A stretch of 64,000 nucleotides of DNA, from positions 26,352,001 to 26,416,000 of the forward strand of contig CM075988.1 of assembly GCA_038087875.1 (NCBI GenBank), given 5' to 3'. Both the position numbers and the translations under genes were made by a program. A model generated the notes under the pieces. That model saw only the letters and a list, made by a program, of their open reading frames with translations. It searched no databases and had not been told where the DNA came from. Each line of letters begins with the position of its first letter. The stretch's first letter is position 1. This DNA is from Malacoraja senta (taxonomy: Eukaryota). Shown here piece after piece: positions 1 to 64,000 of the stretch.

Positions 1-649
1 TCCTTGCTGGCGATGTGGCTCTGGTTTGACCTTGAAAGCTTGTGAAAACTTATTTGTCAAAATGAGATTGTTTTGGATTGTTTAAAATAAATCGATTATT
101 GTAAGATCTGTCCATGATGTATTTTTCCGATGCATTGAACCATTGTAAACCATGTTCATTTTAGTTGTATCTAGACCCACCCCATCGCAACGGATGATCC
201 AAATTCTACAAGAAAATACCCTCCCCCACAGAGCTGGTTCAGCTGGAGAGAATGATTCAAATACTCGAGACTAGATTGAAATGTGTTTATTTAATTTGTG
301 ACAGATTCTCAGTATAAAATAAATCTATTACCAGCATACAAAATTAAATATAATCTAGAATGTCAATCCTTTATACATTAGCAAAACATGCATAGTTTGT
401 ATTTGGCATCTAAATCAAAAATAGGCAATGCATACTTCATTGAAAGAGAGTTTGAGAATCACAGTTACCTGATGACTACCATTACCATGTTGAACCATTC
501 CTTGCTGCAGTGTGTCAGTCACGAGAGGGGACCTCGCACTCCGCTACGCGCAGGAGTTAAAGAAGGTGGGGTGGGGAGAAAGGACCAAGAGGGGATGTAG
601 GCTAGGCTTATTGAAATATCAATGTGGTAAAGTGCTGGAAACAGGATGA

Positions 650-840
650 AGGAAGGAGCTGCAGATGCACCATAGACACAAAATGCTGGAGTAACTCAGT
701 GGGTCAGGCAGCAACTCTGGAGAAAAGGAATAGGTGACATTTCGAGTCACCTATCCTGAAGAAGGGTTTTGACCCAAAACGTCACCTATTCCTTTTCTCC
801 AGAGATGCTGCCTGACCCACTGACTCTAACGTCTTGTGTG
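650..840. mobile_element. Palindromic PLE-terminal-repeat unit (degenerate)
   Basis: Minus arm about 650-750 and plus arm 756-840 of the same repeat family. Confidence 0.7.
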
Positions 841-909
841 CTTTGGGCAGCTGTACCATCTCATTCAAGTGACCTGCATTAATCATTTATTGGTCAACAA
901 AGAGGAATA

Positions 910-1620
910 TCAGGGGTTCAGGCAGCATCTATGGAGGGAAATGGATAGACAATGTTTTGTATCAGGACCCTTCATGACGTGAGGGGGATAACTGGTAAAA
1001 GGGAGAGGGGGAAGGGTCAGGCAAGACCTGGCAATGATGGCTGGATCCAGTTCAGGAGAGGATGGTTGGCAGATACATTGGGTGGGGAGGGAAGGATGCA
1101 AATGGACACAATAGCTGATGATACATGGTGATGACATCAGGCTGCAGATGTAGAATCTGATGGAGAGGCGAGGAGTGCAATGTGGCAGCGGGTGGGGGAG
1201 GCGGGGGTGATAGGTTACAGGGAAGGAGGAGAAGGGGACATGGAGATAGAGTGGGTGGATGATGAGTAAAAGGAGGGACTAGGAATGGGGAGAGTGGAAA
1301 GAGAAGTGTATGTAATTCAGGAGAAGGGGTGGATTCAATCTGAAACTGGACAATTCAATGTTCATGATGTTGGGTTGTGGACCACCCAAGCGGGATATGA
1401 GGTGCTGTTCTTCCAGATTACATGTGGCCTCGCCCTGGTAGTGGGAGAGGCTGAGGACAGACGGGCCGAATGGGGAATGGAATGGAAGTGGTAAGCAACT
1501 GGGAGCTCAGGCTGACCCTAGTGGACAGAGCAGTAGTGTTCAATGGATCTGTTGCCTACACCACACCTGGTGTCACTGATGTGGAGGAGACCACATTGAC
1601 AGCACTGAATGCAGTGGTCA
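910..1620 (-). mobile_element. Older degenerate Penelope-like 3' fragment
   Basis: HCIQCCQCGLLHISDTRCGVGNRSIEH aligns to the GIY-YIG segment at 50418-50738. Degenerate terminal repeat at 910-975. Confidence 0.75.
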
Positions 1621-4600
1621 AGGATTATAAATAGACACACTAAATGCTGGAGTAACTCAGCGGGACAGGCAGCGTCTCTGGAGAGAAGGAACGGGTGATG
1701 TTTCGGGTCGAGACCCTTCTTCAGACTGGATTCAGGATTATGAATGCAGATTTCCATTGGCTGTGTTTATGCTCATATAATTTGAGATACATGGACAGCG
1801 CCAGGGTGTGTCTCCCCCTCTCTCTCCCCCTGGACTCATGGGCTGATGAAGCAGGTAATTCCCCATCTGGTTCTTTCAAAGGATCTGGGAGTGATTTGCT
1901 GGGATCCCCAGGTATGGTCACCTCTGGAGACTTGGGAAGGAAGGACAAGATGTGAAGGTGAGATCCATCAGCAAACCTGTTGGCTGCAGACACTCGTTTC
2001 TTTTGTAACACCTGAGATCTTTGGAAACTTGTGACTCGGTGTCAGGTGAGCATATCCAGTAAGGTATGTCAGGTAAGGCATGAGGCATTGCACCACCCAG
2101 CTGACACACTACATTCCATTACTAATACAGATGGCTATTCAGCAATATCAGGAAGCATCCAATATATATACAACTGCCCTGGAATGGTTACTGGGTGGAA
2201 ACAGTTTGCCTCCTGTGTTACGGTACCCAGAGTTATTGACTCCCTTCTCCACAGGTTGCCTTTGTGTGGAGAAGAAGTCTCTTCACTGACTGAACTCTGC
2301 TTTGTCTTTATCCCCAGCATTCATAGCTCAAACCCCTGCTCCACTCGAGTCCTAAGGTGGCTGTTTTCCTCTGATCCCAGCAGTGTGTCGGCATTGCCAG
2401 AGTGATCTCTATGTGGGGATGTCTTGTGCTGACTCAGTCAGTGACCAGCTCTTTGGTTCAATGAACAGGGAACCAATGTGTCTCACCAAGGTTGGGCGAG
2501 AGTTCCTCAGACTCCCCAGTTGGGTCACATTGCCAGACAAGGCCTTCATCAGGGTCATGGATCCCACAGGTGGAGGGTCGAAGTTTAATCAATAACAACT
2601 TCAGTTCCTCTGATACTCACAAAGGGAGCAGCATTCTGAACAAGAGCAAGTATGGAGCATCAATTGAAAGACAGCAGTCAAGTTGGATGCTGTTTGTACA
2701 TATTACTGTATATTTTTGATGCCTAAATTTGCCCCTGGCTCCCTGTCTTGCCAAGACGCTCTGCTTCCCTCCCCGGCCACTCCATCTGGCAGTTCCATAC
2801 ACTTTGGATGCTCCCTGTTTACACGAGGATGAAAAGAGCTTCAAATTAGCTAAACCTGGCAGCTGTGTGGCAGATCAGAGTAACTATGTCCCAGCAAAAG
2901 CTGTGAACCGGTTACTCTGCCTACATCACCTTCCTCCCCAAACTCTCATCTTCACACCCCACCCCTACAAGAAGGCAAGGGAGCATAACGGAATGCATCC
3001 AGGTGGGCAAGGTTGCTCAGCAAGTGAACGGTGGCGGAAGGAGCTACCATGCTGCAGACATTGCAAGGTGAATGGCAGGGCTATCTTTCTCTGCACATCT
3101 CTCACTGGTACGGCATGAATACAGGTCTTGGTGGTGGCCTTCCCCTGTACATTCATTGGGGCGTGGGCAGGGTAGGGTTAGGGTGGGAGACGGGCCACAA
3201 GGCAGTGGAAGGTTACGAGAGAGAGAGAAGAGAGACATGGAAAGGGCAAGAAGAAGGTCTTGAGGAGGGGAAGGGTTAGAACTGTGGGAATGAGAGAGGA
3301 GAAAGGGGAGTGGGAAGTAGGAAGCAGCCAAAGATGGAAAGGTTCTGATGAGGAGAGGGAGGAATCGGGACTGGAGGGAAGTTAAGGAAGAGGGATAGAG
3401 GGAAAAGGATTGGCCAGGTGGGAGAGTGAAGGGGGGTGGGAGGGCAAGAATTGTTTATCCTCTGGAGGAATGAGCAAAGATAACATTCAGAAAGAAAACC
3501 TTTTAGGATTGGTCATTTGAAATTTGAACAATATATTCGTATAATGAACTCCAGGATAGCAGTGGTCATCAAAAACATTGTCATTCAGCAGAAAGTGGTT
3601 GTATTTCTGAGGCATATTTTTGATATTTATCATCAGAACACACTTGGGTTCCTATGTTGTGGACAATTTACGACGTATGTGGAGAGGTACTGGTTGTTAA
3701 CTGTGCTAATTGCGGAGGAGATGTTTATTGTCACGACATTGGTAAGAATACAATGGCTTTTGGTAGTTGGGTGACAACATCATCTCTCTCTGCGGCAGTA
3801 ATCCAATGATTATCTCACTCCCATTCATATGTATCAACTTAAAGGCTAATAACAGCATGTAGTTCCAATCTCAAATGCACTATTTTTATAGAACATGCTT
3901 AGTGTGTTCATGTTATGGGTTGTTCACGGAAGTGTGACAGGTGCTATTACACGCTTGCGAGCGATGTCAGTGTGACATGGACATCCCTCATCCTTCACGA
4001 TCTGGGCAAATTTCATTCAGAATGACCCTGCCTTTTGGTTTCTGCTGGATGTGAAGGCTTGTTTACATCGGACAGCAATGGCGGCCTCTGTTGTAACAAA
4101 AGGCCACAGGCTGTTGATTAGTAACAGCACCAATCTAACGGGCCTGTCACTAGGAGGTTTGCCCAGTGAGAGAGGTATGTTCAGTTAGAGCTTGGAAAGG
4201 GAAAGAAGGAATATAACAGACCAATGGCTGAGAATGGATCCCAGGCTGAACTCGAAGCTCCAATATGTGTGGTGGAGATTCTGCCAATCTCACGGAGACT
4301 AGGGAGAGGTATGGTCATGTCATCCCAGTAACTCAAACCACAATTTCCATAGATTTAGTTGGTAATTAATTTGTGATAATCTGTCCTTAATTGATTGCAG
4401 GCATCATGCATGATTGGGTTCACATTTGCAAAGTGCACAGTGCAGTTTAGTGTGCACAATGTATTGACACGGGCTGCCACAACAGCAAACAAGCTGCGAG
4501 CTGGTTCACAATCACATTTCAATCAGCAGTTGTCCAACTGAAGCATGTGAAGGTCTCCGTGACTGACAACATGCATGAACGTAAGTCACTTGAGACATCC

Positions 4601-6149
4601 ATGAGACAACCAATGGGATAGGAACGCCTGAATACCCAACATCTGCTTGAATAGATCTTGAATCCTCGAGGCAGCAAGGTGGAACATGCATGCAGGTGAA
4701 AGCTCATGCATTGTTGTAATCCGAAGCAAGCATTACTTGGGCTATGTTGTGAAATGTTTTCCACGTGTAAAGTTAGCAGTATTACAGTACAGAAAGCCAC
4801 TCGCTGATTGTCAATACCTTGTGTTTCTGGAGTGAGAGAATTGAAATGAAAATTAGTCCAACAGATTAAACCGTTTCTCCTGAACACAGGTGAGTTAACT
4901 AAAGATGGGAATTTGTCAATGGATCAAACATTGTAGCTGAGGAACATATCCCTTCATCATTCTTGTTACTTCTACGCAGAAGGACTTAACCACCTTCAGT
5001 ACAGGAAGCTCTCATGTCCGATTCCTAACATCTTATCCTGAAAATTCCCATTCAACCACGGATCATTGGTAGTGCTGTGGACATAAAGGTCTCGTACACC
5101 TGAGGTTCCTGGGAGCTGGTGCATATGCAGGATTCTAGTCCTCTAAGCTGCTCAAGGGCCTGACTGCCTAAGTTACTTAATACATTTTATTAAAAAATGT
5201 TTAGTAATCTTTTAGTAATATTTTAAAAAAATGTAAATGTTTGCGGGTGCCAGTATGATGCACTGCCACAACAAATTACTCCCAACATCTGATGACCAGT
5301 AAATAAAAACTGGGAGAGATGAATGGAATATTGCAATAGTTCAGGGTGCTTGCCAACCATGTTTCATGTAACTCTCTGCACGCCCACACTATGCTGCCCA
5401 TGAAGTACATTGTAAAGAAGCTGAGCTCGAGTAATATCACATTAAGGTTCCACCTGGCAGGCATCATCTCTTGATTCATACTGTTGCACATGCAAGTGGA
5501 TGGGTGCCAAGTCTCCCAGTCTTTAATCATTAGGCATATATTTATGCTATTAATGGTAAAGCAGCCATGGATCTCTTTTTCTGATCTGTGAAGCAGTAAA
5601 TGAAGTTGGCAACGCACTGGTCTCAAGTCCTACAGATCCCGTATAGGACACGGATGATGCACGTGTGTCCTGTTCTCACACAAGGATTATGCACATGCAG
5701 CTTCTGTGGTTACAAGTACCTTTTGGCTCCAGTGGCAATCACAAGATCAACAGTAGCTTTTGCCTGATTATCTTCTGTCTATTTGTGCCCTACACGAGCC
5801 AAAGGCCAAATGGATGAACAAACACTGTGGGATGGTCAAACTCTGTTATTCTCAAGGATGGCGAGAAGGATCCTCAAGTGCCAAGCTCCTGTTATATTTA
5901 CAAACATTTGCAGCATAACATCACTCGACAACAGGGGATGCAAAGTCACCCAGTGTTTTACTTGGACCATTTGTCCACCTTCATATGCAGGCTCCAGCTG
6001 ACCACCTCCTGTCCTATGTTCTCTCATCCCCATCTCCTATCTGATTAGCTAACCTGCCCATGCATGCTTCAATAACATTTATTCCTATTCTCATTCCACA
6101 TTCTATCCACTCAGAGTTATGCTCTATTGACTCCCTGGCTATTGGCTCT

Positions 6150-6990
6150 ATCTTTGGCCTAGATAGAATGGATATGGAGAGGATGCTTCCAGCAGTCAAA
6201 GAGTCTAGGACCAAAGGGCACGGCCTTAGAATAATAGGAGGTACCTTTAGAATGGAGAAGAGGAGGAATCTGTTTAGCCTCAGGGTGGTGAACCTGTGGA
6301 ATTCATTGCCACAATGATGATTGTGGAGGCCAGTCATTGGATATTTTTGAAGTGGAGATTGATAGTCTTGACTAGTATGGGAGCCAAAGGTTATGGGGAG
6401 AAGGCAGGAGAATGGAGTTGAGTGGGAAAATAGATCAGCCATGATCAAATGGCAGAGCAGATTCGATGGGCTGAATGGCCTAATTCTGCTCCGATGTCTA
6501 ATGGTCTCTGGCAAATGTGGAGTATATATTCTTCAAGAGCATCCAACCATCCTATTTACCCTATGCACGTTGGTGAATCTGAATTAGTGCTTTATGGATT
6601 AAACATAGAAAACAGGTGCAGGAGTAGGCCATTTGGCCCTTCGAACTAGCACCGCCATTCAATATGATCATGGCTGATCATCCAAAATCTGTACCCCATT
6701 CTGTTTTTCCCCCCATATCCCTTATTCCCTTAGCCCTAAGAGCTAAATCTAACTCTCTCTTGAAAATTAAAGGAGATGTGTGGTGCGTTTAAAAAAAAAA
6801 GAAAATGGTGTGTGTCTGGAGGTGGTGGTGAAAACACATACAACAGTGGCATTTAATTGGCTTTTAGATAGGCACATGGCTATGTAGGGAATCACGTGCA
6901 GGCAGAGGCTATATTAACTTGGCATCATGTTCAGCACCGACATTGTGGGCTGAAGGTTCTGTTCCTGTGGTCTATTGTTCCATGTTGTAT
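6150..6990. mobile_element. Cluster of CR1 LINE 3' fragments (+, -, +)
   Basis: SRTKGHGLRI...RVVNLWNSLP peptide and CR1 3' UTR GGGCTGAATGGCCT motifs. Confidence 0.8.
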
Positions 6991-8499
6991 GAAGATGGTT
7001 CAGTGTAATGGACAGGGAAGCAAAGAGCTACCTGGTACAGGGAGGGTCACTGATGACCACAGCTAGCACTGACATGTTTAATGACTCGACCTAGTAAAAT
7101 CAAGGTGATGATATCATGTCAAGCTATGGTGTGGTCATTAAGCACATCAGAAGCATGACTTCACTTTCCCAATGATTAACCCAACAGTTCTGAAGACAGT
7201 GGGATGGTGTTATTTTCTTCCCCTTCAGTCCTGTCACACCTGGTTGAAGTTATCCCAGGTGCATTCACCGGTTGGAAACACTGCGGTAATATTCCTTGTT
7301 TATCTCTTAATTGTCACAACCCAAGAATGAGCAGAAAATAAAATCAGGGACAGTCACCAATGAAACACTGAAACACTAGATCCAATAATAAAAGGACAAT
7401 GAGGAAGCAGTTAGCTATTGTGAAAAGGCCAATTAATTTTGAAGTCAAATTCATTCATGTAAGAAGTGAATTTATAATAATTGCCATTTTCTGTGAAAAA
7501 AGGATAAGATGGATCCATGGACTGGTAAAGCTTTCAACAAGTGGGGCAGCTGGTAGAGCTGTTGCTTCACATAGAAGCATATCATGGATCAAAGGCTGAA
7601 GGGTCTGTTTCTGCGCTGTATCTCTACAGCTAAAATTAATAAACCAACATCAATACTGAGAGTGAAAAAGGGCCTCGACCCAAAACAACACCTATCCATG
7701 TTCTCCAGAGATGCTGCCTGACCCGCTGAGTTACTCCAGCATTTTGTGTCTTTCTGTGTATTAACCAGCATCTGCAGTTCCTAGTTTCTCCCAATACCTG
7801 CCACCTCTGGCCAGTAAATGGCTCTGTATCCACCACGTGGTTGACCTCCTCAGTACATGGATAACTAGCGGTGGACACTCAATGCCTACATTGCCAGCCA
7901 GGGACGGTTGCATCCCCAGAGCAAATAAACAAAACTACTTTAGCTGGAGTCGGGAATCCCAGGCAGTATCATCATTAAAACCAACCATTAAGAAATAAAA
8001 TCAGAATACACCTTTTCACACAAATGGTGGTGGAGATGTGGAATCCTGACTTCACTGAGAGGTTCTGTTGCTTTATGTAAGGGGAGGATACCAGAACTAT
8101 GAAGCAAAGGCAAGGGGAAGTAATGAGGTGGAGACGAGCCGTGAGGAATGGCTAATCTTGCGGATGGTTGAGGATAAAGTAACATAGATATAAAAATAGT
8201 CATGGAAGATGTCCAGATTAATGACATGGTGTCTTTACTGTAACTGGAACATTTAGTTAACTAGGTCTAGAATGTAACTTCAATTGGTCAAAGACAAGAC
8301 AGGAGAATTAATCCTTTCACAATGAACTGGAGTTCAGAGACAGATGAAGGTAGATTCCATTCTAGCTTTCAAAAGGCAATTTGATAGAGACTGGAGAATA
8401 TCCAGAGTATGGGGAACAGCAGTGAGAAGTTACATGACCCTTGAATTAAATGGTCTTGATCCATGATATGCTTCTATGATTTCTCTTTTATAGAGGTGT

Positions 8500-8866
8500 A
8501 TCTCATAGAGGTGTACAAAATCACGAGAGGAATAGGTCGGGTGAACAGTCTTTTGCCCAGAGTAGGGGAATGAAGAATCAGAGGACATAGATTTAAGGTG
8601 AGGGGGAAAGATTTAATAGGAACCTGAGGGTAACTGTTTTACACAAAGGGTGGTGGGTGTATGGAACGGGCTGCCAGAGGAGGTACTTAAGGCAGGTACC
8701 ATCGCAACATTTAAAAAACATTTACACAGGTACAGGGACAGGATAGGTTTAGAGGGATATGAGCCGAATGTGGGCAGGTGTGACTAGTGTAGATGGGACA
8801 TGTTGGTCGGTGTGGACAAGTTGGGCCGTAGGGCCAGTTTCAACGCTGTACGACTCTATGATTCTA
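8500..8866 (+). mobile_element. CR1 LINE 3' fragment
   Basis: Same subfamily as 46525-47122 and 62040-62637. Confidence 0.85.
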
Positions 8867-9965
8867 ATGTTCATTAATGTTATCTCTGTTATTCTTACCC
8901 AGATCTTTTTGTATGTGACCCCTGTCCCACAGCAGTTATTGACTTATAATTGTCCATTGAAATGACCTCGCAAAGTAGTCATTTCAATAAAGGGTGGGAA
9001 ATAATTCTGCAAGTGAAGGGATCCTGTGAATATATACAAATAACTGAAGTGCACAACTTGCTGGAAGGATAGCAGGGTGGTGGTGATGTGATATTGTGTC
9101 AGTTAGCTGGGTGAAGCTGAACATGTACAAGATGTAGTGGCCAAGGAACATTGAGTGATGGACCTCCGCTTCCCACCAGACGAGGAGAGGATGCTCCGGA
9201 GACGTGCTTGTGAATGCACCCTGCAAACAATCCTCAGAGATGCCTCACAATACAAATTCCTGATCACCATTGCTGATCAATCCAACTAGCTAGACATGAA
9301 CACCAGTTAAATTAATGAAGGAGAGGAAATATACCCTATACGGCCCATACCCTGGAAACCGATTTGCCTAATAGTCTAGTTTAAGAAGCCTGTGGTATCT
9401 TGCAGAAAAACATCTACTTATTCATTATCCAACAGTGCGTTTTGAACTGGCAAAGAACCATCTCAGTGTTCACACTACACTCACAATGCCTTCTTTAGTC
9501 CACTTTCAGAATAGTCAGGAGCAAAGCGTTACCTTACAGGTTCTGACTGCTGTGGATGTGATTAAGAACAACAACTGTAATTCAGAAGACACTGAGCTAA
9601 AAATAAAAGAAATTAAAACGACAGTAACACATCAGGTAAAAGGCTGCACCTGATACAAGACAGGTGTCGGCCCCTGTACGAACAGCGTGTGCATGCTGCA
9701 AGGCAGATGAGTCACATGCCCTAATGTCTGAGGGTTTGAGATGACAGTAGTGAGGATTGAGGAGATCAGTGTGTGTCTGGGACAAGTGTATCTCCATACC
9801 TGTGGTATCTCATGCTGATGGCCCATGTCTCCAGCACAAAGTGTGTACGCTCCCCCCCCAATCTTGTTGTGTGTAGTAAGGTTACCTTATAATGTATGTA
9901 CTCGCTAGTGGTTTAATAGGCACATCCCATGTCTTTAAGCACTGATGTTAAAATTTGTGCAATCT

Positions 9966-10053
9966 TCACGCCTTTGGTGGACTTTTGAGGTCGGTCTTGG
10001 AACCATAATGTCCATGTTGAGTGTTGGCGCAGGAGTTTACCAGGCACTCCTTC
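9966..10053 (-). CDS. SCN4B: Sodium channel beta-4 subunit, exon 5 (cytoplasmic tail KECLVNSCANTQHGHYGSKTDLKSPPKA*)
   Basis: CTCTCTAG acceptor with a phase-2 match to exon 4. KECLV...GSK...PP.K resembles the mammalian beta-4 tail. TGA at 9968-9966. Too short for the ORF track. Confidence 0.9.
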
Positions 10054-11798
10054 CTAGAGAGACCACAGCAAGCAGCATCAATACAACCACCTACCCACCA
10101 GTTTCACCCAGTCAACACTTTACTCATGGGGATACAAACAAGCAGTTGCTTCACCAATCAGTGGAATGACATCGCCCCCAAGCTTCCTCGGAGGGCAGCT
10201 CCACCAGCTGTGCTGCAGTAACTTGGCCAAAGCTGGTGAGATGCCATCACCCACACGGGGCAATGCCGACGGGACAGGTCCCGGAAACTACAGCTCATGT
10301 TGGAGTAGTCCGGCGTTGCGTTTGGCTTCTGTGGCATTAGGACAATCAGTGTTTTATAACCACTTTTGAAATGTAGTCACTATTGCAACACGGGAACACA
10401 ACAAGGTCCCACAAACAGAGTTGACATTGACAGAATAATGCTGCACTGACACTGAGGAATTAACATGAGCTAGGACTTCAAGAAAGAAATTCCTGCTTCT
10501 CTTTGGTTAATACATCGAAGTGAGCCCATGGCTTAAAGTATCACCTAATAAAGGCCACCTCTGACAGAGCAGAATTTCATCAGGAAAACTATTATACACT
10601 GTTCTCTAGAGTAGGGCTTGAACTCATAACCTTTTCACTTTACCCTGGGAGTAAAGGCGAGTGTAACACAGGACAAACCATTGAAAGCGAGAGATGCATT
10701 GATCAGAATGCGCAGGTTTGTTTGAAGAGCAAGGAGTGGGTGTTCTTGCATGACTTGCCAAAGTAAACCTTTCATTCTGACGTTCCCCAAGTTCACAGAA
10801 GCAAATGGGAATGTACAAATTTAACAATGGAATTAGTCTTTAGGCTGGTTTAGCCTGACCTAGCCTGCTCCATTTGTTGGGATCACAAGGATAGTGGGAA
10901 AGGGTAAACAACGATGTACCAAAAAATGGAAGGAGGGAATCTAAAACTGATGCAAACATGAACTATCTTGAAGGAGGAACAATGCACTGTCAATATTATT
11001 GCATGCCGCTGAGTGGCCGATAATCAGAAAGAGAAAATTGTTGAGGGTGCGAATTGCAGATAAATCCCTGAAGATATGCCCTCCCACCCCCGAAATATGG
11101 TTCTGTTACCTGATTAGTAAAGTTTTACACTGATTCTCAAATCATTCACACTTTGGATGACATCAACATGCACAACTACTCCTTGTTACTCTACGACATG
11201 AGCATGGGTTACCCATCGAAAGCAGCCACTCGAGTCATCACTGCTCAACACTGTGTTGTGTTGTGTGACTTGCTGTAATTGCATCTAATACACCTGTAAA
11301 GCTGCAGCAAGGATTTCATTGATCCAGTTAATATTCATTGCATATGGTAAATAAACACTGTTGGCTCTTGTTACATTGAACCTGTCTGATCTTGTCCTAT
11401 TACAAAGACTGACACTCACACTACTTCTCTTGCATAGAATTAGCAAAACATAGACCCTGCCATAAACACAGAGGATTGCATCTTATTCGTTGCTTGATAT
11501 CTCTGAGGTGACGGAAGAGTTAAATACTGTGTTAGAACGATGCAACACAGATGAAGACCATGGCCTTATCTTGTTGCCCTGTACTCCTTCCAGCAACTCA
11601 ACTAATTGAGGCAAGACAATAAAACTATAGGCATAGACTATAGGCACGGGCTACGGAGAGGTATGTCAAAGACTATTATAGTTCACCAGCTTGTTCATAT
11701 TCCCATCTTGCAAATTGCTAACTGGAAACATTTTCTTTAACAGGTTTGTAAATAAGGATGTTGGATAATAATCTTTTGCATATTCACATCTTACTTAC

Positions 11799-11928
11799 TT
11801 CTTTTTTCCAACTTGCTTAATTATAAACATTATTAGCTTTTTAATAATAAATAATAGAATGAGGAGGCCTATCACTCCTCCGACAATGGAACCAATGAGA
11901 ACTGTCAATTTGTTGTCCACTGGTAACA
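11799..11928 (-). CDS. SCN4B: Sodium channel beta-4 subunit, exon 4 (transmembrane helix and juxtamembrane blocking peptide)
   Basis: TTTCAG acceptor and AA|GTAAGT donor, 130 nt. VDNKLTVLIGSIVGGVIGLLILLFII is followed by KKLIMFIIK, characteristic of beta-4. Confidence 0.95.
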
Positions 11929-12249
11929 CTGAAATACAAAGAAGAGTTGTACAAATTAATGCAGTTTCACCAGTAGTGTGCATATACAAGCAGCTCAAGT
12001 GCAGTGGGGTTACAAGAGGGGCAAGAGAGGGAAGTAAGATGCTGTCCCTTGTCCCCACAATGACAGTGTAAGGGTCAGTGTTCCAGTACCAGACCGCTGG
12101 ATCCACAAGTCATAGGATCGAGTCTACTCTGGCATTCAATCATGGCTGATCTATCTTTCCCTCTCAACCCCATTCTCCTGCCTTCTTCCCGTAACCCCCG
12201 ACACCCGTACTAATCAAGTATTTGTCAATCTCCGCTTTTGTTACTGATG

Positions 12250-12500
12250 GGGACCAACCAGATCTCCCGGTTGCCAGAAACATTAATTCTCCTTCCCATT
12301 CCTACACAGACCTTTCTGTCCTAGGTCTCCTCCATTGTCAGAGTGAGGCTAAACGCAAATTGGAGGGATAGCATCTCATATTTTGCTTGGGCAGCTTTCA
12401 GCCCAGTGGTATGAATATTGATTTCTCTCACTTCAGGTAGCCCCGGCATTCCCTCTCTCTCTCTATTCCTCCCCCACACAAGTCACACTAGCTTCTCTTT
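12250..12500 (+). mobile_element. Penelope-like GIY-YIG C-terminal fragment
   Basis: Nucleotide match to the reverse complement of about 50418-50600 (ccagatctcccggttgc...atgaatattgatttctctcacttcaggtag). Confidence 0.8.
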
Positions 12501-12809
12501 TTCACCCTACAAACTGCTTACTATGGCCCAACCAGAAGAACATGTCATTGGCCTGGGATAGTTCAGATAAGGTGACAATGTGTGCTTCATCGTCTGCAAG
12601 ATAATCAACAGGTAGTTCTTTGCCCATGTTGGACCTCTTGCAGGGAATAGAGTCAACGTTGCCCATGTCTAGGACAATTTCAATTATACACCGCCATCAT
12701 GTCTCTTCTGTTGGATCTGCCTTACAATTGGGAGAGGGGACACCAAGAGTTTGTAAAGGCAATGGATAAAAGGCATGAATATTTGACTATATCAGGTTGG
12801 TAGTAGAGT

Positions 12810-13570
12810 CATTGAGAGTCATACAGCATGGAAACAGGCCCTTCAGTCCAACATCCATACCAACCAAGATGCCCCATCTAAACTGCTTTGATATGCCTGT
12901 ATTTGGTCCATATCCCACCAAACCTTTCCTATCCATGTTCCTGTCCAAGTATATTTCAAATGTTGTTATCATACCAGCCTCAACTACCTCCTCTGGCAGC
13001 TCATTTGATATACCCACCACCCTCTGAGTGAAACACTTGCCCCCCGTTAGTTCCAATTAAATCATACCCCTCTCACCTTAGACCTATGTCCTTGGTTTTT
13101 GATCCCCGTACCTGGGTAAATGACTATGTGCATTCACCCTACCAATTCCTTTCATCATTTTATATACCTTGATAAGATCACCCATCAACCTCTTGCGCTC
13201 CAAGGAATTAAGTCTTAGTTTGCCCAATATCTCCCTATAGCTCAGCTCCTCAAATCCTGACAAAGGTGTTGTAAATCATCTCTGCACTCTTTCCAGTTTA
13301 ATGACATCTTTCCTCGAGCAGGGTGGCTATAACTGAACACAATACTCCAGATGCAGCATCGCAATGTCTTGTAGCATTGTGACATAATGCTCCAACTTCT
13401 ATACTCAATACCCTGACTGAAGAAGGTCAATATATCAAAAGCCTTCTTTACCATCCTATCTACCTGTGACACCACGTTCAGGGAACAGTACACCTGTACT
13501 CCTAGATCCCTCTGCTCAACAACACTAACCAGGGCCTACCATTCACTGTGAAGGACCTCCCCTGGTTTGG
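12810..13570 (-). mobile_element. CR1 LINE 3' fragment (SCN4B intron 3)
   Basis: QVDRMVKKAF...GIEYRS and FTQRVVG.NELPEEVVEAG peptides. Confidence 0.85.
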
Positions 13571-13962
13571 TTTCAAACGTGTGGGGTTGCACAACAAATG
13601 TTGGCAGGACCCTGGGTTGAAGAGGAAAGCTCAGTAGGGTTGGCTGAGTTGGACATCAGCAGTGTGTGTGCCTTTCCTTGCCCCCCCCCCCCCCACCACC
13701 ATGTTGCTAATCTCTGTGTATAATTTTATCAGCTTAACCCGTTTACCTTTTCTCTTAAGTAAATCTACATTATTGACCTCAGCTAATGCCCCAGCTTTTA
13801 ATGTTCATTTGCAACATCTCGATGGCTATCTTACTCAATGTTATTTGAGACAGTGTCGAGTTATTGAGTGTATGAACTAATGCACAGCAGATTTAAGGTG
13901 AGATGCCATCTAAATATAATTTTTGCGTTGTCAATCATCTCAAGAAACATCAGTGTACTTAC

Positions 13963-14176
13963 GTTTACTGACGACAATCAGCTCCAGCGTGGAATTGGCT
14001 TGTTGATCAGCTTCAACAGGGTTTTTGAAGGAACACGTGTAAAGGCCTGAATCCTCAAATTCCACTCCCTCCAGTAAAAGGGAGATATTCTTTTTTTTAA
14101 TGTCCCCGATGAGCTTGAATCTGCTTATTTCTGTCGTGACACGGGGCTTCTTTCCTGTTAGTTTGATAAAAATAAT
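13963..14176 (-). CDS. SCN4B: Sodium channel beta-4 subunit, exon 3 (C-terminal half of Ig V domain)
   Basis: TGTGCAG acceptor and GTAAGT donor, 214 nt. NISLLLEGVEFEDSGLYTCSFKNP contains the V-set D-x-G-x-Y-x-C motif. Confidence 0.93.
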
Positions 14177-14639
14177 CTGCACAGAAGAGAACGGTAGTTA
14201 AAGACTTATTGGAACCAAAAGAGTTCTTTTATTTCCACTCTCCCTCCCCCATGAATCCATACCTAAGGAAAATAAACAGATTTCTCCAGCACCTTTCAAA
14301 ACATCAGCATAGTCAATGATGGACTTGTGAAGTGCATCAATATTGCCATGGAAAATATAACAAGTCCCCAATGTGTATGCAGCAAGATCCTGCTCTCACC
14401 AGCATGACATGGACTAGGGCATCAGTCTCAGTGAAACTCAGCTCCTACATGAGACCATACACAAATCAACAACTGTATTCCGCTCGGGAAGCCTTCACCC
14501 CAAAAGCATTAACATTGAATTCTCTAATTTAGGACTAAGCCCCTCCCCAAAAACCTATTTTTCAGCACTCTGTCCCCTCCTCAACCCCACCCCCCCCCCC
14601 CACCCTCCACTGACTGCGCGCACACCATTCTGCCACGGA

Positions 14640-15215
14640 CCCATCACCCAACTCCTTCTTCCAGTCCACTCATCTCCTTTAAACATTGCCCTCTCACCTT
14701 AAAGCAATGCTCTTTTCACACTTCAACACTGGGGAATAGGTCCTGACTGTCAACCCTATCTGTGGCTCTCATCATTTGTCTATACATCTGTCAGGTCTCA
14801 CCTGAACCTCTGATGTTCCAGAGAAAACAATCCAAGTTGATCCAACTTCTCGTTATAGGTAATAAGCTCTAGTCCAAGCAGCATTCTGCACCCTCTCAAA
14901 AGCATCCACATCATTCCGTCATGGACTGACCAGAACTGCCCACAATGCTCCGAATGTAGTTTAAACAAGTTCCATAGAGCTGCAACATGACATCTTGAGT
15001 CTCATACTCAATGGCCCGACTAATGAAGGCCAGCCTTACATGTCCACTTGACCATCATAGCTAATGGTGTGGCCACTTTCAGGGAGCTATGGATTTGGAC
15101 CCCAAGATCCCTCAGCATCAATGCTGTTCAGGTTCCTGCCATTAACTGAATAATTTCACTTTACATTCAACCTCCCAAAGTGCAATCCCTCACAATTCCT
15201 CAGATTAATTTCCAA
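14640..15215 (-). mobile_element. Degenerate CR1 fragment (SCN4B intron 2)
   Basis: Colinear similarity to 12810-13570. Confidence 0.65.
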
Positions 15216-15491
15216 ATGAGAATTTAGCTCTGCCTCAACAACAAACGCACTAACAACTCATCCACAGTTGACATTAGATCAGATGATTTTAGTTTCAACC
15301 CATGAAAAAGTTGGTGGGGGGCAATAGGTGTGTGATAGTGTTGAGAGTGGTAAGCAGCGACTGAGTCACAGAATGCCCTTCCTTTGTTGCTGTCCCTTTG
15401 CTGAAACTATCTCTCTATCTAAAGCACCCGCTGTCATTTGTGGTGTAAGTGAATTTTACAATGAGTGTAGAAATGAAGATCCAATGCTCAC

Positions 15492-15670
15492 TCTCTCTGC
15501 TGGTGATGTTTTATTTATCTGGTAACTCCACCAGAAGGAGGAGCCGGAGTAATCAACGCAGCTGGAGAAAGTGCAGAGGAGCATGACGTCACTGCCATTC
15601 AAGACTGTAATTGTTGGCAACTTCCCAATGTTCACCTCAACCCCTAAAATTAGGTGATATTGAACGAAAC
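15492..15670 (-). CDS. SCN4B: Sodium channel beta-4 subunit, exon 2 (N-terminal half of Ig V domain)
   Basis: TTGGCAG acceptor and GTGAGC donor, 179 nt. VEVNIGK...LNGSDVMLLCTFSSC...FWWSY resembles the beta-4 LLPCTFSSC motif and keeps the Cys equivalent to the alpha-subunit-linking Cys58. Confidence 0.93.
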
Positions 15671-16261
15671 CTGCCAAGAGATAGAAAGCCACGTTAAAAC
15701 ACCACGTTGACATCTTTCATCGGTCGTTCTGATTTCTTTCCTCTGCTCTCACTAATTTCATTCCTGCCAACCCCGTGAAGAGATGGCTACTCATGCTTCA
15801 GAAGCCCTGTTGTCACAAGCTCTCTCGTGCCTTGATAATGATGTCCCAGTGAGGCCCAGGGACATAGGTTACTTCCTGCAGCTCAGCTCAGTGCCTGTCT
15901 CCGTTTAGTTTCGTTTACATTAGATACAGCTAATGTAACAAATTTACATAAAAAGCTCCTGTGATTGAAATGAATTAAAAATATTAGGATTAAATAAAAT
16001 TAAAAAGAAAGGGTGCCGTGTTTACCTTTGCAGTGACGTTGTGCAAATGGATGGGTCTGACGCACAGACCTGGCGTGCTTGGTTTAATGCTACAGATGTG
16101 CATGTGAAGGGCATCCTGCCCCTCAGCTTCTATGAGGCTGGCAGAAGGGTGGCAGGGCAGGTGTGTTGGCATCTGATCTCCAGTTTTTTCCAAATGCTCT
16201 TTTGCAAAGCTGAGCAGTGGAATTCAGAGCCAAATATACCCACTGGCGATTGTCTCTGCAG

Positions 16262-16466
16262 CTTGTGTGTAGGGAGGAACTGCACAAGCTGGCTTACCCC
16301 CAAAAGCTGGAATAACTCAGCGGGACAGGCAGAATCTCTGGAGAGAAGGAATGGGCGACGTTTCAGGTCAAGACCCTTCTTCAGACAGAAGAAACATCAC
16401 CCATTCCTTCTCTCCAGAGATGCTGCTTGTCCCGCTGAGTTACTCCAGCACTTTGTGTCTACTTTC
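16262..16466. mobile_element. Head-to-head palindromic PLE-terminal-repeat unit (SCN4B intron 1)
   Basis: Inverted arms flanked by direct repeats TTGTCTCTGCAG (16250-16261) and TTGTCTCTACAG (16467-16478). Confidence 0.85.
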
Positions 16467-16865
16467 TTGTCTCTACAGTGACCTCAGTCCACATTGGAGC
16501 ACAGTGGACAGCACAGCTGTAGATTACTGAGGAGGCATTCATCTCTGTGACAACAGAACGCAGCTTTAAATTCTTCATCTGAGTAAGAACTTGTCAACGA
16601 GTTCTGGGATTACTCAGCAAGATAAGGAATACACACACTGTGCAGACAGGTCACGTTGAAGGTAAGAATTAGTCACATGCAACCTGTACTAAATTGCAGA
16701 TATAAGCAGGATAAGAATTGCACATTGTGCTAATAATGCAGCGTTCTCAATTACTTGGAAGTGTAAGCATTATTCACAGTGTAAATGGGCTGCAGTTTAC
16801 ATTAGTTATTGAAGTGTTAACAATAAAAGGTTTAGAACATTTTGCATGTTAAGAAAATAACCTGA

Positions 16866-17180
16866 GCAGCCCAGTGGCACAGCGGGTAGATCTGCTGACT
16901 CACAGCGCCAGAGACCCGGGTCCTATCCTGACCTCGGGTGTTGTCTGTGTGGAGTTTGCACGTTCTCCCTGGGACGACACGTGACATCTGGGTTCTCCGG
17001 ATTCCCCCCCACATCCCAAAGACGTGCAGGTTTGCAGGTTAATTGCCTCTGTAACTTGCCCCCAATGTGTATGGAGTGAATGAGAAAGTGGGATAACATA
17101 GAACTAGTGTGAATGGGTGATGAATAGTCGGCGTGGCATCAGTGAGCTGAAACGCCTGTTTCCATACAGTATCTCTAAAC
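16866..17180 (+). mobile_element. V-SINE copy
   Basis: Same head, V-domain and tail as 28141-28465. Confidence 0.8.
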
Positions 17181-17299
17181 CAATGCCTCCTGGTGTAACT
17201 GACAGAGCTTTGTTTCTATGGTGAACTAATGGCACAGGACAGGTTTTATGGAACAGCAGGTTAGAAGTGAGATAAACAGAGGGTTACGGACATCTGACT

Positions 17300-17495
17300 G
17301 GTGGACCAGGGGATGGAGATGGCGGAGTAGAGGGGGGAGGGATGCAGAGGTGGAGGGGGGTGGGACTGGGGGAGGGGAGGGGGGTTGGATGGGGATGGGG
17401 ATGTGGGGGAGGGGAGGGGTGGGGATGTGGGGAGGGGGATGGGGAGGGGAGAGAGGGACGAGGTTGGGGAGGGTGGAGGGTGCGGGTGGGGATGG
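17300..17495 (+). repeat. G-rich low-complexity tract (G-quadruplex potential)
   Basis: Many G3-G6 runs with short loops. Similar tracts at 22320-22392 (C-rich), 47980-48075 and 3200-3450. Confidence 0.8.
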
Positions 17496-17655
17496 CTCTG
17501 CCGATGTTGCGGGGCTGCAGGCATCTTCTGCCGGGTGGGACCGGCTCGGCTGAAACATTCACAGCCGCTACATGGAGTAGGATATTTGGGTCATTAGTCC
17601 ACACGCTGATCAGGATAACAAATATTCAGAAGGACCTCACTGAATGATATGTATA

Positions 17656-17873
17656 ATGTGTAGAAAGAAACTGCAGATGCTGGTTTTCACCAAACATAGG
17701 CACAAAATTCTGGAGTAACTCAGTGAAACAGGCAGAAACTCTGGAGAGGAGTGGGTGACGTTTTGGGTCGAGACCCTTTTTCACTCATCTCAACCCGAAA
17801 TGTCACCCACTCCTTCTATCCAGGGATGCTGCCTGTCCCGCTGAGTTACAACAGCATTTTGTGTCTATCTCCG
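17656..17873. mobile_element. Head-to-head palindromic PLE-terminal-repeat unit (SCN4B intron 1)
   Basis: Inverted arms with a perfect 12-bp direct repeat ATGATATGTATA at 17644-17655 and 17874-17885. Confidence 0.85.
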
Positions 17874-20800
17874 ATGATATGTATATTTATTTTTCAGATG
17901 ACAATCTACCAATACCAAATGGTTCACAACATACACCATGGAGATGTGAACATGACCTTCCAGCATTATAGACCATTATGTCCATTATAGAGTGTTATAG
18001 AGCGTTAGAGACCATTGTGGAGCATCATGTCCTGCAATGCTGAGTTAGAAGGTGAAGAATTACAGTCTCATTCCAATGAAGACTGGGCTGCCCCATCCAG
18101 TGCTGTTCATACCGAGTGATCTCAGAATCCTTATTTTAGGTGAAATATCCAATCAGAGTCCCATCTGCCCTCTTAGATGAAAGGAAAGTTCATCAATGTC
18201 ATCACTGCCAAGAAGTATATCCCCAGTGCCCCGACATCATTTATTCTTCAAGCAATATCATGAAACATAAATCATCGGATCATTATCTCCTTGGTGTTGC
18301 TGAGTCCACTTTGGCTACTGTTTCCAACATTACAACAGTGATTAAACATTAAAAAACACATCACTGGATAGAAACTAATTTGGGTCATCATGTGATTATG
18401 AAACATGCCATGCAAATGCATATACTTTCTTTCAATAGCACAAATAAAATCATTATTCAAGCCTGGATTTATGGATAGCATTCCTGATCCAGGATAGATG
18501 TATCCCAATAATACAGGTTTGTGCTGGAATTGGATGAGATGCAGCCTTATTGGCACTGAGTTATGAATCCACGGCACTGAAACATTTCGGAAGCACAGAC
18601 TGCACGAGGCTCCCTCAGTTGGCTGCAGCAAGCCTGACCATCTCAGTCTACATTCCTGTCGACCACTTACTGTAGCTGAGCTGCCCTCTCCTGCATCAGG
18701 TTCCATTATGAAACAGGAACACATGGTCTATTCCATCTCTCCCTCTCAGCTTGCACCATCTCTACATTGTCTCACTACCTTTCTTTCATCTACAATCATG
18801 TTCCTTTCAAAGACGTGCAGCTATCTGCTTAATATTCCGCAATACACTCCTAAAGGAACGCTGGCAAGCCCAGCGTCACTCTGTGTACTTACCAATTTGA
18901 GATAAAGTCTCACAGACTTCCTCAGTGCCAGTACCATGAATGCCTGCTCTTAATTTGTCTCAGTCGAATGCTAACATTAGCTAACTGCCACGAGCAGGCT
19001 AGAGAGTGGGTGAAGAGTAAAGGTTAAAGAGTGACTGACTACCCCTTGCTGTCATCCAACAACTCTCACTAGGAAAGTACACATACATTAACTCTCAATC
19101 ATGTTTTAACTCATACAGCAGAAGACTATTCAATCTATTGGGCTTGGACTACATGTTCAAACTCCCCTCTACTCTTTTCAAGTCAAGTTTATTGTCACGA
19201 GCACAAGTACATAAGGTCATAAGTTCTAGGAGCAGAATTAGGCCATTCGGCGCATTGAGTCTACTCCAACATTCAATCATGACTGGTCTATCTTTCCCTC
19301 TCAAACCCAATCTCCTGCCTCCTTCCCGTAACCTCTGACACCCGTACTAATCAAGAATTGGTCAATCTCTACCTTAACAATGTCCATTGACTTGGCCTCC
19401 ACAGCCTTCTGTGGCAATGAATTCAACAGATTCACCACCTGGTACAGGTACAATGAAACTTTTGAGCCAAAGACAAAGTGCTGGAGGACCTCAGCGTAAA
19501 TCGCATTGTGTTCCTCCAGCACGTTGATATTTTCCCCAAGATTACGGCATCAGATGCTCCTTGTGTCTACAACGAAAATCTTACACGCGACAAGCACAGA
19601 AAACATAAAATATACATACATTACATATGAAATCTGCAAATCAGTAACAAGAAATGGTATAATAAAACCAAGGCGTTAATGCAAAATAAATTAGAAAAGA
19701 AGTCTATGGTAGTACAAAAGGTGATCCATAATGTTCCATTGCCACGACAACATTAGAGTTGTGAGCTCTGTATTTCCCACTGATATCACTGAATTTACTC
19801 TGATTTCACTGTATCTCCCACTGAATCCCCTGATTTCACTGAATACACTACTGTACATTAAACATCATCATCAATTAATCCCCAACCCCCAGGAATGTGG
19901 TCAAAACTTGGACCAAATTATCCAAACTTTTTACTTAGACCTGCGCCACTGAATCTCACAATCTGTGAAAATCCATCTCCAAGAATGATCAAGATTCACA
20001 TATTATTAATGTTGACAAATCATGATTCTCTGATTTAGGATTTATTGAACACTAGATCGACAGTCCTTTCCAAAACTATTGACCCTCAAGGTTCATACAA
20101 TACAAACAACAGCAACGTACATTTATATAATGCCTTTAACATGGGGGGGGGAATATCACTGGAGCATTATTAGAAACATTTATACCAAGCCTTATTTGGT
20201 CACAAAAGTACGTTTTTAAAATCATGGTAAAGGGGGATGGAGTGATAGGGATTTTAGACTTCAGGCCATGCGCCCAGTCACTTGTCACCAATGGTCAAGT
20301 GATCACAATGGGAGATTACCAGGTGGTAGATTTGGGATGAACATGGAATCACAGTCTCACCAGGGACTCATTAACTGTTGTGTTGTGTCGTTTTAAAATT
20401 GCTGTTTTTTTCTAATATGTAAATACCGATTACTGTTCTATTCTGTTCTGTAGTTTTTTGCACAATCCGCAGGCATTGCCATTTTCATTTCACTGCACAT
20501 CTTGCATGTGTATGTGACAAATAGACTTGACTTACCAGGATAAGGAAGATTGGCATGATTGCAATCATGTACAGTCTTTCTGCTGACTGGATAGCACACA
20601 ACAAAAGCTTTTAATTGTACCTCAGTGCACGTGACAATAAACTAAAACTGAACAGAACAGAACAGAGTTATTTGGGCTGAAGATGGGCATGAATCCGTTT
20701 GGCCAACCCCCTAGGGTTGGACGCCTCTCACCTTGGTGACAAGTGTTAGATGACTTCAAGACTTATAGACAACCATGAACAAACCAAACAAACGTGCAGA

Positions 20801-21239
20801 GTGAGGCCACAAAGCCAAGTACTCCTGCAGATGGAACTGAAGAATGGTCTCGACCCGAAACGTCGCCCATTCCTTCTCTCCAGAGATGCAGCCTGACCCG
20901 CTGAGTTACTCAAGCATTTTGTGTCTACCTTCGGTTTAAACCAGCATCTGGAGTTCCTTCCTACACAATCTCTTTTTGTTAATGGAAAGCAGGGGGGTTT
21001 GCGCTGTCTGAATTGCCAACGAGTGCCTGGTCGATAGCTGCAAACGTAAGCTGCCTCGTCAGTGAAGGAAGATTCAGGATTCCGCACGTGAATGTTATAT
21101 AACATGGAGAATATAGACCGTGAATATAGGACATCCACCGTGTTTCAAGATCACAGCCTTTATTTCCATCCAAGGCTGGCTGGCTATCTCTCACCTTCCC
21201 CAAACTCAATGGTGGGTTTTTATTACAAACGGCCAATTC

Positions 21240-21960
21240 TCTACGAGGCGCGGGTTGGGATCCGCTGAGCCAGAGGTCAGTGCGGACAGGCCGAGGCCGA
21301 GGCCGAATCGCCGCGTCGGGACTTAACCCGGGTTATTTGTGGCGTTGCATCTGCAGTTCTTTCTTTGTGGGGTAGTAGCGGGACTGGGCTGCGGGACTCC
21401 CCCGCCGGGAACAAACTTACAGCCCGCAGATCAGACAAGCACCCACCCCACGAGAACTTTGGTCCAAGTTACTGGGACTTCATCAAATGGTGAGATATTC
21501 TGATCTAAACCCCCATCCAGATACAAATCCAAACTAGAATAATCTACCACAAACAGGGCAATGGCCAGGCGGGCGGCGAGTGCTTGTTTTTACCAACATT
21601 GACCATTAAGAAACATGGTTTGTGGAGCCAGGATGGAGCATGGATCAAGGACTCTTGGTCGCTGCCTTACCCGTCAGGAGAATCAGCAACAGGGCACGGG
21701 GGGGTAGTTTGTGGGGGTTCTCCCAGCTGTCCGCAGCTCCTGATGCCGTGGCCATGCTGCAGCACTAGCGGATGCTCGGCCCTACAGGCTGAGCCTAGCC
21801 CCAGGAGCCGACAAGCAGGGCGCTGGGTTGAGCTGCGGATGTCCCGTTAGTTGCAGAGAACTGGCTGTCTCCCCGCTAACACTCCGCTCTCTCCTGCCGC
21901 TGTATGTAGCCCACACTGCGGAACTGTGACTGAGCCGACTCCACGATCTGCTGTGTGATT
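21240..21960 (-). promoter_or_regulatory. CpG-rich promoter / first-exon region of SCN4B
   Basis: Locally high GC and CpG density around the ATG exon relative to CpG-poor flanks. TSS cannot be determined from sequence. Confidence 0.5.
21671..21755 (-). CDS. SCN4B: Sodium channel beta-4 subunit, coding exon 1 (signal peptide MATASGAADSWENPHKLPPRALLLILLT)
   Basis: ATG at 21755 in a CpG-rich region. 85 nt with a hydrophobic stretch, ending G|GTAAGG in phase 1, which matches exon 2. Full join 21755-21671, 15670-15492, 14176-13963, 11928-11799, 10053-9966 = 696 nt, 231 aa plus stop. Confidence 0.8.
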
Positions 21961-22056
21961 CTGCATTGCAGTCACACGGCTGCTGTCGTCATCACCCACA
22001 GAGGCTGGGCTAAACAACAGCCCTGCAACCCGCTACACTTACTACTAGCGACCCCT

Positions 22057-22125
22057 CATACAACACAGACAGACCAGCTACACATCATACAACACAGACA
22101 GACCAGCTACACATCATACAACACA
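22057..22125. repeat. 29-bp tandem repeat, about 2.4 copies
   Basis: CATACAACACAGACAGACCAGCTACACAT is repeated exactly. Confidence 0.9.
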
Positions 22126-22889
22126 CTCATCCCTCATACATTACAAAGCCCGGGCGGGGCACAGATTACAAATGATTAGAAAAGTTATACAACTTTGTGA
22201 ACTTTCCCGCATCTTGGTGTGATGTGGGTGCGGCAACCGGAGCCCCCTCCCCTGTAGGTCAGCACTCCTCCAGTTACCCCGAGTCATCCCGCGGCAAGTG
22301 TTTCATGAGGTGTTTATCCTCCCCACCTTCCCCTCTCCCCCCTCCCCCCTTCCCCCTCCCCCCCTCTACCCCCCCCCCCTCCCCTCTCTCCCTGACAACG
22401 CGGGGACCATATTTGCCCTGGCAGCGAATGATGAAAGTGGCCCGGTAGTGGGGCAGCGAGTGTTTGGTGCAGGGCTGGTGTAGCGCTGGTGTAGCGCTGG
22501 GCGCTGCCTGTACTCGCCGTGTTGATGGTGTACATCTGTACGCACACCGTGCACCCCTTTACACCGACTCCTTGCAGAAGTGGAGACGCAAGGAACTGCA
22601 GATGCCGGAGCCTTGAGCAAAACACAAAGTGCTGCAGGAATTCAGCGGGTCAGGCAGCGTCTGTGGAGGGAGTGATTCGGGTCGGCAGCTTTCTTCAGAT
22701 TCATTCAGGCGGAAGAGAGGTGAGGTTAGGACAAAGCCCGGCAAGTGCTAGGTGGAGAAACGGGGAACTTTTTGTAAACCAGCATCTGCAGTCCTTCTAG
22801 AAACACGTTCCCTGTCCACGTTCTCCAGAGACGCTGCCCGACCTGCTGAGGAGCTCACGGAGGAGAATTCCTTCAAAGAGTCTCGACTT

Positions 22890-23505
22890 CATAACACGAG
22901 GAGTTGAGTATAGGAGCAAAGAGGTCCTCCTGCAGTTGTACAGGGCCCTAGTGAGACCACACCTGGAGTATTGTGTGCAGTTTTGGTCTCCAAATTTGAG
23001 GAAGGACATTCTTCCTATTGAGGGAGTGCGGCTTAGGTTCACCAGGTTAATACCCGGGATGGCGGGACTGTCATACGCTGCGAGAATGGAGCGGCTGGGC
23101 TTGTATACTCTGGAGTTTAGAAGGATGAGAGGGCATCTTATTGAAACATGTAAGATTATTAAGGGTTTGGACACGCTAGAGGCAGGACATATGTTCCCAA
23201 TGTTGGGGGAGTCCAGAACCAGGGGCCATAGTTTAAGAATAAGGGGTAAGCCATTTAGAACGGAGACCAGGAAAAACAATTTCACACAGAGAATTGTGAG
23301 TGTGTGGAATTCTCTGCCTCAGAGGGCGGTGGAGGCCGGTTCTCTGGATACTTTCAAGAGAGAGTTAGATAGGGCTGTGAAAGATATGGGGAGAAGGCAG
23401 GAACGGGGTACTGATTGTGGATGATCAGCCATGATCATATTGAATGGCGGTGGTGGCTCGAAGGTCCGAATGGCCTACTCCTGCACCTATTGTCTATTGT
23501 CTATT
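22890..23505 (+). mobile_element. CR1 LINE 3' fragment
   Basis: [22 protein letters not shown]...WNSLPQRAVEA followed by the 3' UTR and a (gtctatt)n tail. Confidence 0.9.
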
Positions 23506-23702
23506 GACATGAAATGTCACCCATTCCTTCTCTCCAGAGATGCTGCCTGTCCCGCTGAGTTACTCCCAACTTTGTGTCTGTCTAAGGAATTTCAGATACA
23601 AAAAAGTGTTGGAGTAACTCACCGGGTTGGGCAGCATCTCTGGAGAACATGGCTAAATGTTCAGACTGAAGGAGGGTCTTGATCCGAAATGTCACCTATC
23701 CA

Positions 23703-24366
23703 TGTTCTCCACAGATGCTGCCTGACCAGATGAGTTACTCCAGCAACTTGTTCTAGAAGGGAATATCTATTATTGGCTTCAGGTTTGACAGAGATTGTCC
23801 CACCAGAGGGAACAAAAATGAGTAAGGCTTATAAACATAAAGGGGGAAGCAAGAAGTTTAAATAATAGAGAATATTAAATATATTTACTAATGAAACAAT
23901 CTATAATTCATTGGCAAATGGACTAAAACTGTTCCATCATTGACACCAACGTCTCCAGTGAAATTTCAGTAATATATATTTCATAGGTTGTTGCAGAGAC
24001 AAATGTAGAGTTAGAGTCATAGAGTGATACAGCGTGGAAACGGACCCTTTGTCCAAACCTGCCCACACCGGCCAACATGTCCCAGCTACACTAGTCCCAC
24101 ATTTGGTCCATATCCCTCCAAACCTGTCCTATCCATGTACCTGTCTAACTGTTTCTTAAACGTTGGGATAAGCCCTGGCCCAACTACCTCCTCTGGCAGC
24201 TTGTTCCACAGACCCACCACCCTTTGTGTGAAAAGGTTACCCCTCAGATTCCTATTAAATGTTTCCCCCTTCACCTTAAACCTATGTCCTCCGGTTCTCG
24301 ATTCCCCTACTCTGGGCAAGAGTCTCTGTGTATCTACCCAATCTATTGCTCTCATGATCTTATACA
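23703..24366 (-). repeat. Copy A of an inverted ~660-bp composite duplication
   Basis: Colinear reverse complement of 42048-42698, including about 260 bp of otherwise unique AT-rich sequence. Confidence 0.9.
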
Positions 24367-24526
24367 ATGGTGGTTTGGGATACTTGTTTTACCAATATGA
24401 ATATGATATTGGTTGGTACCACTTTAAGGTTTAAAGCATGTGGCAATCAGGTTCTATGTCTAGAGATGGTCAAACTCCACTGAAACTTCTCAAAGCTAGC
24501 CTCAAACAGGCAATGTTGGAAATGTT

Positions 24527-24733
24527 TAAGAAGGAACTGCAGATGCTGGAAAAGTCAAAGGTAGACAAAAATGCTGGAGAAACTCAGCGGGTGAGGCAGC
24601 ATCTATGAAGCGAAGGAATAGGCGATGTTTCGGGTCGGGACACTACTTCAGGTTGAGACCTGAAACGTCACCTATTCCTTCGCTCCATACTTGCTGCCTC
24701 ACCTGCTGAGTTTCTCCAGCATTTTTATCTACC
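24527..24733. mobile_element. Head-to-head palindromic PLE-terminal-repeat unit (variant subfamily)
   Basis: Inverted arms with a perfect 13-bp direct repeat TGTTGGAAATGTT at 24514-24526 and 24734-24746. Confidence 0.85.
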
Positions 24734-25565
24734 TGTTGGAAATGTTGCTCTTTACAATGTATATTATTTTACAAATCATATTGTTAGGTTATATTACTTG
24801 CTATCCTCTAATAATTTAGGGATATTGAGATGATACAGTATAAAAAGTAGTGATGAGGATAATGTAAACGTGTCAGTTTGACTCACCATGGCAGGGCATG
24901 GTGCTTGGAGACTCACATCCTTGAGTCTGCAGAGTTATTAATGTGAGGGACTTTAGCTTCTTAAATGCGCTCGTCTCAAGGGAGAGGTCATTCTACAGGG
25001 CTATGAATCTTAACCTGGATTTACAGCAGCTCTTTTACATAATATACAACCATTTACAGCATTAAATGCGCCAGAGACCAGATGCATACAGATTAAGAGG
25101 GGACGATAGATTTGAAGCTGGCATCTGTGGTCAGAAGGTGATTGATATTTAGATTGAACATCATCCATTAGTTTGAAAGACGCTGAACATTTGACTGAAG
25201 AGATTTCATAAATTGTCAAGAAAACAGAAATATTGTTTCACACGGAAAGAAAATGATGGTCCATGTGGAAACAGTGATTGGAGTTCAGTCATGGGAAGAT
25301 TTTTAATGTGAGTCACAGTAACCACTTGATTCACCTCTGGTTGAAACCTCTTTTGGCATCCCCTGAATCATTTTTCAATTTACTGTTGCCAATTAAACCT
25401 GGCTGCAATGTCCTGGATGTGTACTGTTGGAGTGATCAGCTGCCCATCAGCCAAAGTGAAAGAAGATTATTTTGTTACGCATTGTTTAAAATTCACTTTG
25501 GGATTGTGGCGATTTTGGCAAGGCCCTCCCCCAATTGGCTTGACCAGGTGTTGGTGAGGTGCCTT

Positions 25566-25860
25566 TGTTTAGTTCAGTATCGTTTAGAGATACAGTGTGG
25601 ATACAGGCCCTTCGGCCCACCAAGTTCACCCTGACCAGCGATCCCCCCTACACTAGTTCTATCCTCCACACTAGGGGCAAGTTGCTGAAGCCAATTAACA
25701 TGAATCTGCACGTCTTTGGAATATAGAAGGAAACCGGAGCACCTGGAAAAAACCCACGTGGTCACAGGAGAACGTACAAACTCCGTACAGACAGCACCCT
25801 TAGTCAGGATCGAACCCGGGTCTCTGGCGCTGTGAGGCAGCAACTCTACCGCTGAGCCAC
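25566..25860 (-). mobile_element. V-SINE copy
   Basis: Reverse complement of the same SINE. Confidence 0.8.
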
Positions 25861-26041
25861 TGGGCCACCATCGACCTGTGCCTCCTGAAACCACTGAGCG
25901 TCCTGGTGAAGCAAGTCCCACAGTGGGTAGGAAGCTCTGGCATTTAGTGCCAGTGATGATGAAGGACAGGAGAGTAAAATAAATATCCACAGAAGACCTG
26001 TGTGTGTGGACCCCAATGTAAGGAAACATAACCACACCAAC

Positions 26042-26176
26042 AGTCTGAAGAAGGGTCTCGACCCGAAACATCACCCATTCCTTTTCTCCAAAGATGCTGC
26101 CTGTCCCATTGGGTTACTCCAGCACTTTGTGTCTATCTTCAGTATAAACCAGCATCTGCAGTTCCTTGCTACACAA
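26042..26176 (+). mobile_element. Solo PLE terminal repeat (representative; others near 1632, 7660, 20837, 23510, 27155, 29684, 30558, 31410, 52750, 58470, 58710)
   Basis: Recurrent sequence agtctgaagaagggtctcgacccgaaac.tcacccattcc...gagttactccagca...gtgtctatcttc.g..taaaccagcatctgcagttcctt. Confidence 0.85.
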
Positions 26177-28140
26177 CTGAAGCTTTTGTTGTCTGGAGAG
26201 CTGGAAGATTGGTCAGCTTCCAAATTGACCACAGACTCATTATTGCTATAATGGTGGATGGTGATTGAGCTTTCTACATTCATGGATTCCATTGTTTTTT
26301 AGCCATTGAAGAGGTTAAACAGTTTGCTTGTTCTGTTAAGGGGACACTCAAGTGGCGTACACATGGTCTCTGTGTTGGTCTGGGTAATAGCAGATTAGTG
26401 GAACTTCAGAAACTACTGAAAGTTAACTTGCTATTCCCTGTACCATCTACACTATCTCCAAAAGTAAATGAAACACCTATTACTAGAAGATATACCTCGA
26501 CAAATAAACTTTAGAAATATAGACACACCAGGCCATTATATTGTTTAAAACATGAGAGGAAGGGGAACTTTCATCTTACGCACTTATTATGATCAGTGGC
26601 TTCATTTTAATCATGTATAGTCTTTTTGCTGACTGGATAGCACACAACAAAAGCTTTTCACTGTACCTCGGTACACGTGGCAATATACTAAACTGTTCGA
26701 CAAGGCCATTCATCCCATCAGACCTTGTCTGGTTCCCAACAGAGCAATCCCATTCCCACCTTTTATTTTTGATTTTAGTTGGTTATGGAGGTTTGAAGAC
26801 TCTCATTTTAGTTAAGGCCATTAAAAGAAAAGAAAGCAATTCACAGAGAGCTGAGGGACACTGGTGTTTTATTTACAATTATACAGAGATAAGTTAGTTT
26901 TCAGTTTGGAATATTGAGTCTTGGTGGAGTAGTACTGTCACTTTAATAGTATCAGGTAACAATCCTAAATGTCTGCTACATCTCAGTGGCAAGTTAAAAT
27001 AGAAAGCTGCACAAAATAGCCACTATCTCATCTTTCCACTTCCAGGAACATATTGCAAGATATGAGGTTACTGTGGCATTGCAGCTGAACATTTCTGCCG
27101 TCTCTACTCACCTGGTGTCACTGGATGAATACTGTACTACTGTCCAAAGACCATCTGATGAAGGGTCTCGACCCCAAACGTCACCCATTCCTTCTCTCCA
27201 GAGACGCTGCCTGTCCCGCTGAGTTACTCCAGCATTTTGTGTCTATCTTCGGTGTAAAACAGCATCTACAGTTCCTTCCTGCACATTAAAGTAGACTGTC
27301 AGACTCTCCACCATCTGATCCTATGGTTCACTTGCACAGATTGACCTGATGGGGCGACAAGAGGGACTGCTTAATTCCCCTCCCCAGCGTAACCTGATAT
27401 TAAGGTATGTTTTGGAGCAGGTGAGTGGGATTAACAGCATGAAGCTGACAGGACTGTTCTCAAATAAATAGAGAAGGGGTCCCAGCCTTAGGTTCACACA
27501 AACCCTTCCATCTCCCCACTCTGTCAGGAGTCAGTGGAGTGGGCCGCTGGAGGCCCTGTAGCAGCCTGGGGCTTGATTGGATCGGGCACCGCTCCAGTGG
27601 CACGGAGTGGTGGAGCAGCGGTGGAGACACACCAATGGCCACGCTTGGCCAGGACAACATGCAGCAGTGGGTCATTGTAGCCCAGTCGAGAACTCTACAT
27701 TGGTAACAACCTTCAGACGAGAATCTTGAAAAATGGCCCCAAACCATGGCGACAACATTGTGTACACTGTCACAGTGTACTAGTGCTATTCACTTGTTCT
27801 TCACTAAGACGGTGTAATACTTTTACTGAACTGTATGTAAAAAAAGGAATTTTGCTGTAACTGGGCGCGTGACATAAAAGTATCATTGAACCATGAACCA
27901 CTTCTCCAACTCATCCCCCTGACAACTGAACAACCTACAGTGTGGGTGACTGGCCAACATTTCAAATGAAGCCCTGAGCGTACTCATGAGGTGTATGACT
28001 GTGACGTTCTCTTGGCTATATCTGCCTGTGCGCGTACTCTATTAGGGGTCTCTGGGTCTAGAGAACAGGCTCATTTGGCCCAATCCTAGTTTAGCAATAC
28101 TGGAATGTGGGGAATGGCCTCTGCCCACAGGATTTAAGTA

Positions 28141-28465
28141 CGGCACGGTGGCGCAGCGGTAGAGTTAATGCTTTACAGCGCTTGCAGGGCCGGAGACCTG
28201 GGTTCGATCCCAACTACGGGTGCTGTCTGTACGGAGTTTGCACGTTCTCCCCGTGACTGCGTGGGTTTTCTCCAAGATCTTTGGTTTCCTCCCACACTCT
28301 AGATGTACAGGTTTGTAGGTTAATTGGCTTGGGCTTGTATGCTTGGTATAAGTGTAAATTGTTCCTAGTGTGTGTAGGCGTGTTAATGTGCGGGGATCGC
28401 TGGTCGGTGTGGGCTCGGTGGGCCGAAGGGCCCTGTTTCCGCGCTGTGCCTCAAACTAAACAAAA
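28141..28465 (+). mobile_element. tRNA-derived V-SINE (HE1-like)
   Basis: A box TGGCGCAGCGG, B box GGTTCGATCCC, V-domain GGAGTTTGCACGTTCTCCCCGTG and CR1-like 3' tail GGGCCGAAGGGCCCTGTTTCC. Confidence 0.85.
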
Positions 28466-31400
28466 ATTCTCCACAGCTCATTTCAAGTTGGTGCTTATTC
28501 TTGACTAAATTTCATCTTCACGATTGCACTGAATGTTCTCCTGTGGTCAAGGATCCCTCTAGAATCTACAGCTGCTTAGAGTAGGAATGATGATGCAGTT
28601 TGGTATTTGTGCATCCGCCACAGTTATAGTCAGTTCCAATGCATTATTAAATCATCAACAGATATTTCAGGTCAGATAACTCTGAGCTCTCCAGTATAGT
28701 CATGTCCTTTGCTTTAACCTACTAGAGTTCCAGGATGCTAGCTGATTCAGAATTCTGGAAAAGATATCCTGATCTACCCTGCTCTACAAAAGAAATGTGA
28801 TTCACTGCAGTAGTTTATCTGAAGAATTTCACTCCAGCACATTGAAACAATCTATTGTATCTATCTCCACCCCCACCCCTGCCAATGTGTTTCAGGCCCA
28901 CAATTGCCTCACATATCTCCGTTAAACTTTCCCCTTCTCACCTTCTAGCCAAGCCCTCTAGAGTTGACGAGTTTCGCCCTGGGAACAAAGTTCTGACTGT
29001 CCACCGTGCTTGTGCCTCCCATCATTTGATGTACTAGAACAATCACATCATCACACACCAGTACCATTGTGCACTGGCTCAACAATACACTTAACCTACG
29101 ATATAATAAAAGCAGAAAATGTGGAAAACACTCAGCATGTCGGGCAACATCTGCGGTAAGAGAAACAGATACAGTTTCAGGAAGGATACAAGGGCTGTCT
29201 GAACTGAAAGGTTAACTCCTGATATACTGAGTGTTTCCAGCATGTTCTGGTTTTATTTAAGACTTCCAGCATCTGGAAGTTATTTATTTCCAACTAATTT
29301 CCAACTCAGTAATGCATGTACTGGTACCACAGAACTGTAATGTAGTGATCACTTGCACTACAGTGCACTAATATCAGTGGTGCATTAGCCCAGTCATACA
29401 CAGGACTCTTTGGTCACATTTCACACCAATTGCCTGATAATACACTCATCAATGTCTTCCTGGTCAATTCCACAGTCCCACTCCCAGCAATTGGCCACGC
29501 TCTGTCCCTGGTAAATAGAGCCCTGTGCCCTGAGAAACACAGCCAGCACTGAATGCAAACTGGTGAGTACCAACTATTCAGTTGAGGTTTGCGTCATTGA
29601 AAGGAGAAGACATCAAACCTATTAATTGTTCTTTATCTCTCGACATCACCATCTATATCTCTTGTTTCCCATTCCCCTGACTGGTCTAAAGAAGGGTCTC
29701 GACCCAAAATGTCACCCATTCGTTCTCTTCAGCGATGCTGCCTGTCCTGCTGAGTTACTCCAGCTTTTTGTGTCTATCTTTGGTTTAAACCAGGATCTGC
29801 TGTTCCTTCCTGCACAAACCAATAGTGTCAGGATGCGGGCACCTTGAGTACAGCTTTGTAAAGGTCAGTGTGTGATCCTGCAGCTGTGCCTGCCACTCTC
29901 AGCTGTCGTCTCTCTTTACTCCAGCAATTGTCAGCAGGCCAGGCCACGAATTAAAGGCAAACGCTAAATTGCTGAGCACCCATGGACGTCACGTTCAATG
30001 ATCAACTCGGTAGCATTTTCCCTCCTTCCTTCAGCCTGCTTTGCTCAAATTAAAACACAATCCACTCTCTCGACCTTTACTGGGTGTCAGCCCCGGTAGT
30101 GTGAAACAGGTCCTGACCTCACCGACGTGCTGAGGCAGAGAGATGCCTTTGTGCGGAGGTGGATTTTATACTTCATTGCGGTGACATTTTGGGGATCAAA
30201 CTTCACTTGAGTGAAATACCAAAACTAAGACTCTCGGTGTTATTGTGGGAGATTGCCGCCCTGTCTGCAATGTCACATGTACATGCTATTCATTTGCTGC
30301 TCTCTCGGTGGGCACCAGTCAGAGAGTTTCCCAGGGTCCTCACCAATATTTATCCTTCAAACGAACAAAAGCCTTTAGCTTATCACTTTGCTGTGCCATA
30401 ATTGGCTATTACATTAGGTTTAGGTTTATTGTTACAGAGGTACAGTGAAAAGCTTTGTTTTACATGCTATCTAATCAGATCAGATAATACTGGACCTGAA
30501 TGCCATCAACCCACACTCAAGTACAATAGGTAGAGCAAAGGAGAAGATACTGAATGCCGAAGGGTCTCGATCCAAAAAACGTCACCCACTCTTTCTCTCC
30601 AGAGATGCTGCCTGTCCTGCTGAGTTACTCCAGCATTTTGTGTGTACCTGTGGAATATATTTCTCAGCACAAAGACCAATGTCCGTACTGAGGTAGAGGC
30701 TAATTGGACGGTTCAGAACAACATTTTAGGCAAGCACAATAAAACTCTTTTTTTTCCCATTTATTTACAAATTGGGTTGAATCTAATGGGAGAGCAGAGC
30801 AGTTAATGCGAGAGGTGGGGCTGTGGATCAGTGTTTGAATGTCACAACACGGCCCTGAATGTGATGTAGCATTATTTTCACCTCACAGTCTTCTCTGAAT
30901 TACCTGTCACTTATTGCAGAAGTAATTTGACAGCAGGTGTGATACTTGAAAAGTTAATTCCATTAAGTAATCTTTGGCACCTTTCTGTTAATTGCATTAT
31001 CAGTGGAGTAGATAGAAATGAGTTAGTGCAAGCATTAGATGGTGAATCAATAAACGACTTGCAGGTTATTAACGCGTCATAAATAAAACCACTATTTGAC
31101 CATATCCACACAGAGTATTCCCTATTGATGCCTTCATTGGGTTCAGGGTGTGATTTTATTTCATTATTTTGCTGAGCTCCACTTGCTTTCTGATGGTTCT
31201 GACAACATAATTCCAATATATGATGAACCTAAAGGGGAAGATCACGCCCCACAAATATCCCAAACCTTCCAAACGCTTTAACTCAGACTACATGTCAATT
31301 ATAGGAATCTTATGGATAACTAGAGAAAATGGTGAGAACTTCAGACAACTGGTACTGGAGCAAAAGCCTTGACTGAAATGAGAGCATAAATGTTGTTCAG

Positions 31401-31947
31401 ATTCTCCACGGTGAAGAAGGGTCCCGACACAAAATATCACCTATCTTTGCTCTTCGGAGATGCTGCCTGACCCGCTGAATTACTCCAGCACTTTGTGTTT
31501 TTTTTGGGTAAACCAGCATCTGCAGTTCCTTGTTTCAACCTCTAACCTTCTGCCATATTGCCTTGCAGCTATAAAGCACCTGAGGAGGTGTCCAAGACCA
31601 GAGGATTTCACTGTGGGATCTGTAATAGTGTCAAAGCACAAAATCCAGCATGTTGGACAATATTCTGAAAGTAGGGGCTGAGAGATTTGGTGGGTGGTGA
31701 AAAATGATGCGTATAGCTGACGGATGGTTTTGTAAAATATGGTCCAGGTAAGGTGGTACTTTGGTGGGAAACAAGATCGACGAAACAAAATGGTAGAACT
31801 AAAGTTAGGTGGTGGGACCACATTTGGTGTACTATATTCCTGCTAGAGGAAGGATGTTGTTAAGCTGGAATAAAGTGCCGAGAAGATGTTGCCAGGACTT
31901 GAGGGGCCTGAGCTAAAGGGTGAGGTTGGATAGGATCGGATCTTATT

Positions 31948-32864
31948 AGAAACATAGAAAATAGGTGCAGGAGTAGGCCATTCGGCCCTTCGAGCCTGCA
32001 CCGCCATTCAATATGATCATGGCTGATCATCCAACTCAGTATCCTGTACCCGCCTTCTCTCCGTACCCCCTGATCCCTTTAGCCACAAAGGCCACATCTA
32101 ACTCCCTCTTAAATATAGCCAATGAACTGGCCTCAACTACCTTCTACGGCAGAGAATTCCACAGATTCACCACTCCCTGTGTGAAAAATGTTTTTCTCAT
32201 CTCGGTCCTAAAAGACTTCCCCCATCCTTAAACTGTGACCCCTTGTTCTGGACTTCCCCAACATCGGGAACAATCTTCCTGCATCTAGCCTGTCCAACCC
32301 CTTAAGAATTTTGTAAGTTTCTATAAGATCCCCCCTCAATCTTCTAAATTCTAGCAAGTACAAGCCGAGTCTATCCAGTCTTTCTTCATATGAAAGTCCT
32401 GACATCCCAGGAATCAGTCTGGTGAACCTTCTCTGTACTCCCTCTATGGCAAGAATGTCTTTCCTCAGATTAGGAGACCAAAACTGTACGCAATACTCCA
32501 GGTGTGGTCTCACCAAGACCCTGTACAACTGCAGTAGAACCTCCCTGCTCCTATACTCAAATCCTTTTGCTATGAATGCTAACATACCATTCGCTTTCTT
32601 CACTGCCTGCTGCACCTGCATGCCTACTTTTAATGACTGGTGTACCATGACACCCAGGTCTCGTTGCATCTCCCCTTTTCCTAATCGGCCACCATTCAGA
32701 TAATAGTCTACTTTCCTGTTTTTGTCACCAAAGTGGATAACCTCACATTTATCCTCATTATACTGCATCTGCCATGCATTTTCCCACTCACCCAACCTAT
32801 CCAAGTCACCTTGCAGCCTCCTAGCATCCTCCTCACAGCTAACACTGCCCCCCAGCTTCGTGTC
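31948..32864 (-). mobile_element. Young CR1 LINE 3' fragment (RT C-terminus)
   Basis: Long open frame DTKLGG...LQGDLDRL...[15 protein letters not shown] plus 3' UTR. Confidence 0.92.
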
Positions 32865-32899
32865 ATATTCTTTGGAGTGTGATCTTATCAAGGTGTATA

Positions 32900-33330
32900 C
32901 AATGTTGTGATAGTCCCTGCCTCAACTATCTCCTCTGGCAGCTAGTTCCATGCATCCACCACCTTCTGAGTGAAAAGTTGCCTCTAAGTTGCCCCTGCCC
33001 TGGATAAAAGACTCCGTGCCTCTACCCTATCTATTCCACTCATGATCTTATACACCTCTATAAGATCATCCTTCAGCCTCCTGCACTCCAAGGAATAAGG
33101 TCCAGCTTGCTCAACCTCCACCTTATTGCTTAGGCCCTCAAGCCCCAGCAACATTTGGTGTCAGGGGTTATGGGGAGAAGGCAGGAGAATGGGGTTAGGA
33201 GGGAGAGATAGATCAGCTATGATTGAATGGCAGAGTAGACTTGATGGGGCCGAATGGCCTAATTCTACTCCTATTCCTTACGACGTTACCAACATCCTCG
33301 TAAATCTTCTCTGCACTCTTTCCAGTTTAG
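32900..33330 (-). mobile_element. CR1 fragment interrupted by an opposite-strand CR1 3' end (about 33155-33289)
   Basis: Host sequence resumes after the insert. CAACAT is duplicated at 33149-33154 and 33290-33295. Confidence 0.65.
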
Positions 33331-34395
33331 ATGTGTTGTGTGTACAATAGGAGAAGGTAGGATCAGGATAGTCCTGTGTACTCACAACCCTCTACGTCCC
33401 CATACAGCCTAGTGACCATCACATTTCAGACTCAGCAAGGAATATTAAGCAGTGACCATCTTCAACATCAGGTTAAGCCCAAAGGGCAACGAGACCTAAC
33501 TGGGGAAATGATGAAAATAAATTGGAAACACCACCAAGATTTATTTCAATCACATATATTTTATTTTTAACTAAGTTACAACGAACAGATATCCAGAATC
33601 CCTGGCAATTCTTTCATATAACTCTGGTAATACTGAAACCTCCCAAAGGAGAAAAACCATGAAAAAAAAATAAAAAACATCATAATTTCTCAACTGCAAC
33701 CCTCACTTGTCCAACACACCATTCTGGAGTGGATCAGTCCATCAAGGAAGGTAAATGCTATAGGTGTGATCACAAGCTCACTCTGTGGGAATCCATTCAC
33801 AATTCTGCTAGAAATTGGAGGGGAGATCTCTGTGTACGTTCAACGTTACAGGCAGAGTAACAGGCAGATCATCACCACTGACGCAAGAGTTAGTCTATGG
33901 GATTATCTCACTCATTCAGAGAAGACGCTGAGCTGGTCCTTCAGGATTGTCCTGGGATGTCCACAAGTTAAGATCCACCTGCTGTGTATTGTTAACTCGG
34001 CCAACAGTCACGCATCATCTTGTGAGTGATCTACAAGATCTGGAGACACAAACGGCTGCAAATACTGGAATGTGGAGCAACCAATAAACTTCTGAAGGAA
34101 CTCAGCAGGTCAAGCAGCATCTGTGGGAGAAGGAGTGGTGGACATTGATGCATCAGCTGAACTTTTCTTCCCCCCCCCCCCCCCCGCACAGATTCTGCCT
34201 CACCTGCTGAGTTCCTCCAGCAGATTTTCTGTAGAATGTGAAGAGTTTGCTTGTTTTTCAATGGGACGATAAAAGATGGGAAACTCTGAGGATGGATGTG
34301 TTAGACTCCAAAGGCAGAGTGCTAGCCAACTTACACCACAAAATATACAAATGCAAACTTGGCAACTGCAGTGAAGTCACAGCGCATTCAATGCT

Positions 34396-34960
34396 GGACA
34401 AAAATGCTGGAGAAACTCAGCGGGTGAGGCAGCATCTATGGAGCGAAGGAATAGGCGACGTTTCAGGTCTAGACCCTTCTTCAGACTGATGGGGCGGGAC
34501 AAAGAAAGGAAGAGGCGGAGACAGTAGGCTGTGGGAGAGCTGGGAAGGGGAAGGGGGGACAAAGCAAGGCCTAACTGAAATTGGAGAAGTCAATGTTCAT
34601 ACTGCTGCCACGAGGTGCATTCAATGTTGATGTGAGGATCAGGAGATGAGACCACGCTTTAACCACGAGAGCCCAACTTCAATCATCTCTCATCCCCTTT
34701 TCATTTCTAGTCATTGTCACCATCTCCACTCACTTGCTAAACACCCCCACCCCTCACCTGTATACACCTATCACGTTAGCTTGCTCCACCCCCACCTCTC
34801 TTTCCCAGCTTTCTCCCCCCTACCCCGAGAGTCTGAATAAGAATCCCAACCCGAGATATCACAGGTCCATTTCCCTCCACAGGTGCTGCCTGACACATTG
34901 AGTTCTTCCAGTACTTTGTGTTTTGCTCCAGATTCCAGCATCTGCAGTCTCTTCTCTGTC
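34396..34960. mobile_element. Penelope-like 3' ends in inverted arrangement
   Basis: Minus-strand terminal repeat plus end of the GIY-YIG ORF (34396-34610), followed by a degenerate plus-strand 3' end and terminal repeat (about 34700-34960). Confidence 0.6.
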
Positions 34961-37164
34961 CATTGAATGAACCCTAGGCATTTGGACGAAGGTCATGTGT
35001 ATTCCCGGTCAGAGTGGCATCAACAGCAGACTGATATTGTAACAGCGACCCCATGATGTCCAACTAGGAACAACGGAGCTAAACTCAGGGTCTGGGTGGG
35101 GAAGTTTGGAACAAGGTCTGAAGTAAATTAACTCGCGTGTTGAAAGATTAAACATGAGTCGAAGTACTAAAACTTGACAGAACGATCAAAGTGCAGTTGT
35201 GCAGGGAAGATGAGGAGCTTGTGGACGGATGTCTGTGTTGGTCCAGGCGTTATAGTCCATGGATGGTCCAATGGAGATCAGGAACATGGAGTTTCCATCA
35301 AGATCACAACATTGACATCATACAATACCTGACCATGTGATGGTTGATCACATGACACTTCACTAAACAATCAATGCCAGTGTTTGCAGTCTTGTGTCTG
35401 ACCACTTGTACTAATCCTGCACTTGTCCAATGTTACTCTCCCCACATATCCATCACCCCCCCCCCCTGCACCCCCCCCCAACCACCCAACCTGCACCCCC
35501 CCCGCCCCCACCCCTCAGCCCCAATTCAATGCACACCCACACACACAGATACACAGGGAAAGTTGCAGTTAACCTACTGTCCAGCACACCTCTGGGTTAT
35601 GGACGGAGACTGAGCAGCCAGAGGAAACCATGTGGCCACAGGGAGAACGTGTCAACTCCAGCACCCGAAGAGATCACAATTGAACCCAGATCGCTGGAGA
35701 TAAGAGGCAGCTGCTCGATTAGCGGTGCCGCCCAATGTAATGCTGACTGCTTTTGTACCTGAGGCTGCTGCCATAGCTGTGGGCCAGGCCATGGTTGGCA
35801 GAACCTCTCCCTATAATCCACTGGCCACATGGGTGCCCACTATCTCCAATGATCTGGGTGAGTGGAGGCAGTGGCCAGTATGGCTACCCTCAGGTCCCAA
35901 ACTCTGGGACACAACGGGAAAGTTGGGAACCCAAACAGAAAGCCTCACGTCAGCCCCAGTGATTAGAATAACATGCTTATTCCGTTAGTTGGCAGTATGG
36001 GACTTCAGATTGCGCTCATAGTTACAAAGTTTTACTTTTAGATACGAAAATAGATCCTTTTCCAGTCTGTAGCAAGCTCGATTTCTAACCACGAAGAAAC
36101 TGGATTAAAAAGTAGGCCTTTTTGTGTTGTACAAAACCTATGTTTCTGGAATGTTCCCTGCCACTGATTGGTGGACTTGTCGCTGCCTCTTTCCAGGGGG
36201 GGACATGTAAAGATATCTCACAAGGATCCAGTCAAAGCTATTTCTGAGAATTTGCCCAATCTTGGATTATTTGGACAAATGCGTCCCATGAATAATTTCA
36301 GGATTCAGGAACACCCAAGCAAGAGCTTAGAATCATTACAATGGATATTTTGAGGTGTTATTACTCTGTTTTACATAAAGTACACCTTCAGCCACTTTGG
36401 GCCAACGTTAACCGAGGCAGCCAGTGGGAAGTTGAGACTGGTGGTGAAGCTGGGTTCCATATCTGCTTGGTGGCAGGATCGGGTGGGGAATGTAGAAACG
36501 GCAGTACACCTGATCTGCTGGGACACCTACTGGACAATGTGTAGGTCCACCCTGCCACAGCAGCTGATGGAAACCGCTCACCAGCTACATCTCAGCCACA
36601 ATGGGAGCAGGGAATTGACTGGGGGCTTTGCTGGCAATAATTAACTCCCCAAAAAAACGAATTTAGAGAAAAGATTACATTACCATTCCCCTCAACGGGC
36701 AACCAGCCTGGGTGGACATTATGTTTTACCAATGTGCCACCTTCCCATTGACACCCAATTTAAAAACATGCACATTTATAACAACAACCTTGGTTATAAT
36801 TCACCACACTCACATGGCACATGACAATAAGCGCAGTATTTACGCTGATGCGGGCGGCAAAGCTGGTACCCCACTGGTGCTGCCAGTTTTGGTGATGACA
36901 CCTGCACACAGTTTGGAGCTGGATGGCATGCATGATGGATCAATGGGTTCACGGAGGGCACGGCAGTAGGTGAGCTCGTGTTAATGTGTAGCAGCACGTG
37001 TAGAGCGTAGAGAAGAACCAGTCTTGTCCCAGGAAGCACGATGAGAACAGTTGTCATCAGGGGCTGGCCGGCCAAGGCAGCCATCTCTCACTGGCCCTAG
37101 TGCCGCCTGCAAAAGCAGGAAGGAATTTCAACCTCAATACCAGAAATTATCTTACATTACAGTC

Positions 37165-38140
37165 TTACAGGATGGAAACAGGCCCTTCGGCCCAACTCGG
37201 CCATGCTTTCCTGCTTCTTCCACATGGTTTTACCATTAGCACGAAATGAGAAAATGAGCTGTCACATGGACATAGGGCTTGGACCCTTGCACCACCTTTA
37301 ATGAAACCATGGATGATCTGACAGTAACTCCAGCATTGTATTCCCATCCATGCACTGCATCTTTCACCTCCATGTCCATGAAGTGTCCATCTACATTGAA
37401 AGTAGTCATGGACTTCTTTCCACCACCCTCTGGGAGAGTTCCAAAGAGTTTTGATCATCTGAGATTTTAAAAAAAGTTGCCCCATCCCTCTCCTAAATGG
37501 GTGACCGCTTATTTTTAAATGGCGACCCCATTTCCAGATTCTCCCACAAGAGAAAACATCCTCTTCACATCCACTCTGTCACGACAATGAAGCATCCTAT
37601 TTGTCACGTTTTCCTCACGAGTGTACCTCCCCATTCCAGGTATTTGTCCAGTAATCCCTCTCTGAATGCTTCCAACATTCTTCCTTACATGAGGAGACCA
37701 ATGTGTACACAGCACTAAAATGTCATCTCCACAAAGCATTGTGTAACTGCACCATTATCTCACGACTTGTGTATTCAGTTGCCCGAACATGAAATAACAC
37801 AATTATTAGTGTTCATAATTACTTACAGGACCAGCAAACATACTAAATCTTGGTAGACCCCTCTGTATTTCACGCCTCTGCAATCCTACACCAGTTAAAT
37901 ATTATTTATTTTAATCACCTTTCCCCTTATTATACTTTATATGGCTGATGTTTGCGTGTCTTCATCTATTTACTTGCAATCTCCTGATGTCCTCTTCCCA
38001 ACTTACTTTCCCACCTCTCCATGTCTAATTTGCAAGTTTAACAATTGTATCTTGGTGCCTTCATCCAAGTAATTGACATAAATTGTAAAATGCTGTAAAA
38101 ATCCCAACACCCATAAACATCTCGTCAACTTGTAAAAGAT
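37165..38140 (-). mobile_element. Old degenerate CR1 fragment(s)
   Basis: Residual peptides VNYLDEG, WSPH and RMFSLVGES, and a CR1 3' tail. Confidence 0.6.
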
Positions 38141-38157
38141 CCATTTGCACCGATAAC

Positions 38158-38552
38158 CAAAGATCCTATAGCAAGCAAGATAGACCACTCGACGAAAAAG
38201 ACGTAGTACAGTCATGGGCAGATTCATGGGTCATTTTCGGCCCCATTTCCGTAACCGGCTTTTGTCTCCGCACCAAAGATCCCATAGGATACTAGTGCGG
38301 AGACGGAAGCCGGTTACGGAAACATCCTCGTAAAAATAAAAGTTATTTGGTAAAAATCTTCTCCTCATTTTCAGAATTTTAATTTATTAACACAAACTGT
38401 TCCCCCGCAACGTTGATTACACTGCGAGTCGAGTCGGGTCCGGTTATGGAAATGGATGAAAAAAAGGCCCACGTTCCGTTCCGTTGCGTACTACACGTCA
38501 GCCCATTGCATTTAGCAGGAGTGGTCTATCTTGCTCCGCTATAGGATCTTTG
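38158..38552. mobile_element. 395-bp non-autonomous DNA transposon (MITE), hAT- or P-like
   Basis: ~33-bp TIRs CAAAGATCCTATAGC.AGCAAGATAGACCACTC. 8-bp TSD CCGATAAC (38150-38157) / CCGATAAT (38553-38560). CpG-rich. Confidence 0.85.
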
Positions 38553-38826
38553 CCGATAATCCATTTCTTGTTAACGAACCAATCTTTTATCTACAACAAC
38601 CCATCACCTCCTGTACCATGAGCTATCACATGGAAATATATTCCTGTTTCTTCATTGATGGTGTAAATCCCAGTCCATATACGACTGTGAGATAGATTAC
38701 CTTTAGCAGAAAGACTGCAGAGATTGAAGAAGGAAGCTCACACCACCCGCTTCACAAAGGCAGGTAGGGACGGGCAATAGGCTCGAGCCTCACCATCAAC
38801 ACTACACCCAATTAAATTAATCAAGT

Positions 38827-39048
38827 TAGACACAAAAAGCTGAAGTAACTCAGCGGGACAGGCAGCATCTCTGGAGAGAAGGAAAGGGTGATGTTTCCGG
38901 TTTTGACACTTTTTCAGACTGATGAAGGGTCTCGACCGGAAACGTCACCCATTCCTTCTCTCCAGAGATGCTGCCTGTCCCGCTGAGTTACTCCAGCTTT
39001 TTGTGTCTATCTTCGGTTTAAACCAGCATCTGCAATTCCTTCCTACAC
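38827..39048. mobile_element. Head-to-head palindromic PLE-terminal-repeat unit just downstream of the SCN2B stop codon
   Basis: Inverted arms flanked by AATTAATCAAGT (38815-38826) and AATTAATTAAGT (39049-39060). CTGATGA...GAAACGTC core at 38919-38946 on the plus strand. Confidence 0.85.
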
Positions 39049-39138
39049 AATTAATTAAGTGGAGGGAGTGGGTCTTGAACCCGCCATGTCCCAGACACAA
39101 ACGCTACTGCTATGCCCAATCATCGTGTCCTTTCATCC

Positions 39139-39338
39139 TTACTTCTTCTCTCCTTCCTCATTGCCCTCCCCATCGGTCTTTCCTTCCTCTTCAGTTTTCT
39201 GATCTTCGGACTGATTATCCTGTTTCTTTTTCCTCCTCACGCACTTCACAACGACCAAGGTGAGGATGAGGACAGCGAGCAACCCACCGACAGTTGCGCC
39301 GATGATGACAGCCACGAAGGAGTGGTGCTCAGGATCCA
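39139..39338 (-). CDS. SCN2B: Sodium channel beta-2 subunit, exon 4 (TM helix and tail)
   Basis: CTTCCAG acceptor, 200 nt to TAA. VAVIIGATVGGLLAVLILTLVVVKCVRRKK...KTEEEGKTDGEGN matches beta-2. Confidence 0.96.
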
Positions 39339-39464
39339 CTGGAAGAGAGGGTTGGCATTAGGAACAGTTTACTGCCTCAGGCAAACAGCTGGATGCGAGT
39401 CCATGCATTAGTGGACCTTGGTCCGTACCTCAGTTTGTTTGTGGAGACCACAAGTATATGAGAA

Positions 39465-39745
39465 AGACTAGAGATACTGCACGGAAACAGGCCCTTTGTC
39501 CCGCTGAGTCCGCACCGACCAGCGATCCCCGCAGCCTAGTTCTGTCCAACACACACTGGGGACAATTTACAATTATACAGAAGTCAATTAACCTACTAAC
39601 CAGCATGTCTTTGGAGTGTGGGAGGAAACCGGAGCACCTGGAGAAAACCCACACGGTCACAAACTCTGTACAGACAGCACCCGTGGTCAGGATCACACTC
39701 GGGTCTCTGGCGCTGTGAGGCAGCAACTCTACCGCTGCGCCACTG
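39465..39745 (-). mobile_element. V-SINE copy (SCN2B intron 3)
   Basis: Reverse complement of the same SINE. Confidence 0.8.
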
Positions 39746-40144
39746 TGAGTCGAGAGGGATAAATATTCTAAAACTCATAGAACTGAGGACTCTGAGGAAA
39801 TGGCACATATGAAATCTGGGGCAGATGAACTTATTGATTGCAGGGCAAGAGTAAGGTGGGTTCACTGACCTACTCATGCTCCAATCTTTCATGACTTTGG
39901 TGGGGAAAGAAGCTGCCTTTGAATTCCTAAATGCCCACTACATGGCCATATAGGAATGATGGTCTCCCTCCCCCCACCCTCTCCAGAGAATAGAATGGGA
40001 TTGGTATAGGATTAGTGTGGATGGGTATGTGATGATGGATGAGGATCCAAACTGTGTGGTTGATGATGGAGAGGGGTTGGGATAGTATGTCTCTGTACTG
40101 GTGTGTGGAGGTGTAGTGATGATGATGTTGTCTATCCACAATAC

Positions 40145-40355
40145 CTTCTGTCACCACACTCAGCTGAATGATTCCCATTCCTTTGTGCCGGTCGGGTGGG
40201 TTTAAGACATAACATTTGTAAAAGCCATTGTCATTGCTCTGGATGTTGTGAATGGTGATGGAGACATCGTTCTTGTCCAGGTTTCCCGACCACTCCACCC
40301 GACCCCAGAAAGGTTCCGTTCTGGAGAAGATCACCCTGTTTCGGAACTGCACAAA
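40145..40355 (-). CDS. SCN2B: Sodium channel beta-2 subunit, exon 3
   Basis: GACAG acceptor and G|GTAT donor, 211 nt. Encodes RVEWSGN...DVSITI...DNGFYKCYVLNPPDRHKG. Confidence 0.96.
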
Positions 40356-41429
40356 CTGTCAGAGAGAAGAGAAAGGGTTCAGTTAAGGGTACAGGCACGT
40401 GCTGGAATCCACAGCTTAAATGCAAGAACCGGGCAGCCAAAGAAGATCTGTAGAGGTACAGGAATGGTTCATGCAGTAGTGTGCCACCTACACCGGTCAG
40501 CTCGGTCTGGCCCAATGACTCCTCTTTGACTCAGTGTCCAATCTTGTCTGATGAGCAGCTGAGGACAATGTGCAGCCTTGAAGGTGATCTACAGAACTGT
40601 GCTATTATTATTAGGGAATTATGGATCTTAGCCACAGTTGACCCCCTGACATCCCGAGATCTTCTGACAAGGCCACACTGAGACATCTCTTCAGTTATTG
40701 CATCAAATATATGACCTTCACTCTTTACCTCAACTCCATCTCCAAGCCCGTCTCAATGTGCTGCTGTATCGATCCCGGGCGTCAGGCAAACACTTGCATT
40801 CAAACTTTTATTTGGACAAAGTTCACAGGATAATAATGCGATAACAATACAATCCCAGCACACCAATGAAGCAGACATGAGGACAAGTGGACAGCAGCTC
40901 AGTGACCTTCCCTTCAAAATAACATTGTTAAGGAGGAAATTAGATTTCATTTATTCATTCACAGGGTGTAGGCATTGTTGGGCAATGCTGCCAACATCTG
41001 TCCATCCATAAATGCCCCTGAACTAGGGAGGCAGTTAAAAGTCACCATTTTAGCAAATGTCCTCAGTTGAAGTGTATCAGTTAAGCAACCGTGCTTTTTT
41101 TTTTGTAACAATTTATTTTTAATTCCTGGAATTAGTTTTTAAAAATCCAGGTATTATTGAATTGCCTGTGTATAGATAAGCTAGACTATCATGATGGGAT
41201 TGGACTCACAATTCAGGATAAAAGTCCAGAACTCTAGTTCCCACAGCAAGACAGCCAGAACCTTGTTCAGGGTTGAATTGTCAAAGACTAGAGGCCATAG
41301 CTTTCAGGTCAGAGGGGGGCAAGTTGAAAGGAGGTGTGTGGGGAATTCTTTCACACAGAGGGTGGGAGGTGCCTGGGCTTCAGTGTAACAGTGCAGGAGG
41401 CAACAGATAGAAAGATCAGAGTGGTTTTA

Positions 41430-41770
41430 GATTGAGGTTTCGGTGTACTGAAGGATGCTTGCATGCTATCTAATCACATTACATAATACTTTACCATAAT
41501 ACAATCTAGGCAATCTCAAGTCCCATAGGTAGAGCAAAGGGAAGGATACAGAGTGCAGAGTATAGATCTCAGCATCATAGTGCATCAGACAAAGTCCAAT
41601 GTCCGCGATGAGGGTGGAGGTGAATCGGACAGTGCCCTACCTTATGGAAGAGCCAATCGAAAGCTTGATTACGGAGGGGAAGAAACGGTTCCTGAGTCTG
41701 GTGGTATGCACTTTCAAGCTTCTGTACCTTCTGCCGGATGGGAGCAGGGAGACGGAATGACCGGGGTGGG
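41430..41770 (-). mobile_element. Rex1/Babar-like LINE 3' end (related tails near 20350-20660, 26600, 30410, 45290)
   Basis: Reverse strand encodes PSGRRYRSLKVHTTRLRNRFFPSVIKL. Confidence 0.6.
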
Positions 41771-42047
41771 ACAAGGTGGTGAATTACAGAGACAGGACAT
41801 GCAATCAGCACCTCAAGATCACTCCAGCACACAGACGGGTTGTGGCCTTTATCAGTCAATCGGTCCTGACCTGAAACATCATCTGCCCATTTACTGTGGC
41901 TGCACAGATGCTGCCTGGCCCGTGAGGTAGCAGCTAATGCAGTCTCTTGTGTCTCCACCCAATCAGTGTTTGGCTTCACCTGGTAAGTCACTCAGTCCAG
42001 GGGGCAATTCAGGAACAACAACAAACTGCCTGCCTGCCTCTCTATAA

Positions 42048-42698
42048 ATGTATAAAATCACAAAAGGGATAGATCGGGTAGATGCACACAGTCTCTTGCC
42101 CAGACTAGGTGAATCGAGGACCTGAGGACACAGGTTTATGGTGAAGGAGAAAAGATTTAATAGGAATCTGAGGGGTAACATTTTCACACAAAGGGTGGTG
42201 GGTGTATGGAACAAGCTACCAGAGGAGGTAGTTGAGGCTGGGACTATCCCAACATTTAAGAAACAGTTAGACAGGTACATGGATAGGACAGGTTTGGAGG
42301 GATATGGACCAAATGGGGCAGGTGGGACTCGTGTAGCTGGGACATGTTGGCCTGTGTTGGCAGGTTGGGACAAAGGGCCTGTTTTCACGCTGTATCACTC
42401 TATGTCTACATTTGTCTCTGCAACAACCTATTAAATATATATTACTGAAATCTCACTGGAGTTGTTGGTGCCAATGATGGAACAGTTTCAGTCCATTCGC
42501 TAATGAATTATAGATTGTTTCATTAGTAAATATATTTAATATTCTCCAAACTCACTTCCCCCTTTATGTTAATAAATCATACTCATTTTTATTCCTTCTG
42601 GTGGGACAATCTGTCAAACCTGAAGTCAATAAAAGATATTCCCTTCTAGAACTAGTTGCTGGAGTAACTCATCTGGTCAGGCAGCATCTGTGGAGAAC
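42048..42698 (+). repeat. Copy B of an inverted ~660-bp composite duplication (SCN2B intron 2)
   Basis: CR1 3' fragment, unique segment and PLE repeat arm. The CR1 5' truncation point is the same as in copy A. Confidence 0.9.
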
Positions 42699-43300
42699 AC
42701 AAGCAGACAATGTTTCAGGTCGGGAACCTTCTTCAGACCTGATCCATTTGTTCACATCTCCACAGACACTGTCTGACCCGCTGAGCTAATCCAGCACTTT
42801 GTGGTTTTTATATTTGTAAACCAGCGCCTGCAGTTTATCTGCAAACCCTCCATAAATATTCCTTTCATCTCTCACTCACAGACAAGAACACTCCCATTGG
42901 TCAGCTGAAGGCCAGGGCACAACGGCCGTAATTAAACACTTTGCTAAGATTAAATATTAATATCCATTTATCACCAATTTTCTTCATACATTTGCAGCAA
43001 ATTAGGAGTTGGATAGCAAATTGACATTAGTTCCTTTTATAATATATTTACGACATCTAGAATGGGTTAACTGAGGAGATTTCCACCAACACGTCTATCA
43101 CTGGGGCAGAGTGAAGAGTGGAGTTTATCCTGTTGATTCAGCCAAAGGAACAACACAGCTATCAGTCCAACTGTCCTTCAGTTAGTCTGCAGACAGTTGA
43201 AGTGGCCGCTGGATTCAGTAACATGTCCACCTCTATCTCATCAACGTTTATTGTTTCATTCTCTTGAATGAAGAATTGAATCAAAAGCCGGAACACTCAC

Positions 43301-43467
43301 ACGGTCTTCTGTGCAGTTATCACATTCCTGGTAGGTCCAGTTTAAGGAGAAGTGTTTGTTGTTGACCTCATAGCATGAGTTGAAGGTGCAGGTCAGCTTG
43401 GCTGATGTCCCATTCAGCTTGATGAGGTGCGGTGTGACCATCACGTCCATTCCTGAGCCAAGGTGGA
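43301..43467 (-). CDS. SCN2B: Sodium channel beta-2 subunit, exon 2
   Basis: CTGTAG acceptor and GTGAGT donor, 167 nt. LNGTSAKLTCTFNSCY...FSLNWTYQECDNC closely matches the beta-2 motifs CTFNSCY and FSLNWTYQECNNC. Confidence 0.96.
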
Positions 43468-43517
43468 CTACAGCGACGGAAAGGAGAAGAAGCCATCAGA
43501 AAACAAATACCTCTAGG

Positions 43518-43800
43518 TTCAGTTTAGTTTAGAAGTGTAGCACGGAAACAGGCCCTTCGGCCCACCGAGTCCACGCCAACCGTCAACCACTCGTTCACAC
43601 TGGTTCTATGATATCCCAACGTCACATCCACTCCCTACACACGAGGGTCAAATCTACAGAGACCGATTAATGTAGAAACCTGCACGTCTTTGGCAGGCGG
43701 GACCCGGAGGAAACCCACATAGTCACAGGGAAAACGTGTAAACTCCACAAGGACAGCACCTGAGGTCAGGATGGAACTCCAGTCTCTGTGCCACTGTGCA
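43518..43800 (-). mobile_element. V-SINE copy (SCN2B intron 1, about 50 nt from the exon 2 acceptor)
   Basis: Reverse complement of the same SINE with a partial head deletion. Confidence 0.75.
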
Positions 43801-45769
43801 ATCCTACTGTTTCCAAACTGAAGAACAGAGACAGTCTTCACAACCATGATTTGAGGGACAGTTTAGTGAGGAGGCTGCGAACATCCTTTCCCATTATTTG
43901 AAGCTACAAAGGGTTAATGGTCGAATATTAGTGAGGCCACGGTATCCAAGGCAACAATAATATAGAGGCTCTAAAAATGTTCTTTTAACCCCCAGTCTAT
44001 TTCATAGGGGAAATGACGTAGCCATGAAGCTTTTCACAGTGTCTCGGTAAACGTGACAATAGACTTAACCGTAGTAACCATATAATGTGATTATTAGGCC
44101 TGATGACAAAGGTTTGTCTATATTTACAATTGGGAGAGGCAGTAATGGTGGAATCGGCAGGCAGCCTATCTGTGGGGTCTGGTAGACAACCTTCTTGTCA
44201 AGGTATCTGCATCATCAGCCCTCCCATTGCAGGCTACATGCAGCATTAACTGCACCAGTTTCTCTGCCGCTGTCATCCTGCACTTGTGCCTTTGCCCATT
44301 GCAGCTTTATTTACATATTGCTGCACTCGAAAAAAAAGCTCAGTGTCTCTCTCTCCCGCCGGCATCAATGAGTGGCCGGAGCTGCCGCTGGACTGCTGAC
44401 TCTGCAACTCATAGTCACTGCTGCTACGCTGGGCCTATCCTCAAACTGCTGCAATAGACCAGCCACTCCTCACTAAATACTTAAAGCAATCGCATCCTGT
44501 CTTTCAGCTCCGACTGTCTAATGTCAGCTTTCTGGTGAACAGGGCTTCAGATGAGAGTTGATTTTTTCAGGAGAGACTCAGGAGATATTCTGGCAATGTG
44601 CGTACTCTCTCAATGCAGAGACAGTGACAGATCAAGGACTTTGTTCAAACGGAGCTCATGTCATCAGTAAAACTAGGAATGTCCTCACGCAGTTAAGTCA
44701 TGGACCCTTGTTTCCAACAACCTGAGAGAGGATGGATGTATTTCACAGACAACTCGTAATGCCAACCCAGGGAAGTGTGGATAAACGTGATGCCACAGAG
44801 TCAATATAAAGAACCTTAGGTACCAGATTATTCCGAACTGGGAGGATGGAGCTGGATGCGTTAAGAACGATTCTCTGTAAACTCCCATGGGCTGTTCTCC
44901 ACACACACACACACACACACAATCAAAAAGTGAATGTACTGCAAGAAAACTACCAGAAACTATCTGAATGACAAAATACTGTCACAGCTCCCCTCCATGT
45001 CCGCTGGACGAAGAACCAGTCGGGAGAGTTAATTGCCAGTGAACATGGACCCTCCTACACTGGAAGCTGACTCACGGAACAGTTTCTTCTCAGCCTCCCC
45101 TCTGGACACCAGGCCCATCCCCACTGACAGTGGACAATGAAGTAGGTTGAAAATCTCCCTGCCCTTAATTAAATGATGGTGCAGCAGGAAGGCAAAGGTA
45201 AGTGGAGGCATTACCACAACGTCTAAGGAGTTATTAGTAACAATAATGAATCAAGTGTTTGTAAGTAGTGATCAACTATGCTCTAATTGGATGTTACTGG
45301 ACTTTACCTTGCACTAAAGGTTATTCCCTTTATCCTGTATCTGTACACTGTGGACGGCTGGATTGTAATCATGTACGGTCTTTCCACTGCCTGGATAGCA
45401 CGCAACAAAAAAGCTTTTCATTGTACTCTGGTACACATGACAATAAAGCAAACTAAACTACAGTGAGCTCATGAACTTGTTTCACAGATGTACCTGAGAG
45501 AGATATCATAATCGCGTGGCCTCATCAGGACCGGCAGCATTGTCAGGGTTAACACTGGGATAATAAAGGCAGCTTTGCTCTGATTCTAACTGATGCTGTT
45601 CCTACTCTGGAACCATTTTTGATCATAAGCTCATATGTGATAGGAGCAGAATTAGGCCATTCAGCCCATCAAGTCTACTCAGTAATTCAATCATGGCTGA
45701 TCTATCTCTCCCTCCTAACCCCATTCTCCTGCCTTCTCCCGATAACCTCATGATGGAACAACGTAGAAG

Positions 45770-46100
45770 GGTGTCCCGGTTACTAGAGCTGCTGCCTCAC
45801 GGCTCCAGCAGCCCAAGTTCAATCCTGACCTCTGGTGCTGTCTGTGTGGAGTTTGCATGGTCTCATCTGACCATGCACGTGTCCTCTGAGTCCCCCCGTT
45901 TCACCCATACCCCATAAATATGGCTGCGGGTAGGTCAATTGTCCACTGTACCTTGCCCTTAGTGACTCGACGAGTGATGGCATCTGGGAATGTGGGACAA
46001 TAAAGATGGATGAGATAGGATTGTGATACATTGGGAGGCTGGTGGTCGGTGTTGACTTGATGGGCTGAAGAGTGCATTTCCTGCATCTCTCTATCAGCTT
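45770..46100 (+). mobile_element. Degenerate V-SINE copy
   Basis: gttcaatcctgacctctggtgctgtctgtgtggagtttgcatg motif plus tail. Confidence 0.65.
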
Positions 46101-46524
46101 TAACCTGTTTCTAACAGAGCATTAACTAATACTTGGATCACAGACAGAGGCATCTGGCCCAGCAAGTCTATGTTAGTGTTAATGTTCCATACATCTCCTC
46201 CAACCCTCCAAATCCAACCCACCCAGATATCTCCTGCTCTACACCCCCCAGTGTCAGTTATACCCACCACGGTCAGTTATACCCACCACGGGTCAGTTAC
46301 CGATGGAGACTGGCACTGGTTGCAGCTGCATTTCTGTGCATCCTTATCCAACTGCCCCTGATTCTGCTCAAGACCTGAATTATTTCCTGTGGGAGCAAGT
46401 TCCACATTCTGACCACTGGATAACAATTTGTTCCTGATTATATTTATCCGTGATTACCATTGGCATAACTGGGAGCATTCCCAAGGAGCTGACCACAACA
46501 CAAGGAGCTGAGCACAACACAAGG

Positions 46525-47122
46525 AACTGACCACAAGTACTATGGTGAGCGTTGGGGTTGCGAGGTCATGCGGCAGTTATATGAGACGTTGGCGAGGCCA
46601 CATTTGCGTTCAGTTTTGGTCACCATGTTATATGAAAGATGTTGTCAAGCTGGAACGGGTGCAGAAAAGATCTATGAGAATGTTTGCTGGGACTTGAGGG
46701 CCTGAGCTATAGGGACAGGATGAGCAGGTTAGGACTTTATTACTTGGAGCGCAGGAGGACAAGGGGAGATCTCATAGAGGTGTATAAGGTCAGGTAAACG
46801 CAGAGTCTCTTGCCCAGAGTAGGGGAATCGAGAACCAGAGGATATAGGTTTAAGGTGAAGGGGGAAACATTTAATAGGAAACTGAGGGGTATCTCTTTCA
46901 CACAAAGGGTGGTGGGTGCATGGAACAAGCTGCCAGAGGAGGTAGTTGAGGCTGGGACTATCGCAATGTTTAAGAAACATTTAGACAGGTACATGGATAG
47001 GACAGGTTTGGAGGGACATGGGCCAAACACGGGTAGGTGGGACTAGTGTAGCTGGGACATGTTGGTCGGTGTGGGCAAGTTGGGCCGAAGGGCCTGTTTC
47101 CACACTGTACCACTCTGTGACT
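46525..47122 (+). mobile_element. CR1 LINE 3' fragment
   Basis: PRVGESRTRGYRFKVKG...WNKLPEEVVEAG peptide. Confidence 0.88.
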
Positions 47123-48472
47123 CCTTTCAAGTTACAGGAGCAGCCTCTAATTGGTGCATTAACTGCCACTGGTGCTCAATGTTCAGATAGGAATTGGATC
47201 CTCTGACCTGACCTGAAGCCCAGCTCCGAGTATGAGTTGGTGGCAGGTAACACGGATTTCATAAAAATAACTCATATTTTTGGACATTTTTCTAAATTAC
47301 CACAGACTCTAGGATAAACCTGGACCGTTGCCTCTTAAAACCACCTCTATACTCGCAAACATCTCAAAGTCAACTCTATCCAACTCATTTACCTTTAGAC
47401 TTTAGAGGTACATTGTGGCAACAGACCTTTCAGCCCACCGAGTCCGTGACAACTAGCGATCACCTGTACACTAGCCCTATCCTACACTCTAGGGCAATTC
47501 ACAATTTACAAAAACCAATTGAACTACAAACCTGTACGTCTTTGGAGTGTGGGAGAAAACCCGCACGGTTCCAGGGAGAACATTAATATAGGATTGGTGT
47601 AAATGGGTGGCTGATGGTTGACATGGACTCCATGAGCTGAAGGGCCTTGTTTACATGCTGTATGTTTCTATCGGCCTATGACTGAGGCTGCAGAAAATGT
47701 AGGAGAGGGATAGAGTAGTTGAGACTGGTGGGGATTGTGAGTGGAGAGGGGAGGGGAGCAAAGTAAGTCTGGTGGAACGAGGAGGGTGAGAATAGTGGGG
47801 CAATAAAGGAGGAAATGTCAATCTGAAAGTTTGGAGCAAAGGCTTGGGGGGAGGGTAGGGAGTGAGGGAGTGAGCATCAAAGGTGGGTGATGCTGAGGGA
47901 GGTAATGTGGGCAGGAGGACGGGGGAACATGGGGGAAACAGCGAGGGAGGTGAGACAGAAAGTAGTGTGTGACTGAGTTTGGAGGGATAGAGGGAGGGGG
48001 AGGGAGGGGGAGGGAGGGGGGAGGGTGGGAGGGGGGAAGGCGGGGGAAGGGGAGGGGAAGGAGGGGGGAGGGAGTGAGCACCTTCTCATCATGCTATGGC
48101 TACACGCCAGCAGCAAGCAGCATTTATGTTTTGATTCCAGTAGTGGACTAATTATAGTCTGTATCCTGTTTATGTAATAAAAGCAGTGGGAAATGTGTTA
48201 CAATAGAGGCTGGGGGGGAGGAAGTTGCATGGAGCAAGTGAACTAGTCCAACATTGGAGGCTGCATGCTCAAAACACAGTCATGTGGGTGAAGTGTTTGG
48301 GAGAACAAATGAGACCAGAAAGAATGAAAACACAACTACGTAGTCAGCATTGAACTTGAGTTATAAAAACCTGAAACAGTAACAGCAATCCAGTGCATTG
48401 ACAGCACGCCATTGTTCATCTGTAATTAACTTCTCTCCGTGTCAATGATGCAGGGTCACCATCAGACTTGCG

Positions 48473-48790
48473 GTGTAGGAATGAACTGCTGTTTACACTG
48501 AAGATAGACACAAAAAGCTGGAGTAACTCAGCGGGACAGGCAGCATCTCTGGATAGTGGGAATGGGTGACCTTTCAGCCCAAGACCCTTCTTCAGACTTG
48601 CTGTGTTTTGCTAGTTGCCCCATCCCCATACAGCTGGACCTGGACCTTGCTCTGTGTGTGACTATAGGTCAGTCTGAAGAGGAGTCTCAACCTGAAATGT
48701 CACCTATCCACGTTCTCCAGAGATGCTGCCTGAGTTACTCCAGCACTTAGTGTTCTGTTTTGTACTAAGCAGCATGTGCAGTTCCACTAT
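48473..48790. mobile_element. Inverted pair of PLE terminal repeats with a ~70-bp spacer
   Basis: Minus copy 48473-48600 and plus copy 48671-48790. No clear TSD seen, so these may be two independent insertions. Confidence 0.6.
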
Positions 48791-50212
48791 TCTCATCAAT
48801 ATGCCTCAGTCAATTAGATCCCTCTATTCCTCTGTGATTGAGTTACCACATGTGTTGCTGCAGTAACCCATGGTCTGTAGAAACTCTACAGCCATCTAGT
48901 GGTTATTCAGCATTGATAAGCATTAAACATTCCAGATGAAGGATTATTATTTTGTTGGCGAATGTACACATTATAGGTTCCAGAGCAGATCTTATCTTAT
49001 ATCGTGATTCACCAAGTACATACAGAATGTGACCTTATTTAAACAAATCCTCAGATGTTGCCGTCCAGGGTTATGGACAGATTCCACACTGACCTTGTGA
49101 TAACAAGCCATTATTAATGAAGGAAGACCATTTCCGGAGCAGATGATGCTGTTGGAGATAGAGCCTGAGGAAGTCCTGCTGCAGTACCTGCAGGTTGGGA
49201 TCATAAACCACAGCATCCATGTGTGCAAGATATGACTCCAACCATTGCATGTAGAGGGGAGGGGAGCAAAGTATTCTCACCCTCCTCGTTCCATCAGATG
49301 TACTTTGCTCCCCTCCTCTCCCCTCTACACTAAATATCCCTTTAGTTCCAACTGTCCAATTTTAGCAAGCCTCCTTGAGGCCACAATTGATGTCAAGGAC
49401 AGTCACTCCAATTTCACCTCTGGAATACAGCTCATTGAATCAAATTTTATCAAAGAATGTGAAAGGTTTGGAGTTGAGTGGGTCTAGTGAAAGCCAAACT
49501 GAGATATTGGTGAGGTGCACTACTGAATTAGTGCAGTTGATGTGGACTGATTGGGCCATAGTTAGTTAATAGTTGCACCTCTCTTGTGAAAACATCGACA
49601 GTGTAGTCATTCCTAGGGTGATTGAAAAGTGTTGGCTGCAGAGTACAACTGTATCTCACATTGGCTCTCTGCCCACAACATTTAAAGTTCATCATCTATA
49701 TAGTCTTGCCTCTTCCTGCCTGCAGACCCTAATTCTACAATTCCCTTCATGACTGGGGCCACTTTGATGATTCAGCTCTGGTGACTCTGCCTTCAGTCAT
49801 TAGGCCTCTGCTCTCGAATGTTTCCCTAAAATTCTCTGCCATTCTATCTCTCCCCCTCTTCTTTTTTCTACACTCTTTGAACAGTTGGTTAAATATCAAC
49901 TTCTGAATAATTTGTTCACCACTTACTTAAACCTTCCCTTCTTTCATTAGTTGTGGGTGCCACTGACATGGCCAGCATTTGATGCTCATTATCCTTAAGA
50001 AGGTGGTGGTGACCATTATCCCATAGGCATGATATGCAATGGCGGATTTGGATACAGTCCCAACGAAGGGACAATGATGCATTTCCATTTCAGGATGATG
50101 GGTCTCGAGGAGTTGTCATCATTCCCAACGACCTGGTGCTCTTGTGGTAAAGGTTACAAGTGTGGAAAGTGTTAATGAGGAAACCTTGGCAAATTGCAGG
50201 AATATATTCTCT

Positions 50213-50945
50213 AGAAGATAGACACAAAATGCTGGAGTAACTCAGCGGGACAGGCAGCATCTCTGGAGAGAAGGAATGGGTGACGTTTCGGGTCGAGACC
50301 CTTCTTCAGACTGATGTCAGGGGAGAGGGCGGGACAGAGATAGAATGTAGTCGGAGACAGTAAGACTGGTGGGAAAACTGAGAAGGGGAGGGGATGGAGA
50401 GAGAGGGAAAGCAAGGGCTATTTGAAGTTAGAGAAGTCAATGTTCATACAGCTGGGGTGTAAGCTGCCCAATATGAGATGCTGTTCCTCCAATTTGAACT
50501 GGGCCTCACTCTGACAATGGAGGAAGCCCAGGACTGAAAGATCAGTGTGGGAATGGGAGGGGGAGTTAAAGTGTTTAGCAACCGGGAGATCCGGTAGGTT
50601 TAGGCGGACTGAGCGGAGGTGTTCAGCGAATCGATCGCCGAGCCTGTGCTTGGTCTTGCCGATGTACAGTAGTCCACACCTGGAGCAACGGATACAGTAA
50701 ATGAGGCTGGAGGAGGTGCAAGTGAACCTCTGCCTCACCTGAAAGGACTGTCGGGGTCCTCGGACGGAGTCAAGGGGGGAGGTATTGGGACAAGTGTTGC
50801 ATCTCTTGTGGTTGCAGGGGAAAGTATCGGGGGAGGAACGGGAAGGGACGAGTTGACCAGGGAGTTGCAGAGGGAACGGTCTCTGCGGAAAGTGGAAAGG
50901 GGTGGAGATGGGAAGATGTGGGATCTACCAGTGGGATCCCGTTGG
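50213..50945 (-). mobile_element. Penelope-like retroelement 3' fragment: GIY-YIG endonuclease remnant plus terminal repeat
   Basis: ORF 50418-50738 FTCTSSSLIYCIRCSRCGLLYIGKTKHRLGDRFAEH is the PLE GIY-YIG/CCHH signature. It is followed by a pyrimidine-rich spacer and the ~100-bp repeat at 50312-50213. Confidence 0.9.
50282..50309 (-). ncRNA. Minimal type-I hammerhead ribozyme-like motif in the PLE terminal repeat
   Basis: Minus strand reads CTGAAGA-A-GGGT(CTCG)ACCC-GAAA-CGTC: core boxes, stem II, palindromic ACGU stem III and GUC triplet. Stem I is only about 2 bp, so activity is unproven. Confidence 0.6.
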
Positions 50946-53900
50946 ATATCCAGTGAATATCCAGGATGGTAGAGGGGCTGACAGTCGAGTAGGTTGATCT
51001 CTTTTGGATTATATCAAGTTTCTTGAATGTGTTTGGAAATGCACTTAATCAGACAGTGAAGATGGCCCTCACACAACCCTGACTTGTTACTCATGCAGGC
51101 TGGGAACAAGGAGTTGCATCACTCATCATATAATAGCCATCATCCGACCCGCTCTTGTAACCATCGTATTCATCGTTGTGTTGCCATCAATCTCTGTGTC
51201 CAATTTAATTCTTGTAAAGTAACGGAGTACATTAAAGGTGGTTTATAAATGGAAATGGATAAATGGAAGGTTGACGGTTTGAGCAGTAAAATGTTGGTGT
51301 GGAATGGAAGAAAACCACAGCTAATAGTCTTTGTTCTCTGACAAGGAGAGTGTGCAAGGCCAAATACATTCAATTCTTTTATGGGTGAGTATGTTGAATA
51401 GACTATTGGAAAACCAGGAAATGGAGAAAGGAAACAGATCATCACTAAATGTGTAATATCAATTAGATGGACGCATCCCCAGGATGTAGGTTATTGAAGG
51501 TTGGAGTGATATCAGTTGTTTAATTTTGTGATGGGAACAATGAGTGTTGTAGAGAGATGGAGAGATCAAAAAATGTTGTACATCATCTTCCACAGACCTG
51601 AAACTTTAACTCGGTTTTCCTCTATTGACATAGATTTTCACGATATATTGATAAACTTGGTTAGTACCCAGGGTGGGGGATGGGTGAGATGTGGGGAATT
51701 AGTGAGTCAGAGAGGAGTCAATAGATGAAGTTAGTACTCCATGGAAGTTCTTGTGCGTCAGAGAGAGATCAATATATCTGGTGATTTTTGGAAGGAATGA
51801 AAGTGTCATGGAGAAATCAATAGATTAGATCAGTCCCTGGGGAAAAATGTTGCCAGAGAGAAAAATCAAAGGAATATTAATTTCCATGCAGGAATTATCA
51901 AGGGATAGACAGGGATCAATAGGTTTGATTATTTCCGACTGGGAAAGAGTGAAAGAGATATCATTCAGTGTGAGCGAGTGATTGATGCCAATATATGTCG
52001 ATTGTGGAAGGAGCTAAGATTAATGGCTTAATGTTCGCTCCAAGCTTTCACAATTTTTCAAAAAGGTTTACCAATGATAATTACAATCAGATTACACTTT
52101 TATAATCTATACACCAAAAGGAAAAATGATGTGCTGATGTTAGCAATTATGTATGCAAATTCCCACTATTTAACTATTAAGAATTGCAATGTGGACTACT
52201 TTTGAAGCAAATGTTTAAAAAGGGCATTAAACTAAATTGAGCTGCAACTGCTCCTCCAATCCCATAGATGGAAAGCAAACAATTACAAGTGTTATCATTC
52301 TAAGCACCATCGACCTGATATAGTATCTGTTTCTCTCTCCACAGATGCTGAGTGTCTCCAACAGATGGAGCTGCATCAACTTCTGGGACGTGATCGGCAC
52401 TTCAATAGTACTTGCCTTGACCTCTGGAGATTCTTAAAATTCACATCTTTACAAAGGCAACACAACGGCCAATATACACACGGCAAGGCAACACAGACAG
52501 AATGATCACAGTCAAATAGTTGCCTAGAAATTCAACTCCAAAATAAACGCACCATTGCCACCTCGGTTCCCCCAACTTCTGATAGGTTTGCTACCATATA
52601 ACTCATCAAATAACTGGTATTACTCTTGAGGCAGTCTTGTTTTATTGACGTTAGTTCAGAGCTAAAGATTGGCCAAGAACCACAGAACAAATCTTCCTGC
52701 TGTTCACCTGAGAGTTTAATATCTCATTGAAAAGGCTGTAATACCTAAATGAAAAAGGGTCTCGACCCGAAACGTCACCCATTCCTTCTCCCCAGAGATG
52801 CTGCCTGTCCTGCTGAATTACTCCAGCTTTTTGTGTCTATCTTCAGTTTAAACCAGCATCTGCAATTCCTTCCTACACAAACCTCAAGACTCCCTGAGTA
52901 CTGCACTAAGGGCATCAAATTAGATCATCTCTGAATTCAGATTTGAACCACTTTGGACTTAATTGTATCGGGACAAATAATGTTTCTTAACAGGGAGTTT
53001 TATTATCTTAATCTGTATTTCTATACTACCAGAATTCAAACATTAAGAGCAAACAAATTTAGTGATCTGTTTTTATTTACTCATGTTAAGGGGCGTCACT
53101 TTTAGGAATTTATTAGTAGACTAATCAATCACTTGGGTTGTCAGGGAAACCACATCATAGCTGCCTGCTACCAGGCCTGATAGTTTTCAGCAGCAATACA
53201 AATAATCAGTCCATTCCCAGGAGCGATATCAAACGGTCAACACCATTCCATATAAAGAGATACAAAGACAAGCCCAAAAGCAGAGTCAAAGAAGAGGGAA
53301 GATGGAGCTATGAGGGCAACTGTTTCAGGCTTACGGTGTTAAGGACATGGTTGCTAAGGTGGGGTGAGGACAATTGGGATCTTGTCCACCCATTCCAAGT
53401 GTAGCTGCACACAACTATATGCAGTGGGTCAGTGTCAATGGAAGAACTTCAACAGGGCCATGAATTATTGACAGCCTTTCCATGATGTGAAGGTCTTGCA
53501 GGTCCTGGTGTAATCGTTTCATAATCGATTTGCCACACTCATGCAAAAAGCCACAGATTATTAAGGATTTTTAATTTGTGAAGATGTACAAAAACAATGG
53601 ATGCCTTTGACTGTGTTTTCCCATTTCACCACAGCTAGTCCTGTAGCATCAACCTCTCCCAGAACAAGAAGGGTCCACATACAAACACATTTACCACAGG
53701 TTGAGTTTCATTGGCAGTTGCTCAAAGATGCAAACACAGGGAAGGATGAAAGTGTCGGTGATAATGCAAGATGCAATTCAGTCACTTTTATTTTGCTCTG
53801 TGTCCATCAGTTGGGCATGTCCATCCCTTTAGTTCAGGTTTCAGCATTGGCAGGAATTCATGCTTTATTCCCACCTCCGGACTCTGTCAAGGCACACAAT

Positions 53901-54057
53901 CACTCTCTCCCACTCTGGAGAAGGTAGCAATTCAGGGAAAATCAATCAGTACAATTCTGAATTACAGCCTTCTGCAACACTGGTAGCTCCACTGGAGAAA
54001 GGTTCCTGATGAGGGTGAAGACCTTTTGTCATGTCAGCCTGAGCAAAGGCATGCAAA

Positions 54058-54111
54058 TGTGTGTGTGTGGGTGTATGTGTGTGTCTCTCTCTATCTGTCT
54101 GTGTCTCTGCC

Positions 54112-54167
<56 letters not shown>

Positions 54168-54214
54168 TGTGTGTGTGTGTGTGTGTGTGTGTCTCTGCGT
54201 CTGTGTATGTCTCC

Positions 54215-54257
<43 letters not shown>

Positions 54258-54341
54258 TGCCTGTCTGTGTGTGTGTGTGTCTCTACCTCTGTGTATGTCT
54301 CCCTGTCTGTGTGTGTCTGTGTGTCTGTCTGTCTGTCTGTC

Positions 54342-54385
<44 letters not shown>

Positions 54386-54492
54386 TGTATGTGTCAGTGT
54401 ATGTGTGTGTGTGTGTCTCTGCCTCTGTGTATGTCTCCATATGTGTGTGTGTGTGTGTGTGTCTGCCTCTGTGTATGTCTCCATGTGTGTGT

Positions 54493-54525
<33 letters not shown>

Positions 54526-54598
54526 AGTGTGTGTGTGTGTGTGTGTGTGTCTGTGTGTGTGTGTGTGTGTGTGTGTCTCTGCGTCTGTGTATGTCTCC

Positions 54599-54643
<45 letters not shown>

Positions 54644-54731
54644 TGCCTGTCTGTGTGTGTGTGTGTCTCTACCTCTGTGTATGTCTCCCTGTCTGTGTGT
54701 GTCTGTGTGTCTGTCTGTCTGTCTGTCTGTC

Positions 54732-54763
<32 letters not shown>

Positions 54764-54928
54764 TGTATGTGTCAGTGTATGTGTGTGTGTGTGTCTCTGC
54801 CTCTGTGTATGTCTCCATATGTGTGTGTGTGTGTGTGTGTGTGTGTCTGCCTCTGTGTATGTCTCCATGTGTGTGTCAGTGTGTGTGTGTGTGTGTGTGT
54901 GTGTCAGTGTGTGTGTGTGTGTGTGTGT

Positions 54929-54977
<49 letters not shown>

Positions 54978-54998
54978 AGTGTGTGTGTGTGTGTGTGT

Positions 54999-55039
<41 letters not shown>

Positions 55040-55310
55040 AGTGTGTGTCAGTGTGTGTGTGTGTGTGTGTGTCAGTGTGTGTGTGTCAGTGTGTGTCAGT
55101 GTGTGTGTGTGTGTGTGTCAGTGTGTGTCAGTGTGTGTCAGTGTGTGTGTGTGTGTGTGTGTGTCAGTGTGTGTGTGTGTGTGTCAGTGTGTGTGTGTGT
55201 GTGTGTGTGTCAGTGTGTGTGTGTGTCAGTGTGTGTCAGTGTGTGTCAGTGTGTGTGTGTGTGTGTGTGTGTCAGTGTGTGTGTGTGTGTGTCAGTGTGT
55301 GTCTGTGTGC
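54058..55310. repeat. Compound (TG)n microsatellite with higher-order structure
   Basis: TG runs interrupted by recurring TC, TA and CA variants. A block repeats with ~384-bp period (ctctgcgtctgtgtatgtctccatatg at 54193 and 54577). Confidence 0.97.
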
Positions 55311-55691
55311 ACAAAACAATTTAAATAGCTGATGGTTCCCAGCACCAATCTCTCAGATTGATATATGCATGGATCACCATAATCTAATTATTATAAATGT
55401 AAATAGTCCAAGAAATTAAGTGGAAATCAGGCAATTTAATGAAGACATTGCAATCAATATAGAGAAGGCGATTCAGATATTCTCGCATTATATTAAACCC
55501 TTTAATGTTTTTCGTTGTCAGAAGGTTGAGAGATGTAGTTTGCCTTCAGTCTCCACAGTGATTCACACCGCCTCGTCCACCCACCTATCTACTCGCCCCT
55601 CTCTCCACTACACCCTCCCCTGCACCATCCTTTTTGTTTTTTCCCTCTCACCAGAAAGCTTACAAGATGCAATGAATGGTTTGCAACTTAC

Positions 55692-55770
55692 CCCAGCCGC
55701 CGGACAGCAACATGAGCCCGACCAGGACATAACGGAGCAGTGGGAGAACAGGTCTGGCTGTAACTTTCAT
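55692..55770 (-). CDS. SCN2B: Sodium channel beta-2 subunit, coding exon 1 (signal peptide MKVTARPVLPLLRYVLVGLMLLSGGW)
   Basis: ATG at 55770 in a GC/CpG-rich context. 79 nt ending G|GTAAGT in phase 1. Join 55770-55692, 43467-43301, 40355-40145, 39338-39139 = 657 nt, 218 aa plus stop. Confidence 0.8.
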
Positions 55771-56130
55771 CCTGAATTTCCCAAAGATGGAGACAGTGAT
55801 GATGGAGGCGAGGCGGGGGACGGAACTCTCGGCGCTGGGCTGTTTTAATGCCGACTGTTCAATATGGCTGGGTGTGTGTTTGCAGGGAGGGGAAGGGGTT
55901 TATTCTGGGCTGTGGAGGAGGTGAGAACGGTTCTCTGTTACTGGGCGGTCAATGTGATGCCGGGCGCGTTGTCATTAACGGCGACGCTGTCACCGGCTGC
56001 TACATTTGTTCAATTTCAAACAGATTTCATCTCTATTTGGATTTATGAGTGGGGGGAAACTAGCAAATCCACCATTTCAACTGTATTAGCATCGATACGT
56101 TTAAGAAGGTCCATGAACGCACGGGAGAGA
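55771..56130 (-). promoter_or_regulatory. Probable 5' UTR / promoter of SCN2B
   Basis: CpG-containing unique sequence immediately upstream of the ATG, with a GC-box-like GAGGCGGGG near 55811. Confidence 0.45.
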
Positions 56131-56336
56131 GGAGGGAGGGGTTTTACTGAGGATTCAATAGTAGGGTGCGGCTGGTATAGTCAATATATTTTTAAATAAA
56201 AAATATACAATATAATTAGTTCTTTCCCATTGAGAATTTGTTTATATATGTTCCTTTTTAACCCCTTATCTCGGCTAATTGATAACGGGTCCTTCTCGTC
56301 CCGTGATCCAGTTCCATATTTGCAGTGTCTTCCTTT

Positions 56337-57046
56337 TGCTCCCCTCTCCTGTCCACCCATCCTCCCCCCTTCTCTCTCCCCTCTCCTGTCCACCCATCCT
56401 CCCTCCCCTTCTCTCTCCCCTTCTCTCTCCCCTCTCCTGTCCACCCATCCTCCCTCCCCCCCTCTCCCCTTCTCTCTCCCCTCTCCTGTCCACCCATCCT
56501 CCCCCCCTTCTCCCCTTCTCTCTCCCCTCTCCTGTCCACCCATCCTCCCCCCCTCTCTCTCCCCTCCTCTCTCCCATCTCCTGTCCACCCATCCTCCCTC
56601 CCCCTCTCTCCCCTTCTCTCTCCCCTCTCCTGTCCACCCATCCTCCCCCCCCTCTCTCTCCCCTTCTCTCTCCCCTCTCCTGTCCACCCATCCTCCCCCC
56701 CTTCTCTCTCCCCTTCTCTCTCCCCTCTCCTGTCCACCCATCCTCCCTCCCCCCCTCTCCCCTTCTCTCTTCCCTCTCCTGTCCACCCATCCTCCCCCCC
56801 TTCTCTCTCCCCTTCTCTCTCCCCTCTCCTGTCCACCCATCCTCCCTCCCCCCCTCTCCCCTTCTCTCTTCCCTCTCCTGTCCACCCATCCTCCCCCCCT
56901 TCTCTCTCCCCTTCTCTCTTCCCTCTCCTGTCCACCCATCCTCCCCCCTTCTCTCTCCCCACTCCTGTCCACCCATCCTCCGTCCCCCCCTCTCCCCTTC
57001 TCTCTCCCCACTCCTGTCCATCCTTCCTCCCTCCCCTCCCCTCCCC
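56337..57046. repeat. Polypyrimidine minisatellite, about 15 units of ~37-51 bp
   Basis: Core CTCTCCTGTCCACCCATCCTCCC recurs 14 times plus one degenerate copy. Confidence 0.95.
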
Positions 57047-57047
57047 T

Positions 57048-58008
57048 GGTTCTGGTAGATTACTGCAAACACCTCATCAGTGGTTATCTCGCGCAGGTCG
57101 GAGTGAGTAGAGTAGTGATTACATTTTGAAGTGGGCCTTTTTGACCAAGTTGAGGAGATCTAGCTCAATCCCCTTTTTAAATGACTTAACATCGGGAGCA
57201 GCGCGTGTGTTGGGTGGTAACATATTCCATTCCCTTATCATCCTTGGGTGAAGGGAATATTGGTAGCAACGTTTATTGACATTTATTGACGATGATGTAG
57301 GGACGGTTATTTTGTCTTGTTTCATGGCAGATGGTGCTCTGGGATGACGGGAGATTTGATGGCGTGATTTTGTGAATCTCCTTGTAATTTGCAATAAGTC
57401 TCAGCCTGATTCTGCGGAGATCTAGGGTATCCCATCCGAGAGAAATCAGCATATTATTCACGCTTGTGGTCATTACATACAAAGCGGGCTGCTATGGCGT
57501 TGTTCTTTCTCCAGGGTGATCTTGTTGTTGTTGTTGAAAGGATCCCATACGGCTCCACAATACTCCAATTTGGACCTGACCAAGGACTTGTAGGCATTCT
57601 CTTTGACGGATGTACTACATGCGTGAACATTTATTTTGAGTTGGCCGAGAGTTCTATTTGTTTTGTTGGACACTTGACTAATATGCGTCGCCCAACTTAA
57701 ATCTTTGCTTAATTCGACTCCTAGATATGGGTGATGGTCGACAGCAATGTATGGCTACCCATGTTGTATTCTGATAAAAGTGGTTTAATCTTGTGTGAGA
57801 CATGCATGGTATGACATTTGGCTGTATTGAATGACACCTGCCAGGGTTTTCCCCACTCACAGAGAGCATCCAGATCCTTCTGTAAGGACAAGCTGTCTTC
57901 TGGTGTTTTAATCTCTCTATAAATTATGGCATCATCTGCGAAGAGTCGAACTCTGGACGAAACTGCATTTGGAATGTCATTGATCTACAGTAGGAAGAGC
58001 AATGGACG
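57048..58008 (-). mobile_element. LINE RT/3' fragment of a distinct CR1-group clade (Crack/Daphne-like, tentative)
   Basis: PLLFLL*INDIP...VRLFADDA and AYKSLVRSKLEYCGAVWDP peptides, frameshifted. Short 3' UTR ending ACCAGAACCAG. Confidence 0.75.
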
Positions 58009-59413
58009 GTCGGTGGGGGCGCTGCAAGCAGGCAGCCCTGCCAGCAGCATGTCCGTTTTCTCCCAGACCACCAGCCCTGCAGTCTGCTGTGCTTCTGGCT
58101 GCGGCGGAACTTTAAATCTCCGACCGCCAGCCTACACCAGCCTGAAGCCGCGGTCTCCGGTGGAGGAGGCACCGATTCAGGACTTACCTGTACCTTTTAC
58201 CTTGTTCTGGACGCCCGTAGCAACGGCTGCGGAGGCTTTTGTTATTCATTTTTATTCAAAATAAAAAACCTTTTCGCTCAACCTGTCTGGTCTCACTACA
58301 CATTGAACTTATTCTGCTTTCTTTGCGAGAATACAAAGCAAAATAATGGATGGATAGCTGCCTCAGTCTCCATATTCTATGCGTAAATGCTGTGTGGCGT
58401 CTTACTGCTCCTTCTCAAATAGCCGCGACAGCCTACAAACACCTTAGTACAGAAGCCTCATTTACCTCAGAAGGGTCTTAACCCGAAACATCACCTATCT
58501 ATGATCTCCAGAGATGCTGTCTGACCTGCTGAATTACTCCAGCACTTTGTGTACCAACCAGCATCTCCAGCACTTTGTTTCTAACCTCATTCACTGTCTG
58601 TGCTCCATTTATTAAACTTATAATTGGCCATTTTGTGAAAATCTACCCATATTTACTTCTTTAGCCAACTATATATTTGAACACGTATGTCTCTGTTCCA
58701 TCCAAGGTAGATGCACAGTGCTGGAGTAACTCAGCGGGACAGGCAGCATCTGTGGAGAGAAGGAATGGGTGACGTTTCGTGGTCCTTCCCTCTGTCTCTG
58801 TCCCATATCTTGTCCCTTTACTGACTTGCTTTCCTGTCCATAATAGCTCATGTCCATATCAGTATGCATCCCCACCCTCAACCAACCTTTTATCCATGCA
58901 GTTATTTGTTTCTCAGAGGCAGATTTTGTTGGAAGGCTTTGAAACATTCCGAAGTAGGTGGAAATATTCAGAACATTTTCCCAGATTTCCTTTATCACAA
59001 GTCATTCTTTTCTTTAAAAATATCAATTTGTCAAACACATCTTGTCTTTAAATATAAATAAAAAATCCCCCCGGCCCTCCCCCACTGCGCTGATCCTCTG
59101 TGACCTCCTGCACGGTCACAAGACCCAACACACGGTCAAGAATGTCACCTCATCTTCCACCTGTCGATGTTAACACAGAACAGTATAGCACAGGAACAGG
59201 CCCTTCAGCCCACAACATCTGTACCAAACATGATGAGGGAGAGACCAACTCTCCCCTCATCATGCAGCCCTCCAGATTTAACATTAAATTCTCAAACTCT
59301 AGCTAACATGTCTAAATAAGGACAATTTCCACCTGTCATCCTTGTATCTATTCCTCTTTGTGAATTGCCTGAACTGCTGAATATGCTGCCTCACCCGCTG
59401 AGTTACTGCAGCA

Positions 59414-59480
59414 TTTTGCGTCTACCTGCTGAATATTTTGTGTCTACCTGCTGAATATTTTGTGTCTACCTGCTGAATAT
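59414..59480. repeat. 22-bp tandem repeat x3 at the end of a PLE repeat fragment
   Basis: GTCTACCTGCTGAATATTTTGT units. Confidence 0.85.
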
Positions 59481-61879
59481 GTTCCTGTACGGCACAACCA
59501 CAGTAGCCGCAAACTACACAGCTGTGGTACTTTGGCCCGTCTACCCAATGCATTCACCCCACGAGGGAAATCCCACTGGTTCCACGGGCAATTCCCATTT
59601 GCCTGCCACCCACACCAACCTGTTCCTCTCCTTCTCTGATGTGATGAAGGGCCCCTCACCTGAAACATAAATTCTTTCATTTTTCACTGATCTGCTTAGT
59701 TTATCCAGTGTTTCCATTTTCTGTGTTTTTCTTTTCCATCTTACCACAAACAACTTATTGCTTAGTAACTAGTTACTCGCCCACTAGTCAAGTTACTTAA
59801 TGTGGTAAAAACTGTCTCCTCTAAGCCATTTTGAGTCAACCTATCATCGTGTGTTCTTCACATTTCTCCCAACCATCTCTCTTGCTGAAATCCTACTCAC
59901 ATTTCTACCTGACGATGGGACTCAAAACACCAACTGTTTCTCTTTCCACGGATGTTGCCTGATACTGATTTTCATCAATATTTTCTGCGTTCTTTGCCAG
60001 TAATAGATCGACATTGGTTGAATAATTGATTAACCCATTGATTTGATAGTCATTTAAATTACTAATGGATTCAATTATCATTAATAATGGATTTGGCCAA
60101 GATCAAGGTTAGACAATGTGTCTGGATTACCTCCGCTGTTGGATGATCAATAAGATTATTAGCGTCCTTTATCACAATACAATTTACTCAGTAAATTGTA
60201 TTACATATTTAATATTGAATAGTGCCCCAACATTTTCCAGTCACCAGCCAGTTGTATATGGTCAGACCTAAGTAACTTGCCACCATGAGTTCTGCTATTT
60301 TTATTCAGAACCATTTCCTTTTCTATAATTATAATCTTATCCTTCTCTGTAAGATTCTATCTCACTTCCGCTATTATTCCGCCAATCATGACTGCTGGTG
60401 TACAAAGTTTCAACCAAATCAACAATCTGCAAGATGGCATCAGCATCAGTGCGGCAGAGAAGCAGAGACACGATTTTTGATTGCTGTCCAGTGACCTCTT
60501 TTGGAAAGTAATCAGAGGGGAGGGTACGGGCAAATAGTATTCAGGCTCAGTGGAGAGCAGTCTCCATCAAGAACTTGGACATTCACCCCATTCCAGAGAT
60601 TTCAGAACAGTTCCAGGGCCATTCTGAGGAAGTGCTACACTCAGACATGCTGTCTGATTATATTCCAGATACTACACTCCAGATTTCTATACTTCCAGCT
60701 AAACATAACTGATCTCAAGATGCTACTTGTAGGGAGATGGGGTTGTGAGGTCATTTCATGGAGCCCCTTTGCTTGTTGACCCATGCCGGCTTCAAGTTAA
60801 GGAAAGTCTTGATTTTAGAATTTTAATTCTTGTTTTTAAATGCTTCTATGCCCTCAAAACTCTTTAATTATTTGGTATCTGCAACATTCCGCACACCAAG
60901 ATAATTACAGTCATCCATTTGTATCCACGTTATCATTCTCAAATGTTATTGCTGCGACTTTCTGGAATTCCTTTCAGCCTGTCTCCCACTCCAACCTCAT
61001 TTAAGACACTTATCTCTTTGACCAAGCTTTTAGTCATCTGTCCAAATGGGCCTTATGTTTTATTTTGTTAGAGTGAAGTGCTTTGATATGATTTGAAGCA
61101 CAGTAAATATATTGCTGTTCTTATGGCAAATATTGTGGAACCAGGAATATTAAAGTGTAGATTATTTGGTCTTTATCACAGAAGCATGCTGTGCACAGAA
61201 AGTTTACTGGATATCGCATCAATGCATATATTTCAATGTATTCCTTTGATCATAAAATGTATTAAATGACTCAAGGTTAAAGTCAACAACTTTGACACAC
61301 AATCTTCCTCTTGACGTTTACACTCACAATCCACACAGATAGGCACAACGGTGACAATATATTATACAGTACAATTTTCATGCAATTTTTGAGACGTCTT
61401 TGCCTAACTTTAAGTGTCCCAATTGAATATAAGTAGATTGAAAGGTGTTATTTAAGCACACACAGATTTGAACCAACTTGTCCTTTCCCTTCAACCTCTA
61501 TTCCATAACAGAATTCATTACCATATTTTTAAAGAATATGTTACCCACTCCAAATTTAAGAAGCAGATGAAACACAGAGCATTGATTGATTCATAATTAT
61601 TTCTTCACAAACCCCATGGTCGAGGTTTGTAAACCTTTGACCCGGAAGTGCTTTCCCTCTTTGTGTGATAAAACAGAATGAGGTGACACGAAATAAACCA
61701 GGAAGTTTGAGAAACAGGGCTTGAGAAATAATCTGTCACTTGCTGTGTCAAACTAGACCTGACAGATATGTTCTTGAATAATTGTTGGTAGATGTCGTCG
61801 GTTACTAAAATGATGAATGAACAGTGCCTCAAAATCCCAACAATCAATGAAAAAACCTATGACTGGAACACTTGGTTTG

Positions 61880-61962
61880 TTAGAAATATTCTTGTTGAGT
61901 CACTGTTCCATGATTGGGTTGGGAAGTTGATTGTCTGATTTCCCGGTTGCTAAGAATGCATG
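61880..61962 (-). CDS. Candidate terminal coding exon of the neighbouring upstream gene (JAML/MPZL-like by synteny; frame uncertain)
   Basis: Strong polypyrimidine acceptor TTTCTTACACTGTCCTTCTTCTGATTCCAG. Open to a stop in phase 1 (CILSNREIRQSTSQPNHGTVTQQEYF*) or phase 0 (HAFLATGKSDNQLPNPIMEQ*). Followed by repeat-poor AT-rich UTR-like sequence. Confidence 0.3.
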
Positions 61963-62039
61963 CTGGAATCAGAAGAAGGACAGTGTAAGAAATGGGCAAG
62001 GGCCAGTAACAATGTAACTAAATCAAGGCCATCTTTTCT

Positions 62040-62637
62040 AGAGTCATAGAGTGATACAGTGTGGAACCAGGCCCTACGACCCAACTTGTCCACACCGGCC
62101 AACATGTCCCAGCTACACTAGTCCCATCTGTCTGCGCTTGGTCCATATCCCTCCAAACTTATCCAATCCATGTAACTGTCTAACTGTTTCCTAAACGTTG
62201 GGATAGTCCCAGCCTCAACTACCTCATCTGGCAGCTTGTTCCATACACCCACCACCCTTTGTGTGAAAAAGTTACCCCTCAGATTCCTCTTAAATCTTTC
62301 CCCCTTCACCTTGAGCCTATGTCCTCTGGTCTTCGATTCCCCTACTCTGGGCAAGAGACCCTGTGCATCTACCCAATCTATTCCTCTCATGATTTTATAC
62401 ACCTCTATAAGATCCCCCCTCATCCTCCTGCGCTCCAAGGAATGGAGACCCAGCCTATTCAACCTCTCCCTATAGCTCACACCCTCTAATCTTGGCAACA
62501 TCCTCGTAAATCTTCTCTGAACCCTTTCAAGCTAAACAATATCTTTCCTATAACATGGTGCCCAGAACTGAACACAATATTCTAAATGCGGTCTCACCAA
62601 CGTCTTGTACAACTGCAACATGACCTCCCAACTTCTA
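62040..62637 (-). mobile_element. CR1 LINE 3' fragment
   Basis: ORF 62118-62501 encodes the CR1 ORF2 C-terminus. Confidence 0.9.
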
Positions 62638-63244
62638 ACTTTGCATTGATTGAAGCATGTTAATTACAATAAATAACCATAGACTTCCAAGACATTATTT
62701 CAGGAATAAATTCCAGATTACCTTGAGTAAGAGAATTATTAAATTGTGGTTGTTCAGTTGTTGTACAACCTCACTATCACTGGTACATTTTGAAGTATGA
62801 ATGAAGTGATGATCTAAGCAATCTTACCCAGTAAGTCATCTTCCATTCTAATGTCACAACACCAGAAACTTGGGAATTGGTATAAAATTGAACTCCAAAT
62901 CTTGCTGCCACAAATAATAGCTAAATCACACTCAAATAATTAAAGATGGACAAGTGTGAAACCTCCCAGGGCTCTAATTATTGGAACAAGTAATTAGTGG
63001 TCCATGTGTTTGGAATTATAGAGGCTAAATCACTGGCCTGGATTATTGATGGAGACATTAGTTTGGATCACATCGTGAGAGTCAGCAAACTTAAATTCAA
63101 GTGATTAAATAAATCTGGAGTAAAAGATGATGATGATCAGATTGTTGTAAAATCCACCTGATTAACTAACTTCCTTCACTCACTGTTCTCACCCAGTCTG
63201 CTTCTTAACTCCCCTCTCGAGGTTATAAGAATAGCACAACAAAA

Positions 63245-63900
63245 CAAACTACATACATATATACATGTAGCCCTCACTCAGAGGATATCAGGAAAGGCTT
63301 GGGAGTATAGATAAGTCTTTAGTCTTGACTTAAAAGAGTCGATGGAGGGGGCAGTTCTGATGAGAAAGGGGATGCTGTTCCACAGTCTAGGGGCTGCAAC
63401 CGCAAAGGCCCGGTCGCCCCTGAGCTTATGCCTAGACCGTGGGATATTCAGCAACCCCAATTCGGCCGATCTGAGGGGCCTGGTGGTGGAGTGATGGGTG
63501 AGAAGACTTTTTATGTAGGTGGGGGCAAGCCCATTGAGGGCTTTGTAGACATGGAGGAGGATCTTGAAGTTTATACGGAACCGCACAGGGAGCCAGTGGA
63601 GAGAGGCCAGGATCGGGGTGATGTGGTCCCTTTTTCGGGTGCCTGTCAGGAGTCTCGCTGCGGCGTTTTGGACCAGTTGCAGGCGGGACAGGGAAGATTG
63701 GCTGATGCCAGTGTAAAGGGAGTTGCAGTAATCTAGGCGGGAGGAGATGAATGTGTGGATGATCTTTTCGAGGTCATCAAGCTGGAGGAATTGTTTTATT
63801 TTAGCTATCATCCGAAGCTGAAAGAAGCTAGCTTTTACCACGGCATTGACTTGTTTGTCAAATTTCAGTGCTGAGTCAAATATCACGCCAAGATTTTTGG
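63245..63900 (-). mobile_element. L2-clade LINE 3' fragment
   Basis: Open 202-aa frame with SRLDYCNSL, LQLVQNAAARLL, HITPILASLHWLP and RAFAVAAPRLWNS. Confidence 0.9.
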
Positions 63901-64000
63901 AAACTGTCTAATTTTGAAGAGCAGACCAATGAGACAGCCAGGTCACGGATGGAAGGGGAAATATTCGTTCTTATATTCTTTACCTTGCTGGTGAAAAATG

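What the first reader, a model, noticed from the sequence alone, without database searches (positions are those of the whole stretch)
16250..39060. ~200-bp head-to-head palindromic mini-elements inserted as single units with 12-13 bp TSDs and a one-sided tail
Seen: four units (16262-16466, 17656-17873, 24527-24733, 38827-39048) each consist of two inverted copies of the PLE terminal repeat joined at or near the hammerhead core. Each is flanked by its own 12-13 bp direct repeat, two perfect and two 11/12. In each unit only one arm carries the ~35-40 nt extension ending CAGCATCTGCAGTTCCTTCCTACACA, while the other stops near GTGTCTA. Junctions differ between units. At 38915-38925 the arms overlap on a CTGATG microhomology. 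Established: Penelope insertions show inverted pseudo-LTRs with a short tail extension on one copy. Inference: these are ORF-less, maximally truncated PLE insertions, or a non-autonomous family, generated by template switching. They would be mislabelled as SINEs or MITEs. More degenerate pairs lie at 650-840, 23595-23750, 29110-29280, 34040-34230 and 42657-42840.
Basis: partly seen in the sequence, partly recalled or inferred. Interest (0 to 1): 0.7.

Follow-up and report, generated by a model that had tools for sequence, protein, structure and literature searches.

The report
Palindromic mini Penelope retroelement insertions
These ~200-bp mirror-image repeats in a cartilaginous-fish genome are stump-sized, single-event insertions of a Penelope-type jumping gene, and their fixed pairing of one long with one short arm offers a way to test how this little-understood retroelement copies itself into DNA.

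Summary
Observation confirmed at the stated coordinates. All four units are head-to-head pairs of the 3' terminal repeat (pLTR) of a GIY-YIG Penelope-like element (Neptune-type fragment at 50214-50924), each with a 12-13-bp direct repeat (chance about 0.002 each). The window holds 46 arms and 10 head-to-head pairs (0.5 expected), one of them new (19459-19567). Partner arms share subfamily variants (p<1e-5), so each pair is one insertion. Centres all differ, arguing against a master palindrome or MITE. Arm 3' ends fall in two classes 35 nt apart; 9 of 10 pairs (10 by eye) join one long to one short arm (p about 0.01). Best reading (0.55): both target nicks prime reverse transcription, one at each of the element's two known start sites, and the two short cDNAs are joined near the hammerhead's 5' edge. 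Fold-back priming is the main rival. No empty site was recovered from four relatives. Inverted pLTR, one-sided tail and TSD are published PLE features; this is their ORF-less extreme. The scan noted the same thing before in another shark-like genome.

The parts
16262..16466 (.). U1 palindrome: long (tailed) arm on -, short arm on +; TSD 16250-16261/16467-16478 (11/12); 4 extra bases between tail end and TSD
17656..17873 (.). U2 palindrome: long arm on -, short arm on +; TSD 17644-17655/17874-17885 (12/12)
24527..24733 (.). U3 palindrome, both arms of a second subfamily; long arm on -, short on +; TSD 24514-24526/24734-24746 (13/13), tail end overlaps the TSD by about 3 nt; inferred present at the same place in 3 of 4 relatives
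38827..39048 (.). U4 palindrome: short arm on -, long arm on +; TSD 38815-38826/39049-39060 (11/12); arms overlap at 38914-38925 and share one variant found in no other arm of the window
19459..19567 (.).
42647..42855 (.). Older palindrome (short arm -, long arm +) with TSD 42636-42646/42856-42866 (10/11)
647..844 (.). Older palindrome (long -, short +), arms are each other's nearest neighbours; 7-nt sense-strand piece of the element at the centre; no TSD found
23584..23755 (.). Older palindrome; left arm has a tail remnant with an internal deletion (by eye), 3' half of the right arm and its flank are a copy shared with 42049-42700; no TSD found
29109..29278 (.). Highly decayed palindrome (short -, long +); no TSD found
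34045..34235 (.). Decayed palindrome (long -, short +); no significant TSD
50214..50924 (-). 3' fragment of the parent PLE: end of the ORF with CX4CXXC motif and GIY-YIG endonuclease (50418-50924), 3' UTR, then the pLTR arm ending at the short stop
50282..50316 (-). Minimal hammerhead motif (core starts at 50309) preceded by the interrupted palindrome at which arm 5' ends cluster
   Evidence: descriptor features from PMC4209133
1633..1733 (-). Solo short arm with 12-bp TSD (11/12); like solos at 34397-34607, 58704-58784 and 59385-59425 it shows that the short end can itself abut a TSD
48472..48598 (-). Solo long arm with its own 15-bp TSD (14/15); the neighbouring arm 48669-48788 is an independent insertion (27% apart), an internal control for chance pairs

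Best explanation
Each unit is one abortive insertion of a Neptune-type Penelope-like element, built anew at the target. The RT-endonuclease makes two staggered nicks about 10-15 nt apart in AT-rich DNA (inferred from TSDs). Both 3'-OH ends prime reverse transcription on the pLTR RNA, one at the distal start site (tailed, long arm) and one at the proximal site 35 nt upstream (short arm) (two end classes shown; priming at both inferred from the anole PLE biochemistry). Both cDNAs stop after about 50-135 nt, mostly at or before the 5' edge of the hammerhead motif, where the template probably begins or RT stalls (clustering shown, cause inferred). The two cDNA 3' ends are then joined, by annealing at the element's interrupted palindrome (U4) or by end-joining with trimming, a few matching bases or a few added bases (others), and gap filling leaves TSD-arm-inverted arm-TSD (inferred). 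The units encode nothing and are not a self-propagating family. That they are single-event PLE insertions I put at about 0.9; the confidence below is for the two-ended priming mechanism.
For: Both ends of every unit are RNA-3' ends of the pLTR, oriented from the GIY-YIG fragment. TSDs beyond chance. Of 46 arms, 22 end at the tail, 21 at the short stop, 3 earlier, none between profile positions 107 and 119; over 1000 contigs in each of two relatives stop matching at 39049, the tail end. 9 of 10 pairs are long+short by profile, 10 of 10 by eye, where unpaired arms are 13 long, 10 short, 3 other (my binomial estimate p about 0.01). Four short solo arms abut their own TSD at the same short stop, so the short end behaves as a priming end. 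Partner arms share variants (U3, P644, P34040, P42647 rank 1-3 of 31-35). Ten different centres. PMC11167929 (text parts 1-2 of 4): the anole PLE cuts and extends both strands, starts RT at two internal sites that bound the tail, prefers AT-rich DNA, is modelled as a dimer, and does not need hammerhead cleavage. TSDs here are 68% AT against 55% for the window; no arm starts at the hammerhead cut site.
Against: No intermediate was observed and no empty site recovered. Four of 10 pairs have no TSD and two only weak ones. For the four named units alone the true pairing of arms ranks 2nd of 24, because three belong to one subfamily. A symmetric dimer with two RNAs would not obviously forbid long+long or short+short pairs, so the strict asymmetry needs an extra assumption (one RNA, or an asymmetric complex). 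[quoted passage not shown] The biochemistry is from a Poseidon element, not a Neptune. Only 1 of 12 tailed solos has a TSD, which this model does not explain. Arm-to-arm gene conversion could also produce shared variants.
Confidence: 0.55

Rival explanations
1. Fold-back (self-priming or template switch): one cDNA primed at the tail runs to the 5' edge of the hammerhead, folds back or switches onto itself, copies the arm a second time, and the hairpin end is cut at the short site and joined to the second target end.
For: Explains long+short in every pair without extra assumptions. The best self-complementary 13-mer of the arm (10 of 13) lies where 5' ends cluster and U4 is centred on it. PMC3846280 (passages) reads palindromes at inverted PLE junctions as self-priming; PMC8557442 (passages) attributes the tail to endonuclease resolution.
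Against: Short ends also occur on solo arms with their own TSD. In several pairs the short arm reaches further 5' than the long arm it would have been copied from (P644, P23584, P42647). The anole data tie both tail borders to RT start sites.
Confidence: 0.27
2. A non-autonomous family: one or a few master palindromes are transcribed and retrotransposed whole, and centres diverged later by deletion in the unstable hairpin.
For: Similar overall size (205-225 bp) of the four named units; U1 and P23584 could be read as a U4-type centre with a later deletion (my reading). Non-autonomous PLEs exist (PMC8557442 passages).
Against: At least four subfamilies each form pairs, with partner arms matching each other rather than the same-side arms of other units; all ten centres differ; the short end would have to be a 5' truncation that always falls at the same site as the 3' end of solo short arms.
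Confidence: 0.1
3. Two independent insertions, the second targeted next to the 5' end of the first.
For: Arms are dense (46 in 64 kb); one such chance pair exists at 48472-48788.
Against: One TSD spans both arms; 10 pairs against 0.49 expected; only 2 tail-to-tail and 1 tandem neighbours within 100 bp; partner arms match in subfamily.
Confidence: 0.04
4. A MITE or foldback DNA transposon that uses the arms as terminal inverted repeats.
For: Palindromic shape, about 200 bp, flanking direct repeats.
Against: Ends are asymmetric by 35 nt, TSD length varies 10-13, the arm is the 3' end of a GIY-YIG retroelement and occurs mostly unpaired (26 of 46).
Confidence: 0.02

Closest known systems
EN+ Penelope-like element insertions with inverted pLTR, one-sided tail and TSD (Adineta Pen2a_Av, PMC3846280; scheme in PMC8557442 Fig. 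2 legend; D. virilis Penelope, PMC2377424; passages read)
   Same: Head-to-head inverted 5'-truncated copy, 30-40-nt tail on one end only, TSD around the whole, overlap at a palindrome near the pLTR 5' end (15 bp in Pen2a).
   Different: Here nothing lies between the two inverted arms: no ORF and no direct second pLTR; whole insertion 110-225 bp; TSD 10-13 bp against 8-10 bp; about ten per 64 kb in this window.
Poseidon PAc of Anolis, in vitro (PMC11167929, text parts 1-2 of 4)
   Same: Two internal RT start sites bounding the tail, AC-rich end, AT-rich target, hammerhead near the start of the arm that is not used to define ends.
   Different: Poseidon rather than Neptune-type; the parts read do not treat inverted products (one occurrence of 'inverted' in the paper, for a 3' block); start site showed no strand difference in vitro.
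Dual minimal hammerheads on opposite strands 100-700 bp apart in Schistosoma mansoni (PMC4209133, parts 1-2 of 4)
   Same: Short PLE-derived pieces with paired, oppositely oriented minimal hammerheads.
   Different: Mentioned in one sentence, without TSDs, tails, junctions or mechanism; different phylum and PLE family.
L1 twin priming (recalled, not from a call)
   Same: Both target nicks prime cDNA and give an inversion inside one TSD.
   Different: In L1 the two cDNAs cover different, non-overlapping parts of one RNA; here both cover the same 50-100 nt.
Non-LTR retrozymes (bioRxiv 10.64898/2026.07.22.740005, passages)
   Same: Small, ORF-less, hammerhead-bearing, PLE-related, present in Chondrichthyes.
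   Different: Retrozymes are head-to-tail tandem units; these are inverted pairs with varied centres.

Membership tests
EN+ Penelope-like element | C-terminal GIY-YIG endonuclease upstream of the terminal repeat | tested here: met
   PF01541 E=2.9e-5 at 50418-50924; arm follows about 100 nt downstream; 19 homologs, best from rays, a skate and sharks.
EN+ Penelope-like element | PLE-clade reverse transcriptase in the same ORF | tested here: inconclusive
   No RT in the window fragment; 2 of 19 longer homologs carry PF00078 and several show a YIDD/YTDD motif. No tree built.
EN+ Penelope-like element | Minimal hammerhead motif in the pLTR (core, bulged base, G-C closing pair, palindromic 15.2-16.2) | tested here: met
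   My descriptor matched 3 arm copies and 0 sites in 20 shuffled windows. Helix I is only 2 bp; Rfam gave no match; cleavage not tested.
EN+ Penelope-like element | Optional 30-40-nt tail at the 3' end | tested here: met
   Two end classes about 35 nt apart, 22 and 21 of 46 arms.
EN+ Penelope-like element | Adjacent inverted 5'-truncated copy inside one TSD | tested here: met
EN+ Penelope-like element | pLTR plus tail contains the start of the ORF | tested here: inconclusive
   One frame is open across the whole arm in 5 of 6 young copies, but the 4 proteins retrieved with it are chance read-throughs, not PLE ORFs. No full-length element in the window.
Neptune clade | CX2-5CxxC motif between RT and GIY-YIG (shared with Nematis; PMC8557442) | tested here: met
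   CX4CXXC in the window ORF and in homologs.
Neptune clade | Placement by RT phylogeny | not tested
   No RT sequence in the window; Nematis not excluded.
MITE | Symmetric terminal inverted repeats starting at both ends | tested here: not met
   One end has 35 extra nt.
MITE | Fixed-length TSD and uniform copies of one master | tested here: not met
   TSD 10-13 bp; ten different centres; several subfamilies.
Non-LTR retrozyme | Head-to-tail tandem units | tested here: not met
   1 tandem neighbour against 12 head-to-head neighbours within 100 bp.
SINE | tRNA/5S/7SL-derived Pol III head | not tested
   No tRNA scan run; Rfam found no family at gathering score anywhere in the window; the arm is accounted for as PLE sequence.

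The most novel reading that the evidence does not exclude
The strict long+short rule is the genomic footprint of one asymmetric PLE complex that primes both DNA strands on the same pLTR RNA, one strand at each start site, so that every inverted pLTR in any PLE insertion is the second primed cDNA, and the dense short copies arise when the complex starts on the upstream pLTR and runs off the transcript's 5' end. Cartilaginous-fish genomes would then hold a large fossil library that fixes nick spacing, start-site coupling and RNA 5' end for an element class whose integration steps are unproven.
Probability: 0.35. Interest if true: 0.65.

Novelty: new variant of a known kind. Interest (0 to 1): 0.4.

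Why it matters
How Penelope-like elements form inverted pLTRs is open: the papers read offer self-priming, endonuclease resolution and two internal RT start sites without joining them. These ORF-less units strip an insertion down to its two ends and one junction, are easy to assemble and are frequent in this window, so a genome-wide count of end classes, TSD lengths and centres can decide between two-ended priming and fold-back. They also fold into near-perfect hairpins (U4: -160 kcal/mol, z -22) inside or beside the sodium-channel beta-subunit gene cluster, so they are candidate editing or small-RNA substrates, as inverted Penelope copies are in flies (PMC3681739 passages); nothing here shows expression. 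The architecture itself will not surprise a PLE specialist.

Tried and rejected
Whole-genome census: not possible, no genome is held for this window. Empty sites: contigs of 4 of 24 listed runs (four related organisms) were laid on 19250-39240, which omits U1 and U2; the joint table showed 15 of about 96,500 rows, all repeat-to-repeat, so no empty site was seen and none is excluded. No RNA holder listed. Rfam: no match at gathering score in the window or at E<=10 around 50150-50450. Energy folding of four arm stretches gave no significant structure, z -1.6 to 0.7. Hammerhead cleavage as source of 5' ends: rejected, none of 20 solo or 20 paired 5' ends maps to +28. ORF start in the arm: unresolved. 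First guess that 23584-23755 and 42647-42855 are one duplicated insertion: rejected, only 23706-24366 is shared and the rest differs by 36-38%. Pair 48472-48788 and the cluster 22586-22850 were left out of the ten pairs (gaps 74 and 72 bp, above my 60-bp limit; the first has a TSD around one arm and 27% arm divergence). 'TSDs go with short solos, not tailed ones': 4 of 7-8 against 1 of 12, Fisher p 0.04-0.11, too weak to claim; one of the four (59383) lies in a short tandem repeat. A candidate splice acceptor just 5' of the hammerhead does not mark the 5' ends exactly and no shared upstream exon was seen. Literature: eight searches returned no title or abstract start describing ORF-less PLE palindromes in sharks or rays; subscription papers, Repbase/Dfam entries and all supplements (notably Fig. 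S2 of PMC11167929) were not seen and may already describe them.
Full report
Setting. No whole genome is held. The window is from a cartilaginous fish by inference: the GIY-YIG ORF has its best named homologs in rays, a skate and sharks. Exon pieces on the minus strand at 43259-43495 and 39930-40358 match sodium-channel beta-2 (E about 3e-19 for the second) and a further V-set exon lies at 13943-14197, so the four units sit within or between genes of that cluster.

Observation. The four units, their coordinates and their direct repeats are as stated: 11/12, 12/12, 13/13 and 11/12. With the same search on 3000 random position pairs, 7 reached the lower score and none reached 12; mismatched combinations of the four left and right flanks scored 0-4. 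U4 folds as one long hairpin (z -22).

What the arm is. A search with U4's long arm gave 39 hits; a profile built from 16 tailed copies gave 46 arms and none on the reversed window. One copy continues upstream into a 168-codon frame (50418-50924, minus) with a Pfam GIY-YIG match preceded by CX4CXXC, the linker motif that PMC8557442 gives for Neptune and Nematis (passages). This fixes orientation: both outer ends of each palindrome are RNA 3' ends, and the centre joins two 5' truncations. The arm begins with a minimal hammerhead motif that fits the features in PMC4209133 (parts 1-2 of 4): 3 copies match my descriptor, 0 in 20 shuffles; helix I is only 2 bp and Rfam finds nothing. One frame is open through the arm in 5 of 6 young copies, but I could not show that it is the ORF start.

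Two 3' ends. Of 46 arms, 22 end at profile position 120-134 (tail), 21 at 88-106 (short stop), 3 earlier, none at 107-119. In two relatives over 1000 contigs each stop matching at 39049 and continue in T/A-rich DNA, so the tail end is family-wide. PMC11167929 (parts 1-2 of 4) shows for the anole element that the two borders of the tail are two internal RT start sites, that both DNA strands are cut and extended, and that hammerhead cleavage is not needed; it also reports no strand difference in start site.

Pairs. Ten head-to-head pairs lie within 60 bp: the four named, the five 'degenerate' ones, and a new one at 19459-19567. Shuffling gives 0.49 on average, at most 5 in 20,000. Two wider neighbours (gaps 72 and 74 bp) were left out; one of them, 48472-48788, is two independent insertions. 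TSDs: 4 clear, 2 weak, 4 none. Partner arms differ by 0.171 on average against 0.268 when re-paired (0 of 100,000 permutations; the same without the 23584 pair), although for the four named units alone the true pairing is 2nd of 24. U3's arms share five rare states and U4's arms share one seen in no other arm. So each pair came from one source in one event, with conversion between arms as a caveat.

One long, one short. By profile, 9 of 10 pairs join a tailed to a short arm; the tenth has a tail remnant by eye. Unpaired arms are 13 long, 10 short, 3 other, so independent choice would give mixed pairs about half the time; my binomial estimate is p about 0.01 for 9 of 10. Four short solos and one tailed solo have TSDs of 11-15 bp, so either end can abut a TSD alone.

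Centres. Relative to the hammerhead core (0), arm 5' ends are about -2 to -5/+20 (U1), +1/+11 (U2), 0/+8 to +15 (U3), overlapping at about -6 (U4), +15/0, +62/+65, +40/-5 and -6/+23 to +40 in others (read partly by eye because the local aligner overshoots). No two are alike. Of 20 solos, 13 have aligner starts between -18 and +4, 4 further upstream and 3 downstream; none starts at the cut site (+28). The best self-complementary 13-mer of the arm (10 of 13) spans -7 to +5, so two cDNAs ending there can anneal end to end, or one can fold back; U4 has that centre.

Age and empty sites. Contigs of four related organisms align to unique flanks at about 90-95% identity. Contigs from three of them begin about 24-30 nt inside U3's right arm (worked out from the distance-to-end column), as expected if the insertion is present there, and listed pieces run into several solos likewise. 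No empty site appeared among the 15 joints shown of about 96,500; U1 and U2 were outside the stretch. The test is therefore unanswered.

Mechanism. Shown: PLE origin, single events, two end classes, long+short pairing, varied centres clustered at the hammerhead's 5' edge, AT-rich TSDs (68% against 55%). Inferred: staggered double nick, priming from both ends at the two start sites, early stop at a template 5' end or structure, joining of the cDNA ends (0.55). Fold-back with endonuclease trimming, close to readings in PMC3846280 and PMC8557442 (passages), explains the asymmetry more simply but not the TSD-flanked short solos or pairs whose short arm reaches further 5' (0.27). A master palindrome (0.10), sequential insertion (0.04) and a MITE (0.02) fit poorly.

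Known and new. Inverted pLTR, one-sided tail, TSD and overlap at a 5' palindrome are described for Adineta Pen2a and drawn as general PLE features; inverted terminal repeats are common in D. virilis Penelope (PMC2377424 passages); paired opposite-strand minimal hammerheads were noted in Schistosoma; de novo PLE insertions of median 128 bp occur in Chlamydomonas (PMC9977147 passages). PMC8969392, PMC12910113 and the 2026 retrozyme preprint (passages) added no account of such palindromes. Eight searches gave no listing on ORF-less PLE palindromes in sharks or rays, but subscription papers, repeat databases and supplements were not seen. L1 twin priming is recalled, not read. Two earlier notes of this scan describe the same kind of unit and the same 5' clustering in another genome; they are unchecked AI notes and were not used as support. 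Verdict: real, a minimal variant of a known insertion structure, useful as a test set for PLE integration; interest 0.4.

Noticed in passing
window 23706-24366 and 42049-42700: A 660-bp tract is duplicated in inverted orientation 18 kb apart (2% divergence in the arm part, 9-10% elsewhere). One end lies inside the short arm of a palindrome at both loci, the other within about 12 nt of a LINE fragment's truncation point. The 42647-42855 unit keeps its TSD, so it looks like the donor; possibly repair of a break at one palindrome using the other.
   Followed up: partly
window 43259-43495, 39930-40358, 13943-14197 (minus strand): Exons of a sodium-channel beta-2 gene and of a second V-set gene, probably beta-4 (the second name is my inference).
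   Followed up: partly
solo arms 1633-1733, 34397-34607, 58704-58784, 59385-59425 versus 12 tailed solos: TSDs were found for 4 of 7-8 short solos but 1 of 12 tailed solos (p 0.04-0.11); unexplained.
   Followed up: partly
window 50311-50345 (minus strand): A pyrimidine tract ending in CAG directly 5' of the hammerhead core resembles a splice acceptor, the position of the intron end in D. virilis Penelope (PMC4209133); no donor identified.
   Followed up: no
window 749-755: The centre of the 647-844 palindrome holds a 7-nt sense-strand piece that begins exactly at the hammerhead cut site; may be chance.
   Followed up: no
window 59374-59480: A short solo arm is followed by tandem repeats of its last bases plus the TSD, like repeated re-priming or later slippage.
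   Followed up: no
window 22586-22850: A scrambled cluster: tailed arm extending into 3' UTR-like sequence, an isolated tail piece, and a partial arm cut by a LINE.
   Followed up: no
window 53946-55330 and 56180-57160: Long CA/GT-rich and purine/pyrimidine-rich tandem arrays that dominate repeat and ORF listings.
   Followed up: no
window 63278-63907 and 57724-57984 (minus strand): LINE-like ORF remnants; the second has a weak RVT_1 match.
   Followed up: no

What the first reader, a model, noticed from the sequence alone, without database searches (positions are those of the whole stretch)
50213..50738. The most abundant short repeat is a Penelope terminal repeat carrying a minimal hammerhead-ribozyme core
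Seen: the ~130-bp repeat found more than 20 times in the window is physically attached here to the 3' end of a GIY-YIG ORF, which identifies its origin. Its 5' end reads CTGAAGA-A-GGGT(CTCG)ACCC-GAAA-CGTC. Near-intact cores are at 50309-50282(-), 34484-34457(-), 16384-16357(-), 1724-1697(-), 20837-20864(+), 26045-26072(+) and 38919-38946(+). Established: Penelope-like elements carry minimal type-I hammerheads whose stem III is reduced to a palindrome (here ACGU) and which cleave as dimers. Inference: this genome is densely seeded with hammerhead-derived motifs, several in sense orientation within SCN2B and SCN4B introns. Caveats: stem I is only about 2 bp and there is an extra A before stem II, so many copies may be inactive fossils.
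Basis: partly seen in the sequence, partly recalled or inferred. Interest (0 to 1): 0.75.

Follow-up and report, generated by a model that had tools for sequence, protein, structure and literature searches.

The report
Penelope terminal repeat with minimal hammerhead
The repeat is the end piece of a Penelope-type jumping gene in a skate-like fish and does carry the known minimal hammerhead ribozyme motif, but almost all copies are decayed fossils, so the catch is correct and the kind is not new.

Summary
Confirmed; a known kind. 50213-~50960(-) is a dead, 5'-truncated Neptune-type Penelope-like element (PLE): Cys linker, GIY-YIG (Pfam 24.7 bits), pyrimidine-rich 3' UTR, then the terminal repeat. 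Its core fits the published minimal-hammerhead consensus (Cervera & De la Pena 2014). The 'extra A' is part of that consensus, not a defect. The repeat occurs as 43 pieces (6% of the window; 0 in shuffles), but only 3 of 43 pass the descriptor. Among copies the core is no better conserved than the rest (4.1% vs 4.4% changes), and helix II shows no covariation. Intronic copies show no strand bias (6 sense, 8 antisense). The copies carry PLE integration marks: head-to-head pairs, a tail on one arm, 10-13 bp target duplications. Unexpected: 19 of 38 copies start within 6 nt of CUGA, none at the cleavage site, so cleaved RNA was not the template. This may be internal priming near the transcript's 5' end. 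Self-cleavage was not tested; a competing helix is predicted to mask the monomer. The scan noted the same motif before in shark genomes.

The parts
50214..50960 (-). 5'-truncated, dead Neptune-type Penelope-like element (3' end only), in sense orientation in SCN2B intron 1; left end exact to about 2 nt, right end approximate
   Evidence: tblastn with shark and ray PLE proteins covers 50950-50421; RNA read depth falls to zero beyond bin 50868-50963; gene model
50840..50950 (-). remnant of the region between RT and endonuclease, in a different frame from the endonuclease (frameshift near 50850)
   Evidence: two-frame tblastn hits to P0005 and P0016
50790..50816 (-). CX4CxxC zinc-finger-like linker (CNHKRCNTC), the mark of Neptune/Nematis-type PLEs
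   Evidence: translation; linker definition in PMC8557442 passages; alignment to the RT-bearing P0016
50484..50705 (-). GIY-YIG endonuclease domain (LIYCI...LYIG); reading frame ends at TAG 50420-50418; two codons missing near the C terminus
   Evidence: Pfam PF01541, residues 74-147; 55-69% identity to batoid and shark PLE proteins; gap seen
50313..50417 (-). pyrimidine-rich 3' UTR ending in CTGAC-AT-CAG; resembles a 3' splice site (untested)
   Evidence: sequence; 83% pyrimidine in the last 30 nt
50282..50309 (-). minimal type I hammerhead core: CUGAAGA, unpaired A, helix II GGGU(CUCG)ACCC at 50301-50290, GAAA, palindrome ACGU, C17; predicted cleavage between 50282 and 50281
   Evidence: descriptor scan against the consensus in PMC4209133 Fig. 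S3
50280..50311 (-). helix I, 2 bp only: G50311-C50280 and U50310-A50281
50270..50281 (-). stretch just 3' of the cleavage site that is predicted to pair with the core and the 5' strand of helix II, masking the monomer fold
   Evidence: helix II pair probability 0.001; RNAalifold picks this helix instead of helix II
50214..50281 (-). rest of the terminal repeat (pLTR), short form without tail
   Evidence: alignment of copies; loose ends at 50214-50221
52845..52879 (+). example of the optional ~33-nt 'tail', on the solo copy 52750-52879
   Evidence: loose end at 52879 in three runs
34389..34607 (-). second copy joined to the last GIY-YIG codons and 3' UTR; core passes the descriptor (G-U closing pair)
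906..1630 (-). older GIY-YIG remnant with a ~350-nt 3' UTR and a decayed hammerhead repeat (975-906)
16267..16470 (.). head-to-head pair, tail on the minus arm only, 12-bp target duplication (1 mismatch); the minus arm (16384) passes the descriptor and is sense in SCN4B intron 1
17658..17870 (.). head-to-head pair, one tail, exact 12-bp target duplication
24524..24739 (.). head-to-head pair, one tail, exact 13-bp target duplication; the arms share 5 private letters
38823..39048 (.). head-to-head pair overlapping at the near-palindrome TCAG(T/A)CTGA, one tail, 12-bp target duplication (1 mismatch)
1631..1736 (-). young solo copy with a 12-bp target duplication (1 mismatch), palindrome lost

Best explanation
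The locus is the 3' end of a dead Neptune-type Penelope-like retrotransposon of a skate-like fish. Its terminal repeat (pLTR) begins with a minimal type I hammerhead. SHOWN: the order linker, GIY-YIG, UTR, hammerhead, repeat; the match to the published consensus; the PLE marks on the dispersed copies (head-to-head pairs, one-sided ~33-nt tail, 10-13 bp target duplications); neutral decay driven by CpG change; 5' ends piled at the hammerhead's 5' edge and not at its cleavage site. INFERRED from the Anolis PLE work: the element's RT-endonuclease nicks both target strands and starts reverse transcription inside the RNA at two sites about 95 and 130 nt downstream of C3. The two sites give the short and the tailed ends. 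The template is uncleaved RNA, and most cDNAs stop at the hammerhead's 5' edge, giving 100-130-bp solo copies or two copies joined head to head; a minority run on into the ORF, as at 50309. INFERRED: in the master element the hammerhead cleaves weakly at best, as a dimer through ACGU or with the element's protein. As a lone copy in SCN2B or SCN4B pre-mRNA it is inert (no helix III, 2-bp helix I, competing helix). Why cDNAs stop there is open: RNA 5' end about 0.4, RT exit at the fold or near-palindrome about 0.4, separate short master about 0.2.
For: GIY-YIG and homologues in rays and sharks, some with RT. Three ORF-repeat links in the window. An independent protein record, P0032, reads through a GIY-YIG end, a different UTR and the same repeat. 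Zebra shark P0007 ends SLMKGLRPKRQ where the window frame reads SLKKGLDPKRH, which puts the change at the free N7 position. Descriptor hits 3 against a shuffle mean of 0.005. Among 13 neighbours within 120 bp, 11 are head-to-head, 2 tail-to-tail, 0 same-strand; the tail is on exactly one arm in 9 of the 11. Duplication score of 10 or more in 7 of 23 units against 0 of 300 random flank pairs. 19 of 38 starts at -6..+6, 0 of 38 at +25..+33. Loose ends at 50311, 50214-50221 and 52879 in other fishes' runs. Non-CpG core changes 7 of 171 against 50 of 1142 downstream, p=1.0; CpG core positions changed in 5 of 22 to 7 of 22 copies. The same structures are described in PMC3846280, PMC8557442 and PMC11167929.
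Against: No full-length element was seen, so the 5' pLTR, the transcript start and RT in this family are inferred; no genome was held and the contig collections gave nothing. The clade rests on the linker motif, not on an RT tree. Helix II covariation, the usual proof of a selected fold, is absent in 18 copies (0 of 4 helix II pairs with a change on both sides; score reached by 148 of 500 shuffles). The arms of a pair are each other's closest copy in only 2 of 12 pairs, so a single template per pair is not shown. 14 of 23 units, including the 50309 fragment, have no clear target duplication. Rfam finds nothing at gathering level or at E up to 10.
Confidence: 0.87

Rival explanations
1. The 100-130-bp repeat is a non-autonomous, SINE- or retrozyme-like element with its own short master copies. 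It derives from the pLTR and is moved in trans by the PLE protein.
For: Sharp 5' edge. The short form is about 20-100 times deeper than the ORF part in DNA contigs of a relative (summed depth is not a copy number). Head-to-tail joints (50311 to 52879 in 33 contigs; 50311 to 50214 in 20) and core-to-core joints of about 38 nt exist in run X1. The 2026 preprint derives animal retrozymes from pLTRs.
Against: No same-strand neighbours among 13 close pairs in the window. Tandem joints have depths of about 1e3 against 1e8 for the repeat. The repeat variants (downstream letters) are also found attached to ORFs (50309, 34484). No tRNA gene in the window; Pol III boxes were not tested. PolyA reads fall on both strands alike (4725 against 4602).
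Confidence: 0.2
2. Intact sense copies are active ribozymes that cut SCN2B or SCN4B pre-mRNA and have been kept for a host role, like the intronic hammerheads of amniotes.
For: Two of the three complete cores lie sense in first introns. The 50309 copy is the only one with a perfect core. A related species holds the insertion's 5' junction (contig from 50925 to 52180, about 94% identical).
Against: No strand bias (6 of 14 sense, p=0.79). No excess conservation. Helix III is absent and helix II probability is 0.00-0.41 across 23 copies. Published monomers do not cleave. No pile-up of RNA ends in run X23 (a weak test in a fragmented polyA library).
Confidence: 0.04
3. The hammerhead look is chance or a relic in an ordinary repeat; the motif is under no selection even in the master elements.
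For: No covariation, no Rfam match, monomer fold not favoured.
Against: All consensus positions, the unpaired base, G10.1-C11.1 and the palindrome are met together, at exactly the place where PLEs carry the motif. The motif frame is kept in a shark element. Its 5' edge coincides with the insertion boundary.
Confidence: 0.06

Closest known systems
Minimal hammerheads (min-HHR) in pLTRs of metazoan PLEs (Cervera & De la Pena 2014, PMC4209133)
   Same: CUGANGAH, helix II closed by G-C, GAAA, palindromic 15.2-16.2 (CG is the commonest in Fig. S3), UH; position in the terminal repeat downstream of the endonuclease; mostly single dispersed copies
   Different: Helix I is 2 bp with one A-U pair, at the short end of the published range. 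No chondrichthyan appears in the Fig. S3 alignment or Table S1. Density is far above the 4,000-9,000 motifs per genome reported for coelacanth and Xenopus if all pieces are counted; the counts are not like for like, since only 3 of 43 pieces pass.
Neptune clade of endonuclease-bearing PLEs (Arkhipova 2006, as summarised in PMC8557442)
   Same: RT, then CX2-5CxxC linker, then C-terminal GIY-YIG, in homologues; inverted 5'-truncated copy; 30-40-bp tail at one end
   Different: No microsatellite targeting seen at the clear insertion sites. Nematis shares the linker, and no RT tree was built.
Poseidon element of Anolis (PAc; Frangieh et al. 2024, PMC11167929)
   Same: Two 3' ends a tail apart, about 100-140 nt downstream of the hammerhead; uncleaved RNA as template; no RNA ends at the cleavage site
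   Different: Different clade; in PAc the ORF starts inside the hammerhead. The in vitro behaviour was not tested here.
Adineta vaga Penelope insertions (PMC3846280)
   Same: Inverted pLTR, one-sided 31-bp tail, 8-10-bp target duplications, palindrome at the pLTR 5' end, solo pLTRs
   Different: There, solo pLTRs are few and ascribed to recombination or deletion. Here short copies dominate and some carry their own target duplications.
Non-LTR retrozymes (PMC7229834; bioRxiv 10.64898/2026.07.22.740005)
   Same: Short non-coding repeat with a type I hammerhead, related to pLTRs
   Different: Retrozymes are tandem arrays; here copies are solo or head-to-head, and tandem joints are rare.

Membership tests
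min-HHR of metazoan PLEs | core CUGANGA ... GAAA ... UH | tested here: met
   50309, 34484 and 16384 pass; 3 of 43 pieces
min-HHR of metazoan PLEs | unpaired base between A9 and helix II; G10.1-C11.1 pair | tested here: met
   A, then G-C at 50309 and in the consensus; G-U at 34484 and 16384
min-HHR of metazoan PLEs | helix III reduced to a palindrome | tested here: met
   ACGU; lost by CpG decay in about half of the young copies
min-HHR of metazoan PLEs | helix I of 2-6 bp | tested here: met
   2 bp only; 67% of cells paired in 18 copies
min-HHR of metazoan PLEs | located in the terminal repeat of a PLE | tested here: met
   three ORF links in the window and P0032
min-HHR of metazoan PLEs | compensatory changes in the helices between families | tested here: inconclusive
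   none in helix II among 18 copies of one genome; these are near-identical fossils, and DNA of other families could not be fetched; 5 read-through peptides showed no change at the visible pair
min-HHR of metazoan PLEs | self-cleavage after NUH as dimer or with protein | not testable with these tools
   no pile-up of read ends in polyA run X23, which cannot show such ends reliably
EN+ Penelope-like elements | C-terminal GIY-YIG endonuclease | tested here: met
EN+ Penelope-like elements | RT upstream in the same ORF | tested here: inconclusive
   cut off in this copy; homologues P0016 and P0018 carry PF00078 upstream of the matching region
EN+ Penelope-like elements | inverted 5'-truncated repeat, one-sided tail, short target duplication | tested here: met
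EN+ Penelope-like elements | full-length body between two direct pLTRs | not testable with these tools
   no genome held
Neptune clade | CX2-5CxxC linker before the endonuclease | tested here: met
   CNHKRCNTC
Neptune clade | placement in the RT phylogeny | not tested
   no RT in the window copy and no named reference set at hand
Non-LTR retrozyme | tandem units, each with a complete hammerhead | tested here: not met
   0 same-strand neighbours among 13 close pairs; only rare tandem joints in a relative
Canonical type I hammerhead (Rfam) | 6-bp helix I and loop 1-loop 2 contact; Rfam score | tested here: not met
   0 matches at gathering level and at E up to 10; helix I is 2 bp

The most novel reading that the evidence does not exclude
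The solo and head-to-head copies are 'strong-stop'-like products. The PLE protein primes inside the 5' copy of the terminal repeat, at the two internal start sites, and runs off the transcript's 5' end, which lies at an initiator-like TCAGT overlapping helix I. One autonomous retrotransposon would thus spray out a SINE-sized family of perhaps 1e5-1e6 copies (several percent of the DNA) with no separate short master. Each head-to-head pair would be a frozen record of both target strands being primed, one at each start site, with the two cDNAs joining at the near-palindrome TCAG(T/A)CTGA. That would be genome-scale in vivo evidence for the mechanism seen so far in vitro with one Anolis element.
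Probability: 0.33. Interest if true: 0.6.

Novelty: new member of a known kind. Interest (0 to 1): 0.3.

Why it matters
As a class it does not: minimal hammerheads in PLE terminal repeats were described in 2014, including their spread as single copies. What this locus adds is a very abundant batoid family, which I did not find described in the library searched (repeat databases and subscription journals were not searchable). Its copies have sharp ends, so the open steps of PLE integration can be counted on genome data: where priming starts, whether cleaved RNA is ever copied, and how inverted repeats form. It also gives annotators a name for a repeat that ends up in gene models (P0034, P0007).

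Tried and rejected
Rfam at gathering level on the window and at E up to 10 on 50150-50450: nothing. Related loci by protein or DNA pattern in the viral, metagenome and prokaryote collections: nothing. The own genome is not held. Run X22 laid 0 reads, which is no test. Covariation through read-through peptides: only 5 hits, all near-identical, uninformative. Cleaved RNA as template: rejected, 0 of 38 starts at +25..+33; three pieces called at +41 have a divergent middle and may reach about +33. Spliced element RNA as template: not supported; the copies share no upstream exon (profile starts at C3; flanks) and no CT..AC joint is among the 15 joints shown of 2,364. A subfamily-specific 3' extension at 23666 and 42736: rejected; both lie in one duplicated 700-bp segment, so those two pairs count as one event. 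Two duplication hits are not true target duplications: 59382 is a local tandem repeat and 42736 falls in the shared segment. Whole-repeat folding is not better than shuffles (z from -1.6 to +0.7). Dimer folding by energy alone does not favour the double hammerhead (-12.7 against -24.7 kcal/mol; the model cannot include helix I). No structure prediction was run, since it would not change the verdict. Lunse et al. (PMC5785218) is not held; I saw only its title in a reference list.

Full report
Setting. The window is from a skate-like fish: its SCN2B exon is 93% identical to little skate and its SCN4B exon 82% to thorny skate. Coding exons of SCN2B lie at 55770-55693, about 43470-43298, 40355-40146 and 39345-39145; those of SCN4B at 21755-21669, 15680-15489, 14176-13967, 11926-11798 and 10052-9969; all are on the minus strand. 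The finding lies in SCN2B intron 1, in sense orientation. No whole genome was held.

The element. The minus-strand frame 50924-50418 hits Pfam GIY-YIG above the cut-off. A search among longer proteins gave 19 relatives among 347 candidates, led by ray and shark proteins at 55-69% identity; two sea-urchin hits carry an RT domain. tblastn shows homology from 50950 in one frame and from about 50850 in another, so the copy is 5'-truncated and frameshifted; it also lacks two codons near the end. The CX4CxxC linker before the endonuclease is the feature that PMC8557442 gives for Neptune and Nematis (passages); I call it Neptune-type without a tree. After the stop come 108 pyrimidine-rich bases and then the repeat. 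The same link is seen at 34607-34389 and, older, at 1630-906. P0032, from an unnamed assembly, reads through a GIY-YIG end, a different UTR and the same repeat. The zebra shark protein P0007 ends SLMKGLRPKRQ where the window frame reads SLKKGLDPKRH, so by inference from the codons a shark element has the motif in the same place. A contig of a related species spans 50925-52180 with 71 differences and 33 gap letters, so the insertion predates that split.

The hammerhead. 50309-50282 reads CUGAAGA A GGGU CUCG ACCC GAAA CG UC. The consensus in Fig. S3 of Cervera & De la Pena is CUGANGAH, G...C, GAAAN, palindrome, NUH (supplement parts 1-2 of 3; main text parts 1-2 of 4). The extra A is thus expected, and 2-bp helix I occurs in three listed species. 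No shark or ray is in that alignment. A descriptor built on it finds 3 sites in the window (50309, 34484, 16384) against a mean of 0.005 in 200 shuffles. Rfam finds nothing.

The copies are fossils. A profile finds 43 pieces (6.2% of the window; 0 in 10 shuffles); no other interspersed repeat comes close. 18 of 43 cover the core and 3 pass (the alignment of 30556 there bridges an insertion, and that copy fails in any case). In the 26 youngest copies, non-CpG core positions differ in 7 of 171 cells against 50 of 1142 downstream (p=1.0; 15 subfamily-diagnostic columns and CpG columns were removed from the downstream set). A cruder count without that removal gave 8 of 236 against 84 of 1028. G12, C11.1 and both palindrome letters sit in CpGs and are changed in 5 of 22 to 7 of 22 copies. 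In 18 copies that I chose for covering the core, helix II has no pair with a change on both sides, and no measure beats the shuffles. Intronic pieces are 6 sense and 8 antisense. Folding predicts that the 12 bases after the cleavage site pair with the core and the 5' strand of helix II: helix II probability is 0.001 at 50309 and at most 0.41 in 23 copies, and RNAalifold picks the competing helix. Published monomers of this class do not cleave. The Anolis motif cleaves only with protein and is not needed for insertion (PMC11167929, parts 1-2 of 4).

How the copies were made. Of 13 neighbours within 120 bp, 11 are head-to-head and none is same-strand; in 9 of the 11 exactly one arm has the ~33-nt tail (two of the 11 are one event duplicated). 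Four of 8 pairs tested have 12-13-bp direct repeats at their outer ends. Overall, 7 of 23 units score 10 or more against 0 of 300 random flank pairs; two high scores are not true duplications, and 14 units have none. This is the structure described for rotifer and other PLEs (passages of PMC3846280 and PMC8557442). Against a simple one-template picture, the arms are each other's closest copy in only 2 of 12 pairs. The two 3' ends lie about 95 and 130 nt after C3, like the two internal RT start sites of the Anolis element. The 5' ends are the surprise: 19 of 38 BLAST pieces start at -6..+6 (0.089 ends per base at risk, against 0.010-0.016 downstream) and none at +25..+33. 18 of the 19 lack the pyrimidine-rich UTR upstream, so the edge is real; 34830 probably runs further. 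In DNA contigs of a relative (run X1, 517,299 laid), summed depth drops from 1.0e8 on the repeat to 1-5e6 on the ORF and about 1e2 on the flank, with loose ends at 50311, 50214-50215 and 52879 (the tool warns that this is no copy number). Scaling the window density to a genome of about 2 Gb (size recalled) gives roughly 1e6 pieces; this is an inference from one window. In polyA RNA of another species (X23), 24,029 of 7,335,232 reads lay on the stretch, equally on both strands of the repeat, with no pile-up of ends: consistent with passive read-through, and a weak test of cleavage.

Why the 5' edge. (a) The transcript starts at TCAGT, which fits the initiator consensus (recalled; an Inr-like TCACT is noted in a rotifer pLTR), and priming in the 5' repeat runs off the end. 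(b) RT leaves the template at the fold, at the pyrimidine tract, or at the near-palindrome TCAG(T/A)CTGA, over which two pairs overlap. (c) A short master exists. Against (a): in D. virilis the start lies 46 nt before a 75-nt intron whose end abuts helix I (passages of PMC2377424), and the skate sequence has a splice-acceptor-like end at the same place. I could not separate these.

Literature and verdict. The class is published. PMC6765202 (passages) reviews dimer cleavage, citing Lunse et al., which I could not read. The 2026 retrozyme preprint (part 1 of 5 and passages) sampled one chondrichthyan; I did not see its supplements, which may list this family. PMC4350176 and PMC7229834 (passages) add no description of it. 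Eight searches (listings only for papers not named above) found no account of this repeat in skates; Repbase and Dfam could not be checked. Three earlier notes of this scan report the same motif in shark genomes; I had reached my reading before seeing them, and they are not evidence. Verdict: real, a new member of a known kind, inert at this site. The remaining interest lies in the insertion geometry.

Noticed in passing
window 23603-24300 and 42115-42800: A ~700-bp segment occurs twice (85% identical, opposite strands). It starts with an inverted pLTR pair and ends in another ~290-bp repeat: a composite mobile unit, a transduction or a small duplication.
   Followed up: partly
window 735-790; run X1 joints 50312-50315 to 50282: Partial tandem in which a piece ending 4-8 nt after the cleavage site is joined to the repeat's 5' start. 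In X1 this gives core-to-core tandems of about 38 nt with several different junctions (table 5c), natural candidates for a dimeric hammerhead in cis.
   Followed up: partly
window 7663, 17783, 38917, 52750: Four copies of different sub-types share G8 to A (CUGAAAA); three of them begin at the U of CUGA. Possibly a mutation hot spot near the end of the cDNA or a dead sub-lineage.
   Followed up: no
window 50310-50345 (-): Pyrimidine tract, CTGAC and CAG form a 3'-splice-site-like signal at helix I, as in D. virilis Penelope; in sense orientation in SCN2B intron 1 it could act as a cryptic acceptor.
   Followed up: partly
window 38821-39048: A head-to-head pair lies about 100-320 nt beyond the last mapped SCN2B coding exon, possibly in the 3' UTR, where it would form double-stranded RNA.
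   Followed up: no
window 12249-12461 (+) and 14457-14549 (+): Further GIY-YIG end fragments in SCN4B introns, without a detected hammerhead repeat.
   Followed up: partly
window 46604-47123, 62039-62637, 8500-8866, 12804-13342, 24011-24366 and others: Second repeat family, about 7 copies, probably the 3' end of a LINE (guess; not identified).
   Followed up: no
window 53946-55328: 1.4-kb (TG/CA)-rich microsatellite array in SCN2B intron 1, about 370 bp from the first coding exon.
   Followed up: no
P0034, P0019, P0003, P0004: Public gene models of skates and rays (Figla isoform, neuromedin-U receptor, RTP3-like, DIPK1C) include pieces of this repeat or of the endonuclease: exonisation or annotation error.
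   Followed up: no
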